Shown here: piece by piece, positions 1 to 64,000 of the stretch | Layout of the letters: each line of letters begins with the position of its first letter | Numbering within the stretch: the first letter of the stretch is position 1 | Source: a virus | Lineage: Duplodnaviria > Heunggongvirae > Uroviricota > Caudoviricetes | Reading direction: 5' to 3' (one strand) | Length of the DNA stretch: 64,000 bases | Virus record (IMG/VR): IMGVR_UViG_3300043399_000596 | Program-made: the position numbers and the translations under genes | The notes under the pieces: model-generated | What the model was told of the DNA's origin: nothing | Seen by the model: the letters and a program-made list of their open reading frames with translations, nothing else | Databases searched by the model: none

Positions 1-5
1 TCAAT

Positions 6-206
6 TTGAATGAAAATGCTATCAGTATACTCAAGTGGGCAGAAAAGAAAATGCAGGAAGAAGCGGACCTAAATAGATTAGCTGAGTCTAGTCCTGCTAT
101 CAAAGACTTAGTTAACCAAATGAATAGTAGTATTGCATCATATAAGCATAAAATTGATATGGTTAAAACGCTAATTAGAGAAGAAGAAAAAGTTGGAACA
201 AGTTAA
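6..206 (+). CDS. hypothetical protein (may be 5'-truncated at window edge)
   Basis: ORF track; charged, coiled-coil-like sequence; no recognisable motif. Confidence 0.3.
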   Translation: MNENAISILKWAEKKMQEEADLNRLAESSPAIKDLVNQMNSSIASYKHKIDMVKTLIREEEKVGTS

Positions 207-1779
207 TCTATCTAAAGCACATGATCCTGAATGGGCACTGTTTTTACCGGCAGTGTCTAGTTTCTATATTGCTGGCCTGGGTAAACAACGATCAGGCGAA
301 CAATACTTTGATGCAAATCGCATACCTCAGAGTTTTAATGGTGATGTAGAAAAGTTAAATTTTCTAAACGAAAAGGAAGGTCTGTACACTTATAAATGGG
401 GTCTGTATTCTGCAGGACATGCTAACTTAGATGTAACTGTCACAGATCCTGCAGAAAGTATTATTCGTGATCGTGACCGTCAAAATACATTTTTGTTAGG
501 TGACTCTGGTGGATTTCAGATTCTCAAGTGTCAGTGGCCTGCTGATTGGAAGGATCCTAATTGTCCACGAGCCATGAAGAAACGTAAAGAAGTTTTGACA
601 TGGATGGATACTTACATGGATTATGGTATGTGTCTAGATATCCCTTCACAATCTCTAACTACATATCATATCAAAGATCCAAAGACTGGCAAATCTGCCC
701 ACGGTATTAGCACTATTGAAGAAGCTATTAGTGCTACGCATATTAATAATGAATATTTCATTAAACATCGAAATGGTAATTGCAAATTTTTGAATGTGTT
801 GCAAGGTAGAAATCATGACCAATCTGATAGTTGGTATGATGAAATGAAAAAATATTGCGATCCTAACATCTATCCTGAGACCCACTTTAACGGATGGGCA
901 TTCGGGGGTCAAAATAAAATTGACATGCATTTGATGTTGCGCCGTCTTGTTAATATCATACATGATGGATTGTTGCAACCCGGCAAGCATGATTTGATTC
1001 ACTGCTTGGGTGTAAGTATTTTGGAATATGCTGTTCTCTTTTCTGATATTCAACGTGCTATTCGTAAATATCATAATCCAAATCTAAGAATCACGTATGA
1101 CTGTGCTAGCCCATTCTTTAGTGCGGCTAAGGGATTGATCTATTTCAACAACAGTTTTGAACATAGAAAGAAATGGTCATACAGTATGGAAAAGACCGCT
1201 GAGAGTAAGAACTACGGAGTTAGCGCAAATGGTGCTCCGGGCGGTGATCAACGCAAATTTAGTGATGCATGTCTACAAGACGGTGTACACAAAATCTTTA
1301 CTGATAGTCCAGTTACTGATATGCTAAAAATGAAAGATGTATGTTACCGAGGTCAAGGATTTATTAACCAACAAGGTAAAGAGACAAAAACATCTTGGGA
1401 TACGTTGAGTTACACACTAGTTCAAAGCCATAATGTATATCAACACATTGTTGCAGTGCAGGAAGCGAATCGCAAATATGAACAAGGTGTGAGACCTAAA
1501 ATGGTTATGCACAAACTGGATGACTGTCATTTTGGTGATATTATCGATGAGATTTTTAGCCTAAATGATAGACAAAGAAGTCTAGATTTAATAGACTCAC
1601 ATAGTTCCTTGTGGATGCAAATGCAATCCGGAAGTCAAGGAATTAGTGGTAAGAAAACAATTAATGTTATGACTACCTGGGATAAACTTTTCGTTGAAAA
1701 AGACACTTATGAAGATTCTTCACCAGAAGAAGAACTGGAAGACAGTGACGATGCAATGAAAGACGTATTAGGAGAATGA
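193..1779 (+). CDS. dpdA: tRNA-guanine transglycosylase (TGT)-family protein, DpdA-like 7-deazaguanine DNA transglycosylase
   Basis: 528-aa ORF carrying the TGT catalytic loop 'LLGDSGGFQILK' (DSGGFQ Asp nucleophile motif); lies in a cluster with folE/queD/queE. Confidence 0.6.
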   Translation: MEQVNLSKAHDPEWALFLPAVSSFYIAGLGKQRSGEQYFDANRIPQSFNGDVEKLNFLNEKEGLYTYKWGLYSAGHANLDVTVTDPAESIIRDRDRQNTFLLGDSGGFQILKCQWPADWKDPNCPRAMKKRKEVLTWMDTYMDYGMCLDIPSQSLTTYHIKDPKTGKSAHGISTIEEAISATHINNEYFIKHRNGNCKFLNVLQGRNHDQSDSWYDEMKKYCDPNIYPETHFNGWAFGGQNKIDMHLMLRRLVNIIHDGLLQPGKHDLIHCLGVSILEYAVLFSDIQRAIRKYHNPNLRITYDCASPFFSAAKGLIYFNNSFEHRKKWSYSMEKTAESKNYGVSANGAPGGDQRKFSDACLQDGVHKIFTDSPVTDMLKMKDVCYRGQGFINQQGKETKTSWDTLSYTLVQSHNVYQHIVAVQEANRKYEQGVRPKMVMHKLDDCHFGDIIDEIFSLNDRQRSLDLIDSHSSLWMQMQSGSQGISGKKTINVMTTWDKLFVEKDTYEDSSPEEELEDSDDAMKDVLGE

Positions 1780-1780
1780 T

Positions 1781-1993
1781 ATGCCATATAAAAGTAGAAT
1801 CAAGACTTTGGAAGAATCTCATAGATTAGTAGATAATCAATTGTTCCAATTAGAGAAGTCAGGAGTAGGAGATTCTGATAAAATACAAAAACTACGAGAG
1901 ACAAAACAAAAGTATCTCAGTGAATTACAACAACTACGCCGCGCACAATGGGACTATGACCATGAGCGTGTAGACTTTGATGATGATCGCTAA
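1781..1993 (+). CDS. hypothetical small protein
   Basis: ORF track; ATGA-type coupling with neighbours; coiled-coil-like. Confidence 0.35.
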   Translation: MPYKSRIKTLEESHRLVDNQLFQLEKSGVGDSDKIQKLRETKQKYLSELQQLRRAQWDYDHERVDFDDDR

Positions 1994-2186
1994 TACTGCT
2001 GTAATGACTTTGGATCAAGAATCCAATATCACGTTGAATACTAATACTACTGAAATGCTACGGATTAGCAAAGATGGGTTTTATGTTCGCGGAGTTAGGG
2101 TAAATCAAGATGAAAAAGAAGCGGAAATAGTGTACAATACATTTCATCAGTGGTTAACATGGGCAACACTTAATAGGAATTACTAA
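1977..2186 (+). CDS. hypothetical small protein
   Basis: ORF track, co-directional tight packing. Confidence 0.3.
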   Translation: MMMIANTAVMTLDQESNITLNTNTTEMLRISKDGFYVRGVRVNQDEKEAEIVYNTFHQWLTWATLNRNY

Positions 2187-2638
2187 TGGAACAACGTGAA
2201 CAAGCACTTGCAGAACAACGTGCAAGAATCAAAGACAAAGCCAAACGAATGATTTGGGTAACCTTCAACAAAGAAGGTATCCATCGCTACCCAGCAGCAT
2301 CTACTGACCCGAAACTTGCAACGGGTGATGAGTATGATGTTAGCTTTTTGGGTATGCCACACAGACATATTTTCCACTTCACTGTGGGGATTCAAGTATT
2401 TCATAATGACCGTGATATTGAGTTCATCCAGTTCAAACGCTGGCTTGAGAACCTTTACAAAGAAGGTACTCTGGAACTTAATTTCAAGTCATGTGAAATG
2501 ATTAGTGATGATCTTTACGAACAAATCGCTAGTCGCTATACAGGGCGTGACGTTGAAATCAGTGTTTCCGAAGACAATGAGAACGGCGCCACAATCTGTT
2601 ATAATACAACTCAACCTTATCAACAACTCGCTATTTAA
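2186..2638 (+). CDS. hypothetical protein
   Basis: 150-aa ORF, start overlaps upstream stop; no motif recognised. Confidence 0.4.
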   Translation: MEQREQALAEQRARIKDKAKRMIWVTFNKEGIHRYPAASTDPKLATGDEYDVSFLGMPHRHIFHFTVGIQVFHNDRDIEFIQFKRWLENLYKEGTLELNFKSCEMISDDLYEQIASRYTGRDVEISVSEDNENGATICYNTTQPYQQLAI

Positions 2639-2652
2639 AGGAAATATTAAAA

Positions 2653-2865
2653 ATGGCAAAACCTAAACTTACTGGCACTTTTAGTACCGAACATCAAATC
2701 TTCACTGATTTGGAAAATTACAAAGAATTTTGTGTAGATTTCGGTTATAAGTGGGACGAATCAACTTTGTATGACATGCGAAGTTTCTCATATCGTCAAT
2801 TCCAGAAAAAGACTTCAGGTAAAGAAGCAAAAAACAATTGGGATGATTTAGTCAAGGAAGTATGA
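2653..2865 (+). CDS. hypothetical small protein
   Basis: ORF track; ATGA overlap with next gene. Confidence 0.35.
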   Translation: MAKPKLTGTFSTEHQIFTDLENYKEFCVDFGYKWDESTLYDMRSFSYRQFQKKTSGKEAKNNWDDLVKEV

Positions 2866-3629
2866 AAATAGTATTGGTCACTGGTGGATTCGATCCAATT
2901 CATAGCGGTCACATTGAATATTTTCGTGCTGCTAGAAATTTAGGTGATCAACTAATCGTCGGCTTAAATAGTGACGAATGGTTGGCTCGTAAGAAGGGCC
3001 AACCTTTTATGCCATTATCTGAGCGCAGAACGATAGTTGGTAATCTAAAAGACGTTACTGCAACAATGGTATATAATGATGATGACAACTCAAGCTGTAA
3101 TGCAATTGAAGAATTGCTAAATCATTGTGGACCAAATGATGAAGTAATCTTTGCTAATGGTGGTGATCGCACAAAGGAAAACATTCCTGAAATGCGTATA
3201 TCTGATCCTAGAGTTAAGTTTGTTTTCAGTGTCGGTGGTGACAATAAAATGAATTCTAGTAGTTGGATCTTGCGTGAATGGAAGAATCCAAAAACTGAAA
3301 GACAATGGGGTTACTATCGTGTATTGCATGATGTACCTGGATGCAAAGTAAAAGAACTTACAGTAGAGCCGGGTAAAAAACTGAGTATGCAAAAACACTT
3401 CAAACGAAATGAATACTGGTTAGTTAGTGAAGGTAAATGTGAAGTATTATCTATGATGAACAATGGATACAGACTTCCAACTAAGATGCTAGAACAACAT
3501 AATTCTTATAATATTTCAGCAGGTGATTGGCATCAGCTAAGTAATCCATATACAGAACCTTGTCGTATTGTAGAGATTCAATACGGTGAAGCATGTATTG
3601 AAGAAGATATTGAAAGAAAAGATGCGTAA
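2862..3629 (+). CDS. sugar-phosphate nucleotidyltransferase (cytidylyltransferase-like, RfaE-II/TagD type) fused to a C-terminal cupin domain
   Basis: N-terminus 'VLVTGGFDPIHSGHIEYFRAARNLGDQLIVGLNSD' is the HxGH nucleotidyltransferase signature; C-terminal 'G..S.Q.H..R.E.W.V..G' cupin-like beta-barrel pattern. Confidence 0.6.
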   Translation: MKIVLVTGGFDPIHSGHIEYFRAARNLGDQLIVGLNSDEWLARKKGQPFMPLSERRTIVGNLKDVTATMVYNDDDNSSCNAIEELLNHCGPNDEVIFANGGDRTKENIPEMRISDPRVKFVFSVGGDNKMNSSSWILREWKNPKTERQWGYYRVLHDVPGCKVKELTVEPGKKLSMQKHFKRNEYWLVSEGKCEVLSMMNNGYRLPTKMLEQHNSYNISAGDWHQLSNPYTEPCRIVEIQYGEACIEEDIERKDA

Positions 3630-4809
3630 ACTATATTACATGGGTCTTGAGCCCTATAAAGCACGTTACACACTGCAACTAACAGAGTGGAATGAACGTG
3701 TGTTTAAACGCCGCGGCATTGATTATGTAGTTGTGCCCGGAGATACACTTTCAACTGACCAACAAATCGTAACAGGTCAAGTGCTTGACGCACATGGTCG
3801 TAGTTACTTTGGTATGAGTCAGTTGATGAATCTTGTTAAATTGATGAAGGAAGGACAGGTAACCAGTGAAGATGTTATCTATTTTGAAGACATGTTCCAA
3901 CCGGGCTTTGAAAGTTTGCCTTATATTCTTAATCAAGTGCCTGAGTCACATCGTCCGAGAATTTATGTACGTTGTTTGGCACAATCAATTGATCCTGACG
4001 ATTTTGTTCACGTTTGGGGAATGTCACGTTGGATGGGGTCGTATGAACAGATGGTATGTGAAGCAGTACAGCAATCTAATGGCGGTATTCTCGCAACTAA
4101 CGAAGAAATGGTCATGCACATGAAGATTGCAGGTTGGGAAGCTCCGATCTACAATATCAGTGGTCTAGCATTTAGTAAAGATGAAGTACGTGAACGTGTA
4201 GGACAAATAATTCCGTTTGGTGAACGCAAGCATCGAGTTGTGTTCAGTGCTCGTTGGGATCAAGAAAAACAACCTGATTTCTATATGGATCTAATAGAAG
4301 AATTTTACAAACGTCATCCAAATCGTTATGTAGAATTTGCTATTTGCAGTGGTGCGAAATTGCGTAGTAACAACGATAGTTATATGCAACGTACTAGGAA
4401 AATGATTGATGAAGGTAAAATTAAACTATACGAGGATCTAGGAAAAAATGATTACTACAGTATCGTTAACGATAGCCGTGTAGTTTTTAATTGTGCATTG
4501 CAAGACTGGGTATCTAATACAGTATCAGAAGCTGACGCCCTGGGTTGCAACGTGCTATATCCTGCTTATCGTAGCTTTCCAGAATCTTTTGCTAATGATG
4601 CAGAAAGGTTGTATATCCCCTGGTCTATAAACGATGCAATCGATAAGTTAGAAAAACTACTTGAGAAACCACATCACAATATTGGGAAAATAAGTGACTG
4701 GACTAATTTGACAGTAGACAGGATCTGTGATATAATCGAGGGGCGAGGCGAGCAATATTTGCGTATGTCTACCGATTATCGCAAACACACTAGAGAAGCA
4801 AAATATTAA
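3586..4809 (+). CDS. putative GT-B glycosyltransferase (GT4-like), paralog of 10161..11495
   Basis: Shared block 'VVFSARWDQEKQPDFYMDLIEEF' vs 'VLFVGRWEEGKNPELFIDLIEQT' matches the GT4 'GRl..eKg...li.a' C-terminal motif. Confidence 0.4.
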   Translation: MKHVLKKILKEKMRKLYYMGLEPYKARYTLQLTEWNERVFKRRGIDYVVVPGDTLSTDQQIVTGQVLDAHGRSYFGMSQLMNLVKLMKEGQVTSEDVIYFEDMFQPGFESLPYILNQVPESHRPRIYVRCLAQSIDPDDFVHVWGMSRWMGSYEQMVCEAVQQSNGGILATNEEMVMHMKIAGWEAPIYNISGLAFSKDEVRERVGQIIPFGERKHRVVFSARWDQEKQPDFYMDLIEEFYKRHPNRYVEFAICSGAKLRSNNDSYMQRTRKMIDEGKIKLYEDLGKNDYYSIVNDSRVVFNCALQDWVSNTVSEADALGCNVLYPAYRSFPESFANDAERLYIPWSINDAIDKLEKLLEKPHHNIGKISDWTNLTVDRICDIIEGRGEQYLRMSTDYRKHTREAKY

Positions 4810-4819
4810 GGAGAAAACT

Positions 4820-5014
4820 ATGTCAGCACATGACGATATTAAAACACACTTGGCAGCATACGAAGCCGAAAATGAAAAGTTCAACAAAGGTAATGCAGCA
4901 GCAGGCACCCGTGCCCGTAAAGCACTAGCAGAGTTGGCAAAGGCTGTTAAAGCACGCCGTAATGAAATTACAGCAGAAAAAGCTGCAAGAGCAGAAGCAA
5001 AAGCAAAGGCCTAA
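4820..5014 (+). CDS. small Ala/Lys-rich basic (histone H1-like) protein
   Basis: 64 aa; 'ARKALAELAKAVKARR...AEKAARAEAKAKA'; strong SD 'aaggagaaaactATG'. Confidence 0.45.
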   Translation: MSAHDDIKTHLAAYEAENEKFNKGNAAAGTRARKALAELAKAVKARRNEITAEKAARAEAKAKA

Positions 5015-5016
5015 TC

Positions 5017-5289
5017 ATGGCAACTCGCAAAAAGAAAGAATCAGTGAAACTGACTATTCCTAATGCGATCGGTGCGGCAAAAATCGAAGTAGGTACACAC
5101 TTAACTGTTTATACCTACGATGATGGTCGCACCGAATTACTTTGGGACGATGAACAACTTCTTAAAGAGGTTCGTGAAGCGATTGCTAGTGTCGAAACAA
5201 ACAAAAAAACAGTAGCTAAAAAGGCTCCTGAAAAGAAAGTAGCTGCAAAAACACCAGCAGAAAAGACAACTAAAAAAGCAAAAGCATAA
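5017..5289 (+). CDS. small protein with Lys/Ala/Pro-rich basic C-terminal tail
   Basis: C-terminus 'KKTVAKKAPEKKVAAKTPAEKTTKKAKA' resembles H1/AlgP-type tails. Confidence 0.45.
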   Translation: MATRKKKESVKLTIPNAIGAAKIEVGTHLTVYTYDDGRTELLWDDEQLLKEVREAIASVETNKKTVAKKAPEKKVAAKTPAEKTTKKAKA

Positions 5290-5308
5290 ATAAGTATGTC
5301 ACACAACG

Positions 5309-6037
5309 GTGACAACAACTCAATTTTCATATCCGCGTAAGGAAGGATTCTATATGTCTTATAACAAAACAAAAACCGATCCCGAATTGGGTCAAAAAGT
5401 ACACGAACATCTAGTTAAGATGGGTGTTGAAACTCCGATCAAAGAACATAAAATGGTTCCAGATAGGAAAGCAAAGATTGAAGTAATTGAAAAACTCTTT
5501 GCTGATATCATGAAAACCCTTGATTTAGACTTGACTGATGATAGTCTAATTGAAACACCTAAGCGTGTTGCTAAGATGTATGTTAACGAAATTTTCTGGG
5601 GTTTAGATTATGAAGCATTCCCAAAATGCACGACTGTGGATAATAAGATGCAGTATAATGAAATGGTCGTGGAGCGTAACGTGTCCGTCCAAAGCAATTG
5701 CGAACATCATTTTGTCGTTATTGACGGTTTGGCAACTGTTGCTTATGTTCCTAAGCAAAGAGTACTCGGTCTGTCAAAGATCAACCGAATCGTGGAATAC
5801 TTCTCTAAGCGACCTCAAATACAAGAGCGACTTACTGAACAAATCTTCCACACGTTACAGTACATTCTAGACACCGAAGATGTAGCAGTTATGATTGACG
5901 CACAACACTATTGTGTGAAATCAAGGGGCGTGGAAGATACAGGTAGTTCTACTGTAACAGTTCGTTTGGGTGGCGGATTCAAAAACGATCCAGCAGCACG
6001 AAATGAATTCTTGTCTATCGCTAGGATGGGCAAATGA
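5309..6037 (+). CDS. folE: GTP cyclohydrolase I
   Basis: Conserved FolE core 'CEHHFVVIDGLATVAYVPKQRVLGLSKINRIVEYFSKRPQIQERLTEQI'. Confidence 0.85.
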   Translation: MTTTQFSYPRKEGFYMSYNKTKTDPELGQKVHEHLVKMGVETPIKEHKMVPDRKAKIEVIEKLFADIMKTLDLDLTDDSLIETPKRVAKMYVNEIFWGLDYEAFPKCTTVDNKMQYNEMVVERNVSVQSNCEHHFVVIDGLATVAYVPKQRVLGLSKINRIVEYFSKRPQIQERLTEQIFHTLQYILDTEDVAVMIDAQHYCVKSRGVEDTGSSTVTVRLGGGFKNDPAARNEFLSIARMGK

Positions 6038-6155
6038 CCTTATTTATTATTTTAATATCAGTAGCAATCGCTATATCAATTGTTCGTAGATTGCCCGGTG
6101 GTTGCACTGGTGATTGTAATCAAGGTCGTAGACCATGTAACTGCAATAAAAAATA

Positions 6156-6416
6156 ATGAATAGAAGTCCCTTCAGAACCAAAGAAGAAGCAATCGAATTC
6201 TTGCAACGAATCGGTATGAAGAAACGCAGGGTACTTGAAGGTGAAGAGCGTGACCAAATACTAACAGTATTAGCTTTAATAGGACCCACAGATGTTAGTA
6301 ATAATCAACGAACATTTACTGAAACATACCATCACGCAGGCAAAGAATATGAAGTAACATATGGGTTCAGCGATGTAGGTCCTACCCCGTATGTAGAGGA
6401 AATTACAGAGTTATGA
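6156..6416 (+). CDS. hypothetical small protein
   Basis: ORF track; ATGA overlap with next gene. Confidence 0.35.
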   Translation: MNRSPFRTKEEAIEFLQRIGMKKRRVLEGEERDQILTVLALIGPTDVSNNQRTFTETYHHAGKEYEVTYGFSDVGPTPYVEEITEL

Positions 6417-6886
6417 TTTTCAACCATGTTAAAAAACTTAAACAAGAAGGTAAAAGAATTGGTATCACGTTTAGCACATTTGATTTGCTACATGCGGGAC
6501 ACATTGCGATGCTTAGTGAAGCGAAAAACCACTGTGACTACCTCATATGCGGGCTACAAACAGACCCCACTATCGATAGGCCAGACACTAAAAACAAACC
6601 TATACAAAGTATTGTTGAACGTCAGATACAGTTGGCTGCTTGTAGATATGTTGATGAAGTTGTTGTTTACTCTACCGAACAAGACCTCGTGGACCTACTC
6701 CTTATACTGCCTGTGGATACAAGGATACTCGGTGTCGAGTATGCTGACAAAGAGTTCACTGGAAAAAATGAATGCACCCTTCGGGGGATAGAAATCGTGT
6801 ATAACGGCAGAGATCACTCCTTTAGTTCCAGTAGCCTCCGTAAACGTGTCTATGATAGTGAGTCCAACAAAAGGGGAAACCAATGA
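6413..6886 (+). CDS. cytidylyltransferase-family nucleotidyltransferase (TagD-like)
   Basis: 'IGITFSTFDLLHAGHIAMLSEAKNHCDYLICGLQTD' HxGH motif; 'RYVDEVVVY' matches glycerol-3-phosphate cytidylyltransferase. Confidence 0.55.
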   Translation: MIFNHVKKLKQEGKRIGITFSTFDLLHAGHIAMLSEAKNHCDYLICGLQTDPTIDRPDTKNKPIQSIVERQIQLAACRYVDEVVVYSTEQDLVDLLLILPVDTRILGVEYADKEFTGKNECTLRGIEIVYNGRDHSFSSSSLRKRVYDSESNKRGNQ

Positions 6887-7182
6887 ATGATTACAATCAT
6901 TTTGTCCAAAGATTCAGTGTCAAACATATTCAGGTAGTTCGTGACCGTAAGTTTGATACTATTAATTACAATTACAATCAACCTGCAAGTTATTACGCTG
7001 ACCGCGAAGAACTAATTGAAATAGAACTTACACGTAGTGGGTTTGAAAATTTGGTCAAGATAGATAGTGAATACACTAGATTATGGCAAGACCAAAGTGA
7101 TGAAAAATGGTTACACAAACAATATCCAGCGTTGAAAGATGCATATGATAAGTACCAAACATTATTGGCACTTTACAAATAA
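6883..7182 (+). CDS. hypothetical protein
   Basis: ORF track; ATGA overlap with upstream gene. Confidence 0.35.
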   Translation: MNDYNHFVQRFSVKHIQVVRDRKFDTINYNYNQPASYYADREELIEIELTRSGFENLVKIDSEYTRLWQDQSDEKWLHKQYPALKDAYDKYQTLLALYK

Positions 7183-7267
7183 AAATGGTAAATAAAGATA
7201 GCGGCCTCGGTCATCATCCCGCTTTACAAATTCTGCTGCCTATGTTAAACTAATATAGGAGAAAATT

Positions 7268-7756
7268 ATGACATATCGTGAAAAGAAATATCGCTCTACG
7301 AAAACTTATAGACAAATTGCGCCGTGCGCCTATCGTCAATGGCGTGCCGACTCGCATTGTAATCAGATCCATGGTTACGCATTCTCGTTCCATTTTGAAT
7401 TTGAGACAGATGATCTGGATGCTCGTAACTGGGCGTTTGACTATGGTGGACTCAGACCACTTAAAGATAAGCTCGAAGAATGGTTTGATCACACTTTATT
7501 GGTTGCTCAAGATGATCCTCATCGTGCAGAACTATTGCGTTTGGGTGAACTCGGTCTTGCTAAAATTACTGAGGTCGAAAAGACCGGATGTGAAGGACTT
7601 GCTGATTTTCTATACGAATATATCAATACGATATTCCTCCCCTCATGTGGAAAGACAGAGGCTGATAGACTTTGGTGCTGTAGAGTTGAAGTTCGTGAAA
7701 CTGACTCCAACATGGCAATGAGAGTTGGCCACAGAGAAGATAATGAATTCAATTGA
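7268..7756 (+). CDS. queD: 6-carboxy-5,6,7,8-tetrahydropterin synthase (QueD/PTPS family)
   Basis: 'CAYRQWRADSHCNQIHGYAFSFHFEFE' carries the CxxxHGH-type PTPS zinc motif; good SD 'taggagaaaattATG'. Confidence 0.7.
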   Translation: MTYREKKYRSTKTYRQIAPCAYRQWRADSHCNQIHGYAFSFHFEFETDDLDARNWAFDYGGLRPLKDKLEEWFDHTLLVAQDDPHRAELLRLGELGLAKITEVEKTGCEGLADFLYEYINTIFLPSCGKTEADRLWCCRVEVRETDSNMAMRVGHREDNEFN

Positions 7757-7927
7757 AAAAATTTGGGCTAGAGCCACCGGTCATCTAATGGGTAATACCG
7801 ACGATGACCGTCCGGATGTACCAATACTAACTTTGCGTGAAGCAAGAATCTCATTGTTCCTAAAAACTTTCTGGGTTGTTATACATGTGATAACATGCTT
7901 CTTTATTATTGCAAACACTATTAGGCA

Positions 7928-8215
7928 TTGGTAAATATGGATAGCCGAATTCAAGAAACGTTAGACATTTTACAAGAAGAATGTGCTGAGGTTATCGTTG
8001 AGGTTAGCAAGTGCCGAAGATTCGGGCTTGCTAGCAAACATTATAAAACCGGATTAGAACATTCTATAATGTTGGAAAATGAAATAGGTGATGTACTTGC
8101 TATGGTTGACATTCTACTAGAACAGGGTGTAATATCACAATCAAACTTAGACATTGCTAAGCAAAATAAAAAAGAAAAACTGAAGAAGTGGTCAAACATC
8201 TATGTCACAAATTAA
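7928..8215 (+). CDS. possible MazG-like all-alpha NTP pyrophosphohydrolase
   Basis: 'LQEECAEVIVEVSKCRRFG...ENEIGDVLAMVDILLEQ' resembles MazG EExxE/D helices; weak. Confidence 0.3.
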   Translation: MVNMDSRIQETLDILQEECAEVIVEVSKCRRFGLASKHYKTGLEHSIMLENEIGDVLAMVDILLEQGVISQSNLDIAKQNKKEKLKKWSNIYVTN

Positions 8216-9068
8216 AGTAGCAGAATTATTTTATAGTATCCAGGGTGAAGGTCGTTACATGGGCGTACCAAGCGTGTTCTTACGCACGTTTGGTTGCAAC
8301 TTTACATGCGGCGGTTTTGGAATGCCCGCGGGAACTATTAGTGAAGAAAGAAACAAGATTGACGCAGACAATATTAAAAATTATAAAGATTTGCCCCTCG
8401 TATCTACAGGATGCGATTCATATGCTAGTTGGGATGTTAGGTTTAAGCATCTTTCTCCTGTACTCAGTACTGATAGTCTTGCCGAAAGCATTACTGATAT
8501 TCTTCCTTTCAAAACTTGGCGTGAAGAACACTTGGTAATTACAGGCGGTGAACCATTACTGGGTTGGCAACGTGCTTATCCTGATTTGCTGAATCACGAA
8601 AAAATGCAGGATTTGAAAGAGTTGACGTTTGAAACAAACGGTACACAAGATTTGAGTAAAGAGTTCAGACACTATTTGTTGAACTGGACTTTGAATCCCC
8701 GCGGTACTCCTGGTGGTCGCCGAGGTCGTGATAGCTTGACATTCAGCGTAAGTCCTAAACTAAGTAACAGCGGTGAAAAATGGGAAGATGCAATTCGTCC
8801 TGATGTTATCATGCAGTATGAGGATGTTGGTTACACTTACTTAAAGTTCGTAGTAGCTATACATGATGATGTTGACGAAGCATTAGAAGCAACTAATGAG
8901 TATCGCAACGCAGGATTTAAAGGTCCTGTATATTTGATGCCAGTTGGTGGTGTAGAAAATGTCTATAGTCTTAATAATCGCAGAGTTGCAGATTTAGCAA
9001 TGAAGCATGGATTGCGTTATAGTGACAGACTTCAAGTTCCATTGTTTAAGAACGAGTGGGGTACATGA
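8202..9068 (+). CDS. queE: 7-carboxy-7-deazaguanine synthase (radical SAM)
   Basis: N-terminus 'FYSIQGEGRYMGVPSVFLRTFGCNFTCGGFG' is the QueE Cx14CxxC-type radical-SAM signature. Confidence 0.8.
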   Translation: MSQIKVAELFYSIQGEGRYMGVPSVFLRTFGCNFTCGGFGMPAGTISEERNKIDADNIKNYKDLPLVSTGCDSYASWDVRFKHLSPVLSTDSLAESITDILPFKTWREEHLVITGGEPLLGWQRAYPDLLNHEKMQDLKELTFETNGTQDLSKEFRHYLLNWTLNPRGTPGGRRGRDSLTFSVSPKLSNSGEKWEDAIRPDVIMQYEDVGYTYLKFVVAIHDDVDEALEATNEYRNAGFKGPVYLMPVGGVENVYSLNNRRVADLAMKHGLRYSDRLQVPLFKNEWGT

Positions 9069-9304
9069 TGCTTGATGGAGAAGTATCAGGAGCTCCGCGT
9101 GAAGAAGATTGGGGCTTAAACAAAGTACAAAACTGGAAGTACAAACTATGCTGGCGCCCTAATACTTGTTTTCTAACAGGAAAGCAACTATGGGGAAAGA
9201 AAGCCTATCACGGTGTTCGTATGATTACCGGTCCCGGAGATCCAGTATATGAAGATTACTGGATTGATAGAAACAAATTCATGTTATGGAAACTTACAAA
9301 ATGA
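9056..9304 (+). CDS. hypothetical small protein
   Basis: ORF track; overlaps queE stop. Confidence 0.3.
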   Translation: MGYMMLDGEVSGAPREEDWGLNKVQNWKYKLCWRPNTCFLTGKQLWGKKAYHGVRMITGPGDPVYEDYWIDRNKFMLWKLTK

Positions 9305-9528
9305 AACAAAAATTTAAAGAAATAGCACTAGAAGTGGGCGGTAGTCATTACCCAGATGTGGGTGGAGCATTACTAGAAAAATTCGGCGAAATGGTTGTAG
9401 AAGAATGTGTTAAAGTATTAGAGAACGGTGACTATAGAAAGGTTACCTATACTACTTTTGATGCTTGCTTTAATCCTAGAATTGTGCAAGAATGCATTAG
9501 ATTAATTAACGATACTTTTAAGGAGTAA
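9286..9528 (+). CDS. hypothetical small protein
   Basis: ORF track. Confidence 0.35.
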   Translation: METYKMKQKFKEIALEVGGSHYPDVGGALLEKFGEMVVEECVKVLENGDYRKVTYTTFDACFNPRIVQECIRLINDTFKE

Positions 9529-9531
9529 ATC

Positions 9532-10164
9532 ATGGCAGAGTGGAGTGTAAAACCATCATGGAAAAAATCTATCATTGAACGTAACTATCTTGTTAAAGAT
9601 GGTCAAACTTTTATGGTAGAAACGGGATGGCGTTGGGGTGAATTTTTAGTATATACTGACGATGACAATCCACCAAAAATCGAAGCAGGTGTGGATATCT
9701 ACAATTGTGACTACGAAACTGAGTTAATTGAAACAACCGATGGTTGTTGGGAAGAGTATGATTACGATGATGTAGATGACGAAACCCGCGAATGGTTAGA
9801 AGAATTTTTTGATGAAGGTAATAGTTGGCTTGACCTTGAAGAACATGGTTGGAGTCAAGATGAGTGTGAAATGATTATTGACTGTGACCTTGAAATTAGA
9901 AAATTAAACGAAGATGGCACATGTGGCGAACTTGTCGAAACAAATCAGGAAGAAGACGCAGATACTGAGCAAGCACTACCTAAAACAGGTGCTGTATGGC
10001 CCTTTACAAATGCTAGTAGTGAAGAAACTGAATTAGCAGAATTTACTTGCGAAGATTGTGGATATAGTACTGAGGATATCAACGACTTAGTAGACAATCC
10101 AAACGATGATGACAAGGGTGCATATGTTTGCCCTGAGTGCGGTGGTAGAGTCAACCTAGGATGA
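9532..10164 (+). CDS. highly acidic protein with C-terminal double-CxxC zinc ribbon
   Basis: Asp/Glu-rich ('YDYDDVDDETREWLEEFFDEG'); 'CEDCGYS...YVCPECGG' at C-terminus. Confidence 0.4.
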   Translation: MAEWSVKPSWKKSIIERNYLVKDGQTFMVETGWRWGEFLVYTDDDNPPKIEAGVDIYNCDYETELIETTDGCWEEYDYDDVDDETREWLEEFFDEGNSWLDLEEHGWSQDECEMIIDCDLEIRKLNEDGTCGELVETNQEEDADTEQALPKTGAVWPFTNASSEETELAEFTCEDCGYSTEDINDLVDNPNDDDKGAYVCPECGGRVNLG

Positions 10165-11495
10165 GAACATACGATAAGCGTATTGGTTTTTTAGTGAGTT
10201 ATCAAACATTGATACCTCACGGTGGTATTGGGCAATTCGCAAAAAGTTTTTGTGAGTTGATGGACGAACATAATATCAAAGTAGATATTATCACGGATAA
10301 AGAACCTAAGGATAATGATTTTGTAAAATCTCTAAAAGCTAATATTATTTCTCCGGTAAACTCATTGTCCTACACGGATCACAGCAACATCTTTATGTAT
10401 GGTGATACATTTTGTTATGAGCGCATGGCTAACTTCCGCAATGCGATTGTTAATGCGTTAGAACATAATTTGTATGATGCACTTATCTGTAACACATACG
10501 AAACGGTTCAAGTAGCAAGCACAATGGGTCTAGAAGATGTGATTCAAGTTATTGCGTATACTCATTTAGAAAGTCAAATTTTTAAAGACACAAAGAATCC
10601 TTTCTTACACAATACTAACGAATTGATGCGACACCAGCTAAGCATTCCTAATATTGATGTAGGTACACAAAGCAAATTCAACCAACTTAACTTAGATGAA
10701 TCTGCATTTCATCTTCCTATACCCATTACTGAACGTTCATTATTGGAAGAATATCACGGTGAGCGTGAGGGTGTATTATTTGTAGGACGATGGGAAGAAG
10801 GTAAAAATCCTGAGTTGTTTATTGATTTGATTGAACAAACTGGATTGCCTGCTAAAGTAATGACAAGCCCAAACGGTGTTAAAAAGTTTGAAGAACGCTT
10901 AAAAAAGATTGGTGCAACATATGATGTTCGTGCTAGTATTGTTGGACAAGAGAAAGTCGATTTCATTAAGAGTTCACGAATTGCTTTTAACCCAAGTGTT
11001 GTCGAGAGTTACGGGATGGCATTCTATGAACAACATATTCAACTACCGACATTAGTTTTAACAGAACAACGTTGGACTAAAAACTTTAATGACGATTTCT
11101 TTTATAGTTGCACAAAGAAGGACATGGCTAAACGTGCTAAAGATTTATATGACAGTTTTGAAAACGCAAGCACCTGGTATTTACTGGGTTCATTAGCCCA
11201 TGCTAGACAACAAGAATCAACAGTATTTCATAAATGGAATGAATGTTTCAATACGTTTAAGCCAAAAGAATCTAATAATAACACCGCAAAGATTTGCAGT
11301 GAGACCACAGTAAAATTAGAAGATTATGTTAAAGATTTGGATCGTAAGATTATTTGTATAGACGATATACGAAGCGTGTTAACGAACAAACATAAATTCA
11401 GAGTTATATATACTGATACCGATACTTATTTGACTAAAGACCCTTCATTTGAACCAACTGAAGAAAAATCAAATTCATTATTTGAGGGACTATGA
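10161..11495 (+). CDS. putative GT-B glycosyltransferase (GT4-like)
   Basis: 'GVLFVGRWEEGKNPELFIDLIEQ...SRIAFNPSVVESYGMAFYE' fits the GT4 C-terminal domain; paralog of 3586..4809. Confidence 0.45.
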   Translation: MRTYDKRIGFLVSYQTLIPHGGIGQFAKSFCELMDEHNIKVDIITDKEPKDNDFVKSLKANIISPVNSLSYTDHSNIFMYGDTFCYERMANFRNAIVNALEHNLYDALICNTYETVQVASTMGLEDVIQVIAYTHLESQIFKDTKNPFLHNTNELMRHQLSIPNIDVGTQSKFNQLNLDESAFHLPIPITERSLLEEYHGEREGVLFVGRWEEGKNPELFIDLIEQTGLPAKVMTSPNGVKKFEERLKKIGATYDVRASIVGQEKVDFIKSSRIAFNPSVVESYGMAFYEQHIQLPTLVLTEQRWTKNFNDDFFYSCTKKDMAKRAKDLYDSFENASTWYLLGSLAHARQQESTVFHKWNECFNTFKPKESNNNTAKICSETTVKLEDYVKDLDRKIICIDDIRSVLTNKHKFRVIYTDTDTYLTKDPSFEPTEEKSNSLFEGL

Positions 11496-12352
11496 CACAC
11501 AAAGTTTTAATTACAGGAAATTCTGGATATATAGGATCTTATCTTTCACAACTATTAATGAAAGATGACGAATTTCATGTAACAGGTTTAGATAAAGTAA
11601 AGCCACAAGTTCCCGTGCATACTCAGTACATTATGGATATCACGCAACCTTTTGTGATTCAACCTGAGTTTGATACAGTAATTCATTTAGCTGCCTTAGT
11701 AAATGTAGGTGAAAGTGAAAAAGTTCCCGTTGACTATTACACTACAAACTTGATTGGTACAATGAACGTACTAAATTTTATCGATGCAAAGAACTTTGTA
11801 TTTGCTAGTACTGGTGCTGCTGAAGGATGTAGTTCTGCATACGGTGTCAGCAAAAGAGCCGCAGAAGATGTTGTTTGGGAATTATGTAAGAAGCGCGGCA
11901 TTGACTATACAACATTTAGGTTCTATAACGTAGTAGGATTTGAAGGAATATTCCCTACTAACCCAGATGGACTTATGTTCAATCTCATGAAAGCCATGAA
12001 GACTGGCTCATTCACTATCTTTGGGAAAGACTACGAACAATCTTGGGATGGTACATGTGTGCGTGATTACGTGCATGTTAATGAAATTTGCGAAGCACTA
12101 AAATTAGCAATCAAAAATCCTAGTAACAAGATTGAATGTTTGGGTCACGGAGTAGGTCACACTGTCAGAGAAATGGTTAATATTTTCCAAGAAGTAAATA
12201 ACTGTGACTTTGATGTTAACTATGGACCTAGAAGAAAAGGTGACCTGCCATGTAGTGTTTTGGAAGAAGTGAGTCCATACATGATACAAAAGTATTCGAT
12301 TCAGGACCTAATGCGTGTTGACATTAAACAAAGACAAAAGTATACTGCATAG
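11492..12352 (+). CDS. NAD-dependent sugar epimerase/dehydratase (extended SDR)
   Basis: 'VLITGNSGYIGSYL' Rossmann GxxGxxG plus 'YGVSKRAAE' YxxxK catalytic motif. Confidence 0.7.
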   Translation: MTHKVLITGNSGYIGSYLSQLLMKDDEFHVTGLDKVKPQVPVHTQYIMDITQPFVIQPEFDTVIHLAALVNVGESEKVPVDYYTTNLIGTMNVLNFIDAKNFVFASTGAAEGCSSAYGVSKRAAEDVVWELCKKRGIDYTTFRFYNVVGFEGIFPTNPDGLMFNLMKAMKTGSFTIFGKDYEQSWDGTCVRDYVHVNEICEALKLAIKNPSNKIECLGHGVGHTVREMVNIFQEVNNCDFDVNYGPRRKGDLPCSVLEEVSPYMIQKYSIQDLMRVDIKQRQKYTA

Positions 12353-12353
12353 T

Positions 12354-13373
12354 ATGAATACACCTATTAAACGCATTGGTTTTGCCTGCAAGTGGGCAGA
12401 GATTAACAAAAAAGGCGAGATCGCCAGTACTGAAGGTTTGAATACTGGCGGTACTACTATGGCATGGGCAAAGCGCAACAGTCGTGCTACTGTCGAACAA
12501 AAAATCATTGATGTTGCTAAGACCAACATTATGAATACACATGCACTGATTAAGAAGGTAGCTACACTACCTGAACCACTGCGTATGTTACGCATCACTA
12601 GTGACATGCTTAGTTTCTATACACACGAAGACTGGCAAGGATTCTGGCAATCTACAAATACGCAAGACCAACTTGCACGTTGGTTCGCACCACTGGGCGA
12701 GACTGCACGTGCCAATAATGTTCGTGTTTCTTTTCATCCCGATCAGTTTGTAGTTCTTGCTAGTGAAAACGAAAATATTGTAAATAAGAGTATCGAGGAG
12801 TTTGAGTATCACACTGATATGGCTCGCTGGATGGGTTATGGCAAGACATTTCAGGATATGAAAATTAATGTTCATATCAGTGGTCGACAAGGTCCTGCAG
12901 GCATTCGCAAAGCGTATCAACGACTAACTCCTGAAGCACGTAACTGTATTACTATTGAGAACGAAGAAAATGCCTGGGGACTTGATGATTGCCTTACTCT
13001 ATCTGATTTGCTTCCAATTGTGTTGGACATTCATCATCATTGGGTGCGAGAAGGAGAATACTTGGAGGCATCCTCAGAGCGTGTTCAGCGGGTTATTGAT
13101 TCTTGGCGCGGCGTTCGCCCTACTCTACATTATTCTGTTTCACGTGAAGATATCCTTGTTGGTCATTGCACTAATACTCTTCCATGCCGCGAGAGCCTAA
13201 TCGCCGGTGGTACTAATAAACAAAAACTCCGCGCACATAGCGACTATTATTGGAATAATGCAGTAAATAATTGGGCAATGACATTTCATGATAAATTCGA
13301 TATGATGTGCGAAAGCAAGGCTAAGAATCTTGCAAGCCATAAACTATACGAGCAATACTATGGGAATATTTGA
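12354..13373 (+). CDS. uvsE: UV DNA damage endonuclease (UvdE/UvsE family)
   Basis: Aligns with Bacillus UvsE: 'IKRIGFACKW', 'VRVSFHPDQFVVLAS', 'INVHISGRQG', 'HSDYYWNNAV'; start moved to ATG right after the epimerase stop. Confidence 0.8.
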   Translation: MNTPIKRIGFACKWAEINKKGEIASTEGLNTGGTTMAWAKRNSRATVEQKIIDVAKTNIMNTHALIKKVATLPEPLRMLRITSDMLSFYTHEDWQGFWQSTNTQDQLARWFAPLGETARANNVRVSFHPDQFVVLASENENIVNKSIEEFEYHTDMARWMGYGKTFQDMKINVHISGRQGPAGIRKAYQRLTPEARNCITIENEENAWGLDDCLTLSDLLPIVLDIHHHWVREGEYLEASSERVQRVIDSWRGVRPTLHYSVSREDILVGHCTNTLPCRESLIAGGTNKQKLRAHSDYYWNNAVNNWAMTFHDKFDMMCESKAKNLASHKLYEQYYGNI

Positions 13374-13809
13374 TAAACTATTCGGTGGAAAACAAGATAC
13401 TGTTAAACCAGTAGAAGCACCTAAGCAAAAAGAAGAAACTGTTAAACCTAAAAAACCACGCAAGCCGCGAAAACCTAAACAAGAAAAAATTCTTTCAGAA
13501 AAAGAAAAAGCAACACAAGCTGGTGAACCATATGTTAATATTTTGCGTATGGAAGTAGACCCCAACGACATAAATGCCGGGGCATTCGAACTGGACTGGA
13601 ATGACAAGTTCGTTGTTAACTTGATTAAATCGGGTTACAAGTTTAACGAAAAAGATACCGACCAAGAAATTGTAGACCGTTGGTTTCAGAATATTTGCAG
13701 AAACGTTGCCCTCGAAATGTATGAACAAGTAGAGGCAGACCCCACAAACCGTGATATGCGTACGATTAAGACTAAAGACATTGGAAACAATCGAACAGAG
13801 GTAAGTTAA
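13360..13809 (+). CDS. hypothetical protein with basic 'KPKKPRKPRKPKQEK' segment
   Basis: ORF track; internal Met start chosen. Confidence 0.35.
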   Translation: MGIFDKLFGGKQDTVKPVEAPKQKEETVKPKKPRKPRKPKQEKILSEKEKATQAGEPYVNILRMEVDPNDINAGAFELDWNDKFVVNLIKSGYKFNEKDTDQEIVDRWFQNICRNVALEMYEQVEADPTNRDMRTIKTKDIGNNRTEVS

Positions 13810-14322
13810 ATGGAATTGGTATCTGAATTACTCGATAGCCCAGCCAAAACAAAATTTAATCCGAAATTCTTGCATGAGTTGGTTGATTATCTTTATGAAG
13901 ATGAATCACAAGAGGTAAGAAACTTTGCATTAAAACAAATGTTGAAGGATGACCAACTTAAAGGTAGATTTTGGGAACAGGTGTTGGCTAAAGGAATGCT
14001 GCATACTGTAATCCTAGAAAGAAATGCACATTATAGAGACTACGCAGATAACAGTGATGCAAAATTTGCTATGGTTTGTAGGTATGCAGACGGAAGAATG
14101 CAAGCTACTATTTCAGGTATAGAAAAGAAAATAGGCGATCTACGAATCTGTATGGGTATGCCCGGAGCAAACCTACATCGCATATATTTTATGCGTATAC
14201 CTTATAGTTATTATTCTAAACGTAGTAAGCATCCTCTTAAGATTACATTTCAAAACTTTGTACCTGTAGGTGACATATGGGATAGATTCCAGTGCTCTTT
14301 TCAGGAAGTTATCGCACCCTAA
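13810..14322 (+). CDS. hypothetical protein
   Basis: 170-aa ORF immediately following the upstream stop. Confidence 0.4.
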   Translation: MELVSELLDSPAKTKFNPKFLHELVDYLYEDESQEVRNFALKQMLKDDQLKGRFWEQVLAKGMLHTVILERNAHYRDYADNSDAKFAMVCRYADGRMQATISGIEKKIGDLRICMGMPGANLHRIYFMRIPYSYYSKRSKHPLKITFQNFVPVGDIWDRFQCSFQEVIAP

Positions 14323-14343
14323 AAAGAGTACTTTAGTGTACGG

Positions 14344-14381
14344 TTGACAAATATTAAAAACGGGTTTACAATACAAGTATT
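14344..14381 (+). promoter_or_regulatory. sigma70-type promoter of the reiterated family (TTGACA-17-TACAAT, then CAATACAAGTATTG near-palindrome)
   Basis: 'TTGACAaatattaaaaacgggttTACAATacaagtattg', 26 nt upstream of the 14408 ATG. Confidence 0.6.
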
Positions 14382-14407
14382 GTTAAACAACCTGATAAAG
14401 TATTCAC

Positions 14408-15676
14408 ATGTCTACTGTAAAACTGGCAAAATCAATGAAACTTGCAAAAGAACCGTCAAAATCAACACGTACTACTTTCCCATTCACTTATAAAAAGCCT
14501 GCGGCTGTTAAGATGCTGCGAAAGATTGTACACCGGTTGAAGCGTAAAAAAGGCCAGTATACTGAAATTAGTGTTCAGGATCGCCTTACTGAATTGTTCG
14601 ATCCAGTTAACGTAAAGTGGCATAAACATTTGGCTCTCTTGCAAAAGAAGGGCTTAAAATTTAAGCGCGGTATGCGAATCAAATTCGCAATGGTTAAACT
14701 CAAGGATATTTTTATTGATGACGATATCCAACGTGATATGGATCCTGACCATATAGTAAAGATTGCTAACATCGAAAACTTCCGTGTCCCGTTCATGTCC
14801 GCAATTCAAGGAACCAAAGAAGTTGGCAAATGGCGCTTTCACTCAACTAATGCACAACACACTGTTGTACTTGAAGCTGCCTATGCATTCCATGGACTTT
14901 GGGAAGATTACACCGGTGATTGGAAAGATTTAGAAGTTCCCTTCTTGTACATTGAAACTGATGATCGTTCAATGGCTCGTCAAGCATTCCGTGTTCTTAA
15001 TGGAAAATTCTCTAAACCAATCGGTCCATACGATCACCACAAGATTGAAGTTCTGTCTTACCGTGTTGACGGTAATATGGAAACAGAGAATAAGCAATCT
15101 GCTACTCTGCAACAAATTTGTGAAGATAATGGTTTCGAACCTATTTCTGAGGACGATGACGATAATGCGGGTCATCCAAAATCTATCACTCACATCAGTG
15201 CAATGCGTAAGTATAAAGAAAAACCACAGCACTGGGAGTTTATTTTGAAAACTCATGCTAAGTATTGGCCTAACATCAAACTTCACGGTATGGAGATTGA
15301 CTTGTATGGTTTTATGTATGACTATTTCAAAGTCAAAATGAAAGTAGATGTTTACTCTAAAAAGTTTCAGTCTGAATTTTTGGATTCGTTTCACGCAATC
15401 ATCCAAACTCTGTTCAGCACACCTGAAAATCTAAGTAGTGAAAGTGCTAACACTTTCAAACGCTGGTATGCCAAGACTTGGGATGTGTCCGTTGACGAGG
15501 CTGAAAAGAAAGTTGAAGCGCAAGCGTCCTTTGTGTTATTGATGAAAATGTACCGTCAACTCGGCGGCTCCCAACAGTTGCCTGATATTGTTGATCTGTA
15601 TGATAACAGTAAAGCAGGTGACTTGACCAAATACTTGTCAGCACCTGTTAAGAAAGCCATGAAAGTAAACCCATGA
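14408..15676 (+). CDS. ParB/Srx-like N-terminal domain protein (possible DGQHR/DndB-like DNA-modification accessory)
   Basis: 'IDDDIQRDMDPDHIVKIANI...FHSTNAQHTVVLEAAYAF' resembles the ParB-N fold. Confidence 0.4.
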   Translation: MSTVKLAKSMKLAKEPSKSTRTTFPFTYKKPAAVKMLRKIVHRLKRKKGQYTEISVQDRLTELFDPVNVKWHKHLALLQKKGLKFKRGMRIKFAMVKLKDIFIDDDIQRDMDPDHIVKIANIENFRVPFMSAIQGTKEVGKWRFHSTNAQHTVVLEAAYAFHGLWEDYTGDWKDLEVPFLYIETDDRSMARQAFRVLNGKFSKPIGPYDHHKIEVLSYRVDGNMETENKQSATLQQICEDNGFEPISEDDDDNAGHPKSITHISAMRKYKEKPQHWEFILKTHAKYWPNIKLHGMEIDLYGFMYDYFKVKMKVDVYSKKFQSEFLDSFHAIIQTLFSTPENLSSESANTFKRWYAKTWDVSVDEAEKKVEAQASFVLLMKMYRQLGGSQQLPDIVDLYDNSKAGDLTKYLSAPVKKAMKVNP

Positions 15677-16149
15677 CCGGGTGCTTCTTCTATGTGATTG
15701 AGACAGCTCATTACATTAAGTACAGTGATGAGTTCGTACAACTTTTGGGGTATGGGATAACTATCAATCCCAAAAAAAGATCAAAGCAATACAGTGACCA
15801 TTCTGGGACCGAACAAGAATTTTCTAATTTATACTTCGGCACGACAACACAAATTAAGGCACTAGAATCAATCATCAAACAGCGGGTCGCAAGTAACACA
15901 CATAAAATTTACGGGGAACCTGTTGAATGGATCAGTCCAAAAGCTAAAATGACTCAATCTCAAATGATTAAGTTGATAAATGACACCATTAGGCAAGAAG
16001 GGTTTAAAGTATATCCAATTAAGGACGATTATCTTCCATTTAGTAATTTGGATCACCATCGTAAGATTACAGTCAAAGAGTTGATTTCTAATCCAGAAAT
16101 GTATTTGGATATCAAAAGTGTTGACAAAAAACGCAAAATAGTCGTATAA
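15673..16149 (+). CDS. hypothetical protein (possible degenerate GIY-YIG-like N-terminus)
   Basis: ORF track; 'FFYVIETAHYIKYSDEFVQLLGYGIT'. Confidence 0.35.
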   Translation: MTGCFFYVIETAHYIKYSDEFVQLLGYGITINPKKRSKQYSDHSGTEQEFSNLYFGTTTQIKALESIIKQRVASNTHKIYGEPVEWISPKAKMTQSQMIKLINDTIRQEGFKVYPIKDDYLPFSNLDHHRKITVKELISNPEMYLDIKSVDKKRKIVV

Positions 16150-16183
16150 TTTACGTATATTATTCAACTACATACTATCCCCG

Positions 16184-17185
16184 ATGAATTACGCACTCAT
16201 AGACACTGCAAACACTTTCTTCCGCGCCCGTCATATTGCTAGTCGCAATACTGACACTTGGGCTAAGATAGGTATGGCACTACACCTGACACTTGCGTCA
16301 GTGAATCAAGTAGTTCGTAATCATAAAATTGACCACGTTGTCTTTTGTCTGGAAGGCAGAAGCTGGCGTAAGGATGTTTACGAGCCTTACAAAAAGAATC
16401 GTGTGGTTGATGCAATGTCAGTCACCGAAGCAGAAAAAGAAGAAAACGAAATGTTCTGGCAGACATACGATGCCTTCACAACCTATCTCAAAGAAAAGAC
16501 AAACGTAAGTGTCCTTAGGCATGAAAATGCTGAGGCAGACGACCTAATTGCTCGATTCATTCATCTTCATCCAAATGACACGCATTACATTATTAGCACT
16601 GATTCCGATTATGTTCAGCTTATTGCTCCAAACGTGCTCCAATACAATGGTGTCACGAATGAACTCATTACACTCAACGGGTATTTCAAGGACAGCGGCA
16701 AGCCTGTGCTAGACAAGGAAAAGAAACCTAAGCTACTTGAAGGTAGTCCCGAATATCTGTTGTTCAAGAAAATTGTTCGAGGTGATGCAGGTGACAATGT
16801 GTTCACTGCATACCCTGGTGTACGTGAGAAAGGTTCTAAGAACAAAGTCGGTATCATGGAAGCATTTGAAGACCGTGATAAGCAAGGCTTTAATTGGAAC
16901 ACTTTCATGTTGCAACGTTGGGTGGATCATAATGGCATCGAACATCGGGTGCGTGATTGTTATGAACGTAACAAAATGCTAATTGACCTCACCGCCCAAC
17001 CCGATGATATTAAACAAAAGGTTGATCAGCGTATTCGTGAATCTGTTAGAGTAAAAACTACTCCTCAGGTTGGTGTTCACTTTATGAAATTCTGTGGTAA
17101 GTATGAACTTGAAAAAATTTCTCAAAATGCTGAGTCTTATGCTAAGTGGCTTAATTCTCCGTACGAAGGTAAGGTACATGAGTAA
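16184..17185 (+). CDS. 5'-3' exonuclease / flap endonuclease (T4 RNase H / T5 D15 family)
   Basis: 'YALIDTANTFFRARH', 'NAEADDLIARF', 'IISTDSDYVQL' match PIN-like FEN motifs. Confidence 0.75.
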   Translation: MNYALIDTANTFFRARHIASRNTDTWAKIGMALHLTLASVNQVVRNHKIDHVVFCLEGRSWRKDVYEPYKKNRVVDAMSVTEAEKEENEMFWQTYDAFTTYLKEKTNVSVLRHENAEADDLIARFIHLHPNDTHYIISTDSDYVQLIAPNVLQYNGVTNELITLNGYFKDSGKPVLDKEKKPKLLEGSPEYLLFKKIVRGDAGDNVFTAYPGVREKGSKNKVGIMEAFEDRDKQGFNWNTFMLQRWVDHNGIEHRVRDCYERNKMLIDLTAQPDDIKQKVDQRIRESVRVKTTPQVGVHFMKFCGKYELEKISQNAESYAKWLNSPYEGKVHE

Positions 17186-17414
17186 AGTCTTGGAAAAGCA
17201 ATTATATGCGGCTGTGTTAGCTGTGCTGAATGACAGAGATTCATATTACCAATCTAGCGTGGGCAAAAAAGGTGAGTACAATCATTTCAATGACGGAGGT
17301 AAAGAAGCTATTATGGAGTTTATTGAAACGTTTGCCCCATTGATGCTTAGACAGCAAGAAATTGAATTGGATGCACGAGCAAAACGTATTGTATTGGATG
17401 AGCTAAAGAAATGA
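17178..17414 (+). CDS. hypothetical small protein
   Basis: In-frame Met at the upstream stop ('ggtacATGagtaa'); the longer track ORF overlaps the FEN gene. Confidence 0.4.
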   Translation: MSKVLEKQLYAAVLAVLNDRDSYYQSSVGKKGEYNHFNDGGKEAIMEFIETFAPLMLRQQEIELDARAKRIVLDELKK

Positions 17415-17638
17415 ATATTACTACGTCTAAGGTTACTTTCAAGCGCCTTGAGCCAGGCGACAAAAAATTTACTATGACAGACGGAGTAAAAATAGCGCAC
17501 AGGGCAGCTATTGAATTTGGTAATGATTGTCCTGCATCTATAATTTTTGAAATATCTAATGCTATATCAAGAGGTTGGATTACGCCCGTGGCATATATTC
17601 GTGAAGAAGAATATGTTTGGGAAACATTGAAGGATTGA
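17411..17638 (+). CDS. hypothetical small protein
   Basis: ORF track; ATGA overlap. Confidence 0.4.
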   Translation: MNITTSKVTFKRLEPGDKKFTMTDGVKIAHRAAIEFGNDCPASIIFEISNAISRGWITPVAYIREEEYVWETLKD

Positions 17639-17901
17639 TTATGGAACCACGTGATTATGAAAATATTAAATTTATTTTGTCAAAAACTCCATCAGAATTG
17701 TTTGACTGGTGGGAATCACTAGATGATGAAGACAGAATGTACGCAGTTGAAATTGTAAAAATGTATAATAGAGAATTGCTTAATGACTTGTCTAATGTTG
17801 CCAAAGTATTAGATGAAGAATTTCCAGTTCAAGATTTTGAACAAGATATTGACACCACAGAAGCAAAAGAGTATCTTAAAAAATTTCAATTAATCAAATG
17901 A
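17617..17901 (+). CDS. hypothetical acidic small protein
   Basis: ORF track. Confidence 0.4.
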   Translation: MGNIEGLIMEPRDYENIKFILSKTPSELFDWWESLDDEDRMYAVEIVKMYNRELLNDLSNVAKVLDEEFPVQDFEQDIDTTEAKEYLKKFQLIK

Positions 17902-18368
17902 AAAAGATTTTTTACGAAAAGATTGGCCGTAGGTATGTACCAGTAAGTGAGTATGACAGTGACTTACTGGACGCCTTGCCTAAGGGTACTCATATCATTA
18001 TGAGTTATCCCGGTGGTAAGTCTACTCGATATAACATTGACCCGAACTATGCTGCCATGATTGCTGCCGGTCGAGTTGCAGAAGATGCTATCAGTAAACG
18101 CATTATGGATATCAGTGCTATGCGTCCTCGTAGTGATAGAAAACTTACACCCGAACAACACAAAGCATGGCAACACCTTTCCGACGTAATGGGCGATGAA
18201 CGATATGCATTAGAATATTGCAGTTATCGTGAAGCCGCAGAAGAAGGCATTAAAGCCATGATGGAAGAGGCAAACAAGCTGTTGGCTAACCCAGCAGTTA
18301 AAAATGCATATGAACATTTTATGCTTGTATGCGAGTTAACAAAGGAGAACCATGAACTTAAAAGCTAA
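17898..18368 (+). CDS. hypothetical protein
   Basis: ORF track; ATGA overlap. Confidence 0.4.
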   Translation: MKKIFYEKIGRRYVPVSEYDSDLLDALPKGTHIIMSYPGGKSTRYNIDPNYAAMIAAGRVAEDAISKRIMDISAMRPRSDRKLTPEQHKAWQHLSDVMGDERYALEYCSYREAAEEGIKAMMEEANKLLANPAVKNAYEHFMLVCELTKENHELKS

Positions 18369-18810
18369 ACCTATAATTAAAAATCAATATTGGGTAGTCA
18401 CTGACGGTGAGAGAAAAGTAGGTAACGTTATCGCTGAAGGTACTGAATTTGCAGTTAAATTAGATAACAAGATTCAGTTATACGATTCTACAAAAGAAAT
18501 CGAAAAACATACCCAAATTGAATTCTTAAAAACAATTAAACCCGCAAAAGTAGAGAAACCGGTGTTTGCGGTTTTTCCGACGCCTGCAGGTAAAATCTAC
18601 AATAGTTTTTATGACGTAAAGCGTAAATTACATATCTTTACAAAGACTCCTAAAAGCAAATGCTATTATGCCGCAGGGTGGTTCGCACTAAAGCAATGTG
18701 AAGAATTTGAGACTATTTTTTGCCCAAAGTACATATTTGTACAGCGTTACGACTATCTTGGTCCTTTTATGACGGAAGAAGAGGCTAAAAGTAGCATAAA
18801 TATAAAATGA
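18352..18810 (+). CDS. hypothetical protein
   Basis: ORF track. Confidence 0.4.
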   Translation: MNLKAKPIIKNQYWVVTDGERKVGNVIAEGTEFAVKLDNKIQLYDSTKEIEKHTQIEFLKTIKPAKVEKPVFAVFPTPAGKIYNSFYDVKRKLHIFTKTPKSKCYYAAGWFALKQCEEFETIFCPKYIFVQRYDYLGPFMTEEEAKSSINIK

Positions 18811-18992
18811 GTAGTATTAAAAAATTTATTGATAAAATTGCCATGGCTGAAGCTAGGCAAGTTAGGGACGTATTAATCCCGATCAATGACGCCAAAGAAC
18901 TACGTGATGAAATCATGAAGTTGTTACTAGATAAAGTTGAAAATAACAAAAATGAAGTGATTGATGTTGTAGTGAAGGGCGGAAAATGGTGA
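18807..18992 (+). CDS. hypothetical small protein
   Basis: ORF track; ATGA overlap. Confidence 0.35.
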   Translation: MSSIKKFIDKIAMAEARQVRDVLIPINDAKELRDEIMKLLLDKVENNKNEVIDVVVKGGKW

Positions 18993-18996
18993 GTAC

Positions 18997-19290
18997 ATGA
19001 GCAGAACACAACCCAAAGTTTTACTAGAAATAGTAGACAAGTCAACATATAAATGCGACCAGATTGTCGAAGCGGCAGGTATCTGGGCGGTGTTTTATGA
19101 CGGGCAACCTATTAACCTAAAGAGTCAGCATTACTTGGATAGCGAAGCTGTACCCAAATATAAAAAGACTAGTTTTAGCAATCCCGGACATGCTAGAAAT
19201 TTGTGCCGTAAATTAAACAAGCAATTTAAAACTGATAAGTTTAGTGTTGTGTTTATGAATAACGGCACCAAAGTCTATCCGGATGACTAA
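18997..19290 (+). CDS. hypothetical protein
   Basis: ORF track. Confidence 0.4.
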   Translation: MSRTQPKVLLEIVDKSTYKCDQIVEAAGIWAVFYDGQPINLKSQHYLDSEAVPKYKKTSFSNPGHARNLCRKLNKQFKTDKFSVVFMNNGTKVYPDD

Positions 19291-19672
19291 GCTAACTTAC
19301 AAAGAGCAAATAACCCAAACTGTATTAGACCAGCTTGAAGATAGTTATTGGACCTTTGACAACGCAATGAAAAAATGGTGGCAAAACCCGAGGCGGGACG
19401 TTGGTCTTCGCCTCAAACCTATGGGTGATCACGAATTCAGAAATGCAGGTATAGAATATTCAGACCACGAGATAAAGAAAATAGGTAAAAATTTTTACGG
19501 ATTTGTAATAGATTTAAGCAAAAAAATTAAATGCCCCTATTATATTGATGTAAGTAAGAGTGAGACAGGAAATATCCCCTACATTAGACTCTACGATAGC
19601 AGGATAGCAATGATGCTAACTCTATACGGGGATTTAGAATCATATTTAGAATCAATAAAGGTAAAGAAATGA
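19283..19672 (+). CDS. hypothetical protein
   Basis: ORF track. Confidence 0.4.
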   Translation: MTKLTYKEQITQTVLDQLEDSYWTFDNAMKKWWQNPRRDVGLRLKPMGDHEFRNAGIEYSDHEIKKIGKNFYGFVIDLSKKIKCPYYIDVSKSETGNIPYIRLYDSRIAMMLTLYGDLESYLESIKVKK

Positions 19673-19839
19673 CAGAAAAGAAAAGCCCTAATCCATTTAT
19701 TAATATGGCACGTGAAGCTAAAGAACGTAATCTAAAAGTTGCTCCTGAAAAGGCTGCACAAGTTCAAAAAGCAAAAGCACCCAAACCCACCAAAGGATTT
19801 GGATCATCTGTAATGAGAAAAACTGGTCGTGGGGGCTAA
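19669..19839 (+). CDS. small basic protein (56 aa, below ORF-track cutoff)
   Basis: ATGA-coupled to upstream gene; 'MTEKKSPNPFINMAREAKERNLKVAPEKAAQVQKAKAPKPTKGFGSSVMRKTGRGG'. Confidence 0.35.
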   Translation: MTEKKSPNPFINMAREAKERNLKVAPEKAAQVQKAKAPKPTKGFGSSVMRKTGRGG

Positions 19840-19858
19840 ATACTTAAAGGAGAACATT

Positions 19859-20029
19859 ATGAAATTTTTAATCACAACTTTATTATCTATGGGGTTGCTT
19901 GCACCTGCATTTGCTACAGAACCTGCAGAAAAGCCAAAAACAGAAATGAAATTGGCTAAAAAGAAAGCTGATAAGGACAAAGAAGCCAAAGAAAAGAAGG
20001 ATAAAAAGTCTGAAGAAGCTAAGAAATAA
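19859..20029 (+). CDS. secreted Lys-rich small protein
   Basis: SD 'aaggagaacattATG'; signal peptide 'MKFLITTLLSMGLLAPAFA' then a KEKKDKK-rich tail. Confidence 0.45.
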   Translation: MKFLITTLLSMGLLAPAFATEPAEKPKTEMKLAKKKADKDKEAKEKKDKKSEEAKK

Positions 20030-20124
20030 TATATTTTACGCTATCATATTAGTGTAAATACTAATATGCAGTTAGAGTTCTGCCTATAAAAACTCAATTA
20101 AACACACTTACACAGGAGAAAATT

Positions 20125-20403
20125 ATGTTTAATCAATTCGCATTCCAAGCCGTCGACGGCATTCAATCTGCTAAAAAGCAATTCGTAAACACTTTCGTTC
20201 AACACGACGGATTCCAAAAAGTTCTAAATGGTTTTGTTGATGCTCAAACTGAGTATACAAAAGCTGCCATCACAGCTGGTTCTGACGCAATGACAAAGAC
20301 CAGTGAGATTCTTATGGATCGTACACCGTATGTCAAATTCGTTGACAAAGTTTCTGAGTATTTCCCCACAGCCGCTTGCGCTAAGAGCAAGAAAGTCAAA
20401 TAA
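20125..20403 (+). CDS. hypothetical protein
   Basis: SD 'acaggagaaaattATG'. Confidence 0.4.
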   Translation: MFNQFAFQAVDGIQSAKKQFVNTFVQHDGFQKVLNGFVDAQTEYTKAAITAGSDAMTKTSEILMDRTPYVKFVDKVSEYFPTAACAKSKKVK

Positions 20404-20405
20404 TC

Positions 20406-20594
20406 ATGTTAGGCGTCATCTTAGCATTTGTTGTTTTAGCCGTTGTGGGCGCTGTTGCACCTGCAATAGCTAAAGGTGATAACTATGGTTCTCGCCTAGA
20501 AAACTACATCGTCAATAATCATCCTAAAGATGCCGCTGACGTTGAACGTTTAACTAGAGAGTACCAGGAAAGAGAACAAAGGACTTTTCTATGA
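20406..20594 (+). CDS. small membrane protein
   Basis: N-terminal TM helix 'MLGVILAFVVLAVVGAVAPAIA'. Confidence 0.35.
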   Translation: MLGVILAFVVLAVVGAVAPAIAKGDNYGSRLENYIVNNHPKDAADVERLTREYQEREQRTFL

Positions 20595-20679
20595 AAATGT
20601 TAAAGAAAATTTTGATTTCTATTTTAGAGGCTATACAAGAAGCTAAAGCCTATAAAGCTAAGAAATACAAAAACATATT

Positions 20680-21267
20680 ATGACCGTATATATCCAACAC
20701 ACGACCATATACAAAATTCCTGAATACAGTAGGCATTTAAAGAATCTCACCGAAGAAGATAGATATTCACGCTTCGGTTATAGAATCAGTGACTACAATA
20801 TCGACCAGTTAATTTTGAATATGTGTTACAACCACAAAGACCATGAGTTATGGTATGCAAAGGTTGATGACAAGCGTGTTGGATGGGGTCATATGGCTAA
20901 GAACGATGATGGTTCTTGGGAACTTGCTGTTAGTGTTGATCACGAATATCAACGACAAGGCATAGGAGATCAATTAATTTCTGAAATGTTGACATGGGCT
21001 AAGTTCCATCACATTCCAGAAGTCTATATGCACTGTATTGAAGATAACAAAGTGATTCAGCACTTGGCAGTCAAGCATGAGTTAAAAACAAAATCTAGAG
21101 GTGATGGTGAACGTACTGCTGCACTATCTGTACCTGAGGCTACTGTTTTTGAAGCTAATGCTCAGCTATGGAAAGAACATAATGAAATCATGGTTGAGTT
21201 TGCAAAGTTGCGTAAGCGTTACAAAGAATTGTGGTCGAACGCAATTATGCCAAAACCCTTGCTATAA
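20680..21267 (+). CDS. GNAT-family N-acetyltransferase
   Basis: 'WELAVSVDHEYQRQGIGDQLISEMLTWA' is the GNAT motif A (Q/RxxGxG). Confidence 0.55.
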   Translation: MTVYIQHTTIYKIPEYSRHLKNLTEEDRYSRFGYRISDYNIDQLILNMCYNHKDHELWYAKVDDKRVGWGHMAKNDDGSWELAVSVDHEYQRQGIGDQLISEMLTWAKFHHIPEVYMHCIEDNKVIQHLAVKHELKTKSRGDGERTAALSVPEATVFEANAQLWKEHNEIMVEFAKLRKRYKELWSNAIMPKPLL

Positions 21268-21286
21268 CAAAATAGGTTTGTTATAG

Positions 21287-21592
21287 TTGCACACTAACAC
21301 ACAAAAGGAGACAACAATGTCTGAATTCAACACACCAAAACTACCCGAAGTTAAATTTAATAAAAATGGTTACGAGATTCGCACTGAAATCTTGGCAATG
21401 GCAAAAGACCTCGTGGGTCAAGATTTTCACGTTAAGTTCCAAGGTTGGGAAATGACCGCAGAACGTGACGAAAAAACTGGACAGATTGTTAACAAAGTTA
21501 ACATGCCGGAGTTTCCAGGACTTGATAAAATCCTAGAAACTGCTGAAAAGATGTATGCTTTTGTAAATCAAGCTACACAAATTAAGAAGTAA
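21287..21592 (+). CDS. hypothetical protein
   Basis: SD 'aaaaggagacaacaATG'. Confidence 0.4.
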   Translation: MHTNTQKETTMSEFNTPKLPEVKFNKNGYEIRTEILAMAKDLVGQDFHVKFQGWEMTAERDEKTGQIVNKVNMPEFPGLDKILETAEKMYAFVNQATQIKK

Positions 21593-22349
21593 TCATAGTG
21601 GGGGTTGCTATATCAAAGATCCATTGCTCAAAGCATTGTGTCTGGATATAATCAAATGGTATATGACAATATCCATTTAACCCCCATTCTGTACCGAAGC
21701 TGTTCTTTGCAATGACATGCTTCATATCTAAATCATATCCCACAATAGCCATCGCATGACTGCCGATGGTTTTTTCATTATATGATGGATTTTTAACAAT
21801 ATAATCATCCTTGTCAAGGTACAAGAAACTCTCATAAAGATACATACCTGCGACAACTGGATAATTAGCATTGACAGCATCTAGCATATCTGATAGTGTA
21901 TATAGTCTCTCATACTTAGGGACGACTCTATAACTAGCATCACGATAGCATTCAGGTGTTGGCTTCACGTTGAACATGCCAATACTGTATGGCCATAATT
22001 CTTCTGTACAAATACCGAAATGTGCAACACCTTTGATTGCGCTGCGAATTTCAACTCCTTCGTCATATTCTGTTGTCCCCTCCAACAGTCTGCCGTTATA
22101 ATAAACAAACAGTCTGCTAAGTTGTTTAAAGGTGTCTGGGTATAGGCGGTTAGTTTCTAGTTCATAACAATTTGTAATTGCATTACCTACACAACTTCCC
22201 AAGTCAAGTTGATTTTCAACCACACTATCCCATTCACGCAAATCGACACTGTTTCTTAACTCAGTATTTTTAGGAGAATATTTGTAATCACGTTTGTCAG
22301 GTGAACTGGGTTTTAACGTGAAAAAACCTAATTTTATATTAATCGCCAT
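21582..22349 (-). CDS. papain-like (C1 family) cysteine peptidase
   Basis: Catalytic Cys 'QLDLGSCVGNAI', His 'GSHAMAIVGYD', Asn/Trp 'KNSFGTEWGLNGY'. Confidence 0.65.
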   Translation of the reverse strand: MAINIKLGFFTLKPSSPDKRDYKYSPKNTELRNSVDLREWDSVVENQLDLGSCVGNAITNCYELETNRLYPDTFKQLSRLFVYYNGRLLEGTTEYDEGVEIRSAIKGVAHFGICTEELWPYSIGMFNVKPTPECYRDASYRVVPKYERLYTLSDMLDAVNANYPVVAGMYLYESFLYLDKDDYIVKNPSYNEKTIGSHAMAIVGYDLDMKHVIAKNSFGTEWGLNGYCHIPFDYIQTQCFEQWIFDIATPTMITS

Positions 22350-22960
22350 GAGCCTGCCCTAAAAACCATACTAGCGCACTGATTAGGAACGCTTATAACA
22401 TAACTAGGTTTACCGTCAATTAATTCATTAGTATAAGGGTGAATTGTAATTTTACCAGAACCCTGTCCATATTCATCTTTGATGTAGTACACACGACCAT
22501 CTACACCTTGAGGTAGTGTAATAGTAACTGCGCTTGCACTATATACACCAATGTATTCATCCTCAAGTGTTGCTGTGTAGCTAGTTGTAGTGCCATATAC
22601 TTGAATCAAGTCCGCGCCTGTGGCACTAATTACAATGTCACCGGTACTTGAACTAATTAAAATGCCCGGGCCTGCAGTTAGGCTTAGAACACCTGTATTA
22701 GTTACAGTAAAACTAGCGTAATAACCACTAGACTGAAGATTGCTAATTTGAATGCCGTTTCCTGAAGTGGGCGTGACTTCAGTGACCACAAGATTTCCAT
22801 TAGCATATAAATCGTCAAAGCTCCCACTATTAAATGTAACATTAGCATTTGGTGATAGATCCTGTTCTAAAGAGATGACTCCATCAAGTACGTTGATGAA
22901 GTCACCTACCGTTACAACACCGTATTCTGTTTTACTTGTTGGATTAGATAGGTAACTCAT
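22334..22960 (-). CDS. fibre/structural protein sharing a C-terminal domain with 23828..24490
   Basis: Thr/Ser/Gly-rich; C-terminus 'YIGVYSASAVTITLPQGVDGRVYYIKDEYGQGSGKITIHP...IDG..SYVISVP' parallels the collagen-like protein's C-terminus. Confidence 0.5.
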   Translation of the reverse strand: MSYLSNPTSKTEYGVVTVGDFINVLDGVISLEQDLSPNANVTFNSGSFDDLYANGNLVVTEVTPTSGNGIQISNLQSSGYYASFTVTNTGVLSLTAGPGILISSSTGDIVISATGADLIQVYGTTTSYTATLEDEYIGVYSASAVTITLPQGVDGRVYYIKDEYGQGSGKITIHPYTNELIDGKPSYVISVPNQCASMVFRAGSWRLI

Positions 22961-22964
22961 TTAA

Positions 22965-23351
22965 TTACTCCGTTATCGGTGGCGTCGGAGCTGGTCCAGG
23001 TGGCATTGGCTCAGGTGTTGGCTCGGGTTTTGGCCAGTTCTTTTCTTTAACTGATCTAACTCCGTCAGCGAATCCTTTCTTATACGCCTGCTTCATCATT
23101 TGCTTTGTTGAATCCGGAGATTGAGAAGTTTGGGGCATTTGTGGTTTTGCCATGTAATCCCAATCCCAATCATAATAATAATCATCGTAGTACCAGTCAT
23201 CGTAATCCCAGTACCAATCATGGTAATACCAATCATCATAGTACCAATCATCATAGTACCAATAATGATGATATGGATAGTAATGTCCTGGTTTGTTAGG
23301 TTTGTTTTGCGGGCCTTGTGGTCTTCTAGGCATTCTTGGTTTGCGTGTCAT
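22965..23351 (-). CDS. Tyr/Trp/Asp repeat protein with basic N-terminus and Pro-rich C-terminus
   Basis: 'HYYPYHHYWYYDDWYYDDWYYHDWYWDYDDWYYDDYYYDWDWDY' encoded by a DNA-level tandem repeat; SD 'aaaggagaataaaATG'. Confidence 0.5.
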   Translation of the reverse strand: MTRKPRMPRRPQGPQNKPNKPGHYYPYHHYWYYDDWYYDDWYYHDWYWDYDDWYYDDYYYDWDWDYMAKPQMPQTSQSPDSTKQMMKQAYKKGFADGVRSVKEKNWPKPEPTPEPMPPGPAPTPPITE

Positions 23352-23369
23352 TTTATTCTCCTTTATAAA

Positions 23370-23840
23370 TTAACGCCATACATTTTTTATTTTCTCAATC
23401 ACCGATGTTTTTTCAGTAGTTTCAGTAGTGAGTTCAGGGGACGGATTTAGTTCATCCTGATTAACTGGTTCACTTATAGTTGTTTGTGTAGGGGTGGGCT
23501 GTTCTTCTACAACAATTACTTTGCCGATTTCTTGACTTACATCCTGAATGAGTTCTTTCACTTCTTCGTGAAGTTTCTGTTTTTCTAAATCAGGTCTAGG
23601 TTGGTTTAGAAAATCGATAAGCCTTTTGGCTCGTTGTATGATTTCTTCTTCATCTGGATACGGTGGTATTGCCGGGTAAGGAACACTTACTCTGCGAGTT
23701 CTTAGCATAGTTTCGTTATCTGCTAACCATTGATTATGAATATTAGCTCTGCGATTATTATAATCAGAGTAAGCTAACTCTTTTGCTAATTGCAATAATT
23801 CAAGATTAGTTGGATTTCGTGCTATGCTCATATTATCCAC
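23370..23840 (-). CDS. hypothetical protein
   Basis: ORF track, co-oriented in the minus-strand block. Confidence 0.4.
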
Positions 23841-24490
23841 CAGTTGTCCCCGTTACAAATAAGATTCACTGATTGATATGGTACCTCAATTACGTATTCG
23901 CTAGCACCATCAATTGTTTGCCAGTCTTCGGCCGGCACAATTGTGATTTTGCGAGTGCCCAATGGTGGACCCATCTCTGCCTTCACAACAATTTCGCAAC
24001 TAGAGTCGCAATCTGAGGGAAGTGTGATAGTAACCGGTCCAGTACTATTAACACCAATATAATAATCATCCACCGTAGCAGTGTAGTCTTGTGATACCAG
24101 AATTCTTTGGCATTCACAAGTACACTCTCCAGGCGGACCAGGAGGTCCTGCAGGGCCTGGTTCTCCTTGAGGGCCCGGTTCTCCAGACGGTCCAGGCGGT
24201 CCTTGAGGGCCTGGAGGTCCTGGTGGACCTGGTGGACAGTCACATGGCTCATTATTAACTCCTTGATTTATAATAACAGTATCATTGCCGGGCCCCGTGT
24301 TAATAGGAGATCCGCCAGCTAATACTTGTCTTGCTTGCTCAAATATTTTAGGATCTATTGGTTCACCTGAGTTTAATTTAAGCAATGCTTGATTAAGTTC
24401 TACTAATCTACGCTCTAAGCTATTCATAATATAATCCTTATTGAAAAATAGGCGAACCTTTGTGGGTCCGCCTATTACACTACTAAACAA
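23828..24490 (-). CDS. collagen-like triple-helix repeat fibre protein
   Basis: '[36 protein letters not shown]' G-X-Y repeats; globular C-terminus shared with 22334..22960. Confidence 0.6.
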
Positions 24491-24500
24491 TAAGATTAGA

Positions 24501-25256
24501 TTATCTTACGTTGTTGCTTGTAGAGGATTGACCAACGCCAGCCATTGTGCCGAAGTTAACCATTCCTTGACGAGTTTCTTGTAGTTGACTCTGGAAAGCC
24601 TGAATCTGAGATTGTAGTTGTGCCCACTGACCTTGGAAGCCTGCTTGAATCTGGTTGAAACGAGCATCGTCCCAACGATCACGATAGTGACGGCGATCTT
24701 GTTCACTATTGACCAACTCTGTATTACGCTCAACTAAGCCACGGTTTAGATCGTGATACTTGAGATCATTGATTAGGTCACGAGTCTTTTCGTTCTCGTG
24801 ACTAATCTTGTCAGACAAGTATGTTGTCTGCTTGGCTAGTTCTGCTTGATTCTTGAGAGCTTGAATTTCTGTATCCTTAGTTACACCTAAGAATCCAGTA
24901 ACCATTGCCTGTTGTGCTGAAATGATTTGAGCACGGATGTCCTGTGTATCACGACCAATGTCGAAGAAACGAGCAGCAACTTTTGCGTCATGCTCAACCA
25001 GTCTGTCTGTTACACGATCGCCTTGATTGCCAACACGCTCACCGATATCGTATCGAGCGTCTTTGACATCACCACGAATGTTGAAAGATTCTTTTAAACC
25101 TTCCTTAACGATTTCGTTAGTTCCTCTTAGAACATCTGCATTAACACGGTCAAAACCTTTCATGTTTTCCAACTGAATTGTTGCGCGGTGCTCTGCTGCC
25201 TCACGGCGAATATCTGCATGTTGACCTGCTAAGTAATTTGTATCTACGTCTGCCAT
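24501..25256 (-). CDS. hypothetical protein (Q-rich C-terminus, coiled-coil-like)
   Basis: ORF track. Confidence 0.45.
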
Positions 25257-25389
25257 TTTATTTTTCCTTGTAATAGAGAACTGTTACAATAGTGAACCAC
25301 TCACTGAGTAAGATTCTCTAATATTACTTAAATGACTTTACGTAACACTTTTATGTACTCTATGATAGCCTATACTTCATAACACAATC

Positions 25390-25415
25390 AAAAAAATAGC
25401 ACACCGAAGTGTGCT
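25390..25415 (-). terminator. rho-independent terminator (minus strand) downstream of the LuxR-type gene
   Basis: Hairpin 'agcacac-cgaa-gtgtgct' followed on the minus strand by a T7 run. Confidence 0.5.
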
Positions 25416-25436
25416 AATGAGATAGGCAGGAGACTT

Positions 25437-26312
25437 TTATTTTTTACTAAACAGTGCCAATTGTGTTCTGTTCTTTACATTAAATTTTTTAAGTACGATT
25501 CCAACGTGAAGTTTAACTGTACTTTCGCTAATATTCAATGTCTTGGCGATGACTTTGTTACTAGCTCCTCTTTCTCTTATCAGGTCTAGAATTTGTTGTT
25601 GTCTTTGAGTTAACTTAATTTGTCCAGGCTTAGCAATATCAGTGGTTCTTTTTGAACCAGATAACTTATCAAGAATCTGTTTAGGCCAATATGGTATATT
25701 TGCCCATTGTGCTGCACAGCCTTTTGTAGCCTCGTCTAAACCAAAATCAGTATGAACTGGTATGATACCGAAAATATTACTTTTTTGTAGCAACTTTATG
25801 GTTTCATATCGAGTATCTTTAGTAATAGCCATTGTCACAGTGACTGTGTGCATGAGATTGACTAATTTAGACATAGTGTTAACCATGTTAACGATTTCTA
25901 CAGCCGAACTATATTTCAATTCAGATTCGGCGAAACATATAGAATAAACACTATTGTCTAGTAGTGAGGGTAAGTCACTCCATTTTTTACAAATAACAAT
26001 TTTTCTAGGTTGTGCATCTAAATGTTTTTGAATTTCTGGAGTAATTTTCAATTTACACGGATCTCTATCGAAATACAAGTGAGTTGGTCTATCATCTATA
26101 GTCATTTGAACATCCTTCTTAATGTTTATAGACTTACTTACTGTGTTACCCCTTTTTAGATTGCCTTCGATAGTATAGGATGTACTTCCGTCATTTGTTG
26201 TAAAGGCTGTACTAGTACTACCTGTACTGTTGTACAGATGATACCAAACTAAACTTCCAGCATCACGTATAGGATACTGATCTTCGTTGAAATTTTCAGT
26301 GTGTGTGTTCAT
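25437..26312 (-). CDS. LuxR/FixJ-family HTH transcriptional regulator with unrecognised N-terminal domain
   Basis: C-terminus 'LTQRQQQILDLIRERGASNKVIAKTLNISESTVKLHVGIVLKKFNVKNRTQLA' is a GerE/LuxR HTH. Confidence 0.6.
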   Translation of the reverse strand: MNTHTENFNEDQYPIRDAGSLVWYHLYNSTGSTSTAFTTNDGSTSYTIEGNLKRGNTVSKSINIKKDVQMTIDDRPTHLYFDRDPCKLKITPEIQKHLDAQPRKIVICKKWSDLPSLLDNSVYSICFAESELKYSSAVEIVNMVNTMSKLVNLMHTVTVTMAITKDTRYETIKLLQKSNIFGIIPVHTDFGLDEATKGCAAQWANIPYWPKQILDKLSGSKRTTDIAKPGQIKLTQRQQQILDLIRERGASNKVIAKTLNISESTVKLHVGIVLKKFNVKNRTQLALFSKK

Positions 26313-26457
26313 AAATTTTTATAGATGGTTCATGTGTACTACTCTTTTTACTGCAAACAGAGATTGTATGCTCATTATTATAAAATTCATATAGATGCGG
26401 GTTTGTAAGTTTCATAAAGGTAATACTCTTGTTTGTTAAAAAGTTCACTTTTCTAGG

Positions 26458-26495
26458 TTGACAATAAATTAGTTTGGGCATACAATACATGTATC
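26458..26495 (+). promoter_or_regulatory. reiterated early-type promoter (TTGACA-17-TACAAT, then CAATACATGTATCG)
   Basis: 'TTGACAataaattagtttgggcaTACAATacatgtatcgattgattaaaggat' followed by the ATG at 26517. Confidence 0.65.
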
Positions 26496-26516
26496 GATTG
26501 ATTAAAGGATCATGTA

Positions 26517-26714
26517 ATGATTGACGAAGCAAAAGTTCTGGAAGTTGTTAAGTCTGTCACTAACACCGACGCATACTTTTTCAATGGTACATTGTTTCTC
26601 AACACCGGCGACAGCAAAACCGCAGTTGAAGTTTTTAGTGCAATCTACAATGGTGTTACTCCTGCAATCACCTTCTGTAAGTCCGGTAATGAAACTGTCT
26701 ACGATTTTATCTGA
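26517..26714 (+). CDS. hypothetical small protein
   Basis: Directly downstream of the conserved promoter and leader. Confidence 0.4.
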   Translation: MIDEAKVLEVVKSVTNTDAYFFNGTLFLNTGDSKTAVEVFSAIYNGVTPAITFCKSGNETVYDFI

Positions 26715-26722
26715 GGTCAATT

Positions 26723-27403
26723 ATGTCTAATTTTGTCAGTTTACAAGTTAAACATAATAAGCCGATTAAGAGGATACCTGCAGTCCCGATAAATTACAAT
26801 GCGGATGATATTTGGGCCGCGGCTGTCCAAGCACAATCTATCAATGGTGCTTACATTAAAGCCCTTGAGCCTGGTGTAATTGGCTCCGAAACTAACAAGC
26901 AAATCGTTATGCGTTTGCTTGTTGACCCTACACAAATCACACAGGAAAGCCGTGACAAGGCAGTTCTGGTTCGTCAGTACTTTAAGGGTCTTACATTCAA
27001 AGTTCTACAAGGCAAGCAGTTAAATGAATTCAATAACACGGCAATGCTGATTGCCGAGCGTGATATTATAACCACCAATTATGATATTGCTGTGATTATC
27101 AGTCTACCTGCTACCTACGAAAAGGCTATAAAGCGTGACGATGTGGATCGCCGCATAAATTTTGCAACCGGTGGCTATTTGGGCACGGTAGGTGACAAAG
27201 TAGTAATTGAATTTGAAGTGGTTAAGCAACTTTGGTCACAGAAATGGAATACCTGGTACATAACTGGGATAACTGACGCTGACCAAGTGTTGTTTTTCGC
27301 ATACAAAAAGCAAATGAATATTGGAGATCGTGTTACAATACAAGGAACTGTCAAGGGTACCCGTGACAAATCAACTCAACTCAACCGTGTAAAGGTAATT
27401 TAA
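26723..27403 (+). CDS. hypothetical protein
   Basis: 226-aa ORF. Confidence 0.45.
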   Translation: MSNFVSLQVKHNKPIKRIPAVPINYNADDIWAAAVQAQSINGAYIKALEPGVIGSETNKQIVMRLLVDPTQITQESRDKAVLVRQYFKGLTFKVLQGKQLNEFNNTAMLIAERDIITTNYDIAVIISLPATYEKAIKRDDVDRRINFATGGYLGTVGDKVVIEFEVVKQLWSQKWNTWYITGITDADQVLFFAYKKQMNIGDRVTIQGTVKGTRDKSTQLNRVKVI

Positions 27404-27531
27404 TGAGAAACTTTATTCTTGGAACTATTTTTGGAATTGTCGTGTCTACTGTAGGCTTTACAGGCATCGCACGTATGCTTGACAAAGGCATTGAAAAGAC
27501 TAAAGATATTGCAACAGAAACCATCAAGTGA
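27403..27531 (+). CDS. small single-TM membrane protein (42 aa, below track cutoff)
   Basis: TAATG overlap with upstream gene; 'MRNFILGTIFGIVVSTVGFTGIARMLDKG...'. Confidence 0.3.
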   Translation: MRNFILGTIFGIVVSTVGFTGIARMLDKGIEKTKDIATETIK

Positions 27532-27538
27532 GTTAATT

Positions 27539-28000
27539 ATGGGATTGGATCAATACGCATACATTGCAAATAAGCAAGGGCATCGCGCCGAATGGTATGA
27601 CGGTGCTGAATTTAATAAAGAAACTAATGAGTTTGAAAATCCCAACATTACCAAGCCGCAAGAAATTGCTTATTGGCGCAAGCATCCTAATCTGCAGGGT
27701 TGGATGGAGAAACTTTGGTTGCGTAAGAATGGTTATCCCACCGACAATCGAGACCAATTTATTCAGAATAAACAACCACTGGATGATTTCAATGGTGTTG
27801 AACTTGAATTGACTTGGGACGATGTTGATAAACTTGAGAAAGATATCAAAGCTGGTAGTGTCGCTAAACTAGGTACTAAGGGATTCTTTTTCGGTGATCC
27901 TAGCGATGATTATTACAGAAAACAAGACCTCCAATTCTGTATTGATGCTAAGGCAGAACTGTTCCTTGGTCGTAAAGTATTCTATAACTCAAGTTGGTAA
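27539..28000 (+). CDS. hypothetical protein
   Basis: Internal Met chosen just after the small TM ORF stop. Confidence 0.4.
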   Translation: MGLDQYAYIANKQGHRAEWYDGAEFNKETNEFENPNITKPQEIAYWRKHPNLQGWMEKLWLRKNGYPTDNRDQFIQNKQPLDDFNGVELELTWDDVDKLEKDIKAGSVAKLGTKGFFFGDPSDDYYRKQDLQFCIDAKAELFLGRKVFYNSSW

Positions 28001-28188
28001 TGAAAGTTTTTCAACAAAGGGGTTACCCCAACAATTATTACTTTGTTAAGACTTGGGAAGAGTTTACAGAAGTAATGAATTGGATGAATAAAAATGATGT
28101 AAAATTTTTACATGAATCTAGTACCCCAATGGCTATAGGTTTTAGTATCAGAAAAAATTTCGAATGGTTTAGTTTGAGGTGGTTATGA
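27994..28188 (+). CDS. hypothetical small protein
   Basis: ORF track. Confidence 0.3.
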   Translation: MVMKVFQQRGYPNNYYFVKTWEEFTEVMNWMNKNDVKFLHESSTPMAIGFSIRKNFEWFSLRWL

Positions 28189-28532
28189 GCGGGTATCACA
28201 TGATTTTGAAGTGCGAACGCATTAGAGAACGAGCAGACAAACTCGGCTTTATGCTTTGCTACCCCAAGTTCGGCAATCGTGATGTTGACATGGTTGGGAT
28301 CAAGCCTAAGGATAAAGATGCATTTCCCATCTATGCCCGTGATGCTGAATTCTTTTATGGTACGATTGATGAACTAGAATCATTTCTAGCAGGCATTGAG
28401 TGGGCACGAAACTATGATGAATATCTCAAAGTGTCCGATAATAAAAAGCGTGAGCGTAAAGAGCAAGATGAACGCAACCGTCAACTTGTTAGAATGTTAA
28501 AGGGCGCAAAAGTACCGGAGGTTCAAACATGA
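28179..28532 (+). CDS. hypothetical protein
   Basis: ORF track. Confidence 0.4.
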   Translation: MVMSGYHMILKCERIRERADKLGFMLCYPKFGNRDVDMVGIKPKDKDAFPIYARDAEFFYGTIDELESFLAGIEWARNYDEYLKVSDNKKRERKEQDERNRQLVRMLKGAKVPEVQT

Positions 28533-28849
28533 AAATTATCGCTAAAGTAGATAGTAGCCGCGTATTGTGCGAAGTTACAATGGAAGAACTTGCTTTCCTA
28601 AACGGGTATCGTAGTTCATATGAATCAGGTTTCAACAAAGAACAAATGTCTACAGTGGGCACAGAATGTAACCTCAAAAAGATGGTTGCTACCAGCCAAT
28701 TCGTTCGTAGTATTCGTAAGGATACACTACAGAAAACTAAAGACAATCTAGAAGAAATTATTTCAAAACTTGACGAGACTATGGAGACAGTTGCAGGTCT
28801 TGAACTATTCAATATCCTAAATGAGGAGAAGCAAATTGGCGACAACTGA
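28529..28849 (+). CDS. hypothetical protein
   Basis: ORF track; ATGA overlap. Confidence 0.4.
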   Translation: MKIIAKVDSSRVLCEVTMEELAFLNGYRSSYESGFNKEQMSTVGTECNLKKMVATSQFVRSIRKDTLQKTKDNLEEIISKLDETMETVAGLELFNILNEEKQIGDN

Positions 28850-29345
28850 AATTTTATATCGCATCAAGCCAGTAGATAAAAAATCTATTGAGGTATTTTA
28901 TGATGTTTACAAAGAAAAAGAAGACGGGTCTACTGTTGGTTGGCAAGTCACTGAACTTTATCGCTGGGGTCAAGGATTTGTTGAAGGCGAAGATGATATT
29001 CCGTACCTAGAAGATAAAACCGTTAGTGTAGATCCTAACATTGGTTTAGGATGTGAACTTGACGATGGTATCAGCATTGACTTTGATTATGATGACGACC
29101 TTACTGAATCAGAAAGGGAAGAAATCGAACGATGCTATTGTGAAGGTGACCAGGATGGTATGAGTAATGCTGCCTGGCTTTATGACGGAGACCATGACTG
29201 GCAAGTTGACTACGAAAGTATTACAATTTACGGTCCCTTTGTGGTTGACAAATTAACCATTGTAGATTATAATATTGTTTCAGAAGAACGAGTTGAACTG
29301 AAACCCCGGCCACCTATTGACAAGAATAGTGCATGGCCCTTCTAA
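28821..29345 (+). CDS. acidic protein
   Basis: Asp/Glu-rich ('DFDYDDDLTESEREEIERCYCEGDQDG'). Confidence 0.4.
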   Translation: MRRSKLATTEILYRIKPVDKKSIEVFYDVYKEKEDGSTVGWQVTELYRWGQGFVEGEDDIPYLEDKTVSVDPNIGLGCELDDGISIDFDYDDDLTESEREEIERCYCEGDQDGMSNAAWLYDGDHDWQVDYESITIYGPFVVDKLTIVDYNIVSEERVELKPRPPIDKNSAWPF

Positions 29346-29354
29346 GGAATATAC

Positions 29355-30692
29355 ATGTCCGCAAGCTGGATTAATAAACTTAACGAGTCCGATAGCCGTC
29401 TTCATAAAGAGGACGTACTCAAACAAGCACTTGAGGCATGTGTGCTTGGTTCAACCAATGCTCAAATCTTTCTGGGTTTAGTCAAAGCCTGTTATAATCC
29501 CTTTATTACATTCGGTGTACGAAAAGTACCAGACACAATTGGTATCACCGGTGCAGAAAATCCTTGGCATGAATATAATGACTTGTTGATTAAACTCAGT
29601 AAGCGAGAACTTACTGGTAATGCCGCATTGACTGCCATTGATAATATTTCCGAGCGTTTTGACAGCGAAGAATGGAATAAATTCTGTGCTCCTGTCATTC
29701 GCCGAGACCTTCGTGCGGGCATTTCTGACAAAACTATCAACAAAATCTGTAAGAAAACTGAATACGAGATTCCAATCTTTGGTTGTCAACTTGCGACTAA
29801 TAGCGAAGGTCGTCCCGAAATGAAGGGCATTAAACGACTTGAACCCAAGTTGGATGGTGTACGTGTATTGTTGATGGTTATTCACAGTGATGACGGTGAG
29901 GTCATTACTACATGCTACAGCCGTAATGGTAAAGTATTTGAGAACTTTACCCACATTGAAAAACAAATCCAAGACAACTTTGTTAAGTTGGTTCGCAAAG
30001 CCGCAACCAGTAATCTTAGTATGGGGTTTGTCCTCGACGGAGAAGTGATCGGTAATACTTTCCAAGAACTTATGCGACAAGCACGCCGCAAAGAAAACGT
30101 ACAAGCTGAGGATAGTGTGTTCAATATCTTTGACATTATCCCACTAGCTGACTTCCGTCGAGGATACTGGAATGCACAACTTGATAAACGTATCAAAATC
30201 CTAGAAGATATGCGTAGTGTAATTGACACTATGCCCAACGTTGAACTGTTGCCCCACATCATGGTTGACCTCGACACTGCCGCAGGCCGTGACCAACTAA
30301 ATCGATATGCCAAAGATCAAGTGAACGCAGGGTTCGAGGGCATTATGATTAAGGATACTGGCGCTCCTTATGAGTGCAAGCGTAATACGTTTTGGATGAA
30401 ATGGAAGCCTACTATTACTGTTGACTTGACTGTTGTAGGTCTTGAAGAAGGTACTGGTCGCAATCAAGGTCGTCTTGGTGCTCTTGTGTGTGAAGGTACC
30501 GATGACGGTAAATTCATTCAAGTAAATGTTGGTAGTGGTTATAGTGACGAGGATCGTGACAGTTACTGGGCTAACAGCAACCTGATTGTTGGTCGCACTG
30601 CTGAGGTGTTGTGTGATGTGATTACACAGAACCAAGATGGTAGTTACAGCCTCAGATTCCCTCGCTTTGTTCGATTCCGTGATGACAAATAA
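29355..30692 (+). CDS. ATP-dependent DNA ligase
   Basis: Motif I 'KLDGVRVLL' (adenylation Lys), motif IV 'EGIMIKD', motif V 'WMKWKP'. Confidence 0.8.
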   Translation: MSASWINKLNESDSRLHKEDVLKQALEACVLGSTNAQIFLGLVKACYNPFITFGVRKVPDTIGITGAENPWHEYNDLLIKLSKRELTGNAALTAIDNISERFDSEEWNKFCAPVIRRDLRAGISDKTINKICKKTEYEIPIFGCQLATNSEGRPEMKGIKRLEPKLDGVRVLLMVIHSDDGEVITTCYSRNGKVFENFTHIEKQIQDNFVKLVRKAATSNLSMGFVLDGEVIGNTFQELMRQARRKENVQAEDSVFNIFDIIPLADFRRGYWNAQLDKRIKILEDMRSVIDTMPNVELLPHIMVDLDTAAGRDQLNRYAKDQVNAGFEGIMIKDTGAPYECKRNTFWMKWKPTITVDLTVVGLEEGTGRNQGRLGALVCEGTDDGKFIQVNVGSGYSDEDRDSYWANSNLIVGRTAEVLCDVITQNQDGSYSLRFPRFVRFRDDK

Positions 30693-30888
30693 ATGTAACC
30701 ATCAACGAAGTGTCAGTATCTGGCATGATGAATTTGAGAATGACTGGGGTTATACTGAACCGGGTCACTGGGAGTATACCACAGTACAAACGACTGAGGA
30801 CATTGATATTGGAAGATATCGTTGTACTCAATGCGGAGAAGTAATGTACTATACTGGAACTTGGCGTAAACATTGGGAGGGCACATGA
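30637..30888 (+). CDS. small protein with CxxC zinc ribbon
   Basis: 'RCTQCGEVMYY'. Confidence 0.35.
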   Translation: MVVTASDSLALFDSVMTNKCNHQRSVSIWHDEFENDWGYTEPGHWEYTTVQTTEDIDIGRYRCTQCGEVMYYTGTWRKHWEGT

Positions 30889-31052
30889 TTCCATATACTG
30901 ATACTGAAAAACTACTCCTTCTAAAAGAAATTGAAGAAGGTGAAAAGGTGGTCATTCCTATTAGTTTGGAACATGCTGAATTCATGTTGAAAGTCGCACA
31001 GAATTACATTGATAATCACAAACAACAAATGATGGAGATTCTGAAAAAATGA
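30885..31052 (+). CDS. small protein (55 aa, below track cutoff)
   Basis: ATGA-coupled at both ends; 'MIPYTDTEKLLLLKEIEEGEKVVIPISLEHAEFMLKVAQNYIDNHKQQMMEILKK'. Confidence 0.3.
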   Translation: MIPYTDTEKLLLLKEIEEGEKVVIPISLEHAEFMLKVAQNYIDNHKQQMMEILKK

Positions 31053-31237
31053 AAGAACGAATCAAAGAACTTATGAATCAAGCTGGTACAGATACCAGTG
31101 GCAAATGGATGAATATTGACAACGCTGAAAAATTCGCCGAGTTGATTGTTCAGGAATGTCGTGATATGTTTGTAGTTGGTAGCGTCAGTTGGAATCTCTT
31201 AAATGAGAAACTAGAACATTTCGGAGTTGAAGAATGA
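31049..31237 (+). CDS. hypothetical small protein
   Basis: ORF track. Confidence 0.35.
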   Translation: MKERIKELMNQAGTDTSGKWMNIDNAEKFAELIVQECRDMFVVGSVSWNLLNEKLEHFGVEE

Positions 31238-31437
31238 ACAAGTTTGAAGAATGGTTTATGAATCGAATCATCCAGCGTGAGGTTCGTCAGAGTTCTGCAC
31301 ATCGTCAGAACATCATTGATCTTTACAAGATGATTAGGATAGCATGTGAACGGGAATTCTATGAGGACAATACGGTCACGATGAATTCTAACTTGACTGA
31401 ATGGTTTGAAAAGAGTTTAAGGAATCCAACCAAATGA
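31234..31437 (+). CDS. hypothetical small protein
   Basis: ORF track; ATGA overlap. Confidence 0.35.
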   Translation: MNKFEEWFMNRIIQREVRQSSAHRQNIIDLYKMIRIACEREFYEDNTVTMNSNLTEWFEKSLRNPTK

Positions 31438-31580
31438 ACTACACTATTTCCTGGCGGCAGTCATACACAAATTGGGTAAGTCCTCTAGACAAAACTATTG
31501 AGGACATGCTACAATATAGCGACTTCAAGGAAGCACTTGAGGTCATTTCTAAAATCAAATCAACCCTTTAAGGATAAGTT

Positions 31581-32426
31581 ATGTTTATGTTAATCGTTGC
31601 CGCTCTGCTTGCTATCGTCATTGCAGTGGGCGTTTATGTTCTCTTTGAGAAAAGTAAATTGGGTATTCTCGGTGGCGCACTGTTGTTTATTGTTGTGCTA
31701 TTGTTCGAATCCTTCACTGTTGTGCCAGGTGGTCATGTAGGCGTGCAAGTTACGCTAGGTAAAATTAATCCTGAGGCACTACAAGAAGGTGCTCAACTTG
31801 TGAACCCTATCTCAAGTGTCCGTAACGTTGATGTTCGACTACAACGTGCTGAATTGAAAAACGCAAGTGCAGGTACCAAAGACTTGCAACAAGTTCACAC
31901 TGATATTGTAGTTAACTTCCGTCTTAGTGGTAACAAGGTCCCTCACATCTACAAAGAATTCGGCTTGAATGTGGATGACAAGGTTCTTGGCCCTGCACTG
32001 AATGAATCATTCAAGGCAGTGACTGCAAAGTATACCAGCGAAGAATTGATTACTAAACGTGACGAGGTTCGACAAGCAATTACTACACAAATTGCTAACA
32101 AAGTCGCACCCTTCGACATTGATATCAGTAACGTCAGTTTGGTAAACTTTGGTTTCAGTGTTGAATATCAGAAGGCTATTGAAGCGAAAGTTACTGCTAC
32201 TCAGGCTAAGCTGAAGGCTGAGCAAGACTTAGAACGTATTAAAGTTGAGGCCGCAAGTCGTATTGCACAAGCTGAAGGTGAAGCTAAAGCTATTGCGATT
32301 CAAGCGCAGGCTATTCAAAGTAATGGGGGTCAAGCGTATGTTCAACTGCAAGCAATTGAAAAGTGGGACGGTAAACTTCCAAACACTATGCTTGGTAACT
32401 CTACTCCGTTTGTAAACATTAAGTAA
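31581..32426 (+). CDS. SPFH/Band-7 (prohibitin/HflC-like) membrane protein
   Basis: N-terminal TM, then 'VVPGGHVGVQVTLGKINPEALQEGAQLVNPISSVRNVDVRLQRAE' PHB domain and a coiled-coil C-terminus. Confidence 0.75.
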   Translation: MFMLIVAALLAIVIAVGVYVLFEKSKLGILGGALLFIVVLLFESFTVVPGGHVGVQVTLGKINPEALQEGAQLVNPISSVRNVDVRLQRAELKNASAGTKDLQQVHTDIVVNFRLSGNKVPHIYKEFGLNVDDKVLGPALNESFKAVTAKYTSEELITKRDEVRQAITTQIANKVAPFDIDISNVSLVNFGFSVEYQKAIEAKVTATQAKLKAEQDLERIKVEAASRIAQAEGEAKAIAIQAQAIQSNGGQAYVQLQAIEKWDGKLPNTMLGNSTPFVNIK

Positions 32427-32435
32427 GGAACTATT

Positions 32436-32963
32436 ATGGTAACGATTGTAAAACATGAATGGCATTCACATGATAGACAATATGCTATCGAAATGGATTT
32501 AGATTTGTTGGGTGAAATTTATCCCGACATGAAGAAAAAAGAACTAAAAACTCTTTTGAAACAAATCGAAGAAGGCGAAGTTGATGTAAATGATGTTATC
32601 AATGATGCTTGGGACAACGATGTAGAAATCGAATGGGGTTTCCAATACGATGATTGCTGGACTGACCGAAAAGGCGGATACGATATCACTTATGAGTTAG
32701 GCGATGAATCTAGTTGGCACAGTGAGCCTCCTCCACCAGAGCCTACACATAAGTGTACCAAATGTAGGTGGAAGGGTCAGAGTTACGATGCAGAGTGGGT
32801 CTGGGAAGACAGTAATGGCAATAGCCTCGATGAAGCTAAGAAAATTTGCCCTATGTGCGATAGTGACGTTGAACTAACGCCCGAGGGCCTTGCCAAAGAA
32901 GAAGAAAGTAAAAAGCGCATAGAAGAAATTAATGCGATGTTTGATGATGTGGATGAAGAATAA
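32436..32963 (+). CDS. highly acidic protein with two CxxC zinc-ribbon motifs
   Basis: 'CTKCRWKG...CPMCDS'; Asp/Glu/Trp-rich like 9532..10164. Confidence 0.4.
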   Translation: MVTIVKHEWHSHDRQYAIEMDLDLLGEIYPDMKKKELKTLLKQIEEGEVDVNDVINDAWDNDVEIEWGFQYDDCWTDRKGGYDITYELGDESSWHSEPPPPEPTHKCTKCRWKGQSYDAEWVWEDSNGNSLDEAKKICPMCDSDVELTPEGLAKEEESKKRIEEINAMFDDVDEE

Positions 32964-33178
32964 TGCAAAATTTAGTTGGCAAGTCATACCATTTTGAAGA
33001 CGGTAACGCTATTAAAATCATACAAATAAGAGATAAAGAAGTTGACGGTGAGGTACAACCCTTTATCACTTATGAAATTTTTCAAGGTAACAGTCTTCCT
33101 AGACGTTTGGTTATGACACTTACGCAATTTACGGATAGTTTTGGGCATTTGTTTGGACTAAACAATGAACATACTTAA
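32963..33178 (+). CDS. hypothetical small protein
   Basis: ORF track; stop/start coupling. Confidence 0.35.
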   Translation: MQNLVGKSYHFEDGNAIKIIQIRDKEVDGEVQPFITYEIFQGNSLPRRLVMTLTQFTDSFGHLFGLNNEHT

Positions 33179-33204
33179 CAGAGTTATATCTGATAAATAT
33201 TAGG

Positions 33205-34713
33205 ATGTTTAAAAAATATATCAGTTTCTCTAACGTAACACTGTTAGTAGCACTATCATTAAGTACAGTAGCAGCCTATTACAGTATTATAGGTTTAACC
33301 GCAATCTTTGCAGGTGCGGTTATTCCTATTATTGTTATGGGTTCTATACTAGAAATAGGTAAAATTACCACTACAGTTTGGTTGAGAAAGTACTGGCATC
33401 GTGCAAGTATTACTCTGAAACTATATCTGGTGCCCGCAGTGGTACTTCTTGCCTTCTTGACCAGCATGGGTATCTTTGGTTTCTTATCCAAGGCTCATAG
33501 TGACCAAAGTTTAGTCAGCGGAGATGTTCTATCAAAGTTGGAAATATACGAACAAAAGATTAGTACTGCAAAAGAAAATATTCAAAGCCTTAGAAACGAA
33601 CTCAAACAAATGGATGCCGCCGTGGATCAAGTCATGGCACGTAGTACCACAGAACAAGGCGCCGACAAATCAAACACGATTCGTAAAAGCCAGCAACGTG
33701 ATAGAAATAGAATTAACAAAGAGATTGAAGCCAATCAAAAACTAATTGCTTCGTTGAATGACCAAGCTGCACCTATTCGTGCAGAAGTCAGAAAAGTTGA
33801 AGCCGAAGTGGGTCCAATCAAATACATTGCGGCATTTATATACGGTGACAATCCTGACACCAATTTACTAGAGGCTGCAGTTAGATGGGTTATTATTCTT
33901 ATTGTTATAGTGTTCGACCCGTTGGCTATTGCACTAGTTTTGGCTGCTAACGCTAGCAAAGAATGGGACAAAGAAGAATCTGACAGTGATAAGCCCGATC
34001 CCTGGATAGCTGACGTAGGTGAAAAACCAACAGCCGAAGAAATAAAAAGCTATGAACAAGATGACGGTCCATTAACAACTGAACAGTTAACTCAACTTAA
34101 GGATTCAGTAATTGAACCGGATAACTCATCTCCATCTAAGGATCCTGCACCCATAGGATGGATGTTTGGTTCCTTAATACCAACAAAGAAAAAGAATAAG
34201 AAAACCAAAAAATCAAAACCCACAAAGCAACCAGTACAAGAACAAGTTGAAGAAATCAAGTCAGATCCAGAGCCAATCCTAGCAGAATCTTCTAGTCCAG
34301 AAAGACCCGGAGATTATATTGAAACTAATATTGAAACTAAAGTGCCTGTTATCATTAACACAGGTGATGGCTATGTGACATACAACGGTAAGCAAATGAA
34401 AGAAAGTGTTGCCCGTTCAATTGACCCAAAATTATTTCAAAACTACGATAAACAAATAGGCGACGGATTCGGTACGACTTTTCCTTTAATAGCAGAATCT
34501 GGTAACATTTTTGTAAAAACAGACTCGATACCCAATAAAGTATTCAAATTCAACGGAAGAAAATGGATTGAAATCCAAAAAGATACTACTTCTTCTTACT
34601 TAACCGAAAAATACGTAGAATTTTTAATTAATAAGATTTCTTCGGGTGAATATGATATTGAATTGTTAACAGATGTTGAACAAGATACTATCCAAAATTA
34701 CATGAAAAAATAA
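33205..34713 (+). CDS. multi-TM membrane protein with coiled-coil and Lys-rich linker
   Basis: Three N-terminal hydrophobic helices, coiled coil, a fourth TM, 'KKKNKKTKKSKPTKQP'. Confidence 0.4.
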   Translation: MFKKYISFSNVTLLVALSLSTVAAYYSIIGLTAIFAGAVIPIIVMGSILEIGKITTTVWLRKYWHRASITLKLYLVPAVVLLAFLTSMGIFGFLSKAHSDQSLVSGDVLSKLEIYEQKISTAKENIQSLRNELKQMDAAVDQVMARSTTEQGADKSNTIRKSQQRDRNRINKEIEANQKLIASLNDQAAPIRAEVRKVEAEVGPIKYIAAFIYGDNPDTNLLEAAVRWVIILIVIVFDPLAIALVLAANASKEWDKEESDSDKPDPWIADVGEKPTAEEIKSYEQDDGPLTTEQLTQLKDSVIEPDNSSPSKDPAPIGWMFGSLIPTKKKNKKTKKSKPTKQPVQEQVEEIKSDPEPILAESSSPERPGDYIETNIETKVPVIINTGDGYVTYNGKQMKESVARSIDPKLFQNYDKQIGDGFGTTFPLIAESGNIFVKTDSIPNKVFKFNGRKWIEIQKDTTSSYLTEKYVEFLINKISSGEYDIELLTDVEQDTIQNYMKK

Positions 34714-34791
34714 CGCTGCCCAAAACTATTGTCTAAAAATAGACCTTATCATACAATCATTACATCAACAACTCTACCTATTAAGGTTTTT

Positions 34792-35415
34792 ATGAAAACT
34801 GCTCTTTCAATTGTTTTTTGTTCAATTGTATTAACTGCATGCGGGTCCGCACCAGTTGCTAATATTGATGAACCGATCCGAAATCAAAAATTGTCTACTA
34901 ATTTTACGGAAGACGGAGTTAAGATCGAGACCGACTGTGCTTGGTATAAGTTTTGGAAATCTAAGTGTGAGATTGTAGCTATCGAATCAGTTGGCACGAC
35001 ATGGACTAACGGTGCATCGATTGTTCAAGTCAATGAAGCACGTAAGGTAGCTAGAATGGAAGCAGGTGCAAACGTAGCACACTTTCTAAATGAAAAAATT
35101 ACTAGTACACGTGTCACTAATGTTGTCGCAAAGCACATTGAAAAGGCCAGAGACTCTTATGAAACTTCTGGTCAAGGCGAAAGCTACATGACTGACAAAG
35201 AAGCAACACAAACCAATAAAGGTTTGCGTGAAAATTCTAACGATACTGCTAGAACTATCACCCGTACCATCAAAGCGGAAGCCGAAACTATTCTGCGAGG
35301 CTTTAGAACAGTTAGTGAACAACGTACAGGTAATCAAGAAATTTCTGTAACTATTCGTTGGGAACGTAACAGCGATACTTCTATTCGTCAACTTTACAAA
35401 ACGCTGAACCGATGA
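34792..35415 (+). CDS. lipoprotein
   Basis: Internal start 'MKTALSIVFCSIVLTACGS' with LTAC lipobox. Confidence 0.45.
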   Translation: MKTALSIVFCSIVLTACGSAPVANIDEPIRNQKLSTNFTEDGVKIETDCAWYKFWKSKCEIVAIESVGTTWTNGASIVQVNEARKVARMEAGANVAHFLNEKITSTRVTNVVAKHIEKARDSYETSGQGESYMTDKEATQTNKGLRENSNDTARTITRTIKAEAETILRGFRTVSEQRTGNQEISVTIRWERNSDTSIRQLYKTLNR

Positions 35416-36392
35416 AGTGGGTTGCCGTACTCATCGCTATAGTTGCAACATCTTTTTCTACACCCAGTTACTCAACAACTTCAAATGAATATGTTCGGGT
35501 AACTGGTAAAGGTGTTACTAGCAGACAAGCCAAAGAAGAAGGCTTCCAAACAGCAATCGAACTTGCTGTAGGTACATTGATTGTCTCTGACAAAAAAGTT
35601 GTAAATAATAAGCTAATTCGCCAAGATATCGGGGCTCATAGTGCTGGCTATATTTTAGACTTCGTTATTATAACTGAATCGCAGACTCATACCGGTGAGT
35701 TTATCATAGTGATGGACGTCAAAGTTCATACCAGTAAAATACACCAGCGGTTGCTAAGTACTGGTAATAATAGTAGTTCAGTAAACGGAGACAAGTTATT
35801 TGAACAATACAGAACCTACAACGAAAGTAAAGATAGCGCACATAAGATTTTCGACCAAATAATGATGGAATACCCTAGCAAAGCCTTTGTTGTTACGAAT
35901 CCGAAAATTAATTGCGGTGATCCAACCCGAGGAAGTTTTTGCTTTAAGCTAACTAATACCGGTAACGCAGTTTTGCAAATTCCCTACACTGTTCGATGGA
36001 ACTACAATTTCCTACTTGCACTACATGAAGTATTACAACATGTAAGTGACCAAGGTAATCAGGGCGAGAAGTTTACTATCATTAGTAAAGCTCCTGGAAG
36101 TATATTCGGTAGTACTGTACATTATAATTTCAATGATACCCAAAGACTACGACAGATTAAGTCTAAGTTTTTAGGTGATGTGTATGTACACGCAAAGGTA
36201 CTAGACCATCAAGGAACAACTTTATATAATACATGTGCTGTTGCATATTCAGTGCCGCATATAGATTATCGTGGGTTTATTATACAAGGTAACGCCCAAG
36301 ATTCAGAATCTATGTTCATAGAAATAGACAGAAGTGATAAAATTTCTAGGGCGCATCAAATTGATTTGTCGGTAAGCCGCACTAGATGCTAA
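35412..36392 (+). CDS. secreted protein
   Basis: Signal peptide 'MKWVAVLIAIVATSFSTPSYS'. Confidence 0.4.
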   Translation: MKWVAVLIAIVATSFSTPSYSTTSNEYVRVTGKGVTSRQAKEEGFQTAIELAVGTLIVSDKKVVNNKLIRQDIGAHSAGYILDFVIITESQTHTGEFIIVMDVKVHTSKIHQRLLSTGNNSSSVNGDKLFEQYRTYNESKDSAHKIFDQIMMEYPSKAFVVTNPKINCGDPTRGSFCFKLTNTGNAVLQIPYTVRWNYNFLLALHEVLQHVSDQGNQGEKFTIISKAPGSIFGSTVHYNFNDTQRLRQIKSKFLGDVYVHAKVLDHQGTTLYNTCAVAYSVPHIDYRGFIIQGNAQDSESMFIEIDRSDKISRAHQIDLSVSRTRC

Positions 36393-36443
36393 TTTAATAG
36401 CATATGTATTTTGTGATAAGTAACATAATAAAAATATAAAACA

Positions 36444-37640
36444 ATGTCCGAAGAACTAAAACCAATCAATCATTGCAGTTTTTGCGGTAACAGCAAAGAT
36501 GTAGTTAAAAAATTAATTGTGGGTGATAACGTTGCCATTTGTAGCGACTGTGTTTCATTGTGTGAGGATCTTATACAAGATGATCAATCCATAAAAGAAG
36601 ATACATTGCCAGAGTATTACCCAGACAAAATTAAAAGTTATTTAGATACTCACATCATAGGGCAAGATGATGCCAAAATGGTGCTAAGTGTTGCTATAGC
36701 TAACCACTATAAGAGAATTACTAACCCACCCAAAAATCTTGAAATGCAAAAGGGCAATGTATTAATATTAGGGCCAACTGGTTCCGGTAAAACGTTGTTG
36801 GCGAAAACTGCGGCAAAATATCTACAAGTACCATTTGTAATTGCTGATGCTACTAGTTTAACCGAAGCAGGATATGTAGGTGATGATGTAGAATCCATGA
36901 TTAATATGCTACTAAATGCTGCAGGTGGTGATAAGGCCCTTGCAGAACGCGGTATTGTTTTCATCGATGAGATTGACAAAATTGCCCGCAAAGGAGAATC
37001 GACTAGTATTACCCGTGATGTATCAGGTGAGGGAGTACAACAAGCATTACTTAAACTTGTTGAGGGAACTATTTGTAGAGTTTCTGGTCAAGGTGGGAGA
37101 AAACACCCAGGAGCAGATATGTTAGAAATTGATACTAAAAACATTCTGTTTATTGCCGGTGGTGCTTTTGTAGGATTGAAAGAACTGGTGCAAAAACGTA
37201 AAGACGGTGGAAGTATCGGTTTCAGTGCTACTGTTAAAGACGTTAAACTAGAAGGTTCGTTGAAGGAAGTTACTCCCGATGATCTTACTAAATTTGGCAT
37301 GATTCCAGAATTCATCGGTAGATTTACTACAACAGTGAGTATTGATGAATTGTCGAAGGAACAATTAGTCAAAATTCTCACTGACGTTAAAAACAATTAT
37401 ATCAGTCAATATTCGTACTTGTTTGAACTAGACGGAATTGAGTTGACATTCACCCCTGATGCTTTAGAACAAATTGCAGAAAATACGCTAAGTTTAAAAA
37501 CAGGTGCACGTGGATTACATACAGAAATCGAACGAGTATTAATGTGTCATATGTATAATACTAGAATATATAAAGAAAATAACATAAAAACACTAAATAT
37601 TACAAAGGAGCAGGTTATTAACCCTACAATATTAATATGA
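36444..37640 (+). CDS. clpX: ATP-dependent Clp protease ATP-binding subunit ClpX
   Basis: N-terminal C4 zinc finger 'CSFCGNS...CSDCVSLC', Walker A '[13 protein letters not shown]', '[10 protein letters not shown]' Walker B. Confidence 0.9.
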
Positions 37641-37855
37641 CAAAAGGAAGACGAGTACAAGTGCATGACGGAAACTGGGAAAAGGCACTAAGAAAATTAA
37701 AAAAGAAAATCACTGACACGGGTTTACTACAGGAACTAAAAGATAGACAAGAATTTGTTAAACCCGCAGTAAAAAGAAAAATTGCAAAAAACCAAGCAGT
37801 CCGTCGTTGGAAAAAACACTTGCGTGACCAGCAGCTTCCTCCCAAACTATTCTAA
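37637..37855 (+). CDS. rpsU: 30S ribosomal protein S21
   Basis: 72 aa basic; '[20 protein letters not shown]...[26 protein letters not shown]' matches S21. Confidence 0.7.
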
Positions 37856-37963
37856 CCTAAATAGTTGTATATTTTACACAATCAAATAAAATAGATATAA
37901 TTATATAGATGCTAAACAGGTCTATATCTTTATAAAATTCTTGCTTAATTAAAGGAGAACACA

Positions 37964-39850
37964 ATGAGCAAAGTCATCGGTATCGATTTGGGTACCACAA
38001 ATTCATGCGTAGCCGTTATTGAAAACGGCGTTTCAAAAATCATCGAAAACAGCGAAGGTGCACGTACTACCCCTAGTATCGTTGCATATACTAGTGACGA
38101 AGTTTTAGTCGGTGCTAGTGCTAAACGTCAAGCTGTGACAAATCCTAAAAATACAATCTATGCGGCTAAGCGTTTGATAGGTCGTAAGTTTAAAGAAGAA
38201 GCAGTTCAAAAAGATATTGACTTAATGCCATACACTATTGTTGAAAATAGCAACGGTGATGCATGGATCAAGGCACAAGACAAAAAACTTGCACCTCCTC
38301 AAGTATCTGCTGAGGTTCTTCGCAAGATGAAAAAGACTGCGGAAGATTATTTGGGGCATGAAGTAACTCAAGCAGTTATTACAGTTCCCGCATACTTTAA
38401 CGACAGTCAACGTCAAGCTACTAAAGATGCAGGTCGTATAGCAGGTCTAGAGGTTCTACGTATTATTAATGAACCAACTGCGGCTGCTCTAGCATACGGT
38501 GTAGACAAACAAGATACAAAAGACCGAAAAATTGCAGTGTATGATTTAGGTGGCGGTACTTTTGACGTTTCCATTATCGAGATTGCAAACGTTGATGGCG
38601 ATAAACAAATTGAAGTTCTTTCAACAAACGGTGACACATTCCTTGGCGGTGAAGACTTTGACCAACGCATTATGGACTTCTTGGTTGATACCTTTAAACA
38701 AGAACAAGGTATTGACTTGACTAAAGATGTATTGGCACTACAGCGTTTAAAAGAGGCTGCAGAAAAGGCAAAGATTGAATTGTCTAGTTCTGCACAGACA
38801 GACGTTAACTTGCCCTACATTACTGCTGATGCAACAGGACCTAAACATTTAAACATTAAAATCACTCGTGCTAAGTTGGAAAGTTTAGTTGACGAGTTGA
38901 TTCAACGTAGTATTAAACCTTGTAAACAAGCACTTCAGGATGCTGGTGTTACTGTCAGTGAAATCGATGAAGTTATTCTCGTCGGTGGTATGACACGTAT
39001 GCCTAAGGTACAAGAAGTTGTAGAACAGTTGTTTGGTAAAGCACCTCGTAAGGATGTTAACCCAGACGAAGCTGTAGCCGCAGGCGCCGCTATTCAAGGT
39101 AGTGTTTTATCCGGAGACAGAAAAGACGTTCTATTACTTGATGTTACACCACTAAGTTTGGGTATCGAAACAATGGGCGGTGTGTTTACTAAGTTAATTC
39201 AAAAGAACACAACTATTCCAACTAAAGCTAGTCAGACATTCTCTACTGCTGACGACAATCAACCTGCAGTAGATATTAAAGTCGGTCAAGGTGAGCGTGA
39301 ATTGTTTAAGTACAACAAACTATTAGGTGAGTTTAAACTTGACGGTATTGCGCCCGCGCCACGCGGAATGCCCCAGATTGAAGTTACCTTTGATATTGAT
39401 GCTAACGGTATCATGCATATTTCTGCAAGAGACAAAGGTACAGGTAAAGAAAACAAAATCACTATTAAGAGTGACAGCGGACTTCATGAAGCAGAAATTC
39501 AACGAATGGTCCGTGAAGCGGAAGAAAATGCAGAAGCTGATAAAAAGATGGTTGAACTCATTCAAGCACGTAATCATGCAGAATCAGTGTTGAATAATTA
39601 CAGCAATGATTATAAGAAGTTCAAGGATCAAATCACATCTGAAGAAAGTGAAAAGATTCAAACTGCAATCGATGCATGTGAAGTTGCTATTGCGGGAGAC
39701 AATACTGAAGCTATTCAGCAATCAGTAAACGATCTACATCAGGCAATCGGACCTGTGCTTGTTAAGAAGCAAGAGTCTGAGGGTTCTGGAAAGAATACAC
39801 AGTCAGTAGATGAGACTGTAGTAGATGCAGAAGTAAAAGAATCTGCGTAA
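37964..39850 (+). CDS. dnaK: molecular chaperone DnaK (Hsp70)
   Basis: '[16 protein letters not shown]', '[12 protein letters not shown]', '[14 protein letters not shown]'; 628 aa full length; SD 'aaaggagaacacaATG'. Confidence 0.95.
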
Positions 39851-39912
39851 TTTGTATCGGGTGCTGCATGGGGCAGGCCCGATATTCATTCTTGCTTTTT
39901 AAGGAGAAAACA

Positions 39913-40359
39913 ATGACAAGAGAATTATCACTACGTTCTACAGATATTCCAAATATCCACAAATTCGGTATAGGATTTGATTCAATGTTCGATGAACTGC
40001 TACGTGCAGCATCAGCACAAACACAGGGAAACTATCCACCCTATAATGTAATCAAAACAGGGGAAGAAACTGTATTGATTGAGGTTGCTGTGGCAGGCTT
40101 CAATGAAGGGGAAATAAGTATCACTGTGGAAAATAGTGTACTGAATATTTCAGGAGAACATGTACACACTGAAGGTGCAAATTGGGAGTATTTTCATCGA
40201 GGATTGAGCCGAAGAAACTTTAAGCAAAAATTTACTCTTGCGGAGCACGTAGAAGTAATCAATGCAGAAATTCTTAACGGCATTTTGAACATTTCGCTGG
40301 AAAGAAAGATTCCGGAAGAAAAGAAACCGAAAAACATTGCAATTAAGTACAATAAATAA
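39913..40359 (+). CDS. Hsp20/alpha-crystallin small heat-shock protein (IbpA-like)
   Basis: SD 'aaggagaaaacaATG'; 'GNYPPYNVIKTGEETVLIEVAVAGFNEGEISITVENSVLNISGEH' alpha-crystallin domain. Confidence 0.8.
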   Translation: MTRELSLRSTDIPNIHKFGIGFDSMFDELLRAASAQTQGNYPPYNVIKTGEETVLIEVAVAGFNEGEISITVENSVLNISGEHVHTEGANWEYFHRGLSRRNFKQKFTLAEHVEVINAEILNGILNISLERKIPEEKKPKNIAIKYNK

Positions 40360-40424
40360 TATAATCAATCTATATTAAATACGTGTGCAAGTGACCCTTG
40401 CACACATTCTTGAGATTAAATATC

Positions 40425-40730
40425 ATGCCACAAACTGATTCTAAAGTAACAATTAAACCAAACTTAAAAGTCAACGAACCGCCTATGTTTAAAGTAATCT
40501 ATATGAATGATGACTTTACCACTATGGAGTTTGTTGTCTCTAGTCTTATCGATCACTTCAATTATACCATAGATACCGCATCGCATATCACTAGCGGTAT
40601 TCACGAATCAGGAAGTGCAGTAGTTGCTGTATTACCCTTTGAAATCGCAGAACAAAAAGGCATGGAAGTAACATTAGAGGCGAGAGATCAAGGATTCCCA
40701 CTTCAAGTTAAAATTGAAGCAGAATCTTAA
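40425..40730 (+). CDS. clpS: ATP-dependent Clp protease adaptor ClpS
   Basis: 'PPMFKVIYMNDDFTTMEFVVSSL' aligns with E. coli ClpS '[23 protein letters not shown]'. Confidence 0.75.
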   Translation: MPQTDSKVTIKPNLKVNEPPMFKVIYMNDDFTTMEFVVSSLIDHFNYTIDTASHITSGIHESGSAVVAVLPFEIAEQKGMEVTLEARDQGFPLQVKIEAES

Positions 40731-41422
40731 ATCTTTATCTCTATACGCTTGGGATAATAGGGATCTCTGTCAAATTTAGAATTATTTACATACTTGACAC
40801 CGTTAATCACGGTGTCAACCATTTTATTATCAGAACCGTATACCCATATTGTAACTTTTTTCTCAGTGTCTTTATCTAAAACACTACCTGCATAGAAATC
40901 GTCAGTATTTGGTTCTTTCTCCTTAAAGAACAGTTCTTTAAGAGGAATACAATTGCTTATTAAGACAATCTTTCTCACATCATTGTGTAATTGAAGTTTT
41001 TCCAGAGTCTTTTCTAGATAGTTTATATCTTCATACTTGAACAGTTTCTGTTGGAAATCAATCATTTCACTAAAGTCAAAATATTTTTCTTGCCAACCGT
41101 TTATACCTACTATAGCAATACCATCAATAACTACCACGTTGTTATGTAAATAAATTACGTTTCTATAGTTTGAACAAATACTCTGTATTTCTTTTATCTT
41201 GGTATCCCTAGATATAGAATATTCATTCTCTAATGTACCATCAATAAAAAACACCCCATGGTATAAACCGCTGAGGTGTCTTAAAGTCCTGTGTAAAACA
41301 CCTATATCATTAGATATATTACCGGATAACACACAAAACAAACTTGTGGGTTTACCAGTCCAATTGAACTCGGATTCGGACGTTAACTGTAGGTCGCTAA
41401 GTAAATCAAACCCGAAGATCAT
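40727..41422 (-). CDS. hypothetical protein (possible calcineurin-like metallophosphoesterase)
   Basis: Weak resemblance only ('VLSGNISND', 'FIDGTLENEYS'). Confidence 0.3.
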   Translation of the reverse strand: MIFGFDLLSDLQLTSESEFNWTGKPTSLFCVLSGNISNDIGVLHRTLRHLSGLYHGVFFIDGTLENEYSISRDTKIKEIQSICSNYRNVIYLHNNVVVIDGIAIVGINGWQEKYFDFSEMIDFQQKLFKYEDINYLEKTLEKLQLHNDVRKIVLISNCIPLKELFFKEKEPNTDDFYAGSVLDKDTEKKVTIWVYGSDNKMVDTVINGVKYVNNSKFDRDPYYPKRIEIKI

Positions 41423-41437
41423 TGGTTAATTGAAAAA

Positions 41438-41770
41438 TTACTCTTTAGGTTTGCTAGCTTTTGGCTTTGCCGTTCTTGCTGCAGGCTTTTTAGCTCCACC
41501 GGTGGCTTTTGGCTTAGCTGCCTTTTTAGCAGGTTTTTTAGCTTTTTCTGCTACTTCTGCTACAGGTGCTGCTGCAACCTTATTTGGATTGTCAGCATGT
41601 GTCGCCCACTCAGTTTCAGATAACTTATGCAACCCAACACAGTATCCTGTAGGACTACGGCCGCAGCCACATTTCACAGGTTCAGGCTGCTTTGGTGTTT
41701 CCACCTTATATGGTGCCTGCGGGGCAGCAGTATCTGCAATTCCGAATAGTTTCTTTAAAAAATTAAACAT
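41438..41770 (-). CDS. histone H1-like basic protein with N-terminal Cys/His knuckle
   Basis: Strong SD on the minus strand ('aaggagaacattATG'); 'CGCGRSPTGYCVGLH'; C-terminus 'AEKAKKPAKKAAKPKATGGAKKPAARTAKPKASKPKE'. Confidence 0.55.
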   Translation of the reverse strand: MFNFLKKLFGIADTAAPQAPYKVETPKQPEPVKCGCGRSPTGYCVGLHKLSETEWATHADNPNKVAAAPVAEVAEKAKKPAKKAAKPKATGGAKKPAARTAKPKASKPKE

Positions 41771-41842
41771 AATGTTCTCCTTATCATACTATTTAGATAT
41801 TTTATACAGAATGGTATTTTTTATATTGTACTAAATAATAGT

Positions 41843-42334
41843 ATGGCATACACCGATCTAACTTTGCGAGAGTTAATGGAGTTACCGTTACCCTCTTATA
41901 CTGAGCAAAAAAGATTGTATTTTAGGCCATCACCTCGACAAATTCATCATGTTTATGAGTTAATTAACTATCACGTTTTTAACAATAAACTCAGAAAACC
42001 AAGACTAATAATTGCCCCTAGAAGACAAAAATATTGGGGGATGTGCATCGGCAATATAGAGATGCAAAAAACAGGAAGTTACTGTGATATAGAGTTAATG
42101 GATAAGTGGATAAGTGTTCAATGGATGGTAGCCACACTAGCGCACGAAATGGTTCATCAATATCAATGGGATATTCTAGGCCCGCAACGATATGATGAAG
42201 GTAAACCATTTTTAATGAGTCATGGGCCTTCATTCTTCAGTTTTAAAGACAAATTAGAAGATCATTTTATACCATTAAAGACTGCACACAGTCAGCGTAA
42301 ATGGTACAAACATCAAGATTTATTTAAAACCTAA
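41843..42334 (+). CDS. SprT/Wss1-like zinc metalloprotease
   Basis: HExxH in 'MVATLAHEMVHQYQWD'. Confidence 0.5.
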   Translation: MAYTDLTLRELMELPLPSYTEQKRLYFRPSPRQIHHVYELINYHVFNNKLRKPRLIIAPRRQKYWGMCIGNIEMQKTGSYCDIELMDKWISVQWMVATLAHEMVHQYQWDILGPQRYDEGKPFLMSHGPSFFSFKDKLEDHFIPLKTAHSQRKWYKHQDLFKT

Positions 42335-42353
42335 TATGTCATAAATACATATT

Positions 42354-43910
42354 ATGCGTGATATTTTAGATAAACTTACCCTATTAATTGAAGCTACTGG
42401 GCTAGCAGGAAGAAAACCCGGAGACCCCTTTCAAAACGATGCTGGGGAAACCATTACATTTAACAATATTCAATTCTTTCCTGAAGGTGGCGGGAGATAT
42501 GAACCCGAAGAACTCGACCAAGCAATCGCACAAGTATCTAAACAGATACCCAACATTCAATGGCAAAACGCAAAAACTACTAGGGCAGGTGGTTTTGCTC
42601 TAATCACATTTGATACTAAAAGTGGTCCTACAACAATAGGTCGTTATCTAAACGATGTAAAAGCTGATCCTGTACAGAATACAATTGATAACAAATTTGT
42701 AATGAACGGTCAGAATTGGAAGTTTGCTAGTAAATCAGCTAAGAAAGAACAATCAGGATTATCACCGTTAGACTTATTGACTGACAGAGATTTGCAAACC
42801 ATACCCGGCATCATGAATCAACTTGCCAAAAGTTTAGGAACAAGTCATCCATTGTACGCAGTCGCACACAAAGTTGCTATAGGTGAGCCGTTACCTATGT
42901 CATTCAAAGCACCTAAAGACATACCATTTGCTGCTTTCCGTGATTATTTCTGTGAGATATTACAGCCCATTGCATTGCAAAAAGGACAATTCAATGGTAA
43001 TGCTATGGATGCGGCCGAAAGATTTTTAGATGGATCCTTTGAAGATACGTTGATTACATTCGGTGCAACAAAAACAGGTGGTTTGACTGACAGTGTTATA
43101 AGCACTAAAGACGGAAAAACTTTGCTTATTAGTAGCAAAGGTGGTAAAGGTGCAGAAGCAAGTGCTAAAAACTTGTATGATGAGGTTCAGAAATTAAAAA
43201 CTAATCCTACTGGACAAAAGTTTTTAAAGAAGTATGCTAAAGAAGTTCAACTATTAGATGACATGATTGGTGCTGGTATGCACGGAGCTCCATTGAAACT
43301 AGCAGTAGATGAGGGTCTGATTGATGCAGAAGAAGCTGAACAAGTTAAAGCATTGCGAAACTTACCTAAAATAGATTTAGAGAATGTAGGTGGACTAAAA
43401 TTGTCTGCTAAATTAAAGAACCTAGCAAAATCTAGAAAGACAAAAAATCCCACTTCAGTTAACATCTACATGCACTTAATCGCTGCGATTGCACATAAAG
43501 TAGCTGAACACGTAAATGCAACAACTAATTTCCCTAAAGCTGCTGCTGACATTTTAAACAACGGAGCACTAGTTCAGGTCTACACAAAAGCGAATGAGGG
43601 AAAAGATCAATGGACTTTAAACGAATTCAAAACAGTTTATCCAAGTGATGCAATTAAAGGTGTGTTTTTGAGTGCTGGTAAAAATTACTCCAGTACTGAA
43701 ATCAAGGGTAACTTCACTTTCTTAATTGACCAAGGACAAGGTAAACCCAAAGCTAGTTCGGGTGATGATGCTCCAGAATCTACAGTAGAACCAAGCAAGA
43801 CACAGGATACTGATGATTTGGCAAAAGCTGCATCTGATATTACGGAACCTAGATCCAAACGAAAGCCACAAGCAACTTCTGGAATAGGTAGAGAAAAACG
43901 AGCCAAATAA
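42354..43910 (+). CDS. hypothetical protein (518 aa)
   Basis: ORF track; no motif recognised. Confidence 0.45.
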   Translation: MRDILDKLTLLIEATGLAGRKPGDPFQNDAGETITFNNIQFFPEGGGRYEPEELDQAIAQVSKQIPNIQWQNAKTTRAGGFALITFDTKSGPTTIGRYLNDVKADPVQNTIDNKFVMNGQNWKFASKSAKKEQSGLSPLDLLTDRDLQTIPGIMNQLAKSLGTSHPLYAVAHKVAIGEPLPMSFKAPKDIPFAAFRDYFCEILQPIALQKGQFNGNAMDAAERFLDGSFEDTLITFGATKTGGLTDSVISTKDGKTLLISSKGGKGAEASAKNLYDEVQKLKTNPTGQKFLKKYAKEVQLLDDMIGAGMHGAPLKLAVDEGLIDAEEAEQVKALRNLPKIDLENVGGLKLSAKLKNLAKSRKTKNPTSVNIYMHLIAAIAHKVAEHVNATTNFPKAAADILNNGALVQVYTKANEGKDQWTLNEFKTVYPSDAIKGVFLSAGKNYSSTEIKGNFTFLIDQGQGKPKASSGDDAPESTVEPSKTQDTDDLAKAASDITEPRSKRKPQATSGIGREKRAK

Positions 43911-43964
43911 GTTGACTTCCTACATAAAAACTGTATAATAGTTTTTATTTTACAAAGGAAGTTT

Positions 43965-44585
43965 ATGAGTCTAGTTCCAATCGTTGTCGAACAAACTGCA
44001 AAGGGTGAGCGTAGTTATGACATTTACAGCCGCCTATTGCGTGACCGTGTTGTCATGCTTGAAGGTGAAGTTCATGACCAAATGGCAAATTTGATTGTTG
44101 CCCAATTGCTTTTCCTAGAATCAGAAAACCCCGACAAAGATATTAGCATGTATATCAACAGCCCAGGTGGTCAAGTAACTGCTGGTCTAGCAATCTATGA
44201 TACGATGCAATTTATTAAGTGTGATGTTCAAACTATCGTATTGGGTCAGGCTTGTAGCATGGGTTCGTTCCTAGCACAAGCAGGTGCTAAGGGCAAACGA
44301 TTTGTTCTCCCAGAAGCACGTACTATGATTCACCGTGTTAGTTCTGGTACTCCTAGTACACGAGGTAGTGTTCATGTACAAGAACTTCAATTTGAAGATG
44401 CCAAGCGCACATTTGAAGAAAGTCAACGTATTAACAAACGTTTGACCGAACTCTATGTGAAGCACAACTCCGCAGGTAAGTCTTACGAAGAATTGTTTGA
44501 AACCATGAAGTTTGATACATTCTTGTCAGCACAGGAAGCGGTTGATTGGGGTCTCGCAGACAAAGTGGTCGAGAAGCGAGAGTAA
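43965..44585 (+). CDS. clpP: ATP-dependent Clp protease proteolytic subunit ClpP
   Basis: '[21 protein letters not shown]', active-site Ser in '[10 protein letters not shown]', His in '[10 protein letters not shown]'. Confidence 0.9.
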
Positions 44586-44603
44586 CACTCTAGTATTCAA
44601 AAT

Positions 44604-44628
44604 GCTCCGCGAGTCGGGGCTTTTTTTT
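44604..44628 (+). terminator. rho-independent terminator after clpP
   Basis: 'gctccgcgagtcggggc' hairpin followed by T8. Confidence 0.6.
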
Positions 44629-44630
44629 GG

Positions 44631-44659
44631 TTGACAAAAAATGAATTTGGGCGCATAAT
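44631..44659 (+). promoter_or_regulatory. sigma70-type promoter (TTGACA-17-CATAAT)
   Basis: 'TTGACAaaaaatgaatttgggcgCATAAT'. Confidence 0.6.
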
Positions 44660-44689
44660 TAGTAGTATCAAAAATGATAAATACTTATT

Positions 44690-44872
44690 ATGCGACTCAA
44701 TGAAATCAACCAACCTAGCAAAAAAGCAATTTTTGAAAGTCTCAAGTCTGATAAAGACCACACTTTCAACGATGACACCTTGCAGGAGATCACGGAATCC
44801 GTGAGCAACTTTAACCACAATCAGGAAAGCATGACCGTGGAAGAAGCACTTGAGTGGCTCGATAAGGTTTAA
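44690..44872 (+). CDS. hypothetical small acidic protein
   Basis: ORF track; downstream of the promoter. Confidence 0.4.
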   Translation: MRLNEINQPSKKAIFESLKSDKDHTFNDDTLQEITESVSNFNHNQESMTVEEALEWLDKV

Positions 44873-44877
44873 GGTTA

Positions 44878-45615
44878 ATGCTCAGGGTTTTAGGTACACA
44901 AACAGGCGGAGAATTAGAACGAACACTAAACAAATTTAGTGACCAAAAAGAGCGCCTAAAAAAAGAATTATCCTCTTTTATTAAATGGAAAAATAATATT
45001 CCATTTAATGGTTCTGCACCCGGATTTCAAGGTTTCGGTGATAGTGATAAGAGATTTAATACTAGAGGTAATTTAACAAAGGGCGGTAGTAATCTAAGTC
45101 ATGCACATTTAACACATAATCTAAGTATAGTATACAGCGTTAATCAAGCTGATAATACATTAACATTATACGGTATATATAGTCACGATGATTTAGGTAC
45201 TGGTAATCCACCTAATATGCAAAGGCAACAGCAAATGGCTACACGCTGGGCCAATATGAAATTTGCAGGTGATAGTGATTCTTCATTATTGAATGTAACT
45301 AAAAAAGATATTGTTCAAAAATCACCAACTAATAAACCTGATTATACACCTAAAGAAAAACCTTCCCAAGTAGCTCCACAAAAATCCGTAGAGAATCCTT
45401 TAATTAAATTAGCTAAAACTACTGATAATCAATGGCCACAAAGAAATTTATATAATCAATTAATTAATGCTAAAACAAAACAAGAACAATTAATGTTAAT
45501 TAATAAAGAAGCGCAATATCTCAACTTAATAAGACAGCGAAATAAATTATATCCAAATCAAATGGAATATATGCGTGGTTTACAATCAATTTTTAATCAG
45601 TTAACACAAAAGTAA
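44878..45615 (+). CDS. hypothetical protein (possible RelE/YafQ-like N-terminal fold, Q/N-rich C-terminus)
   Basis: 'HLTHNLSIVYSVNQADNTLTLYGIYSHDDLG' weakly resembles the RelE/YafQ core beta-strands. Confidence 0.4.
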   Translation: MLRVLGTQTGGELERTLNKFSDQKERLKKELSSFIKWKNNIPFNGSAPGFQGFGDSDKRFNTRGNLTKGGSNLSHAHLTHNLSIVYSVNQADNTLTLYGIYSHDDLGTGNPPNMQRQQQMATRWANMKFAGDSDSSLLNVTKKDIVQKSPTNKPDYTPKEKPSQVAPQKSVENPLIKLAKTTDNQWPQRNLYNQLINAKTKQEQLMLINKEAQYLNLIRQRNKLYPNQMEYMRGLQSIFNQLTQK

Positions 45616-45623
45616 ACAAAAAA

Positions 45624-45646
45624 CAGCCCCCGAGGCTGTTTTTTTT
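45624..45646 (+). terminator. rho-independent terminator
   Basis: 'cagcccccgaggctg' hairpin followed by T8. Confidence 0.65.
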
Positions 45647-45648
45647 GG

Positions 45649-45690
45649 TTGACAATAAATCAGTTTGGGCATACAATACATGTATTGATT
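45649..45690 (+). promoter_or_regulatory. reiterated early promoter: TTGACA-17-TACAAT plus 14-bp palindrome CAATACATGTATTG
   Basis: 'TTGACAataaatcagtttgggcaTACAATacatgtattgattgattaaaggag'. Confidence 0.7.
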
Positions 45691-45707
45691 GATTAAAGGA
45701 GTCTGAC

Positions 45708-45947
45708 ATGACTATCAAGCGTTTCAAACAAACCCAACGTTTTCGTATTTGTATCGGTGCTGTGTCGTTTTACGCAACCGCTAAACAGATTCGTAATGGT
45801 GTCGGTGACTTTGGTGTTTGCAATGCCGCAACACAAAAGGCTCTGGAATCTTTGGAATACACCCGCTCTTGCGGTGGTGTTCTGTCCAACACTGTTGGAC
45901 AATCTGGCACTTGGGAAGGTATGCAAGTTCAACTGAATATGGCTTGA
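45708..45947 (+). CDS. hypothetical small protein
   Basis: SD 'aaaggag'; the stop TGA lies inside the next promoter's -35 hexamer. Confidence 0.45.
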   Translation: MTIKRFKQTQRFRICIGAVSFYATAKQIRNGVGDFGVCNAATQKALESLEYTRSCGGVLSNTVGQSGTWEGMQVQLNMA

Positions 45948-45985
45948 CAATAAATCATTTCGGGCATATAATACATGTATTGATT
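45944..45985 (+). promoter_or_regulatory. reiterated early promoter copy (TTGACA-17-TATAAT, ATACATGTAT palindrome)
   Basis: 'TTGACAataaatcatttcgggcaTATAATacatgtattgattg'. Confidence 0.65.
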
Positions 45986-45998
45986 GAAAAAGACCGAA

Positions 45999-46163
45999 AT
46001 GAATACTGTTTTGTACTACTTAAATCTTGCATTTATGCCCCTGTTGTTCTTGGTCATTCTGGTCAAAAATGTATACATTCTGACTATTCAAGCATATCAC
46101 TGGACTGTCAGTGAAACAAAAAGTGCTTATCGTTCTAACCGTCGTGCGTTCAAAATGGACTGA
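45999..46163 (+). CDS. small hydrophobic membrane protein (54 aa, below track cutoff)
   Basis: 'MNTVLYYLNLAFMPLLFLVILVKNVYILTIQAYHW...' immediately downstream of the promoter copy. Confidence 0.35.
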   Translation: MNTVLYYLNLAFMPLLFLVILVKNVYILTIQAYHWTVSETKSAYRSNRRAFKMD

Positions 46164-46174
46164 AAGGTAATACT

Positions 46175-46384
46175 ATGGGTTACAAAATTCTGCGTGAGCG
46201 TGATGCTAAGTATCAACCCCGTGACGGTCTGGAAGGTCCTTTCTTCTACCCGAACGGTCAGGTTCTGTACTACGATCCGAAAGAAGGAAAGTACTACGAT
46301 CCTACTACCGACTTCTATGTCGAATATGAGGACGTGCAGGAACTGCAAAATCAAATCTTGAGCCTGCTTGTGGGTAAAAACTAA
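46175..46384 (+). CDS. hypothetical small protein
   Basis: SD 'aaaggtaatactATG'. Confidence 0.45.
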   Translation: MGYKILRERDAKYQPRDGLEGPFFYPNGQVLYYDPKEGKYYDPTTDFYVEYEDVQELQNQILSLLVGKN

Positions 46385-46402
46385 TACGAAAGCTAACAAA
46401 AA

Positions 46403-46606
46403 ATGTATACTTTAGTATTCATTTTATCTACCCCGGTCTTCTTAGGGGAATATTATAACCTAGCCTCGTGTCAGAATGCGATCCGTGAAATTTACGCATT
46501 TCAAATCAACCCTGCTGGACAGCGCCTGCCTGAGTTAAACGAAAGTATTAATATTCGGGCCAATACACAAAAGTCTTACCTCTGTATACCGAAGAAAAAG
46601 GATTGA
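46403..46606 (+). CDS. hypothetical small protein
   Basis: ORF track; stop TGA inside the next -35. Confidence 0.4.
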   Translation: MYTLVFILSTPVFLGEYYNLASCQNAIREIYAFQINPAGQRLPELNESINIRANTQKSYLCIPKKKD

Positions 46607-46644
46607 CAATAAATCGTTTTGGGCATACAATACATGTATTGATT
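46603..46644 (+). promoter_or_regulatory. reiterated early promoter copy
   Basis: 'TTGACAataaatcgttttgggcaTACAATacatgtattgattgattaacggag'. Confidence 0.7.
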
Positions 46645-46662
46645 GATTAACGGAGCACTGAA

Positions 46663-46992
46663 ATGTTTGAAAAAGAAACCGAACACAAAAACGCAGGTCA
46701 ATGGGCTTGGTTTGCTGAGCGTGATGCCCGTATGCGTAGTGCAGTCAATAGTACTACTTTTTCTGATACTCAAAAACTGAAAGCCGAGCGTGTCAAATTG
46801 GCTCTGGAAATGGTTTACAGTGCTGAAAAAGTATTCATTGAATACCGCAAAAAATTCATTAGTGTAAAAGTACACAAAGCACAGGTAAAGGATAACAAAG
46901 GTCTGATCCTTCTGGACATGTGCTACAAAAACGAAGGTCTTGAGAAGGTCAAGACTGCACAAGGTGTAACATATCGTATTCTGAAAGTCTAA
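46663..46992 (+). CDS. hypothetical protein
   Basis: ORF track. Confidence 0.45.
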   Translation: MFEKETEHKNAGQWAWFAERDARMRSAVNSTTFSDTQKLKAERVKLALEMVYSAEKVFIEYRKKFISVKVHKAQVKDNKGLILLDMCYKNEGLEKVKTAQGVTYRILKV

Positions 46993-46994
46993 TC

Positions 46995-47183
46995 ATGCGT
47001 AACAAAAAAGTACTCAAATTGGAACAAGCTATCAATACTCTGGAATATGCAAAATTCCAGATCAAAGAGGCTCTGGGTGACACTGACTCCTACCAAATGT
47101 CTGCCAATCAAATTGATGCTCTGATTGAGGATATCAATGTTGACCTTGAATACCTTGCTCAATCTCGCTACCAGCGCGGTTGA
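46995..47183 (+). CDS. hypothetical small protein
   Basis: ORF track; stop inside the next -35. Confidence 0.4.
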   Translation: MRNKKVLKLEQAINTLEYAKFQIKEALGDTDSYQMSANQIDALIEDINVDLEYLAQSRYQRG

Positions 47184-47220
47184 CAATAAATGGTTTTGGG
47201 CATATAATACTTGTATTGAG
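47180..47220 (+). promoter_or_regulatory. reiterated early promoter copy (TTGACA-17-TATAAT, degenerate palindrome)
   Basis: 'TTGACAataaatggttttgggcaTATAATacttgtattgag'. Confidence 0.6.
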
Positions 47221-47234
47221 TTTGAAAGCAACAC

Positions 47235-47378
47235 ATGTCCGTCTATATTGTCATTCGCAACGATAAAATTGATTCGGTGTTTCTAACACAAGAAAAGGCT
47301 CAGGAACACATTGACAGCATCAAAGGTTGGAATCTTTGGAAAATAGTTGAAAAAGAAATTGAAGGAACATTAGTATGA
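47235..47378 (+). CDS. small protein (47 aa, below track cutoff)
   Basis: '[47 protein letters not shown]'; ATGA-coupled to the next gene. Confidence 0.35.
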   Translation: MSVYIVIRNDKIDSVFLTQEKAQEHIDSIKGWNLWKIVEKEIEGTLV

Positions 47379-47638
47379 ACCAACGAATTTATGAACTTCG
47401 GTGCAAGGCTCAAGAGGCCGCGGCTGAGGCTTTTCCTGGCGATGTGCCATTTGACCCAAATCCCGATCCAATACTGTGGGACAGGATTCATTCAAGTTAT
47501 GAATTGTTCGCCCAGTTGATTGTCCAACGGACATTGGATATCATTGAAGCACACACTGAAATTTTTCAAAGTGCCGAAGCAAAAGCCATGGTTGAACATA
47601 TTAAACAATCTGTAAAAACTGATTTTGGGATTGATTAA
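47375..47638 (+). CDS. hypothetical small protein
   Basis: ORF track. Confidence 0.4.
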
Positions 47639-48144
47639 AGATAGGACCAACCATCTTTATTGACAGAGCACCTGTATCGGATGCCTTCACTGGTTATATG
47701 ATACGCATTTGCGGCATCTATTAACTTATTGAATATCGTACCGTCAGGTGCTACACATCCTTTAACTCTCCAAGTTTGAGTACGACCTAGCATTTTGTCT
47801 CTGATTTTCTTTTTATGATCCTCAGACCTTTTTGCTCCAGTGGCACCATCCCCTCCATCAGATTTATTGCGTAATATACCGGTATTAATATCTTTTCTTC
47901 CATACCATTTAATTAATCTACGCTCAATTGCTAATGCACCAATATCAGTTAAATTGGACTCTATTATTATAATTTTATTAATATTAACCGGCGGATAAAC
48001 CTCACCTTTTCCTTTAATCCAGGCTCTTTTACCTAAACCTTTTCCGATATAATATGGGGTATTATCTTGTCTCAGATATGCGTAAACATAGAATCCGTTG
48101 GGCGGATTTGATTTTGAATAAATATTCATGCTGATGCTCCTCAA
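47635..48144 (-). mobile_element. GIY-YIG homing endonuclease gene (free-standing HEG), antisense to the surrounding early genes
   Basis: '[26 protein letters not shown]' GIY-YIG core plus a basic C-terminal DNA-binding region; the only minus-strand gene in a plus-strand array. Confidence 0.75.
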
Positions 48145-48227
48145 TAGCGTTAGAGTAGTTGGGGTTTCCGACGCCCGCGAACTACACTTTTATTTATCAT
48201 TGTTGCGCCAAAACAACACCCAAAAAT

Positions 48228-48268
48228 TTGACAAATATTCCCAAATCTGCTACAATACTTGTATTGAA
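48228..48268 (+). promoter_or_regulatory. reiterated early promoter copy
   Basis: 'TTGACAaatattcccaaatctgcTACAATacttgtattgaaac'. Confidence 0.6.
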
Positions 48269-48290
48269 ACTGATAAACAGGAGTTAACAA

Positions 48291-48716
48291 ATGGCGTATG
48301 TTAGTCAAGACCTGAAAAAGCAACTGGTCCCTGCTATCAAAGCAGTGCTGAAAAAGTACGGTGTCAAGGGTACTATCGCTGTTCGCAATCATTCTACCCT
48401 GGTTGTCAACATCAAGTCGGGTCCTATTGACTTTATTGAAAATTTCATCCAAACCGATGCCGACAGCAATATCGGTCGCAAAATGGATCAATCTCAAATT
48501 GACTACATTCGGAAGAACCAATCTCTGGATGTGAATCCTTACTGGTACAAGGAACACTTCTCTGGTAAGGCTAAGGCTTTCTTGTCTGAACTTTTGCCCG
48601 TAATGAACAATGGCAACCACGATAATTCCGATATCCAAACTGACTACTTTGACGTAGGTTGGTACGTGGATGTGAACATTGGTAAGTGGAACAAACCCTA
48701 CATTTTCTCTAATTAA
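48291..48716 (+). CDS. hypothetical protein
   Basis: SD 'caggagttaacaaATG'; preferred over the antisense ORF 48150..48638. Confidence 0.5.
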   Translation: MAYVSQDLKKQLVPAIKAVLKKYGVKGTIAVRNHSTLVVNIKSGPIDFIENFIQTDADSNIGRKMDQSQIDYIRKNQSLDVNPYWYKEHFSGKAKAFLSELLPVMNNGNHDNSDIQTDYFDVGWYVDVNIGKWNKPYIFSN

Positions 48717-48725
48717 GGACTAATC

Positions 48726-48863
48726 ATGCAACAATTCCGTATTCGAATCTTCCTGACTGAATCTCAATTTACCGATACTGTGATTATGGCTGAAAACTGG
48801 TTTACTGCCCAGGCGATTGGTCAAGGTCAAAGCCCGGTCGGTAAGGCATTGCTTCTTAACTGA
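48726..48863 (+). CDS. small protein (45 aa, below track cutoff)
   Basis: SD 'taaggactaatcATG'. Confidence 0.3.
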   Translation: MQQFRIRIFLTESQFTDTVIMAENWFTAQAIGQGQSPVGKALLLN

Positions 48864-48882
48864 ATTTTGGTAACATCTATGG

Positions 48883-48918
48883 TTGACAAAAATAACTGTA
48901 GGTGTTATCATTATAACT
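48883..48918 (+). promoter_or_regulatory. sigma70-type promoter (TTGACA-17-TATCAT)
   Basis: 'TTGACAaaaataactgtaggtgtTATCAT'. Confidence 0.5.
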
Positions 48919-48966
48919 ATGTCGTAAGACATATTTTTCATCAACCTAGCTATTAAAGGAAACATC

Positions 48967-49362
48967 ATGGCTAATCAAACTTTCAAAGTTGCAGGTATTA
49001 CTACTCATAACGGTAATTCTAAAGTTCGTTTCACTGACGACCTCATCCGTCGGGTGAAGCAATTCACAAAAGGTGGTGCGACACGCATCGACCTTATGGA
49101 ACTTCCCAGTGAGATGACAAAGGTAGAGGCATTGCAATATATGCAATCTCATGCTGATTTTTCTAGCGCAGAAGATCAGGCACTTATTGCTGACGCACTG
49201 GAAGATCGTCAGAAAACCGCAAATAAGGGCGTAGTTAAAGTCAAGGCTACCAAAACAGCTAAGCCCAGCATTGAAGCTATCAAGGCTCGTGGTAAAAAGA
49301 AAGAAGTCACCGCAGAAGAAATCGTTGCGGCAGCTGATCTCCATAATGTAGATCCTGCATGA
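48967..49362 (+). CDS. hypothetical protein with Lys-rich C-terminus
   Basis: SD 'aaaggaaacatcATG'. Confidence 0.45.
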   Translation: MANQTFKVAGITTHNGNSKVRFTDDLIRRVKQFTKGGATRIDLMELPSEMTKVEALQYMQSHADFSSAEDQALIADALEDRQKTANKGVVKVKATKTAKPSIEAIKARGKKKEVTAEEIVAAADLHNVDPA

Positions 49363-49556
49363 TGAAAGTGTCCGACAAACTCTCTAAAGTCAGCGACAGC
49401 CTGACTGTCAACATGTACGACAACGGTTACATGGTTGAGGTGTCAGGCCGCAATGACGACGGTGATTGGGCTACTGCAAAAGTACTTTGTTCTACTTTAG
49501 ATGAAGTCAATGCAGTTATCAAAGAGGTCGCAACTGAAATTACTCGGGATAGTTGA
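49359..49556 (+). CDS. hypothetical small protein
   Basis: ATGA overlap. Confidence 0.4.
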   Translation: MMKVSDKLSKVSDSLTVNMYDNGYMVEVSGRNDDGDWATAKVLCSTLDEVNAVIKEVATEITRDS

Positions 49557-49557
49557 T

Positions 49558-49776
49558 ATGCTACTTACTACTTTTCGTCGGAAATTAGTTCAGCGCAGAG
49601 ACTTTGATCCTTCTAACCCCGAAGATTTGAAAGAACTTAAGTATTTCAAAGATAACGGTAAATGGAGAGCGTCATGCCCTTTTTATCTAGAGGATCCGTA
49701 TGTTGAAGTGCCCGCGATGTGCGAGGGTAAGTTTACAACTTACATGCTTGACAAGTTAGTGAAAAGTAAGAAATAA
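49558..49776 (+). CDS. hypothetical small protein
   Basis: Internal Met right after the upstream stop. Confidence 0.4.
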   Translation: MLLTTFRRKLVQRRDFDPSNPEDLKELKYFKDNGKWRASCPFYLEDPYVEVPAMCEGKFTTYMLDKLVKSKK

Positions 49777-49801
49777 AAAAGCCCCTTAAGGGGCTTTTTT
49801 T
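49775..49801. terminator. bidirectional rho-independent terminator between the convergent early (+) and late (-) blocks
   Basis: 'aaaaaagccccttaaggggcttttttt': perfect GC hairpin flanked by A-run and T-run. Confidence 0.75.
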
Positions 49802-50636
49802 ACCACGTTGAAAGTGCCGCTCGTTTCCATGTATTGGTTGCAATACATATATAAACATAGGTACTGTCATATGCAATTTGTCCAGCAGTTCCGGTGTCTG
49901 ATGCTGTTGTAGGTACTGTGCTACTAATAGTCACATTCCCCCAATTCATTATACCATTACCGTCTTGTGTTAAGAATTGACCTACTGAACCTGCAGTATT
50001 GGGTAATTGCCAAAGTATGTAGGACGACCCGATGCTATTGGGACCCTGAAATGCAACAAATTTAGAGTTATCTGTTACTGTGTTTAATTTCAAGTAACCA
50101 GTATTTGCAATTACAGCAGAATTTGAGAAAGTGCCGTCTTTCATTGCTGTCGTACCCAGAGTTGCCGAAATGTTACCGGCAGTAAGGTTACCTACACTTG
50201 TGATTGTTCCAGTGGAATAAACGTTTCCTACGTTAGCTGTTCCAGTAACATTTGCGTTACCGGTAGCACTAATGCTGCCAGTAACAATAATATTACCTGT
50301 TAAAGTAAGATTAGAAGTTGTTTTATTGAATGTTAGGTTAGAGTTTCCAGCAAGACTTCCACCATCGTTAAATTGAACTTGTGTGTTTGCCCCGCCCGCA
50401 CTTGCTGAGTCAGCTCCCCAACTTAGCACACCTGAACCGTTTGTTTTTAACACTTGACCAGCACTTCCTCCGGTAATTGTAATATTACCTACGGCACCTA
50501 AATTTGCGCTAACGGTTACGTTTATGTTACCGACATTACTTATGTCTGAACCACCTAATTCTAAACTATCAGCAGACGGAAGTTCCTTAATCACGGATGA
50601 ACTTGAATCTACTACTAATGGGTATCTATTTGCCAT
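49800..50636 (-). CDS. tail fibre-like repeat protein
   Basis: Gly/Asn/Thr/Ser-rich quasi-repeats 'GNANVTGTANVGNVYSTGTITSVGNLTAGNISATLG'. Confidence 0.55.
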   Translation of the reverse strand: MANRYPLVVDSSSSVIKELPSADSLELGGSDISNVGNINVTVSANLGAVGNITITGGSAGQVLKTNGSGVLSWGADSASAGGANTQVQFNDGGSLAGNSNLTFNKTTSNLTLTGNIIVTGSISATGNANVTGTANVGNVYSTGTITSVGNLTAGNISATLGTTAMKDGTFSNSAVIANTGYLKLNTVTDNSKFVAFQGPNSIGSSYILWQLPNTAGSVGQFLTQDGNGIMNWGNVTISSTVPTTASDTGTAGQIAYDSTYVYICIATNTWKRAALSTW

Positions 50637-50659
50637 TTTTTTATCCTTTTATATATTTA

Positions 50660-52000
50660 TCAACTCAATGAAATCTGAACAAGGGCACCGGTACGAGTTT
50701 CCAAAGTATACTTTCTTAGGACTACATCAGGTGGTGCAGAGACTGTACTTACTCCATCACGCAATGTGATAGTAAGATATTGGACTGGGATAGTTTTCCA
50801 TCCTAATGTCTGGGTACTAGCGTCCGCCGTAACTCCCAAAACTTGATAAATTGTTCCTGGTGAATCGGGAACATAAAAACTACTATCTTCTATCACTGAA
50901 GGTGTTACAAATGAGACAGAATTACCAGAAGAATTTAAAAATCTTACAGCACTGTCATCACCTACAATATTCAAAGTGTCCGATACATTTACGTTTGATG
51001 TAATATTCGCATTTCCCGAGATTTCAATATCAGTAAATGATGCGGCGTTGGGTGTATTATCACCTATGATACCGTCAAAATAACCACCTATATTTGCATT
51101 TAGTGTAGTAATATTGGCAGCATTAATTGTTGCTGTTCCGGTGACTTCAAAATCTACAGTCTCAATATATGAATTTGCAGTAAACGTATTGGCTACAATA
51201 TTACCTGCAACTTCAACATCATCGGGGATATCAATCGTAATATCACCTTCAGTTGTAACTGGTGATCCAGTAATAGTCAACGTGTTACTAGTTACATCAA
51301 TTCTAGTAACAGTGCCCAAATCACCGAAATTAGCATCGATGGTTACATTTCCAGTACTATTACTGATAGAGATATTGTTTCCTGCAGTAATAGCAGTAAC
51401 ACCAGTATTTTCAATCTCTATTGTACCACTACTTGTTATGGGACTATTTGTGATTTGTAAACCGTCACCTGTTGCTGTGATCGCCACACTAGTAACTGTG
51501 CCTATGCTCACGGTGTTTGCTATTTCAGTGATTCTACCGTAATTATCAACGGTTAGTGTTGGTGCAACATATTCCCCAGCAGCAAAAGCCGGGCCTGTTG
51601 GTATATACGGTAATTCTACATTAATCGTACCACTACTTACAATAGGAGAATCAGAAATTGTCAAAGTTTCGGAAGATAAAGCTACACTGGTTACAGTGCC
51701 GCCGGCGTTGCTTCCTCCACTAGAAGAAATTACTACATTACCATTAGAACTAGAAAGCGATATCCCAGTACCAGCAATAATGCTTACCACTCCAGTGTTT
51801 TCTATTTCTACGTTTCCAGTAGATGGATTTGTTGATATACCTATACCGGGGCTGCCGATAAAAGTGTCGTATGAACTAGCCCCATCAAATAATGTAGTGA
51901 AATTTTGTTGTATTTTAGTGAATGCTTCATAGAGAGTATCACTACCCGCAGCTTGATTTTCACCACCTATGTCGATGTTATTTTGTCCTGAAATAGCCAT
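50660..52000 (-). CDS. tail fibre protein
   Basis: 'IENTGVxxIxAGxxISxS' repeats; C-terminus 'TSDTGTAGQIAYDSTYVYICIATNTWKRAAL'. Confidence 0.6.
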   Translation of the reverse strand: MAISGQNNIDIGGENQAAGSDTLYEAFTKIQQNFTTLFDGASSYDTFIGSPGIGISTNPSTGNVEIENTGVVSIIAGTGISLSSSNGNVVISSSGGSNAGGTVTSVALSSETLTISDSPIVSSGTINVELPYIPTGPAFAAGEYVAPTLTVDNYGRITEIANTVSIGTVTSVAITATGDGLQITNSPITSSGTIEIENTGVTAITAGNNISISNSTGNVTIDANFGDLGTVTRIDVTSNTLTITGSPVTTEGDITIDIPDDVEVAGNIVANTFTANSYIETVDFEVTGTATINAANITTLNANIGGYFDGIIGDNTPNAASFTDIEISGNANITSNVNVSDTLNIVGDDSAVRFLNSSGNSVSFVTPSVIEDSSFYVPDSPGTIYQVLGVTADASTQTLGWKTIPVQYLTITLRDGVSTVSAPPDVVLRKYTLETRTGALVQISLS

Positions 52001-52026
52001 ATTCTAGTACCTTAATATAGTATTTA

Positions 52027-52578
52027 TCACAAATGTCTACCCCAACGGGTGTTGATGTGAGACCAATTCATTATCTTCCAGGTATTTTCTAGATATTCTT
52101 TTTTATCAGCTAGGTAATCAAGTGTCCAGGCATGTTCCCACCAGTCAACTAAAATTAATATGTCGTCACGAACTTCATGGTTTACGATTGTCTTTATTTC
52201 ACCGGTAAACGACATATATATCCAAGCAGAACCCTGAAGTTTCAATGCTTCTTCTTTGAATACTTCTTTGAAGTCACGCCACCATCCGTACTTTCTTTTT
52301 ATAAGATTCAGTACGGGTCCGTTAGGGGTATTATTTTCTTGTGGCTTACGAAACTGTGAAAAGTAGATATTATGTAGGAAAGCGCCAGCGTAATTAAAAT
52401 CGCTGTCGCCTTCTTTGTTCTTGTAACGTTTAACATACCCCTTTGCTAGGGTATCGTAATGTAATTCTAAAGTGGCTTTAGAAAGTACCGGACTTAGATC
52501 GGTGTAGGAATATTGGAGTGGTTCTAACTCTATCTGTTTCCTTCGGGATTCTTCTAATTTCTCTACAACGTCATACAT
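52027..52578 (-). CDS. Fe/Mn superoxide dismutase
   Basis: 'LEPLQYSYTDLSPVLSKATLELHYDTLAKGYV' and 'DWWEHAWTLDY' Fe/Mn-SOD signatures. Confidence 0.8.
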   Translation of the reverse strand: MYDVVEKLEESRRKQIELEPLQYSYTDLSPVLSKATLELHYDTLAKGYVKRYKNKEGDSDFNYAGAFLHNIYFSQFRKPQENNTPNGPVLNLIKRKYGWWRDFKEVFKEEALKLQGSAWIYMSFTGEIKTIVNHEVRDDILILVDWWEHAWTLDYLADKKEYLENTWKIMNWSHINTRWGRHL

Positions 52579-52592
52579 CGTAGAGTATTTAG

Positions 52593-52808
52593 TCAGCGAC
52601 GGCGCGTGATACGACCTTTTGTCAAGTCATATGGACTAAATTCAATTTCTACCGTGTCTCCTAGTAGAATCTTAATATCATGTTGCCGCATTTTGCCAGA
52701 GATATACCCCATAATAACGTTATCTCCGGGCATCTTGACCCTGAACATTGCATTGGGTAAAACTTCAGTTACTACCCCGTCCATTTTAAAACCTTCTTCT
52801 TTTGCCAT
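52593..52808 (-). CDS. infA: translation initiation factor IF-1
   Basis: 'DGVVTEVLPNAMFRVKMPGDNVIMGYISGKMRQHDIKILLGDTVEIEFSPYDLTKGRI' nearly collinear with E. coli InfA. Confidence 0.8.
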   Translation of the reverse strand: MAKEEGFKMDGVVTEVLPNAMFRVKMPGDNVIMGYISGKMRQHDIKILLGDTVEIEFSPYDLTKGRITRRR

Positions 52809-52826
52809 TTTAAGTTTGCTTTCTCC

Positions 52827-53126
52827 TTAAGTATAATTTGCTAATGGTTGGGCCTGAAGTTTGACCCACATAAACTGTTTCATTGCTTCTTCATTTTTGG
52901 TTACATAACCGTATAAGTTTTTTGCATCCATTCTATTTTTGACTATCCTGACGCCACCACGTGAACCTTGTGCCCATACTCTCTGACTGTATGACATACA
53001 GCGTCGGATCTTAGTGAAATATTCTACACGATAGGGAATAGAGATTACACCCTTAGGGAATTCAGGAGTGTAGTCACCTTCTATCTCACAATAATAAACA
53101 GTGTTACCCATGAACTGTCTCCGCAC
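52827..53126 (-). CDS. hypothetical protein, tandem paralog of 53104..53355
   Basis: Shared C-terminus 'MKQFMWVKLQAQ' / 'MKEFMWVKLSAE'. Confidence 0.4.
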   Translation of the reverse strand: MRRQFMGNTVYYCEIEGDYTPEFPKGVISIPYRVEYFTKIRRCMSYSQRVWAQGSRGGVRIVKNRMDAKNLYGYVTKNEEAMKQFMWVKLQAQPLANYT

Positions 53127-53355
53127 TGAGTTTGACCCACATGAATTCTTTCATGTCAACTGTTGCATTGGTTATATAGCGATGTTTGATAAACCAAACT
53201 GTACCTTCGTGTTCCATCCATGCTCGGTCACTGTGTTGTAGGTATAAAATTCGGTGTCTCGGAATAGGGGAGTTATCTACCCCATGCGAAACAAAATACT
53301 TTCTCCCGAATTTCGGGATAGCACAACCAGCGATTTCAAAGTATACATCAGCCAC
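53104..53355 (-). CDS. hypothetical protein, tandem paralog
   Basis: See 52827..53126. Confidence 0.4.
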   Translation of the reverse strand: MADVYFEIAGCAIPKFGRKYFVSHGVDNSPIPRHRILYLQHSDRAWMEHEGTVWFIKHRYITNATVDMKEFMWVKLSAETVHG

Positions 53356-53749
53356 GGCGCATCCTAGAGATATCTACAGCTTGCTCGGGGGAGAATACGG
53401 GTACAGCATTACCTTTGTGCATAGTAGCAATGCCTAGAACTTTGTCGCCGGTGTAGACTTTATGAACGGCAGCAGTAGAACCGCCCTCAGTTACACGGCT
53501 AGGAATGTGATTGGTTGTAGAACGACCTGCAGGCGCAGATAGTTTGTAGGTCAGTGGCTCAGCAGCCATAGCACGTTTGCGTTTCTTTTCGTCAGCTTCA
53601 ACGCCCCACTTTTTCTGTAGTTCGGCCCATGATGCATCAAGTTCACGTGCCTTACGTGCCTCGTCAGCATTGCGAAACTTTTGTTTACCTTTACGCTTGC
53701 CGCCCAGAGTTAGGGCAGGGTGTGCGAGGTGCATGGTCATAGATAGCAA
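53348..53749 (-). CDS. hypothetical basic protein
   Basis: ORF track; candidate TTGACA-17-TATACT promoter just upstream on the minus strand (~53770-53801). Confidence 0.4.
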   Translation of the reverse strand: MLSMTMHLAHPALTLGGKRKGKQKFRNADEARKARELDASWAELQKKWGVEADEKKRKRAMAAEPLTYKLSAPAGRSTTNHIPSRVTEGGSTAAVHKVYTGDKVLGIATMHKGNAVPVFSPEQAVDISRMRRG

Positions 53750-53815
53750 TCCATAGTTAGAAACATATTGATAGTATATACGCCATTACTTTATTTGTCA
53801 AGTACTACTCAAGTA

Positions 53816-54178
53816 TTACTTTTTGAGTATGCCCCAAACCTTCTCTTTTTCAATTAATTCAGCTTCAAGCTCCATGTAGGCTTTGCGTAGACCACGCAAG
53901 TTCTCCCACTTTTCTTCTAGCTCCTCGTTGGGTCTGAGAATTGCCAGTCGTTCTTCGATTCGTTCTAGTGATTCTGCTATGTCTTTGCCGCCGACTTTGA
54001 GATTGCCGGAAATGTCGGCATTTCCATTAACTTGCAATGTGTTACTTATTTGAGTTAGTGAGGTTGCAGTATTCATTACCCCAATATCATACGCATATGA
54101 AGATCCAGTAGCACCTGCGGAAATAGTATATGTATCAAAACCGTTAGCAGTATTTGTATAATCTATGTAGCTACTCAC
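53816..54178 (-). CDS. hypothetical protein (fibre-like N-terminus, coiled-coil C-terminus)
   Basis: ORF track. Confidence 0.4.
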   Translation of the reverse strand: MSSYIDYTNTANGFDTYTISAGATGSSYAYDIGVMNTATSLTQISNTLQVNGNADISGNLKVGGKDIAESLERIEERLAILRPNEELEEKWENLRGLRKAYMELEAELIEKEKVWGILKK

Positions 54179-54360
54179 TTGTTAGCCTTTCTAATGACAT
54201 AATTACCCTTATCATCTAAGTCAAATTCTACTTCATCACCCTCTTTCCAATCTAGTGCAGCAAGTAGTGCAGGTGGTATTGGTAACAATAAATCACCAGA
54301 ATCCTCGTCTTCTTGTACGGTAACTTCGTAGCTGATGTATTCGGTATTGTGCTTAGTCAT
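54175..54360 (-). CDS. AbrB/MazE/SpoVT-family swapped-hairpin domain protein
   Basis: 'LLLPIPPALLAALDWKEGDEVEFDLDDKGNYVIRK'. Confidence 0.5.
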   Translation of the reverse strand: MTKHNTEYISYEVTVQEDEDSGDLLLPIPPALLAALDWKEGDEVEFDLDDKGNYVIRKANK

Positions 54361-54364
54361 AATT

Positions 54365-54919
54365 TTAAATATTTATGTACGGACTATATATTCGTTCTAA
54401 TTCTTTTATAGTCAATTCTGCGGAATTAGGCACTTCAGATTCATCTTCATGTTTAACAGGAATACCGCCGGCGTCTGTCCATTTCTGAATATAAGGCCCG
54501 AAATCATCTACTAAAACGTTAGGTTTATCGTCAGTGATTGCGTACTGAAATTTTTTGCTAGTAAAAATGGCTTTATTGCTTGTTCCGGGAACATGAATGT
54601 CTAACCAATCTTTCTTGGCTTTCTTACTGTATTCAGCGTAAGGTCCGCGCAGAGGTGCAGATAAAATTGTGAAGGGGATATGATGTTGGTTCAACCACTC
54701 AACTATTTTTTTACCACCGGGTAAAGGCTTCAAGTTTAGGAAGAATTTGTATACTTCATCGGGGCTGCTGTGAGCTAATTCTTCGATTTCTTTTTCCTTA
54801 TCAGCGATTGCTCTCCAATGCGTGACGTTATGTTTTTCTGCCCAAGCTCCGAAGAAATCTGCTTGGACCCCATCCATATCTAGATATAAATGCGGAATTT
54901 TGTCGTGTGCGTTTTTCAT
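54365..54919 (-). CDS. HAD-superfamily 5'(3')-deoxyribonucleotidase
   Basis: 'LYLDMDGVQADF' DxDGV nucleophile motif of the NT5C family. Confidence 0.6.
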   Translation of the reverse strand: MKNAHDKIPHLYLDMDGVQADFFGAWAEKHNVTHWRAIADKEKEIEELAHSSPDEVYKFFLNLKPLPGGKKIVEWLNQHHIPFTILSAPLRGPYAEYSKKAKKDWLDIHVPGTSNKAIFTSKKFQYAITDDKPNVLVDDFGPYIQKWTDAGGIPVKHEDESEVPNSAELTIKELERIYSPYINI

Positions 54920-55279
54920 TTATCCTTCACCAGCTGCTGCTGTTTTTTCATCATCAGGGTCAACTTTTTTGTGAGTCATTGCTTTTTCGAATTTGTCTTT
55001 GGCTTCTGTCTCAACTTTTACTTGTTCCATAACTCGGTCAGATTCAATAATCTTACCACGTAAATGCAAGACTGTGTTGACTTTTTGGTTTAGTCTAATC
55101 AAGTCATTATCTAGCATTCGTATACGGTCTATAAGGGCAATAAGCACAGTGTTTGCTTCACTAATAACAGGCTTGACTTCTTTCGTACTCCACTCCCATA
55201 CATACTTGATAATATAGCCCATGCCCACTGACATAACTATAGGGAAACCATATTTGTTAATTAGTTCTACTACATCCAT
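54920..55279 (-). CDS. small membrane protein (holin-like), paralog of 55460..55786
   Basis: 'GFPIVMSVGMGYII...LDNDLIRL' vs 'GFPIAVALAGGYFV...MNHDVIRI'. Confidence 0.4.
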   Translation of the reverse strand: MDVVELINKYGFPIVMSVGMGYIIKYVWEWSTKEVKPVISEANTVLIALIDRIRMLDNDLIRLNQKVNTVLHLRGKIIESDRVMEQVKVETEAKDKFEKAMTHKKVDPDDEKTAAAGEG

Positions 55280-55463
55280 CTTCTACTCCCTTTAATATAA
55301 ATTCTTCTAGTTTGTCTACTTTTTTAAGATACCGCTTACCATCAATTATTACAAATTTAAAATAATCTCCGTCTTCCCAACCGAATTTTGCAAGATTCAA
55401 TTCGTCATCAAATGTGATACCCCAATCTTCTATATCCCAATCAAAATCTAAATGTTTCATCAA
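55257..55463 (-). CDS. hypothetical small acidic protein
   Basis: ORF track. Confidence 0.35.
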   Translation of the reverse strand: MMKHLDFDWDIEDWGITFDDELNLAKFGWEDGDYFKFVIIDGKRYLKKVDKLEEFILKGVEDGCSRTN

Positions 55464-55786
55464 TCACGCCTTGCATCGTTCTTACCATCTGAGCGGGCAA
55501 TACGATCTACGTCGGGCTTCAAACCTAAAGCGTTACTTACGATTGTGTCGATTCGGATAACATCGTGGTTCATTGTTTTTACTCGGTTATCTAAAGCAAC
55601 AATAATGCCCTTCATTCCATTGATACTACCCAAAACTCCTTGTAGAAGTAACTTTATAGTTAAGTATACAAAATAACCACCCGCCAATGCAACTGCTATG
55701 GGGAAACCCAAATCACCTATTAGTTTAAAAACATCACTCATAATACACCTCGTATGTAGACTGCTATATACTTTGATATAGGTCAA
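55460..55786 (-). CDS. small membrane protein (holin-like)
   Basis: TM segment 'LIGDLGFPIAVALAGGYFVYLTIKLLL'. Confidence 0.4.
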   Translation of the reverse strand: MTYIKVYSSLHTRCIMSDVFKLIGDLGFPIAVALAGGYFVYLTIKLLLQGVLGSINGMKGIIVALDNRVKTMNHDVIRIDTIVSNALGLKPDVDRIARSDGKNDARRD

Positions 55787-55823
55787 TTAAATATATATTG
55801 ATATATTTATCAGAGGCGCCTCA

Positions 55824-56369
55824 ATGAAACCAAGAATTATAATAGGCTTTCTTATGATGATGATTACGGCAGCTATTGCTGCACCATTGGGTGATTATCA
55901 GTTCAAAAGCCCATCATTTAACGGACAGGGATACAGTTCCCACACCCTAACGATTTATAACCTAGAACAACAAGCCGAAAAAGCTCGTGCTGACGCCGTA
56001 CAGGCTGCAATAGATAAAGCAGCATCAGCGCAAAATAGCACCAATTTACTGAAGTTCATAAACAACTTAGAAAGTCGTATATACGCACAAATTTCCCAAA
56101 ACGTAGCGACTGCTATGTTTGCTAACAATCAATGCAATACGTCAGATGCTACTACTAATTGTTCCGGGCAGATAAATTTCCAAGGAAATTATATTGGTTG
56201 GAGCAGAGTCAGTGACGCTAGTAACTGTGTAGGATCTCCAAATGGAACTTGCATTTTAATGAAAATCGGTGATAATACCGCTACTAACCCAGCAAGTGCA
56301 TTATGCACAGATATAGGAATGAGTTGTATATACATTCCTTTGTCTAGTTTTCAAATACCGGGGAACTAA
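55824..56369 (+). CDS. csgF: CsgF-like curli assembly protein (secreted)
   Basis: Signal peptide then 'DYQFKSPSFNGQG', matching the CsgF N-terminal 'TFQFRNPNFGGNP' CsgG-plugging motif; 'LLKFINNLESRIYAQISQ' ~ 'LDNFTQAIQSQILGG'. Confidence 0.5.
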   Translation: MKPRIIIGFLMMMITAAIAAPLGDYQFKSPSFNGQGYSSHTLTIYNLEQQAEKARADAVQAAIDKAASAQNSTNLLKFINNLESRIYAQISQNVATAMFANNQCNTSDATTNCSGQINFQGNYIGWSRVSDASNCVGSPNGTCILMKIGDNTATNPASALCTDIGMSCIYIPLSSFQIPGN

Positions 56370-56372
56370 TGT

Positions 56373-57170
56373 ATGAAGAACATGATATTAGTCCTAGTGG
56401 CAATTACTCTAAGTGGGTGTGCAATTACTCAGTTTAATCCTTTGACTCCGGAGATAAAACCTGAAGTATCTAAAGTAATGATGCAGAAGGAATTCGACAC
56501 TATTCCGGGCCCAAGTAATGGGAAGAAAATTAGTGTGGCTGTTTATAACTTTAGAGATTTAACTGGGCAGCGTAGACCTACTGCCAACATCGCTAGTTTA
56601 TCAACTGCGGTAACACAAGGTGCCGAAACATTTTTGATTAAAGCATTACAAGATGTTGGTCAAGGAAAATGGTTTGATGTTGTAGAACGTGTTGGCTTAG
56701 ATAACATAACAAAAGAACGTTTAATTATTCGCCAAATGCGTGAATCATACGAAGGTAAAGATGCCAAACCTTTGATGCCTATGCAATTTGCTGGTATCAT
56801 AGTAGAAGGCGGTATTGTAGGATATGACAGCAGCACGAAGTCAGGTGGAGTCGCAATGCGTTGGTTAGGCATTGGACCGCAAAGTCAATACTCTGAGGAT
56901 ATAGTAACTGTAAGTGTTCGTGCAATTTCAGTAAACACTGGAAAAGTGTTAACTTCAGTGACAGTACAAAAAACAATACTCAGTTCAGCAGATAGTGTTT
57001 CAGCATTAAGATTTTTTGATGCAGGTACAAGATCGTTTGAAGCAGAAATGGGTATGACAATAAACGAACCAGGGACCTACGCTGTTAAATCAGCTATTGA
57101 AGCAGCCGTTGTTGAGTTAATCAAAGACGGCGAAAGAAAAGGTTTATGGGGGTACATAAAAGAAGAATAA
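56373..57170 (+). CDS. csgG: curli production assembly/transport lipoprotein CsgG
   Basis: Lipobox 'LSGC'; 'ISVAVYNFRDLTGQRRP', 'FAGIIVEGGIVGYDSSTKSGGVAMRWLGIGPQSQYSEDIVTVSVRAISVNTGKVL' collinear with E. coli CsgG. Confidence 0.8.
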   Translation: MKNMILVLVAITLSGCAITQFNPLTPEIKPEVSKVMMQKEFDTIPGPSNGKKISVAVYNFRDLTGQRRPTANIASLSTAVTQGAETFLIKALQDVGQGKWFDVVERVGLDNITKERLIIRQMRESYEGKDAKPLMPMQFAGIIVEGGIVGYDSSTKSGGVAMRWLGIGPQSQYSEDIVTVSVRAISVNTGKVLTSVTVQKTILSSADSVSALRFFDAGTRSFEAEMGMTINEPGTYAVKSAIEAAVVELIKDGERKGLWGYIKEE

Positions 57171-57206
57171 TAACAAAAAGATGCATAAGCATCCGGGAGA
57201 ACTAAA

Positions 57207-58157
57207 ATGGTTAAACCATATAAAAATATAATAGCATTACTAATAAGTGCAATGGTTTCTTTCAACGGCATTGCCGCTGACAACAGTGTGTATATAGACC
57301 AAGCAGGGGATAATAGTACAATAACTATTACTCAAGATGGTTCTAGTAATAAAGTAAAGGGAATTCTGATCAACGGAACGCCCGGAGGCACTACAGATTC
57401 TGCTAAGTTAGCAGGTGATGCCCAAACAGTTAACATTCAACAAACGGGTACTAATAACGTATTGTCTTTGGGGATTACTTCTACGCAAGGTGGCACAGTA
57501 CCAAATTATACTAACATCGGTGCTAATTTGAATTATGAAGTAACTGGTAGCAACAACACAGGTTACATTAACGTTAACAACAACGGGTTAGGTACTTCAG
57601 CAGGCAACGTGATTGGAATTACGCAAGACGGTGGGGGTAATGTTGATTTACGTATGACAGGTACAAGCAATCAACTATCATACACTTCAGCAGGCGGAAG
57701 TGGTAACAAGCTAACAGCAAATATCAATGCAAGCGAAACAGTAACAACTATTAATCAGACTGGTGGTGGCGGAAATGAAACTACAGTAAGTATGACAGGT
57801 AACAAAGGTCAAGTATTAATTGCTAGTATCGGTGCTGCTAACTTGATTGACATTAATCAGAGCGGTGGTGGAGTTAATGGTGCTACAGTGAATATAAATC
57901 TTACTGGTAGTGGTAACGACACTACAGTTACTCAAAGTGGTTTATACGATAACATATTTAACTATACCGGCACTGGCAGCAACAACGTAATTGTTTTGGC
58001 TCAGAGCGGTGGCGCTAGTGCAGGACAAAATACTCAACTACTAATTAACGGATCAAGCAATAATTTGTCAATTACCCAACAGGGATCAGTTGATAATTTG
58101 TCAAATGTTAAAATAACAGGAAATAATAATAGCTATACCATACTACAGAAAAACTAA
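57207..58157 (+). CDS. curlin-repeat (CsgA/CsgB-like) secreted protein
   Basis: Signal peptide; repeated 'x-I-x-Q-x-G-x-x-N' units ('VYIDQAGDNS', 'VNIQQTGTNN', 'TINQTGGGGN', 'IDINQSGGGVN', 'LSITQQGSVDN'). Confidence 0.55.
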   Translation: MVKPYKNIIALLISAMVSFNGIAADNSVYIDQAGDNSTITITQDGSSNKVKGILINGTPGGTTDSAKLAGDAQTVNIQQTGTNNVLSLGITSTQGGTVPNYTNIGANLNYEVTGSNNTGYINVNNNGLGTSAGNVIGITQDGGGNVDLRMTGTSNQLSYTSAGGSGNKLTANINASETVTTINQTGGGGNETTVSMTGNKGQVLIASIGAANLIDINQSGGGVNGATVNINLTGSGNDTTVTQSGLYDNIFNYTGTGSNNVIVLAQSGGASAGQNTQLLINGSSNNLSITQQGSVDNLSNVKITGNNNSYTILQKN

Positions 58158-58158
58158 C

Positions 58159-59268
58159 ATGAAATTATGTAACGTATTAATTTTTCTTTGTTTCTCAGCA
58201 GCGGCATCAATTTGTAATGCCGCTATTGGCACAGTAACAGAACAAGTTAATGCAGTGGCTACTATTCAAAGAGACAAAGCATCATTACAGGGGACAAAAG
58301 GGTTTAGTGTTGAAATGAATGATGCCATAAAAACCCAACAAGGTAAAGTAGGTATCACATTTGAAGATAGTACACGTGTTCAAGTTAATGAAAATTCTAA
58401 ACTAGTAATTGATGATTTTGTTTATGATCCAAAAAATAAAGCAGGTAAACTTGGTGCTAAAGTCGCTCTTGGCACAGTTAGGTACGCTAGTGGAGCCATT
58501 GCTCACAACAACCCTAGATCCGTTTCACTTAATACTCCTAGTGCTACTATTGCTGTCCGCGGTACAGATTTTACTGCCACTGTAGAAGAACTTGGTGAAT
58601 CAACTATAATTTTATTACCTAGTTGTCCAAATGATCGTCCTACTAGAACAGTAAAAGATATTGAGGCTGCTTGTAAGACAGGAGAAATTGAAGTTATAAC
58701 TGATGTTGGATCTGTTATATTAAACCAACCATTTCAAGTGACTAAAGTAAATAGCAGGAGCGATCAACCCACCAAGCCTGTTATATTAAATTTGTCTGAG
58801 ATGGCAATTAGTAATTTATTGATATTGAGTCCCCCGAAAGAGATCAAAAATTCACAAGCAGCAGAGACAAAAATTTGGAATCCGCTAGACTTTAATGCAC
58901 TAGACAAAGATGAATTAAAGAATGCACTAGACGAACAAAACAAACAATTCTTCTACGCTCAATTAGAAAGAAACTTTTTATCCAATAGCTTTTTAGCAAG
59001 CCTATTTGACATTATAGGTAATGCGTTGAATGAAAATTTGTTAGCACAGATTGATTCCGTAATACCGGATTACAGAAAAAGTAGTGGAATCGTAGTAGTA
59101 AAAGAAGATCCAACTATACAATTATGTAGAGACAGTGGCGCTGATATACAGTGCATAACTACACCATTAACTCAAAACTCAACATTGTACCAAACACAAG
59201 GTACGTTAGAGTTTAAGAACCGCATCAATAATGGTGGCAATACAATTATTACAGTGGTACAAAGATGA
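58159..59268 (+). CDS. FecR-domain secreted protein
   Basis: Signal peptide; 'GTVRYASGAIAH...SATIAVRGTDFTATV' FecR-type beta-sandwich motif. Confidence 0.45.
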   Translation: MKLCNVLIFLCFSAAASICNAAIGTVTEQVNAVATIQRDKASLQGTKGFSVEMNDAIKTQQGKVGITFEDSTRVQVNENSKLVIDDFVYDPKNKAGKLGAKVALGTVRYASGAIAHNNPRSVSLNTPSATIAVRGTDFTATVEELGESTIILLPSCPNDRPTRTVKDIEAACKTGEIEVITDVGSVILNQPFQVTKVNSRSDQPTKPVILNLSEMAISNLLILSPPKEIKNSQAAETKIWNPLDFNALDKDELKNALDEQNKQFFYAQLERNFLSNSFLASLFDIIGNALNENLLAQIDSVIPDYRKSSGIVVVKEDPTIQLCRDSGADIQCITTPLTQNSTLYQTQGTLEFKNRINNGGNTIITVVQR

Positions 59269-60527
59269 AGAAATTTCTTCTTGGATTAGTGTTATCTTTG
59301 TGCAGTATCGCATCTTGGGCTGTAAGTTTCACGGATTTAAAATTTGGTCAGTATCAAATTGCAGATTCTCAATGGGATGTTGGTGCTTGCTTATATACTT
59401 CCACTTGTAACATATATTACACTCAGCCCGGAACAATGTATACTATTCCTTGGTATAACGGGCAATGGAGCTGGCAAGCCGGGCAATACGTTAAATTTTC
59501 CCTAAGCGGCAATTCTTCTTATCCTTACACAGCTAATGTTTATAACAGCAACGGAACGTTAGCAGGAACAGTGGGGACTGGTAAAATTATAAACATGGGT
59601 GTTGACTCAAATGGATACGCTCTATTCTTCTTTGTCGGTAATGATGATAATACAGGACAATTGTTTAGTGCTAACTACGGTATGACAGGAAATAGCGGAT
59701 ATTCTTGGACTGGTACTTTAAACCCTACATTATCACAAGTTGATTCGTTTGCTAACAGTTATGGTAGTACATCTCCACTTGCATCCGGACAAACATACAC
59801 GGCTACTCCAACACCATCAGGACCCACTATCACCGGTGGAACAATCACACAAACGAACAGTCCTGGTACAGAAGTCATAACAAGCGGTAGTTCTAGTACA
59901 GCAGGTCCATCCAATGCACAGACTACATCTCAAACAAATTGGAGTACTAATGCTAATCCAAGCAATGTGAATAATTATCTTTACATAGACCAAGTTAGCG
60001 GGAACTATAATTCTGTTACGATTACTCAGTCTGGATCAAAAAACACAATGTATTTAGGACTCAACGGTAGTAGCAATACAGTGTCCGCAGACCAAACAGG
60101 GACTAATTATTTGAATGGTCTAGTGCAAGGAACGCAAAATCAATTAACATCTTCGCAATCCAACACCGCAGGATCGAATTACCAAGAAACTAAAATAATG
60201 AGCAATACTTATACGGGTAATACTATCAATGCCACACAGATAGGAAATGGTAATAACTTAATGTTTAACACTATTAACGGTAGTAACAATACTATTACTG
60301 CTAGTCAATCAGGTTCCGGCAATCATTATTTAGAAAACAAGTTAACAGGCAACGGAAATACAGTTCTATCTTCTCAAACAGGTTCTACAGGGAACAATGC
60401 TAACGTTGATTTAACTAATGCGGGTGGTCCTGCAAGTCTGGACCTTCAACAATCAGGTGGGAAGAACTTTACTATTATACAAAGTTGCACTAATCCCGCA
60501 GGATGCACTACTGTGATAAGACAATAA
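59265..60527 (+). CDS. second curlin-repeat secreted protein with non-repeat N-terminal domain
   Basis: Signal peptide; C-terminal half has 'YIDQVSGNYN', 'VTITQSGSKN', 'VSADQTGTNY', 'INATQIGNGNN', 'ITASQSGSGNH', 'LDLQQSGGKN'. Confidence 0.5.
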   Translation: MKKFLLGLVLSLCSIASWAVSFTDLKFGQYQIADSQWDVGACLYTSTCNIYYTQPGTMYTIPWYNGQWSWQAGQYVKFSLSGNSSYPYTANVYNSNGTLAGTVGTGKIINMGVDSNGYALFFFVGNDDNTGQLFSANYGMTGNSGYSWTGTLNPTLSQVDSFANSYGSTSPLASGQTYTATPTPSGPTITGGTITQTNSPGTEVITSGSSSTAGPSNAQTTSQTNWSTNANPSNVNNYLYIDQVSGNYNSVTITQSGSKNTMYLGLNGSSNTVSADQTGTNYLNGLVQGTQNQLTSSQSNTAGSNYQETKIMSNTYTGNTINATQIGNGNNLMFNTINGSNNTITASQSGSGNHYLENKLTGNGNTVLSSQTGSTGNNANVDLTNAGGPASLDLQQSGGKNFTIIQSCTNPAGCTTVIRQ

Positions 60528-60570
60528 AACTAGATTTATATATTACACTAAATATAGTAAAGGAGAAATT

Positions 60571-61104
60571 ATGTCAGAGAAAAAACCATTATCTAGAAGC
60601 GAGAGAGAAGCAAAAATAAAAGATAAAGCAGGGTGGGTAATCACCGTAATTGCTGCACTACTTGCGGTAAATACTTATATTTCTAACGGTAACTCTAGTA
60701 AAGTATTAAACAACACAATTAAAGCCAATGATACTTGGAGTTTCTACCAAGCTAAATCAATCAAACAAACACTAGCTGAGCAAAGTTTAGATGATGCGAT
60801 AGCCCGCGGTGATAAAGAAAAAGCTGAAAAACTAAAAGCCAAGATTGCACGTTATGAATCTGAACCTGAAACTGGTGAAGGAAAGAAAGAACTAATGGCA
60901 AAAGCACGTGCTTTAGAAGCTGAGAGAGATCATATCCGTAAGTCAGGTCCATGGATGACGTTTAGCGGTATGTCATATCAATTGGGTATTGTTTTATTGT
61001 CAGCTAGTATTCTAGCTGTTAGTATGCCACTATTCTGGGGGAGTATTGCTGTTAGTGGAATAGGTGCGATTTTAATGAGCCAAGGTATTTGGCTTTGGAT
61101 GTAA
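60571..61104 (+). CDS. membrane protein (N-terminal TM, charged coiled-coil core, two C-terminal TM)
   Basis: 'GWVITVIAALLAV...' and 'LGIVLLSASILAVSMPLFWGSIAVSGIGAILM'. Confidence 0.4.
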   Translation: MSEKKPLSRSEREAKIKDKAGWVITVIAALLAVNTYISNGNSSKVLNNTIKANDTWSFYQAKSIKQTLAEQSLDDAIARGDKEKAEKLKAKIARYESEPETGEGKKELMAKARALEAERDHIRKSGPWMTFSGMSYQLGIVLLSASILAVSMPLFWGSIAVSGIGAILMSQGIWLWM

Positions 61105-61108
61105 AATT

Positions 61109-61315
61109 ATGAGTACGTATAATCAACAAGCAATTATAGACAAATTTAACAGAATGCGTGAATTTACTATTGAAGTTGAGGTACCCGAAGGTAAGCAACT
61201 CAGCGGTGTAATACCTTATGAGCCACTTGTCTCACAAAACAAGGGTAGATTCAAAATATACGCAACAAGTTACGATGAGGCACACGAAATAGTTTCTAAA
61301 TATCTTAATGCATAA
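61109..61315 (+). CDS. hypothetical small protein
   Basis: ORF track. Confidence 0.4.
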   Translation: MSTYNQQAIIDKFNRMREFTIEVEVPEGKQLSGVIPYEPLVSQNKGRFKIYATSYDEAHEIVSKYLNA

Positions 61316-61318
61316 TAT

Positions 61319-61340
61319 GGCCCCGAAAGGGGCCTTTTTT
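61319..61340 (+). terminator. rho-independent terminator
   Basis: 'ggccccgaaaggggcc' hairpin followed by T6. Confidence 0.7.
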
Positions 61341-61353
61341 ATAGGAGAAAGTT

Positions 61354-61500
61354 ATGAGCTGGTATAGAAAAAGTCCAAGAGTCAAAGAACCACCTAAGCA
61401 TTTACCCCATCATAGGACAAGTCCTGCTACTGAAAAAATGCTAGAAGCAGCTAAGAAAACAGTTAAAGAAACAGGTAAGGTTCCAAAAAATCATAAATAA
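61354..61500 (+). CDS. small basic protein (48 aa, below track cutoff)
   Basis: SD 'ataggagaaagttATG'; 'MSWYRKSPRVKEPPKHLPHHRTSPATEKMLEAAKKTVKETGKVPKNHK'. Confidence 0.35.
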   Translation: MSWYRKSPRVKEPPKHLPHHRTSPATEKMLEAAKKTVKETGKVPKNHK

Positions 61501-61553
61501 TAGATTATAGTGAAATTACCTTATATGGTGGTGGCACTACAAGAGAACACCAC

Positions 61554-63617
61554 ATGAAAAAAATAATTAAAAAACTTCTACTAAGTCCGTGGACTGCTTT
61601 AGCAACATTGGCCTTAATTATCGGAGTAAGAGCAACAGATCCTACATTTGTTGAAAGTGTACGATTAAGATATTTTGATACTCTTATTGTTAGTAAAGAA
61701 ATTACCCAAAATAATATTATCACTGTTAACATTGACGAAGATAGTTTATCAAAATACGGTCAATGGCCATTACCCAGAGGTGAATATGGAAAAATCATCG
61801 AAGAATTATATAAAAAGAACGCCGGTCTTGTTGTGTTTAATGTGCTTATGCCTAATCCTGATAGAAGTGGCCAAGACGATAGGTTTGCACAGTATCTAAA
61901 CAAATATCCTGTTATACTACCTAGTAGTCCTGCCGAACAAACAAAAAACAAACCAAGAAATCCTGGAAGTGCAGTAGTTGGTAGCCAACACACTGACATG
62001 ATTGTTCAGTATCCGGGGCTAATTGCAAATACTCCCATAGTAGAAAATGCGGCAGCTGGTATAGGCATCACAAATACGTTACCTGAAATAGACGGTGTTA
62101 ATCGCAGAATTCCATTAGTGATAACAGTAGACGGAAAAATCTATCCTAGCTTGAGTATAGAGACATTACGAGTAGCTGCTGGTGATAGTACTGTTCAAGT
62201 TAAACTTAATGAACTTGGCGTAGAAAAGATGCGTATACCAAAATTTGGTCCTATTGCAACAGATAGTTTAGGTCGTATTTGGATTGATTACAGCCAGAAA
62301 AGTCAAAGCTACAGTTTGACAAACTTACCAAAAGATTTGAATGGCGCAATAGTAATTGTCGGTACCACTGCTGCTGGATTAAGTAATCCTGTACCAACGA
62401 GCATTGGTGCAGTATTCCCACATGAATTACAAGCAAGTGTCATAGGCACTATGATGAATGGTGTTGTAATTCAAAGACCTGATTACGCTGACGGTTTAGA
62501 AATAATCGCAATAGCAGTAATGGGTATAATTTTATTATTCTTAACGAGGTATATATATGTCGGGTTGGCGTCGGTTATTATTATATGTGTTGGCGTGGTT
62601 GTTGGTAGCCAGTATATGTTCAGCAACTATCTATTTTTATTTGATGCAACTGCCGTTCTTAGTGGCACAGTCTTGGTCTCTTTGCATGCCTATGGTGTCA
62701 AGTTTATAAGCGAATTTTTACAGAAACAACAAATAAAGAAACAATTTGGAACATATTTGAGTCCTGCACTTGTAGAGAAGTTACAGAAGAATCCTGAACT
62801 ACTGACATTGGGCGGCGAGTCACGTGAACTTTCAATTATGTTTACAGACGTTAGAGGCTTCACCGGTATTAGTGAGCATTACGGTAAAGATGTACAAGGC
62901 TTAACATCAATAATGAACAGATACATGACCGCAATGACTGCTAAGATATTGGAGAACGAAGGTACACTAGATAAGTATATAGGGGATGCACAAATGGCTT
63001 TCTGGAACGCGCCATTGGATGATCCAAGACACGCACACAATGCGGTGAGGACTGCAATCTCTATGTTAGGGAGTTTAGATGCGTTCAATATGGAAATTGC
63101 TAAAGAAGGTGTACCGGCATTTGGTATGGGTTTGGGAATTAACACCGATACTGTTGTTGTTGGAAATATGGGGTCTAGTCAGAGGTTTGACTATACTTGT
63201 CTCGGTGACGGCGTTAATCTTGCTAGCCGTTTGGAGGGACAGTCTAAGCCCTATGGTGTCAGAATTGTTATCGGTGCTCTAACCGCTGAAAAAATTAAAG
63301 ATGAATATTTTGTATTAGAACTAGATTGCATCGCAGTTAAAGGTAAAACACAAGGGGTCAATATATTCACAGTCCTAGAAACAGATAGTAACTCTATGGT
63401 CGAATATCTACAGACACGAGAATTGCATGACTTGATGTTAGCCCATTATCGTGAACAAAAATGGAGTAGTGCGTTAAATCTTCTAGAAAAACTCAAAGGT
63501 GAGTTTGATAGTAATATGGACCACTACTATGATATGATGATTGAAAGAATAGGAGAACTTCGTGAAGCTAATTTACCTAATGATTGGGATGGTGTCTATC
63601 GCGCCACTAGTAAGTAA
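61554..63617 (+). CDS. CHASE2 sensor domain-containing class III adenylate/guanylate cyclase
   Basis: N-terminal TM plus periplasmic CHASE2-like region, 3-4 TM helices, then the cyclase core 'SIMFTDVRGFTGISE', 'KYIGDAQMAFWNAP', 'GVNLASRLEG'. Confidence 0.75.
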   Translation: MKKIIKKLLLSPWTALATLALIIGVRATDPTFVESVRLRYFDTLIVSKEITQNNIITVNIDEDSLSKYGQWPLPRGEYGKIIEELYKKNAGLVVFNVLMPNPDRSGQDDRFAQYLNKYPVILPSSPAEQTKNKPRNPGSAVVGSQHTDMIVQYPGLIANTPIVENAAAGIGITNTLPEIDGVNRRIPLVITVDGKIYPSLSIETLRVAAGDSTVQVKLNELGVEKMRIPKFGPIATDSLGRIWIDYSQKSQSYSLTNLPKDLNGAIVIVGTTAAGLSNPVPTSIGAVFPHELQASVIGTMMNGVVIQRPDYADGLEIIAIAVMGIILLFLTRYIYVGLASVIIICVGVVVGSQYMFSNYLFLFDATAVLSGTVLVSLHAYGVKFISEFLQKQQIKKQFGTYLSPALVEKLQKNPELLTLGGESRELSIMFTDVRGFTGISEHYGKDVQGLTSIMNRYMTAMTAKILENEGTLDKYIGDAQMAFWNAPLDDPRHAHNAVRTAISMLGSLDAFNMEIAKEGVPAFGMGLGINTDTVVVGNMGSSQRFDYTCLGDGVNLASRLEGQSKPYGVRIVIGALTAEKIKDEYFVLELDCIAVKGKTQGVNIFTVLETDSNSMVEYLQTRELHDLMLAHYREQKWSSALNLLEKLKGEFDSNMDHYYDMMIERIGELREANLPNDWDGVYRATSK

Positions 63618-63876
63618 CGCAGAGATAATAGAACACAATATCAAAATATCCTGTGATGATACTTCTATTATCTTCAATACCTTGAAGAAAGATTACAAAG
63701 AAATACCATTTGTGTTGGGGAAAACAAGTGACATTGCAAATACAGTAATGTCACTATGGGTTAATCCCGCTTCAAAAACTTGGACTATACTGTCTACAAA
63801 AAATGATATAACTTGCGTTATTGGTGTGGGTGATAAGTTAGAATTGATAGTACCAAAGGCTGGTTCAACTCATTAA
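63562..63876 (+). CDS. secreted small protein
   Basis: Signal peptide 'MIGMVSIAPLVSNA'; the true start is probably an internal Met. Confidence 0.4.
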   Translation: MKLIYLMIGMVSIAPLVSNAEIIEHNIKISCDDTSIIFNTLKKDYKEIPFVLGKTSDIANTVMSLWVNPASKTWTILSTKNDITCVIGVGDKLELIVPKAGSTH

Positions 63877-64000
63877 AAATGCTAGCAGCAAATAGACTAA
63901 TTGGTGCGCCATTTGGTCTAGTCCTAAATGGTTCCAAAATTGGGGTGTGCTGATATCACGATTACCATAGTTCATTTTAGTCCAATCGATATGATAATGT

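Follow-up and report, generated by a model that had tools for sequence, protein, structure and literature searches.

Genes for ribosomal protein S21 and initiation factor IF-1 in a large aquatic tailed phage: conserved contexts and a probable role at the host 30S subunit

The S21 gene and its chaperone and protease module

The window, a stretch of 64,000 nucleotides of viral DNA analysed here at its full length, encodes on its plus strand a 72-aa homologue of bS21 (37637-37855; PF01165, TIGR00030 and phrog_21469, ribosomal protein S21). The reading frame is intact and full-length, as a previous sequence-only reading had held for both S21 and IF-1, and passes the curated cut-offs of Pfam (54.3 bits against 27, profile positions 2-53 of 55) and of the NCBIfam equivalog S21p (46.8 against 28.95). 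In size and strong basicity the protein resembles bS21, which has about 55-75 aa and ends in a basic tail; it carries 22 K/R against 7 D/E residues overall, and the basic C-terminus described earlier is seen in its last 30 residues, with 10 K/R against a single D/E. Its likeness to the bS21 chains of the PDB is weak (E 3e-7 to 1e-3). The consensus of the S21 clade, built from 120 members, is conserved from end to end, including the aromatic C-terminus.

The gene lies between clpX and dnaK, in agreement with the earlier description. The upstream gene (36444-37640, plus strand) encodes a ClpX-like AAA+ unfoldase with the Pfam domains zf-C4_ClpX and AAA_2, and its stop codon overlaps the S21 start (ATGA); an overlap of 1-32 nt between the end of ClpX and the start of S21 is present in all 18 related loci. 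No Shine-Dalgarno (SD) motif proper to S21 was found, and S21 is probably translationally coupled to ClpX. Upstream of the ClpX-S21 pair the window has only a weak promoter, without a consistent counterpart in relatives, so that it is uncertain when S21 is expressed. Further downstream on the plus strand, an intergenic sigma-70-like promoter (TTTACA-17-TATAAT, 37873-37901, 11 of 12 positions) stands 63 nt upstream of a DnaK/Hsp70 gene (37964-39850; PF00012, E 2.7e-259), followed by genes of an Hsp20 small heat-shock protein (39868-40359; PF00011) and a ClpS adaptor (40425-40730; PF02617), while a ClpP protease gene (43965-44585; PF00574, E 7e-67) has a sigma-70-like promoter of its own (43912-43939, 11 of 12 positions). 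DnaK is found downstream of S21 in 56 of 80 IMG/VR S21 loci, and Hsp20 and ClpS each in 59 of them. S21 is a member of a ClpX/DnaK/Hsp20/ClpS/ClpP module of chaperones and proteases.

The IF-1 gene and protein

The second gene, located on the minus strand (52593-52808), encodes a 71-aa IF-1 homologue (PF01176, TIGR00008), which scores well above the cut-offs of Pfam (76.9 bits against 30.2, profile positions 2-64 of 64) and of the NCBIfam equivalog infA (101.5 against 61.15). Residues 1-70 align without gaps with the IF1 proteins of Escherichia coli and Pseudomonas aeruginosa, bearing out the collinearity with E. coli InfA that had been noted before. The protein keeps LPNAMFRV, SGKMR, GD, PYDLxKGRI and R70, the columns of which are invariant or nearly so across 118 phage-clade and 77 cellular IF-1 sequences. 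Its AlphaFold model (pLDDT 85.4) shows the five-stranded OB (S1-like) fold and superimposes on the E. coli IF1 chain bound to the 30S subunit (9fco_I) with TM scores of 0.91/0.92 and an rmsd of 1.1 A, and on 1hr0_W with a TM score of 0.88. By their family matches, S21 and IF-1 both belong to protein families that work in initiation at the 30S subunit, as the previous reading had assumed.

Several sites with hardly any variation in the cellular set are substituted in the phage clade (H30N, A34G, H35Y, R/Y44D and Y/F69R), and these clade-specific changes could alter the function of the protein. They would fit a different role, in which IF-1 serves mainly as an OB-fold RNA chaperone, similar to cold-shock proteins or antiterminators, and S21 as a general RNA-binding or ClpX-associated protein, neither of them operating at initiation. 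The OB fold is common to other RNA-binding and ribosome-associated proteins, and the IF-1 model also matches some of these, for example RsgA/YjeQ; the neighbours of S21 are consistently chaperones rather than translation genes, and Hsp20 and Clp neighbours were reported for other phages as well (PMC9723584). Such moonlighting is nevertheless rather improbable, given the retention of every motif shared with cellular IF-1, equivalog scores far over the cut-offs and the close superposition on ribosome-bound IF1.

The IF-1 transcription unit

The unit that contains IF-1 is headed by a near-consensus sigma-70 promoter (TTGACA-17-TATACT, 53773-53801, minus strand), and L003 and L006 also keep a promoter at this position. 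Among 78 related loci, 69 have a promoter matching at least 10 of 12 positions ahead of the IF-1 unit, with a perfect 12/12 match in 51, compared with 0/78 in coding controls. All promoters here were called by their match to the consensus and not by measurement. Of the 17 best sigma-70 matches in the window, 13 precede a co-oriented start codon by at most 85 nt. Because of this conserved promoter, the IF-1 unit is considered to be of the early type.

The first gene of the unit, p133 (53348-53749, minus strand, phrog_27048), is a conserved gene that precedes IF-1 in the same orientation in 78 of 80 IMG/VR loci. A proposed homology of p133 to the 502-aa protein encoded upstream of S21 was rejected. 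It is followed by two small tandem paralogues sharing an FMWVKL motif, p83 (53104-53355, minus strand) and p99 (52827-53126, minus strand), which are found in 6 and 17 of 80 relatives, respectively. An AAGGAG motif (52823-52828, minus strand) overlaps the p99 stop codon and lies 14 nt upstream of the IF-1 AUG, and a GGAG is present 11-16 nt upstream of the IF-1 start in 59 of 75 relatives. This SD-like spacing is unusually long and non-canonical, the distance being 6-7 nt in other genes of the window and mostly 5-6 nt in cellular infA.

Directly downstream of IF-1 there is a gene of a Fe/Mn superoxide-dismutase-like protein (52027-52578, minus strand; PF02777 and PF00081), which keeps this place and strand in 60 of 80 loci. 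The two distal genes of the unit are also on the minus strand. One of them encodes p446 (50660-52000), a repeat-rich and possibly fibre-like protein found in 48 of 80 loci. Among its 867 homologues the N-terminal part is conserved and the C-terminal part varies. The protein gave no match in Pfam and PHROG and nothing in tblastn against GenBank phages; its structure model is poor (pLDDT 56), with fold matches at TM below 0.2. The other gene, p278 (49800-50636), encodes a protein that matches tail-protein PHROGs over its 41 C-terminal residues (phrog_17312, E 7e-11; phrog_9942, 1e-4). Both proteins are at most plausibly fibre-like. The unit is closed by an intrinsic-terminator-like hairpin (49775-49800, minus strand) with an 11 bp stem followed by a T run. 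The sequence-only reading placed IF-1 in a late tail-fibre operon. Of this, a fibre-like nature is plausible for the two distal genes, but the assignment as late is not supported: besides the sigma-70 promoter, the T4 late motif TATAAATA has 0 copies in the whole window against 6.45 expected, and the unit is not a late transcription unit of the T4 type, most of its genes being of the auxiliary type.

Upstream of the unit, two conserved neighbours encode a MazE/AbrB-like small protein (54175-54360, minus strand) and an NT5C 5'-nucleotidase (54365-54919, minus strand), found on the same strand in 64 and 59 of 80 loci, respectively. The genes around IF-1 (5'-nucleotidase, MazE-like and SOD-like) are of the auxiliary type rather than structural. 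The MazE/AbrB-like gene is circumstantial evidence for a decoy or counter-defence role, in which the phage copies would offer protection where host toxins or abortive-infection systems have IF-1 or S21 as their target or trigger. We consider this very improbable, as the genes next to S21 and IF-1 gave no hit to a defence or anti-defence family and no known system of such a kind was identified.

Phage identity and relatives

The window is DNA of a large aquatic tailed phage, distantly related to the pelagimyophages (HTVC008M, Melnitz). Its viral origin is supported by the small ORFs and densely packed gene array across the window, by the best named protein matches, which are to pelagimyophage and Melnitz proteins, by a curli cluster (CsgF/CsgG) resembling the one reported for pelagimyophages (PMC7029224) and by the presence of the same gene blocks in hundreds of IMG/VR viral contigs. 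Relatives of the window IF-1 occur in 382 IMG/VR viral contigs. The phage has its closest relatives among viral contigs of about 350-370 kb, and the S21 and IF-1 blocks are also present in contigs of 357 and 367 kb. Megablast of the 20 kb around S21/IF-1 against GenBank phages gave zero matches. The window revealed no tRNA genes, nor any structural core genes for comparison with pelagimyophages. The 'Moraphages' (PMC12619734), with genomes of 200-307 kb and Bacteroidota as predicted hosts, were set aside as a possible lineage. S21 and initiation factors are never mentioned in the Moraphage paper, and S21/IF-1 genes are likewise absent from the text of a marine jumbo-phage survey (PMC9123017) and of a jumbo-phage review from 2026 (PMC13282480).

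Conservation and origin of the two genes

All 240 relatives among the matches listed for S21 and IF-1 are 70-99 aa long, and dozens of IMG/VR contigs share the syntenic block around each gene. Between relatives, synonymous sites are saturated, yet the proteins are 75-89% identical (75-79% for S21, compared with 76-77% for the adjacent ClpX). Since dS is not estimable for most pairs at such saturation, pN and pS are given instead; their values of 0.08-0.18 and 0.67-0.88, respectively, indicate purifying selection. S21 does not differ from the window mean in GC and GC3.

The IF-1 sequences of the phage clade are monophyletic with respect to cellular ones (bootstrap 81/100) and are 77-93% identical to each other. 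In a scan of GTDB seeded with exact 8-residue words, the nearest cellular IF-1 among the matches listed was that of a gammaproteobacterial MAG (65%), followed by those of many alphaproteobacterial MAGs (57-63%); the closest matches among those listed are taxonomically scattered and indicate no host. A scan of GTDB species genomes revealed no cellular relative of S21, and the best full-length matches outside its own clade, obtained by an exhaustive search of 1.84 billion representatives, were metagenomic proteins 44-58% identical to it.

Both proteins are typical cellular housekeeping proteins, which might speak for functionless passengers recently derived from a host or even for a cellular rather than viral window. 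This is extremely improbable in view of the strong amino-acid constraint at saturated synonymous divergence, the synteny kept in viral contigs, the ameliorated base composition, the phage-type neighbouring genes and the GTDB scans, in which a close cellular homologue was not found (for IF-1, among the matches listed). The sequence-only reading would have been contradicted by recent host passengers broken in related phages; the lengths of the relatives listed, the synteny, the pN and pS values and the 65% identity of the nearest cellular IF-1 all point the other way. Judged by these comparisons, neither gene is a recent passenger from a host, and both are old, vertically inherited residents of the phage lineage under strong constraint.

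Possible role in host translation

Our preferred interpretation, which we regard as somewhat probable, is that phage S21 and IF-1, both long carried by the lineage, join the host 30S subunits and sustain or bias initiation. Promoters recognised by the host RNA polymerase (sigma-70-type) would drive both proteins during infection, IF-1 being made from a dedicated early operon and S21 through translational coupling to the phage ClpX, inside the chaperone and protease module. The phage bS21 would occupy the platform of the host 30S subunit, beside the anti-Shine-Dalgarno region, and IF-1 would bind in its A site. The capacity for initiation might thereby be kept or raised to the benefit of the phage while the host's own supply declines, and initiation may possibly be tilted to phage mRNAs. 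A precedent for incorporation into the 30S subunit is the bS21 of HTVC008M, which enters E. coli ribosomes, as it was found in ribosome fractions (PMC6375957). Several observations count against this interpretation: the weak likeness of S21 to PDB chains, the weak and inconsistent promoter upstream of ClpX-S21, the non-canonical SD-like spacing of IF-1 and its clade-specific substitutions. The 'direct takeover of host translation initiation' proposed earlier may be regarded as a reasonable inference.

A stronger version would be that the phage does not merely top up the host supply but makes specialised 30S subunits discriminating for phage mRNAs. The clade-specific substitutions of IF-1 at positions conserved in cellular IF-1 and the strict coupling of S21 to ClpX within the Clp/DnaK module are in line with such selective reprogramming, and a selective hijack is favoured in published discussions (PMC7162821; PMC9723584). 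We consider it unlikely, as the phage mRNAs revealed no distinctive feature (about half of the window genes have an ordinary SD at 6-7 nt and the rest none) and degradation of host S21/IF-1 has no support here. Selective reprogramming may be coordinated with the removal of host S21/IF-1 mediated by ClpXP/ClpS. Quite improbable is a coordinated programme of ribosome remodelling, in which an early, divergent and lineage-specific IF-1, a ClpX-coupled S21 and the ClpXP/ClpS/DnaK/Hsp20 set, which would clear or refold host components, would together produce phage-specialised 30S subunits. The IF-1 of such a programme would be marked by its substitutions at conserved positions, its consensus promoter and its unusual 14-15 nt SD-to-AUG leader.

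As phage S21 and phage IF-1 have already been published (Mizuno 2019, Al-Shayeb 2020, Chen 2022 and the Jug phages 2026), the finding by itself extends a known group by one member and brings no new concept. Its useful part is the quality of the case, with old, constrained genes in a widespread clade of aquatic phages of about 350 kb and with fixed contexts, namely the coupling of ClpX and S21 in a proteostasis module and the early sigma-70 operon for IF-1. This makes the clade well suited for testing whether host translation is sustained or re-specified by such genes; no published test of this was found in the literature searched.

Comparison with known systems

The pelagimyophages (HTVC008M; Mizuno 2019, PMC6375957; Zaragoza-Solas 2020, PMC7029224) likewise have S21 on a marine myophage-type genome with curli genes (CsgF/CsgG), and S21 is conserved in their lineage as it is in the clade of the window. 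For several proteins of the window, the identity to those of Melnitz or HTVC008M is about 40%; there is no match at the nucleotide level. The window S21 is just about 43-44% identical to that of Melnitz and Mosig and, instead of their long N-terminal extension, has a short basic KGRR insert. Pelagimyophage S21 was reported to lie outside any cluster (PMC7029224), whereas the window S21 overlaps ClpX in the chaperone and protease module. Furthermore, HTVC008M, Melnitz and Mosig gave no IF-1 match, in contrast to the window phage, and pelagimyophage genomes are about 140-150 kb in size, compared with about 350-370 kb for the contigs related to the window.

The huge phages, including Lak megaphages (Al-Shayeb 2020, PMC7162821), are similarly large and have IF1 and S21 among their translation genes, which were interpreted as redirecting host translation (PMC7162821). 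The window IF-1 differs from theirs in forming its own clade with a conserved operon; its identity is just 47-49% with the IF-1 of Lak phages and stays below 60% throughout the GenBank phage set, which points to an independent acquisition. The Jug (jumbo gut) phages (PMC12880540), a jumbo clade of about 360-400 kb, also have a conserved single-copy gene of the IF-1 family, which is among their 39 core genes. They inhabit the gut, with Bacteroides and Phocaeicola as predicted hosts, while the window phage is aquatic, and the resemblance noted here is one of gene content. With IF-1 in huge phages, in Jug phages and in the IMG/VR contigs counted above, the rarity of a viral IF-1 had been overstated.

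The freshwater Bacteroidetes phages with bS21, whose genomes reach 331 kb (Chen 2022, PMC9723584), are similar to the window phage in that Hsp20 and Clp protease are frequent neighbours of S21. In those phages S21 belongs to the structural (late) block and is highly expressed with it, whereas in the window it belongs to the ClpX/DnaK/Hsp20/ClpS block, in a region which is rich in sigma-70-type promoters.

Identity of the S21 and IF-1 genes

Two small genes of the window encode homologues of translation proteins, a 72-aa bS21 homologue (S21; 37637-37855, plus strand) and a 71-aa initiation factor homologue (IF-1; 52593-52808, minus strand). Profile searches agree with the sequence-only reading, which had placed the two ORFs at these positions and assigned them to these families. 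S21 scored 54.3 bits against Pfam Ribosomal_S21 (cut-off 27) and 46.8 against the NCBIfam equivalog S21p (cut-off 28.95), while IF-1 scored 76.9 bits across the whole Pfam IF-1/eIF-1A profile (cut-off 30.2) and 101.5 against the NCBIfam equivalog infA (cut-off 61.15). The alignment of IF-1 with IF1 of Escherichia coli and Pseudomonas aeruginosa is gapless over 70 residues, and its AlphaFold model, built from 25 sequences of the phage clade (pLDDT 85.4), superposes as a predicted structure on 30S-bound E. coli IF1 with a TM-score of 0.91 and an rmsd of 1.1 Å. S21 is more divergent than IF-1, its top match among solved bS21 proteins having an E-value of 3e-7; the protein is complete in length and strongly basic, its last 30 residues counting 10 K/R and a lone D/E.

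Phage-clade IF-1 proteins keep the blocks LPNAMFRV, SGKMR, GD and PYDLxKGRI as well as R70, all of which vary little or not at all among the cellular sequences. At otherwise conserved positions they carry residues of their own: G6, K8, N30 (H in cellular proteins), G34 (A), Y35 (H), D44 (R/Y), K46 (R), L49, E54, F57 and R69 (Y/F), and their C-terminus is one residue shorter than the cellular one. S21 has a short basic KGRR insert close to the N-terminus. Its C-terminal LPPKLF is conserved and parallels the aromatic end seen in bS21 of E. coli.

Passenger genes or long-term residents

S21 and IF-1 are not passengers. The reading that they are recent, host-derived acquisitions, named in the sequence-only reading as what would refute it, is essentially excluded by several lines of evidence. 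All of the relatives listed, 120 per protein, are 70-99 aa long with query coverage of 96-100%, and comparison of the window with three to four diverged relatives gave pS of 0.67-0.88 (synonymous sites saturated) against pN of 0.08-0.18. S21 is 75-79% identical to its relatives and the adjoining ClpX 76-77%, the equal divergence expected for joint vertical descent. In GC and GC3, S21 does not differ from the average of the window; the GC3 of IF-1 is about two standard deviations higher but inside the range of neighbouring genes.

When 185,579 species genomes were scanned from pattern seeds, which needs shared 8-residue words, no relatives of S21 were found, and among the cellular IF-1 matches listed none exceeded 65% identity; most were at 57-63%, many of them from alphaproteobacterial MAGs, with the best from a gammaproteobacterial MAG. 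Phage-clade members are 77-93% identical to the window IF-1 (among 120 listed). Within the reach of a scan that depends on such words, and of the matches listed, a closer cellular IF-1 is unlikely. In a neighbour-joining tree the 118 distinct phage-clade IF-1 sequences formed one group against 77 cellular ones (bootstrap 81/100). For S21, 1.84 billion representatives were searched exhaustively with HMMER; the full-length matches outside the clade were just 44-58% identical to it, and all were metagenomic proteins.

The IF-1 transcription unit

IF-1 belongs to a minus-strand unit that starts at a near-consensus sigma-70-like promoter (TTGACA-17-TATACT, 53801-53773) and continues through p133 (133 aa, phrog_27048; 53348-53749), two small adjacent ORFs of 99 and 83 aa (52827-53355), IF-1 itself, a gene for an Fe/Mn superoxide dismutase (SOD)-like protein directly 3' of it (52027-52578), p446 (446 aa; 50660-52000) and p278 (278 aa; 49800-50636), after which comes a strong terminator-like hairpin (49800-49775). 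The two small ORFs look like tandem paralogues, because a C-terminal FMWVKL motif is common to both, and both are variably present in relatives. The SOD-like protein has a shortened N-terminal domain and keeps, by eye, the four metal-ligand positions; in two relatives (L003 and L006) its gene is followed by an IscA-like Fe-S assembly gene. Upstream of the unit, on the same strand, are genes for a 5'-nucleotidase (NT5C), a MazE/AbrB-like protein and p120. The arrangement is conserved: co-oriented neighbours of IF-1 across 80 IMG/VR loci included p133, immediately upstream, in 78, p120 in 72, the MazE-like gene in 64, SOD in 60, NT5C in 59 and p446 in 48. In phages whose S21 is more distantly related, p133 is found some 4 kb before the S21 gene (62/80 loci), and homologues of p133 are carried by phages PhiW-14, ACP17 and BUCT-ZZ01.

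The description of this unit as a late tail-fibre operon is not supported. Its candidate fibre proteins are p446 and p278. The p446 family is repeat-rich, with at least 867 members of 350-690 aa, the N-terminal 60% being conserved and the C-terminus variable, a layout typical of receptor-binding fibres; the structure model of p446, however, is poor, at pLDDT 56, and its fold matches, mostly to fibre-type proteins, stay below TM 0.2. A C-terminal 41-aa segment of p278 is also found in tail-protein PHROGs. The unit is headed by a conserved sigma-70-like promoter: a match of 10/12 positions or better lies in the 120 nt before p133 in 69 of 78 loci, 51 of these perfect, against 0/78 in coding-region controls. 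The T4 late-promoter motif TATAAATA is absent from the 64-kb window (0 copies versus 6.45 expected). A sigma-70-like promoter is the mark of an early gene in T4-type phages, and since one has been kept here, the IF-1 unit looks early rather than late, judging from these signals. Near-consensus promoters (TTGACA-17-TATAAT) are frequent and well placed before genes; of the 17 best matches in the window, 13 are followed within 85 nt by a co-oriented start codon, with only about 7% of the window non-coding. The window as a whole resembles a region of early or host-takeover genes.

The IF-1 leader carries a Shine-Dalgarno-like AAGGAG 14 nt from the AUG, overlapping the stop codon of the preceding ORF (52808-52830, minus strand). 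The distance from a GGAG-type motif to the AUG is 11-16 nt in 59 of 75 IF-1 relatives (loci L092-L171), 6-7 nt in other window genes and mostly 5-6 nt in cellular infA genes. This long spacing might reflect termination-reinitiation coupling or autoregulation.

The S21 locus

As had been recognised from the sequence, S21 is located between ClpX (36444-37640) and DnaK (37964-39850). These two belong to a complete, phage-borne proteostasis module around S21 (36444-44585), made up of ClpX, DnaK, Hsp20, ClpS, an SprT-like protein and ClpP. Among 80 IMG/VR S21 loci, DnaK was found downstream in 56 and Hsp20 and ClpS in 59 each, always on the same strand; two relatives, L010 (357 kb) and L009 (367 kb), have no DnaK here. 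Hsp20 and Clp proteases were described by Chen et al. as frequent neighbours of phage bS21 (PMC9723584).

The ClpX stop codon and the S21 start codon overlap in the sequence ATGA, no Shine-Dalgarno motif precedes the S21 start, and an overlap of 1-32 nt occurs in all 18 related loci with ClpX upstream. Because of this arrangement, S21 would most likely be translated through coupling to ClpX. ClpX-S21 has no clear promoter in the window, where the best candidates match 9-10 of 12 positions; some relatives have a perfect consensus promoter 64-78 nt upstream of ClpX.

Nature of the phage lineage

The window has 38.5% GC, is about 93% coding and contains about 109 ORFs, most of them small; it lacks tRNA genes, and GenBank phages gave no nucleotide-level match to it. 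A large protein (61554-63617) shares 40% identity with one of Melnitz and 38% with one of HTVC008M, and other ORFs match PHROGs built from phages like these. A curli-type cluster (55824-60527) encodes CsgF, CsgG, two proteins matching Curlin_rpt (one weakly, one faintly) and a FecR-like protein; such a CsgF/CsgG/curlin-repeat cluster has been described as peculiar to pelagimyophages (PMC7029224). Relatives were found on 382 IMG/VR viral contigs for IF-1 and 80 for S21, and independent samples yielded contigs of 348-374 kb with homologues of the two (L006/L010, L009, L094, L117, L136, L148, L183, L184), one contig of 357,561 bp having both. From the protein matches, the curli cluster, the large contigs and the IMG/VR relatives, we conclude that the window comes from a lineage of large aquatic phages to which the pelagimyophages are distant relatives. 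The tight clustering of contig sizes suggests a discrete jumbo-phage clade, whose genomes are probably about 350-370 kb, judging from the relatives; the contig from which the window is taken measures 95.8 kb.

Genes for GTP cyclohydrolase I, a QueD-like 6-pyruvoyl-tetrahydropterin synthase and a weak radical-SAM match (5354-9068) suggest a 7-deazaguanine (preQ0-type) pathway of DNA or tRNA modification. Other cargo, in four regions (11492-13373; 25437-26312, minus strand; 29355-32426; 47635-48129, minus strand), includes an NAD-dependent sugar epimerase, a UvdE UV endonuclease, an ATP-dependent DNA ligase, a LuxR/sigma-70-region-4-like regulator, an SPFH/Band-7 protein and a weak I-TevI-like homing-endonuclease DNA-binding domain.

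Possible role in translation initiation

Identity, conservation, selection and operon structure of S21 and IF-1 are shown by the analysis, whereas timing, ribosome binding and benefit are what we infer. In the best-supported reading, infected cells would make both proteins, and these would bind 30S subunits of the host. IF-1 would be made early, by its expression signals, and S21 synthesis would be tied to that of phage ClpX. Both would occupy their canonical sites, which for bS21 is the platform next to the anti-Shine-Dalgarno sequence and for IF-1 the A site. Initiation capacity might thereby be kept up or increased, perhaps with a bias to phage messages, and the takeover of host translation put forward in the sequence-only reading is a plausible proposal. 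Selective reprogramming of ribosomes toward phage mRNAs is ranked below simple supplementation or replacement, since phage leaders of a special class are not apparent in the window: ordinary Shine-Dalgarno motifs precede about half of its genes, and the other half have none. Non-ribosomal roles, with the proteins acting as an RNA chaperone or a decoy, rank lower still.

Comparison with known systems

Phage-borne S21 and IF-1 are of a kind already known, as earlier reports and GenBank records indicate. The bS21 of HTVC008M has been described and was shown to enter E. coli ribosomes, with mass spectrometry of sucrose-gradient ribosome fractions (PMC6375957); in pelagimyophages, bS21 is one of the core genes (PMC7029224), and about 900 phage genomes encoding it have been surveyed (PMC9723584). 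The rarity first ascribed to viral IF-1 was overstated: huge phages have been reported to carry IF1, IF3, S1, S4, S21 and L7/L12, with a like reading of "redirection of translation" (PMC7162821), an IF-1-family gene is among the 39 core genes of the Jug gut phages of 360-402 kb (PMC12880540), and 35 records of the GenBank phage set carry IF-1, at less than 60% identity to that of the window. We found no paper discussing S21 or IF-1 of this aquatic clade. The value of the present genes is mainly in their clean, conserved genetic architecture, with which functional tests would be straightforward. The 35 GenBank records with IF-1 include Lak megaphages, Sinorhizobium phage Phosso and Bacteroides DAC phages, and the window genes are apparently a further, independent instance in an aquatic clade.

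Follow-up and report, generated by a model that had tools for sequence, protein, structure and literature searches.

Repeated promoter cassettes before small genes in a large uncultured phage clade: a likeness to the PeSLs of T4-type phages

Promoter-early stem-loop cassettes (PeSLs) were described in the T4-type myoviruses RB49 and phi1 (Arbiol et al., 2010, PMC2839356) and also occur in PST/T4 and nt-1/KVP40 (Comeau et al., 2014, PMC4122927), these two papers holding both their definition and the experiments on them. The PeSL stem-loop often lies across the -10 box in phi1 and RB49, where it attenuates transcription coming from upstream (PMC2839356). The host-takeover module of the Bacillus phage SPO1, given as genes 37-60 in the account cited (Stewart et al., 1998, via PMC6873191), was the model behind the first-pass annotation of the DNA studied here, a window of 64,000 nucleotides from a tailed phage (IMG/VR record IMGVR_UViG_3300043399_000596). 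We suggest that the repeats found in this window are probably portable early-expression cassettes, with a PeSL-like logic, of a large uncultured phage clade.

The cassette and its copies in the window

The repeated unit is TTGACAATAAAT-N3-TTTGGGCATACAATACATGTATTGA; the spacing of N5 first given for it yields a pattern that matches nothing. Five close, nearly identical copies, each about 55 bp long and with no more than 2 mismatches over 40 nt, stand at 26458, 45649, 45944, 46603 and 47180, all on the + strand and with none expected by chance, and four diverged promoters stand at 14344, 44631, 48228 and 48883. TTGACA-N17-TAYAAT, with at most 1 mismatch, has 14 matches against 1.75 expected. A motif search had been proposed as a check on the family, and a weight matrix derived from relatives' promoters and run over the window returned 13 promoter matches against 0.18 expected, 12 of them on the + strand and 7 within 44631-48883; the lone - strand match stands before a - strand gene. 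The repeated promoter family is thus real, its copies lying far above chance. The features of the array (44604-49800) and of the outlying copies are as follows, with matrix scores.

14344..14407, + strand: second-subtype copy outside the array, TTGACAAATATT..TACAAT; dyad CAATACAAGTATTG; score 25.8; before a 422-aa ORF
26458..26516, + strand: close cassette copy outside the array, 1 mismatch in 40 nt; dyad CAATACATGTATCG; score 28.9
44604..44628, + strand: intrinsic terminator after the ClpP gene, abutting the next promoter; G+C-rich hairpin and T8 (stem 44604-44620, 5 GC pairs, T-run; -9.5 kcal/mol)
44631..44689, + strand: diverged promoter and leader, TTGACAAAAAAT..TTTGGGCG CATAAT; without dyad; score 20.8; followed by g60 (44690-44872) and g245 (44878-45615)
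45618..45644, unstranded: terminator hairpin between an A-run and a T-run, 4 bp before the next -35
45649..45707, + strand: canonical cassette, -35 at 45649-45654, -10 TACAAT at 45672-45677, dyad 45674-45687, three-frame stops TGATTGATTAA at 45686-45696, GGAG at 45698-45701; score 31.3; followed by g79, ATG at 45708
45944..45998, + strand: cassette, -10 TATAAT; dyad TAATACATGTATTG; Shine-Dalgarno weak; score 31.1; followed by the gene of a hydrophobic peptide of 54 aa (45999-46163) and next by g69 and g67
46603..46662, + strand: cassette with perfect dyad; Shine-Dalgarno ACGGAG; score 29.1; before g109 and g62
47180..47234, + strand: cassette, -10 TATAAT; dyad TAATACTTGTATTG; without clear Shine-Dalgarno; score 31.7; before g47 and g87
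47635..48144, - strand: GIY-YIG / I-TevI-like homing-endonuclease gene inside the array, not of the promoter family
48228..48290, + strand: second-subtype promoter, TTGACAAATATT, spacer CCCAAATCTGC with extended -10 TGn, TACAAT, dyad CAATACTTGTATTG; Shine-Dalgarno AGGAG; score 24.8; before g141 (phrog_10415) and g45
48883..48966, + strand: diverged promoter, TTGACA-17-TATCAT with TGn; long leader; Shine-Dalgarno AAAGGA; without dyad; score 22.2; followed by g131, g65 and g72
49775..49800, unstranded: bidirectional terminator, 11 pairs, flanking A6 and T6 runs

The first-pass annotation had the members of the family largely right. Its close copies at 45649, 45944, 46603 and 47180 stand, but 48228, which it counted with them, has only the -35, the -10 and the element after the -10 in common with the close copies, differs in its spacer and groups with 14344; of the two copies that it placed outside the array, 26458 is indeed close and 14344 is present as a diverged, second-subtype one. 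The sites at 44631 and 48883 are diverged, as it had them, and their -10 boxes (CATAAT and TATCAT) depart from the TA(C/T)AAT that it ascribed to every copy and that most copies have. Nor do all leaders end in a Shine-Dalgarno site: a full one is found only at 45649, 46603, 48228 and 48883, with a near-match at 26458, and neither 45944 nor 47180, where it is weak or absent, has a convincing one. All three terminators annotated as bounds are there (44604-44620, 45618-45644 and 49775-49800), the one at 45618 lying inside the array and not at its boundary.

The 45618 hairpin forms with the adjoining 45649 cassette a composite terminator-promoter (-16.1 kcal/mol for the segment, -14.0 kcal/mol in a second computation), and the terminator at 49775 separates the + strand array from convergent - strand tail-fibre-like genes, the protein at 49800-50636 matching tail-protein families. 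In one relative (L099) a canonical cassette takes the place of the 44631 promoter after ClpP, in most relatives the homologue of g141 is preceded by a promoter, and relatives have a promoter at the position equivalent to 48883. The homing-endonuclease gene (phrog_314, 3e-9; I-TevI DNA-binding domain below the curated cutoff; GC 0.36) was, like the 14-bp palindrome over the -10, absent from the first-pass annotation.

Promoter architecture and gene exchange across the clade

The cassette is not private to this genome. Its architecture, TTGACAATAAAT followed by TTTGGG(Y)A, TAYAAT and a leader, with an ATG about 31 nt past the -10, recurs in at least 215 separate contigs of IMG/VR, whose lengths reach about 350 kb, and is thus clade-wide. 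Between genomes the cassettes are 87-97% identical, as against 65-80% for neighbouring coding DNA; the latter figure excludes that the contigs are near-identical strains of one genome. Positions left unconstrained by the search pattern are also conserved, with ATAAAT and TTTGGG(Y)A carrying 0.4-1.3 bits there, and the most conserved positions of all are exactly the sigma-70 contact hexamers. The leaders fall into discrete classes, which coexist within one genome. The best phage match of the DNA ligase is 35% identical, and no T4 core genes were identified in the window.

Among 320 clade promoters the distance from -10 to ATG has a median of 31 nt (interquartile range 28-33), and TGn accompanies 54% of TACAAT boxes vs 21% of TATAAT boxes (odds ratio 4.6, p = 5e-8); on this association, the weaker TACAAT is compensated by the extended -10. 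In ClpP-oriented relatives 163 promoters lie on the + strand and 11 on the - strand. Consensus hexamers, 17-bp spacing, orientation, fixed ATG distance, TGn compensation and cassette conservation bear out the strong host-like promoters of the first-pass annotation, and support reading the units as strong sigma-70-type promoters, each predicted to drive small genes of unassigned function. As sigma-70 is the housekeeping sigma, they presumably use the host polymerase; early timing and a role in host takeover are suggested by analogy with the T4 PeSLs and the SPO1 module.

The sigma-70 model leaves the conserved ATAAAT and TTTGGG unaccounted for, and these could point to a phage-modified or phage-encoded apparatus (a sigma factor, a MotA-like activator, or a co-factor reading ATAAAT/TTTGGG), which would make the promoters a middle or other phage-specific class and not host-type early ones. 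Conservation does reach well past the hexamers, taking in the ATAAAT that follows the -35 and the spacer's TTTGGG(Y)A, and discrete leader classes in one genome could encode temporal subclasses. We nevertheless think this unlikely, given that -35, -10 and 17-bp spacing are perfect sigma-70 consensus, that TGn/TACAAT compensation is a hallmark of the sigma-70 holoenzyme, and that the consensus -35 present here is normally missing from activator-dependent promoters such as the T4 middle promoters. The window showed neither a sigma factor nor a MotA/AsiA-like gene, its lone Sigma70_r4 match being the GerE helix-turn-helix of a 291-aa protein.

We favor a cassette composed of a near-consensus sigma-70-type promoter with two extras of the clade's own, ATAAAT following the -35 and TTTGGG(Y)A preceding the -10. 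The promoter is fused to a short A/U-rich leader, some 24 nt long and often provided with three-frame stops and a Shine-Dalgarno site, and the ATG lies about 31 nt past the -10. Host RNA polymerase would fire from every cassette soon after infection, and each small gene or gene pair of the variable region would be expressed strongly and independently. The promoted genes encode proteins of 45-245 aa, as annotated, almost all without family assignment; they are mutually unrelated, so the repeat is confined to regulatory DNA. Packing is tight, the upstream gene often ending in the TGA of the next TTGACA. This TGA is the stop of ORFs 45708-45947 (g79), 46403-46606 (g67) and 46995-47183 (g62), and the stop codons previously noticed in the -35 at 45944, 46603 and 47180 thus coincide with three ORF ends. 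The habit is general in the clade, where 85 of 250 upstream ORFs stop at this TGA and most others at most 13 nt upstream.

Cassettes also mark junctions of gene-content difference among relatives. The downstream neighbors of g79 differ among the window and relatives L008, L102 and L082, the breaks falling at cassettes, and L008 is without both the 45944 cassette and the gene of the 54-aa peptide. Cassette similarity is 0.54 within a contig vs 0.42 between contigs, and 0.74 among the window's copies, which have private variants: GGGCA in five of the five close copies, as against 31 of 383 elsewhere, and ACATGT in four. As unrelated genes share these 55 bp at their flanks, the cassettes may serve as recombination homology, at which genes would be inserted, lost and swapped while copies within a genome homogenise.

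These junctions and the homogenisation, together with the palindromic core and the GIY-YIG homing-endonuclease gene within the array, could also be expected of a mainly mobile or recombinational element (such as a miniature transposable element, or the att-like or target site of a site-specific enzyme, e.g. that endonuclease) whose promoter likeness is secondary. We hold this to be very unlikely, since the cassettes are without terminal inverted repeats or target-site duplications, each copy is co-oriented with its downstream gene at a fixed distance from the ATG, conservation peaks at the sigma-70 contact hexamers, and homologues of the endonuclease occur in only 3 related loci vs cassettes in more than 200 contigs. 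Recent local duplication with drift, or chance in an A+T-rich genome, with no selection and the dyad a coincidence of the -10, is scarcely credible. The shared GGGCA and ACATGT are the pattern that recent duplication gives, and the left arm of the dyad is largely dictated by the -10; yet the architecture is kept in more than 200 contigs with coding DNA 65-80% identical, shuffles yield only 0-0.18 expected matches, the flanking genes are not duplicated, and scrambled dyad arms fare far worse than complementary ones (see below). The comparative data largely refute this reading.

The palindrome over the -10

Fused to the -10 is a 14-bp dyad, CAATAC-WW-GTATTG, of which the window has 7 copies, all at promoters, vs 0.55 expected. 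Scans for a complementary right arm matched more than 120 and 82 viral contigs, against 12 and 0 for composition-matched scrambled arms. The outer pair covaries, TACAAT:TATAAT being 41:92 with GTATTG vs 1:52 with GTATTA (p = 3e-6; p = 0.015 within the clade), in counts that take in homologous copies and lack phylogenetic independence. Since homologous genes in relatives are also driven by dyad-free leader classes, the dyad is dispensable for promoter function.

The dyad is the new element here, a possible repressor-binding site without earlier description. Operators that overlap the -10 of repressed promoters include those of OhrR/MarR type and the 7-2-7 inverted repeats of GerE/NarL type, and SPO1 TF1 represses early promoters. 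Like such operators, the dyad is an inverted repeat with arms of 6-7 bp and a 2-bp center that lies over the -10 and start site, a position at which a dimer, once bound, would block RNA polymerase, and the same dyad on a whole promoter set makes a regulon-like pattern. Unlike in known operators, its left arm is the -10 itself, which forces part of the symmetry, and to our knowledge it matches no operator consensus. We tentatively propose that it could be the operator of a dimeric DNA-binding protein co-regulating one promoter subset, probably by shut-off. The 26458 cassette is divergent from a LuxR/GerE-type regulator gene (25437-26312, - strand); no close relatives of this candidate regulator were detectable in IMG/VR.

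Alternatively, the palindrome might act in read-through transcripts as an RNA hairpin (an attenuator or processing site), as the attenuating stem-loops over the -10 of phi1 and RB49 do (PMC2839356). Most array cassettes have no preceding terminator, so read-through RNA would include the dyad, and its commonest center in the clade gives a CUUG loop. The predicted hairpin is negligible, however (-1.7 kcal/mol, z = -0.06 vs shuffles), with five A-U-rich pairs and no U-run after it, whereas the RB49 stem-loops are G/C-rich and stable (PMC2839356); Rfam gave no match. We give this hairpin little credence.

Comparison with PeSLs and the SPO1 module

The cassette resembles the PeSLs already described. 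Both are intergenic repeats, some 50 bp long, that combine a near-perfect sigma-70 promoter (in RB49/phi1, TTGACA-N17-TATAAT) with a Shine-Dalgarno site and the downstream gene's start codon, and both include the upstream stop codon. In both, the units cluster between small ORFan genes of variable regions and lie at junctions of insertion, deletion and replacement between relatives, and some are composite terminator-promoters (here 44604/44631 and 45618/45649). The differences begin with the host genome, as this phage clade is not demonstrably T4-like. An upstream terminator hairpin is found at 30-37 of 357 clade promoters (about 8-10%) and at 2 of 7 in the array, and with a stable stem-loop in only about 10% of clade copies, the stem-loop half of the PeSL is mostly missing. 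The cassette has its own extras (ATAAAT, TTTGGG, discrete leader classes and the A/T-rich 14-bp dyad on the -10) and is kept beyond sister genomes, throughout a clade with over 200 metagenomic contigs. Mini-circle and promoter-activity experiments belong to the PeSLs, whereas the cassette is known from its sequence.

The SPO1 module, as outlined in PMC6873191, is likewise a cluster of small genes, with a strong host-type promoter and ribosome-binding site for each gene or few and most products without known function. It differs in belonging to the terminally redundant part of a Herelleviridae genome whose host is Gram-positive, that account does not present its promoters as one near-identical 55-bp cassette, and host toxicity and early timing, experimental in SPO1, are drawn here by analogy. 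What the clade appears to have is one ready-made switch-on cassette before many different small genes, a PeSL logic mostly without the stem-loop, on contigs of up to about 350 kb.

Promoter copies and small genes of the array

The array at 44604–49801 is built from a repeated cassette of about 55 bp, a sigma-70-type promoter with its leader, placed before small genes. A motif search of the whole window, which the first-pass annotation had proposed as a check, recovered this promoter family: a weight matrix built from the promoters of relatives found 13 sites, against 0.18 in shuffled sequence. All but one of the 13 lie on the + strand. The stretch 44631–48883 holds seven, which amounts to seven promoters in 4.3 kb; in relatives the density reaches as many as about 10 promoters per 10 kb. 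Beyond the array and the copies at 14344 and 26458, the scan found the following sites, each just 5' of a gene on the same strand.

4708, + strand, promoter site
12318, + strand, promoter site
29245, + strand, promoter site
53801, − strand, promoter site

The consensus promoter at 4708 overlaps the preceding ORF at its 3' end, and the next gene (4820–5014) encodes a 64-aa Hc1-type histone H1-like protein (Pfam Hc1, 1.8e-13), followed by an ORF (5017–5289) that is likewise lysine/alanine-rich.

The unit described in the first-pass annotation is real, but its consensus, with five free positions before TTTGGG, has no match, as the sequence has three after TTGACAATAAAT. When written as TTGACAATAAAT-N3-TTTGGGCATACAATACATGTATTGA and allowed at most two mismatches in 40 nt, it matches five times, at 26458, 45649, 45944, 46603 and 47180, all on the + strand, and shuffles expect none. 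Four of the five array sites first listed are therefore close copies, but 48228 is not: it has in common with them the −35 region (TTGACAAATATT), the TACAAT box and the post-−10 element, but its spacer, CCCAAATCTGC, which carries an extended −10 TGn, is different. It groups with 14344. More diverged copies lie at 44631 (CATAAT) and 48883 (TATCAT). TTGACA-17-TAYAAT, which had been read in every copy, is present in seven of the nine listed and has one mismatch in the other two, and two window copies lack a clear Shine-Dalgarno site. At 48228–48256, as in a minority of promoters elsewhere (L073, L090, L034, L213 and other compared contigs), the spacer TTTGGG is swapped for its reverse complement CCCAAA in the same place, which suggests either an orientation-independent property of double-stranded DNA or an upstream pairing partner.

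The ORFs between the seven promoters, of 45–245 aa, mostly lack a family assignment; g141, g69 and g47 (array ORFs are named by their length in amino acids) match families of unknown function, phrog_10415, phrog_13298 and, weakly, phrog_3002, respectively. Comparison of the array genes with one another revealed no paralogy. The terminators placed at the borders of the array were found again by a scan, at 44604, 45618 and 49775, and a search of Rfam gave two sub-threshold matches only, both at the 49775 terminator. One gene within the array had been missed:

47635–48144, − strand, GIY-YIG / I-TevI-like homing-endonuclease gene, antisense in the array, between g87 and the 48228 promoter

Its GC content is 0.36, compared with about 0.42 in its neighbours, and homologues occur in only three related loci. 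A 245-aa ORF at 44878–45615 also stands apart, with a GC content of 0.31 against 0.40–0.46 in neighbouring genes and a composition rich in N, K and Q. It has a single weak homologue among relatives and looks like a recent acquisition, lying between a promoter and a terminator-promoter.

The three TGA stop codons reported to lie inside TTGACA are correct (ORF ends 45947, 46606 and 47183), and the overlap is a general habit of the clade that extends beyond the window. An ORF of 50 codons or more lies upstream of 250 clade promoters, and at 85 of these it ends exactly at the TGA of TTGACA. Most of the remaining upstream ORFs stop at most 13 nt upstream and very few run into the cassette, so that the stops are concentrated between −13 and +1, counted from TTGACA. 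The window leader additionally holds TGATTGATTAA, with stops in all three frames directly before the Shine-Dalgarno site. These stops would be able to reset translation from any incoming frame, a service that the positions of upstream stops indicate is rarely needed.

The phage clade and conservation of the unit

Neither a megablast search with the array nor a blastn search with the cassette gave a nucleotide match in cultured phages, and an exact-protein lookup of the window ClpP returned no record. IMG/VR relatives have many genes in common with the window, at 40–90% amino-acid identity, and IMG/VR contigs of 168–349 kb carry the same promoter motif, which together place the window in a large, uncultured phage clade that is apparently abundant. 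Anchoring on ClpP gathers a far wider set of relatives, in many of which the extended motif is missing, and this set is of limited use for synteny. Genes recognised in the window include the following.

12354–13373, UvdE-type endonuclease (Pfam)
31581–32426, SPFH/Band 7 protein (Pfam)
36444–44585, + strand, proteostasis run, the next six genes in a row
36444–37640, + strand, ClpX
37964–39850, + strand, DnaK, about 65% identical to proteobacterial DnaK
39868–40359, + strand, HSP20
40425–40730, + strand, ClpS
41843–42334, + strand, SprT-like protein
43965–44585, + strand, ClpP
61554–63617, 687-aa adenylate/guanylate-cyclase-like protein (phrog_35576)

This set of chaperones and proteases is unusually complete for a phage. 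The cyclase-like protein shows 38–40% identity to its matches in Pelagibacter phage HTVC008M and in Melnitz, a Methylophilales phage, and g141 is 45% identical to a Melnitz protein; these two accessory genes are the sole links to cultured phages that we saw. The best phage match of the DNA ligase encoded in the window is 35% identical, and the window ORFs scanned included no recognisable T4 core protein. Within 574–42331, Pfam also recognises GTP cyclohydrolase I (5e-61) together with 6-pyruvoyl-tetrahydropterin synthase, a pair that may point to 7-deazaguanine modification of DNA. Further Pfam matches there are a papain-like peptidase, a protein with collagen repeats and several enzymes of sugar-nucleotide metabolism.

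An exact scan found TTGACA-N17-TAYAATACWWGTATTG in at least 120 IMG/VR contigs and TTGACAATAAAT-N11-TAYAAT in at least 95 further ones. Positions left free by these patterns are conserved as well: ATAAAT follows the −35 directly, TTTGGG(Y)A precedes the −10, an A comes next to the palindrome described below on its downstream side, and the Shine-Dalgarno region is purine-rich. The general architecture is TTGACAATAAAT - sN - TTTGGG(Y)A - TAYAAT - leader - SD - ATG. Leaders fall into a few discrete classes, each conserved: that of the window is ACWWGTATTGATTGATTAAAGGAG, and others are AGAATCTTAGACAGT..AAAGGA and ACATACATAGACAGT.... The classes coexist within one genome, and homologous genes are found under different classes in different genomes. 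In a further conserved form, seen in L177 (at 6193), L404, L405, L365, L355 and other contigs, the promoter reads TTGACAATAAAT..CTGC TATAAT ACTTGTATT ATG AAAAAAG; its palindrome has 7-bp arms (ATAATAC-TT-GTATTAT), and its ATG lies only 9 nt past the −10, implying a leaderless mRNA.

TTGACA-N17-TAYAATACWWGTATTG also occurs in 32 contigs of bacterial or archaeal metagenome-assembled genomes (L296–L327). A few of these, namely L300 and L326 (both with the ATAAAT extension), L299, L324 and L304/L321, have the look of wrongly binned phage contigs of this clade. The remainder are ordinary strong promoters, some of them in genomes of Clostridia and Saccharibacteria; in L306 the promoter stands before what reads as a tRNA-Leu gene. 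The unit offers a sequence handle by which early and accessory ORFan genes can be located and variable regions bounded in metagenomic jumbo-phage contigs, and which also flags phage DNA mis-binned with bacteria.

Statistics from 320 non-redundant clade promoters support, as far as sequence can tell, the first-pass reading of the cassettes as promoters and the view that they are working sigma-70-type promoters joined to translation starts, in which we infer transcription itself, the polymerase and the timing. An ORF begins at most 120 nt away in 304 of the 320, and the distance from −10 to ATG has a median of 31 nt (interquartile range 28–33, for ORFs of at least 30 codons). In loci oriented by ClpP, 163 promoters point the same way as the genes and 11 the opposite way. 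An extended −10 TGn accompanies 54% of TACAAT boxes but 21% of TATAAT boxes (odds ratio 4.6, p = 5e-8), and such compensation of the weaker TACAAT is what would be expected if a sigma-70 holoenzyme reads the cassettes. Between the window and relatives, cassettes are 87–97% identical, whereas adjacent coding DNA is 65–80% identical. As compact natural expression units, they could serve as genetic parts.

The palindrome over the −10 box

A perfect 14-bp palindrome, CAATAC-WW-GTATTG, which we call the dyad, has the TACAAT box as its left part and spans approximately −10 to +4. Two other readings of the dyad were rejected. As an RNA hairpin it would be worth −1.7 kcal/mol (z = −0.06), and with a start about 7 nt after the −10 its left arm would not be transcribed. 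Its symmetry might also create a divergent promoter on the bottom strand, but inspection found no −35 at the right distance.

In the window the dyad occurs seven times, solely at these promoters, against 0.55 expected. Among IMG/VR promoters, the complementary right arm is GTATTG in at least 120 contigs and GTATTA in 82, part of the latter with 7-bp arms (ATAATAC-TT-GTATTAT), whereas two control arms, scrambled at the same composition, were found in 12 and 0 contigs. The outer pair covaries, with TACAAT and TATAAT in a ratio of 41:92 beside GTATTG and 1:52 beside GTATTA (unique instances; p = 3e-6, or p = 0.015 within the ATAAAT clade); as these counts include related copies, the covariation is suggestive of an operator but not conclusive.

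The most economical reading, which we offer tentatively, is that the dyad is a putative operator at which a dimeric DNA-binding protein would occlude the polymerase. A broader and more doubtful proposal is that (A)TAATAC-WW-GTATT(AT) represents a previously undescribed operator that would define an early-gene regulon among the large aquatic phages of this very abundant, uncultured clade, and occur at other phage promoters too, with a dimeric phage or host protein turning off one class of early cassette while other leader classes escape. If true, this would be a temporal sub-programme made of interchangeable promoter-leader modules. A full-text literature search with the motif strings gave two papers on mouse, both unrelated, and nothing else. 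The window encodes one candidate for the binding protein:

25437–26312, − strand, 291-aa protein with a C-terminal GerE/LuxR helix-turn-helix

Its gene opens a − strand block and is divergent from the cassette at 26458, and it is possible that its product binds the dyad. No homologue of the protein turned up in a close-relative scan of IMG/VR, which counts against it as a clade-wide regulator. Were the dyad indeed an operator, it would provide a way into how gene expression is timed in phages without a cultured representative.

Cassette junctions and comparison with known systems

Four gene arrangements were compared, and the association of cassettes with breakpoints was judged qualitatively, on genome fragments of the relatives.

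Gene order around g79 in the window and three related contigs
Window: cassette – g79 – cassette – 54-aa peptide – g69 – g67 – cassette
L008: cassette – g79 – g69 – cassette of another class (cassette and peptide gene absent between g79 and g69)
L102: cassette – g79 – cassette of another class – g69 – cassette – unrelated 69-aa ORF
L082: cassette – g79 – cassette – unrelated 155-aa ORF

The neighbours of g79 and g69 vary among the four, with breakpoints at cassettes. Unlike this region, the block promoter–g141–promoter–g131–g65/g72 is syntenic across many relatives. At non-anchor positions, cassettes are more alike within a contig than between contigs (identity 0.54 vs 0.42). The five close copies in the window reach 0.74 and have private variants: GGGCA is present in all five, compared with 31 of 383 cassettes elsewhere, and ACATGT in four of the five, compared with 23 of 100 dyad-class cassettes elsewhere. 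This likeness indicates probable homogenisation of the copies or their recent spread inside the genome; for recombination between cassettes it is support of an indirect kind.

The unit belongs with the known repeated early promoter/leader cassettes of variable regions in large lytic phages. What is noteworthy about it is a clade-wide conservation above that of the genes themselves, the systematic overlap of stop codon and −35, and the operator-like dyad at the −10. The best-described such cassettes are the PeSLs (promoter-early stem-loop cassettes) of the T4-type phages phi1/RB49, PST/T4 and nt-1/KVP40, repeated composite units that join an early promoter of sigma-70-like type to a Shine-Dalgarno site and start codon. 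They are gathered between ORFan genes in hyperplastic regions and are found where indels meet; recombination between them yields mini-circles, and in reporters they are strong enough that clones gain promoter-down mutations (PMC2839356, PMC4122927). Our cassettes likewise contain, in a repeated motif, a sigma-70-like and presumably early promoter (−35, about 17 bp, −10), flanked by a 3' Shine-Dalgarno site with start codon and a 5' upstream stop; they too lie between small ORFans in hyperplastic regions and, judged qualitatively, are associated with insertions, deletions and replacements between relatives.

The cassettes differ from PeSLs in lacking, for the most part, a stable stem-loop in or just upstream of the promoter. 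Only two array promoters are preceded by a terminator hairpin (44604 and 45618), and an upstream T-run, with or without a hairpin, accompanies 30–37 of 357 clade promoters. A stem-loop enclosing the −35, seen by eye in several relatives, was rejected because it was not enriched over a permutation control. As the stem-loop is mostly lacking, we do not file the cassettes as strict PeSLs and, by analogy, consider them PeSL-like in function. Mobile regulatory cassettes of this kind, described in a handful of T4-type coliphages and vibriophages in culture, would thereby be extended to a large, apparently abundant uncultured clade, where a single 55-bp unit shows stronger conservation than the genes under its control. 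The other close analogue is the host-takeover module of phage SPO1 (PMC6873191), in keeping with the host-takeover reading of the first-pass annotation.

Follow-up and report, generated by a model that had tools for sequence, protein, structure and literature searches.

A 64-kb viral sequence carrying what is almost certainly the T8SS (curli) module of marine phages

Background

The closest described relatives of the locus analysed here are the viral curli (T8SS) modules discussed in Zaragoza-Solas 2020 (PMC7029224), Buchholz 2022 (PMC9004378) and Wittmers 2022 (PMC9599517), the last of which gives the fullest description. In two cultured pelagimyophages (Kyanoviridae), Methylophilales phage Melnitz (MZ577097, gp97-gp104) and Pelagibacter phage HTVC008M (NC_020484, gp011-gp019), the module is annotated gene by gene in identical order, namely two small membrane proteins, CsgF, CsgG, curlin, FecR, curlin and CHASE2 adenylate cyclase; the CsgA/B, FecR and adenylate cyclase of the module are also named in a 2022 mSystems paper. 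The HTVC023P-type pelagipodophages, which belong to another virus family with small genomes and more often lack the second curlin and the cyclase, carry HK, CsgF, CsgG, CsgA/B, FecR, a second CsgA/B and adenylate cyclase, with no CsgE (PMC9599517). The viral module has been observed at all 65 GOV2.0 stations, and its transcripts have been detected at sea (PMC9599517). No clumping of Melnitz-infected cells was observed by cytometry or TEM (PMC9004378).

Among bacteria, Alphaproteobacterial curli loci are also without CsgC, CsgD and CsgE (PMC9599517). Bacterial precedents likewise exist for the pairing of a FecR protein with a CHASE2 sensor. In S. meliloti, CyaD1 (SMc02176) is a CHASE2 cyclase and SMc02177 is a FecR-domain protein, the two being neighbours as judged by locus number, and signal perception did not need SMc02177 (PMC5498481). 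A Burkholderia operon encodes an RR, a LysM-FecR protein and a CHASE2 kinase, and this BiofilmReg operon has also been reported for P. aeruginosa PAO1 (PMC5192318).

Extent and gene order of the module

The window, i.e. the whole stretch of 64,000 nucleotides that was analysed (IMG/VR record IMGVR_UViG_3300043399_000596), contains a region that is almost certainly this known module. The features are as follows.

54920..55279, minus strand: small membrane/coiled-coil protein paralogue 2, 119 aa (phrog_18771)
55257..55463, minus strand: 68-aa ORF between the membrane-protein paralogues
55460..55786, minus strand: small membrane/coiled-coil protein paralogue 1, 108 aa (phrog_18771; homologues in Melnitz and HTVC008M)
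55824..56369, plus strand: CsgF (Pfam CsgF) with signal peptide, N-terminal CsgG-binding motif and Cys-rich C-terminal extension
56373..57170, plus strand: CsgG outer-membrane lipoprotein channel (Pfam, PDB match, lipobox)
57207..58157, plus strand: 316-aa curlin-repeat protein, candidate major fibre subunit (Pfam Curlin_rpt)
58159..59268, plus strand: secreted FecR-domain protein (Pfam FecR)
59265..60527, plus strand: second curlin-repeat protein, 420 aa (Pfam Curlin_rpt in the C-terminal half)
60571..61104, plus strand: DUF4337 membrane protein (Pfam DUF4337, 1.4e-28)
61109..61315, plus strand: 68-aa ORF, last gene ahead of the terminator
61319..61344, plus strand: intrinsic-terminator-like hairpin, GGCCCCgaaaGGGGCC then T6
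61554..63617, plus strand: CHASE2-sensor class III adenylate cyclase, membrane receptor (Pfam CHASE2, Guanylate_cyc)

The sequence-only reading had placed the cluster at 55824-60527, and the five plus-strand ORFs in this interval are present as it claimed, each with a signal peptide or lipobox (5/5, with cleavage sites read by eye from the sequence). These boundaries were too narrow, as the genes at 54920-55786, which had been called holin-like, and the CHASE2 cyclase belong to the module. By comparison with related loci, the conserved unit spans 54920-63617 and comprises the membrane-protein pair, CsgF, CsgG, a CsgA-like subunit, the FecR protein, the second curlin, variable passengers and the CHASE2 cyclase. 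At least 80 IMG/VR contigs carry the module with this gene order, and because the same set (CsgF, CsgG, curlin, FecR, in part the second curlin, and cyclase) recurs in order in 80 loci, it is not a chance grouping. The gaps from csgF to the downstream 68-aa gene are 3, 36, 1, -4, 43 and 4 nt (ORF coordinates), and this tight packing, together with the terminator, suggests an operon, of which the hairpin is probably the end.

The same module and gene order have already been published and annotated in marine phages, and this is not a novel phage system. The earlier remark that virus-encoded amyloid export is not a described phage function was therefore mistaken, since it is described in HTVC008M, Melnitz and the papers of 2020-2022. 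The Melnitz module has counterparts of eight window proteins in the same order, with identities of 57 (paralogue 1, gp97), 48 (paralogue 2, gp98), 33 (CsgF, gp99), 46, 28, 39 (FecR protein, gp102), 30 and 40% (cyclase, gp104). Against HTVC008M, paralogue 1 is 49% identical to gp011 and the cyclase 38% identical to gp019. CsgE, CsgC and CsgD are absent from the window and the pelagimyophage module alike. Several features set the window apart from the latter: its membrane pair has the reverse orientation and diverges from csgF, DUF4337 and a 68-aa gene precede the cyclase, CsgF has its Cys-rich extension, and the major curlin, at 316 aa, exceeds those of Melnitz (239 aa) and HTVC008M (228 aa) in length. 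Beyond the module, Hsp20, deoxyribonucleotidase and FEN are all that the window has in common with Melnitz. The HTVC023P-type module resembles that of the window by description (PMC9599517), but in place of its "HK" the window has proteins of 108-119 aa without HisKA/HATPase_c.

The channel and the fibre proteins

First, the identities proposed for CsgF and CsgG were borne out. CsgF matches its Pfam family at 3e-7 (31.1 bits vs a cut-off of 25.8), its N-terminus reads MKPRIIIGFLMMMITAAIA up to the cleavage site by eye, followed by AP, and in the alignment its motif YQFKSPSFNG pairs with FQFRNPNFGG of E. coli. Residues F27, P30, F32 and G34 are invariant in the window, Melnitz, HTVC008M and E. 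coli, although a direct phmmer search of PDB CsgF did not match the window protein. CsgG matches Pfam at 7.2e-50, and the solved E. coli CsgG (PDB) aligns with residues 3-260 (E 5.8e-48), with 41% identity over the whole length; 11 sequences all share G15 and C16 of the lipobox (...AITLSGC). The E. coli constriction loop PYPASNF aligns with PTANIASL in the window, and these altered residues would count against a reading of the module with fibres.

Second, both repeat proteins carry the I-x-Q-x-G-x-x-N repeats that had been read in them, and their curlin matches, like that of 56373..57170 to CsgG, lie above the gathering score. The 316-aa protein (N-terminus ...VSFNGIA, then AD after the site by eye) matches Curlin_rpt at 6.9e-6 (26.4 bits vs a cut-off of 20.7), and is modelled as a CsgA-type beta-solenoid of approximately 12 rungs; it is the candidate major fibre subunit. 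The 420-aa protein (...CSIASWA, then VS) matches at 1.4e-6 over residues 246-279, and its C-terminal half is homologous to the 316-aa protein (E 3e-6). Its layout, i.e. signal peptide, globular domain at about 20-165, Thr/Ser/Pro-rich linker and curlin repeats at about 235-420, indicates a fusion of an N-terminal domain of unassigned fold with curlin repeats; in its relatives, discoidin or PA14 domains are also present in the N-terminal region.

Compared with E. coli curli, the lipobox of CsgG, the N-terminal motif of CsgF and the curlin repeats, with their modelled beta-solenoid, are common to both systems, and the set for secretion and assembly is near-complete, lacking CsgE and CsgD as had been claimed. 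CsgE and CsgC homologues were not found in the 64-kb window by tblastn, and the absence of CsgE counts against the main reading. The window further differs in its major subunit (about 12 modelled rungs vs 5), in the large N-terminal domain of the second curlin in place of a CsgA-sized nucleator, and in the extra FecR protein, cyclase and membrane pair. CsgG, CsgA and CsgB all score below their NCBIfam equivalog cut-offs, and the large shortfall of the latter two (18 bits vs 160-165) was also counted against the main reading. The closest CsgG of cultured bacteria (41-48% identity) are those of Alphaproteobacterial loci (Pseudovibrio, Methylobacterium, Mesorhizobium, Nitratireductor and Agrobacterium), where searches within 10 kb of csgG detected neither a FecR protein nor a CHASE2 cyclase, membrane pair or phage-type CsgF.

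In Buchholz et al. 2022 (PMC9004378), it was proposed that CsgG, with or without CsgF, is a gated outer-membrane pore timing lysis in a pinholin- or secretin-like manner, with no fibre, and the Melnitz cultures without clumping, together with the diverged CsgF suggested by structural modelling in that study, are consistent with this proposal. The altered constriction of CsgG, the missing CsgE, and the weak N-terminal match of the small membrane proteins to the holin family phrog_4898, with a sub-threshold YvrJ match, point in the same direction. Despite these observations, in hundreds of metagenomic homologues the operon retains two curlin genes whose Q/N/G ladder residues are invariant, the major curlin models as a CsgA-type solenoid, and the CsgG-inserting motif of CsgF is invariant, suggesting that CsgF and CsgG are still coupled and have not parted ways. 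Moreover, a pore of approximately 1-1.5 nm in the outer membrane is not in itself sufficient for depolarisation of the inner one. A pore without fibres is thus considered unlikely, and the construction of extracellular fibres, as judged from the sequences, is somewhat favoured.

FecR protein and CHASE2 cyclase

Third, the FecR-domain assignment was upheld (Pfam FecR 5.2e-10, residues 56-148), again with a score above the gathering value. The signal peptide (...AAASICNA, then AI, site by eye) is the sole hydrophobic segment of this protein, and neither a membrane anchor nor an anti-sigma domain was found by hydrophobicity and domain search. It has more than 6000 homologues, of which the best 120 are 64-93% identical.

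The presence of a FecR domain and the absence of the CsgE gate have been compatible with another idea, discussed in Zaragoza-Solas 2020 (PMC7029224) and Wittmers 2022 (PMC9599517), in which an ungated CsgG pore admits nutrients or cofactors and FecR reports iron status. However, the protein is without the membrane anchor and cytoplasmic anti-sigma part of a true FecR, FecI/FecA genes were not found in the window module or the annotated Melnitz and HTVC008M regions, and there are systems with no relation to iron in which a FecR domain is paired with a CHASE2 sensor. An uptake channel, which also leaves the curlin genes and CsgF unexplained, is quite improbable.

The cyclase matches Pfam CHASE2 (1.1e-41) and Guanylate_cyc (7.7e-17), is predicted from its hydrophobicity to span the membrane at residues 7-26 and 310-378, and was located near csgG in 53 of the 80 IMG/VR loci. 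Its nearest solved structures are CyaB 3r5g (1.3e-26) and CyaC 1wc0; the motifs FTD, K-Y-I-G-D, D-Y-T and V-N-L-A-S-R are conserved relative to these enzymes, and the catalytic motifs are intact and CyaB/CyaC-like. The Lys/Thr are the purine-type residues of class IIIb cyclases.

The PADLOC PycC models also match the cyclase domain (1.3e-22). This match, the rank of the cyclase among the best-conserved module parts, and its position downstream of the terminator, such that it may form its own transcription unit, might indicate a cyclic-nucleotide defence or counter-defence (Pycsar-like, or a manipulator of host cAMP-CRP) to which the curli genes are incidental. Nevertheless, the match reflects the shared class III catalytic domain, for which CyaB/CyaC match better, with the purine-type Lys/Thr; the module contains no effector with a cyclic-nucleotide-binding domain, and PADLOC matched none of its remaining proteins. 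The CHASE2 sensor and FecR linkage point to envelope sensing, and the conserved order with csg genes in myo- and podophages (PMC9599517) argues for one functional unit, leaving a defence role highly improbable.

A partnership of the FecR protein and the CHASE2 receptor within the module is suggested by gene neighbourhood and by analogy. In S. meliloti CyaD1/SMc02177 and Burkholderia BiofilmReg, likened to the window by description, an exported FecR-domain protein is encoded beside a CHASE2 receptor; the output in S. meliloti is an adenylate cyclase, as in the window, whereas BiofilmReg has a histidine kinase as output and a FecR protein that also contains LysM. Neither system is tied to curli genes.

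Proposed function

Herein, we propose that the module most likely clothes the infected cell in curli-like fibres and couples them to cAMP signalling; taken as a whole, a known pelagiphage T8SS module with cAMP-coupled fibres is regarded as probable. By homology, the plus-strand products would be exported by the host Sec system during infection, and CsgG would be lipidated to become an outer-membrane channel, which would receive CsgF through the conserved N-terminal motif of the latter. The 316-aa curlin would be secreted unfolded and would stack into beta-solenoid fibres on the infected cell, and the second curlin would co-assemble through its C-terminal repeats, serving as a nucleator or else as a carrier that displays its N-terminal domain. 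The FecR protein in the periplasm and the CHASE2 cyclase sensor, with the bacterial pairing as precedent, would turn a signal from the envelope or from outside into cAMP. The benefit to the phage would most likely be a changed cell surface, which would make host cells adhere or aggregate or would shield them from other phages.

Viral context

The viral context proposed for the window was supported by its relatives and its gene style, on which the assignment rests. The flanks of related loci hold homologues of 44 window genes, about 30 of them from outside the module, and T4-like DNA polymerase, gp41, gp59, gp32 and UvsX adjoin the module there. The carriers of the module here appear to be T4-like large phages related to pelagiphages, in a lineage with DnaK, ClpX, ClpP and ClpS that includes contigs of 190-373 kb.

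These chaperone genes, together with Hsp20, superoxide dismutase and the LuxR regulator of the window, could also suit a bacterial chromosomal island with an ordinary curli operon, as could the absence of capsid, portal and terminase genes from the window, which was counted against the main reading, and the filing of some relatives in bacterial MAGs. Such an origin is scarcely credible. The 64 kb of the window contain 113 ORFs, small, closely packed and mostly without family, and no tRNA or rRNA genes; the phage-type genes ATP-dependent ligase phrog_114, QueD/QueE, FEN and NT5C are present, as is an array of six near-identical consensus promoters. In IMG/VR contigs and in a 373-kb contig of small genes, the module is likewise bordered by these chaperone genes. 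In bacterial genome assemblies (genome scan, 52 loci returned), the full set was found only on MAG contigs, from seven unrelated taxa, several with T4-like phage or phage-clade genes (L098 has a T4-like DNA polymerase); isolates such as Pseudovibrio, Methylobacterium, Mesorhizobium and Agrobacterium had no FecR, cyclase or membrane pair within 10 kb of csgG.

The LuxR-type ORF that had been mentioned in connection with the cluster, at 25437-26312, is real (GerE 5.1e-16), but its suggested link to the curli module found no support: it lies 30 kb away on the opposite strand, was not found in the flanks of related loci, and resembles CsgD in the HTH alone.

Small membrane proteins and passenger genes

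The two membrane-protein paralogues are 29% identical (E 2e-11). Paralogue 1, divergent from csgF at a distance of 37 bp, has one hydrophobic segment (residues 22-48); it is 108 aa as listed, with the alignments of its relatives beginning near Met16. The Melnitz and HTVC008M homologues are its only INPHARED matches, and its IMG/VR relatives are 26% (L048) to 91% identical to it, most loci with a match lying at 60-91%. Paralogue 2 occurs within 10 kb of csgG in 33 of 80 IMG/VR loci (at most 83% identity); a search for HisKA/HATPase_c in it returned none, the YvrJ match being the only one, and the "HK" label of the viral T8SS literature is not reproduced by these proteins.

The 68-aa ORF between the paralogues is conserved in 22/80 loci. 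DUF4337, near the module in just 4/80 loci and present in the closest relatives L142 and L145, is a variable passenger of the operon. The 68-aa ORF at 61109..61315 matches no family, and a gene of equal size occupies the same place in L142 and L145.

Identity and extent of the curli module

The window carries a curli-type module at 54920-63617 that agrees in gene set and order with the viral type VIII secretion module of pelagiphages, the sole difference being an inverted membrane pair. The sequence-only reading had placed a curli cluster at 55824-60527. Five plus-strand ORFs were found at exactly these coordinates, all five families it had named reach the curated Pfam thresholds, and a Sec signal or lipobox, as it had claimed for all five genes, was recognised by eye in every N-terminus. 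The real unit is larger than this interval: the flanking genes that had been called holin-like are indeed present beside csgF, and they belong to the conserved module instead of lying outside the cluster. The features are as follows.

54920-55279 and 55460-55786 (-), two paralogous small membrane/coiled-coil proteins, divergent from csgF and 37 bp away
55824-56369 (+), csgF
56373-57170 (+), csgG
57207-58157 (+), first curlin-repeat protein, 316 aa
58159-59268 (+), FecR-domain protein
59265-60527 (+), second curlin-repeat protein, 420 aa
61109-61315, 68-aa ORF
61319-61344 (+), strong hairpin and T-run, downstream of the 68-aa ORF
61554-63617 (+), CHASE2-sensor class III cyclase, 210 nt past the hairpin

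The intergenic gaps from csgF to the 68-aa ORF are 3, 36, 1, -4, 43 and 4 nt. In 80 IMG/VR loci collected with the CsgG protein as the query, CsgF, CsgG, the first curlin and the FecR protein are nearly always present, in this order; the cyclase lies within 10 kb in 53 loci, and the membrane pair was found in approximately 30, with identities (mostly 60-91%) above that of CsgG. Past the operon terminator and ahead of the cyclase, at 61355-61501 (+), there is also a basic ORF of 48 aa (MSWYRKSPRVKEPPKH…) that is not among the listed ORFs and has a good ribosome-binding site.

CsgG matches its Pfam family with an E value of 7.2e-50, and its residues 3-260 can be aligned with the solved E. coli CsgG in the PDB (5.8e-48). 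The lipobox LSGC is invariant in the aligned sequences. Because the score against the NCBIfam equivalog (175.9 bits) is below the cut-off of 505, the window protein is best regarded as a member of the family and not as an equivalog of the enterobacterial protein. An exact-sequence look-up of this protein returned no identical record. CsgF reaches 31.1 bits against a Pfam cut-off of 25.8 (3e-7), and F27, P30, F32 and G34 are invariant in the alignment with the N-terminal peptide of E. coli CsgF, which inserts into the CsgG barrel in the published CsgG-CsgF structures. A phmmer search of the PDB with CsgF gave no CsgF match; membership therefore rests on the Pfam score and the motif, and the protein is predicted to carry the N-terminal CsgG-binding peptide. 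With regard to CsgE, the E. coli protein gave no tblastn match in the window and no CsgE family match was obtained among the module proteins. CsgE is likewise missing from alphaproteobacterial curli systems (PMC9599517), and thus is not universal in this family.

The 316-aa protein matches Pfam Curlin_rpt (6.9e-6), and its Q, N and G positions are invariant in the homologue alignment. A model obtained with 43 homologues shows 25 regular strands (pLDDT 82.4, pTM 0.82), consistent with a secreted curlin-repeat subunit of the CsgA-type beta-solenoid. The confident solenoid model and the invariant positions make this protein a credible fibre subunit. Two papers stated that csgA and csgB are missing, a view held for Melnitz and the pelagimyophages; the model weakens this published view.

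The 420-aa protein is homologous to the 316-aa protein, matches Curlin_rpt in its C-terminal half (1.4e-6) and has a 215-aa N-terminal extension ahead of the repeats. As regards a dedicated nucleator, the CsgB equivalog model of NCBIfam does not match this protein; the sole match is the 316-aa protein, with 18.4 bits against a cut-off of 165. A 100% identical copy of the 420-aa protein (P0241) is on record, both from a 95,814-bp JGI contig and from a Logan contig. This second curlin is modular: an F5/8 type C (discoidin) domain is inserted between both parts in close homologues, and a PA14 domain precedes the curlin repeats in gp018 of HTVC008M. The occurrence of these domains in relatives suggests that the curli fibre displays binding domains, and for the N-terminal domain of the window protein itself the same role is a guess. 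PA14, discoidin, lectin, carbohydrate and adhesin are not mentioned in the main text of Wittmers et al. 2022 (PMC9599517).

The small membrane proteins have been labelled as histidine kinases (PMC9599517), and this label was not reproduced. The two proteins, of 108 and 119 aa, are too short for a kinase core and show no HisKA/DHp or HATPase_c domain in Pfam; at E values up to 1, the sole Pfam matches are YvrJ (0.0052, under its threshold) and BcsQ (0.12). The catalytic motifs of the cyclase are kept as in the adenylate cyclases CyaB and CyaC, its closest solved relatives, and the Lys and Thr at the substrate positions presumably indicate ATP, as in class IIIb cyclases. In PADLOC, the cyclase domain matches the PycC models (1.3e-22) and no other module protein matches. 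A Pycsar system was rejected: the cyclase is not accompanied by an effector bearing a cyclic-nucleotide-binding domain, and the PycC match reflects the shared fold only.

The FecR-domain protein (Pfam FecR, 5.2e-10) has a cleavable signal peptide and no other hydrophobic segment, and is therefore predicted to be soluble and exported. Ferric-citrate signalling through FecR, FecI and FecA was also rejected, with only the periplasmic FecR domain present, no cytoplasmic anti-sigma domain, and neither the module proteins nor the annotated regions of Melnitz and HTVC008M yielding a FecI or FecA. FecR-domain proteins adjoin CHASE2 receptors in Burkholderia, other Burkholderiales and P. aeruginosa PAO1 (PMC5192318), and the CHASE2 adenylate cyclase CyaD1 of S. 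meliloti (SMc02176) is, by locus number, a neighbour of the FecR-domain protein SMc02177 (PMC5498481). From these neighbourhoods and the missing anti-sigma part, we think that the FecR protein and the cyclase form a single sensor cassette joined to the curli operon, rather than an iron regulator.

The module in cultured phages and in the literature

Using tblastn against cultured phages, CsgG, the membrane protein and the cyclase were matched only in Methylophilales phage Melnitz (MZ577097) and Pelagibacter phage HTVC008M (NC_020484), save one additional CsgG match in a 1.5-kb record labelled Salmonella phage; a megablast comparison of window 52000-64000 with INPHARED gave no match. In GenBank, gp97-gp104 of Melnitz are annotated as two hypothetical proteins, CsgF, CsgG, a "curlin associated repeat protein", a "FecR domain protein", a second "curlin associated repeat protein" and an adenylate/guanylate cyclase, and gp011-gp019 of HTVC008M follow the same order. 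All eight proteins of the Melnitz module match those of the window in order, with 28-57% identity. The pelagimyophage "curli operon" has been presented as the first instance of type VIII secretion genes in a phage, with a proposed role in "sibling capture" (Zaragoza-Solas et al. 2020, PMC7029224). Wittmers et al. 2022 (PMC9599517) reported, in podo- and myophages, a module of HK, CsgF, CsgG, CsgA/B, FecR, a second CsgA/B and adenylate cyclase, noted its lack of CsgE and its alphaproteobacterial affinity, and detected it at 65 of 65 GOV2.0 stations, with transcripts. According to the literature, phage curli modules account for approximately 0.1% of the assembled viral proteins in ocean viromes. 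Thus, the sequence-only reading was right in its observation and in the identity of the genes, and its claim that no such function had been described for phages is wrong, the module being annotated in both cultured phages and covered by papers from 2020-2022.

Viral context and relatives

No capsid, portal or terminase gene was found in the 64-kb window, and the evidence that the window is carried by a tailed phage genome is strong but indirect. The gene style, the phage auxiliary genes, a near-consensus promoter present in six copies and the flanks shared with T4-like loci are consistent with the viral context assumed by the sequence-only reading. The 113 ORFs are short and tightly packed, most of them without a Pfam or PHROG family, and neither tRNA genes nor Rfam families were detected in the window. 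Auxiliary genes of phage type include those for an ATP-dependent ligase, QueD, QueE, a MazG-type pyrophosphohydrolase, FEN, UvdE and a deoxyribonucleotidase. The flanks of the IMG/VR loci share approximately 30 genes with the window beyond the module itself, or 44 with the module counted, including DnaK, Hsp20, ClpS, ClpX and a 502-aa coiled-coil protein, and in some related loci T4-like DNA polymerase, gp41 helicase, gp59 loader, gp32 and UvsX adjoin the module. The closest relatives, with the same layout, are metagenomic loci (L142, FecR protein 88% identical; L145, 420-aa protein 100% identical). Other relatives reach much greater lengths, of up to 373 kb, and in these long relatives ribosomal protein S21, DnaK, Hsp20, ClpS, heme oxygenase and bilin reductase lie directly upstream of csgF. 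The window seems to belong to large T4-like phages whose lineage differs from that of the pelagiphages described so far.

Relatives of the module were also observed on contigs made up of small genes, namely an ERZ936032 contig of 372,995 bp (L143) and the contigs of 295-350 kb that hold the proteins P0140, P0190 and P0130, which hints either that the lineage includes jumbo phages or that these assemblies of 295-373 kb are concatenated. Heme oxygenase and bilin reductase adjoin csgF in L143 and in the loci L087-L089.

In bacteria and archaea, one genome per species was scanned using the CsgG alignment, and 52 loci were returned; the scan pattern consists of two short peptides, which distant bacterial versions may escape. 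Cultured isolates, including Pseudovibrio, Methylobacterium, Mesorhizobium, Nitratireductor, Azospirillum, Agrobacterium and Rhizobium, have CsgG at 41-48% identity, with the phage-type CsgF, FecR protein, cyclase and membrane pair all missing from the 10 kb around csgG. MAG contigs were the only bacterial records with most or all of the set, and they are assigned to Pirellulales, Polynucleobacter, Rhodobacteraceae, Luteolibacter, Bacteroidetes, Legionellales and Cellvibrio. Several of these contigs also bear T4-like phage or phage-clade genes, e.g. T4-like DNA polymerase and UvsX (L098), homologues of Melnitz structural genes (L093), or Hsp20 and ClpS (L090 and L092), and we read the module-bearing MAG contigs as phage contigs placed in bacterial bins. 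Seven such loci (L090, L092, L093, L098, L120, L129 and L134) belong to GTDB species-representative MAGs of seven unrelated bacterial groups, and look like contamination of reference genomes.

Regulation

A promoter of the module was not found, since the strong promoter type of the window has no copy near the curli module and a generic sigma-70 scan was no better than shuffles. This strong type comprises six near-identical consensus sigma-70-type promoters, TTGACAATAAAT-N3-TTTGGGCATAYAAT (+), with zero expected by chance.

26458-26486 (+), promoter copy
44631-44659 (+), promoter copy
45649-45677 (+), promoter copy
45944-45972 (+), promoter copy
46603-46631 (+), promoter copy
47180-47208 (+), promoter copy

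The copies cluster at 44.6-47.2 kb, in a stretch of poor-looking ORFs, and each of the five copies in the stretch scanned for it (44500-49900) has the palindrome TACAATACATGTATTGA downstream of the promoter. The cluster probably serves as an array of early promoters and operators. On both strands of window 1-64000, the late-promoter motif of T4 type, TATAAATA, has 0 copies against 6.45 +/- 2.48 expected. A LuxR ORF was considered as a substitute for CsgD and rejected: only the HTH is common to both, the ORF is 30 kb away, and it is missing from the flanks of the relatives.

Function of the module

The module most likely encodes a Sec-exported secretion and assembly system that would build curli-like fibres on the infected cell. 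CsgG and CsgF would assemble the channel, the exported curlin-repeat proteins would polymerise, and the periplasmic sensor arm, in which the FecR protein might contact CHASE2, would make cAMP. For Melnitz, CsgG and CsgF have been modelled, clumping was not seen and a role in lysis timing was proposed (Buchholz et al. 2022, PMC9004378). This non-clumping is the main evidence against an aggregation phenotype, and is silent on fibre formation as such. The published proposal that a CsgG pore times lysis and that no fibre is made poorly accounts for the conserved curlin genes, and we consider it unlikely; the same weakness applies to the published proposal of a CsgG pore for uptake, which we consider more improbable still. 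Decoration of the virion was rejected, because all module products carry Sec signals, whereas virions assemble in the cytoplasm.

Returning to fibres on the infected cell, we tentatively propose that the phage fibre is a programmable sticky surface with feedback, a joint reading that is possible but doubtful when all of its parts are taken together. First, the second curlin may be a natural adhesin-curlin fusion with a variable N-terminal part, and this part would be presented by a CsgA-type fibre and determine the targets to which the infected cell adheres. Second, the FecR protein and the CHASE2 cyclase would report the state of the envelope or fibre as cAMP, as a cassette like that of CyaD1 in S. 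meliloti. Third, the small membrane pair would be a separate component and not histidine kinases. Fourth, the module may be widespread in large T4-like phages of one lineage, from other habitats and hosts, and no speciality of pelagiphages.

Phage curli modules are abundant and would equip the infected cell with surface machinery that is altogether missing in some hosts, and from which the phage might benefit. The copy in the window is well preserved and stems from another lineage of large phages; it is not new as a discovery and is useful as experimental material. Two modest additions, the domain architecture of the second curlin and the reading of FecR with CHASE2, render the functional question easier to test.

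Other genes in the window

A protein-quality-control set was observed at 36444-44585.

36444-37640, ClpX-like ATPase
37964-39850, DnaK
39868-40359, Hsp20
40398-40730, ClpS
43965-44585, ClpP

DnaK, Hsp20 and ClpS lie immediately upstream of csgF in many related contigs, and in approximately 70 of the 80 loci Hsp20 and ClpS lie no more than 10 kb from csgG. The chaperone genes near csgF may reflect mere synteny or a link to the handling of amyloid-prone subunits.

The ORF at 22965-23351 (-), for which no family match was obtained, encodes a stretch extremely rich in Tyr, Trp and Asp (…YYPYHHYWYYDDWYYDDWYYHDWYWDYDDWYYDDYYYDWDWDY…) and, after it, a tail rich in Pro, and is located among collagen-like and tail-fibre-like genes (22334-24490). 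The proteins encoded at 22334-22960 (-) and 23828-24490 (-) seemingly have a similar C-terminal domain, and one has a collagen-like G-P-P run. Their putative tail-fibre label is weak, because the PHROG "tail fiber" matches span the collagen repeat only.

The genes at 5309-9068 include 7-deazaguanine precursor genes, which suggests DNA or nucleotide modification.

5309-6037, GTP cyclohydrolase I-like ORF, recognised by eye only
7268-7756, QueD (PHROG)
7928-8215, MazG-type pyrophosphohydrolase
8202-9068, QueE (PHROG)

Finally, genes for an SPFH/Band 7 membrane protein (Pfam, 3.1e-28) and for an Fe/Mn superoxide dismutase-like protein were observed, the latter recognised by eye and from the Pfam label of its identical counterpart in L145; the two ORFs are listed together at 31581-32426 (+) and 52027-52578 (-).
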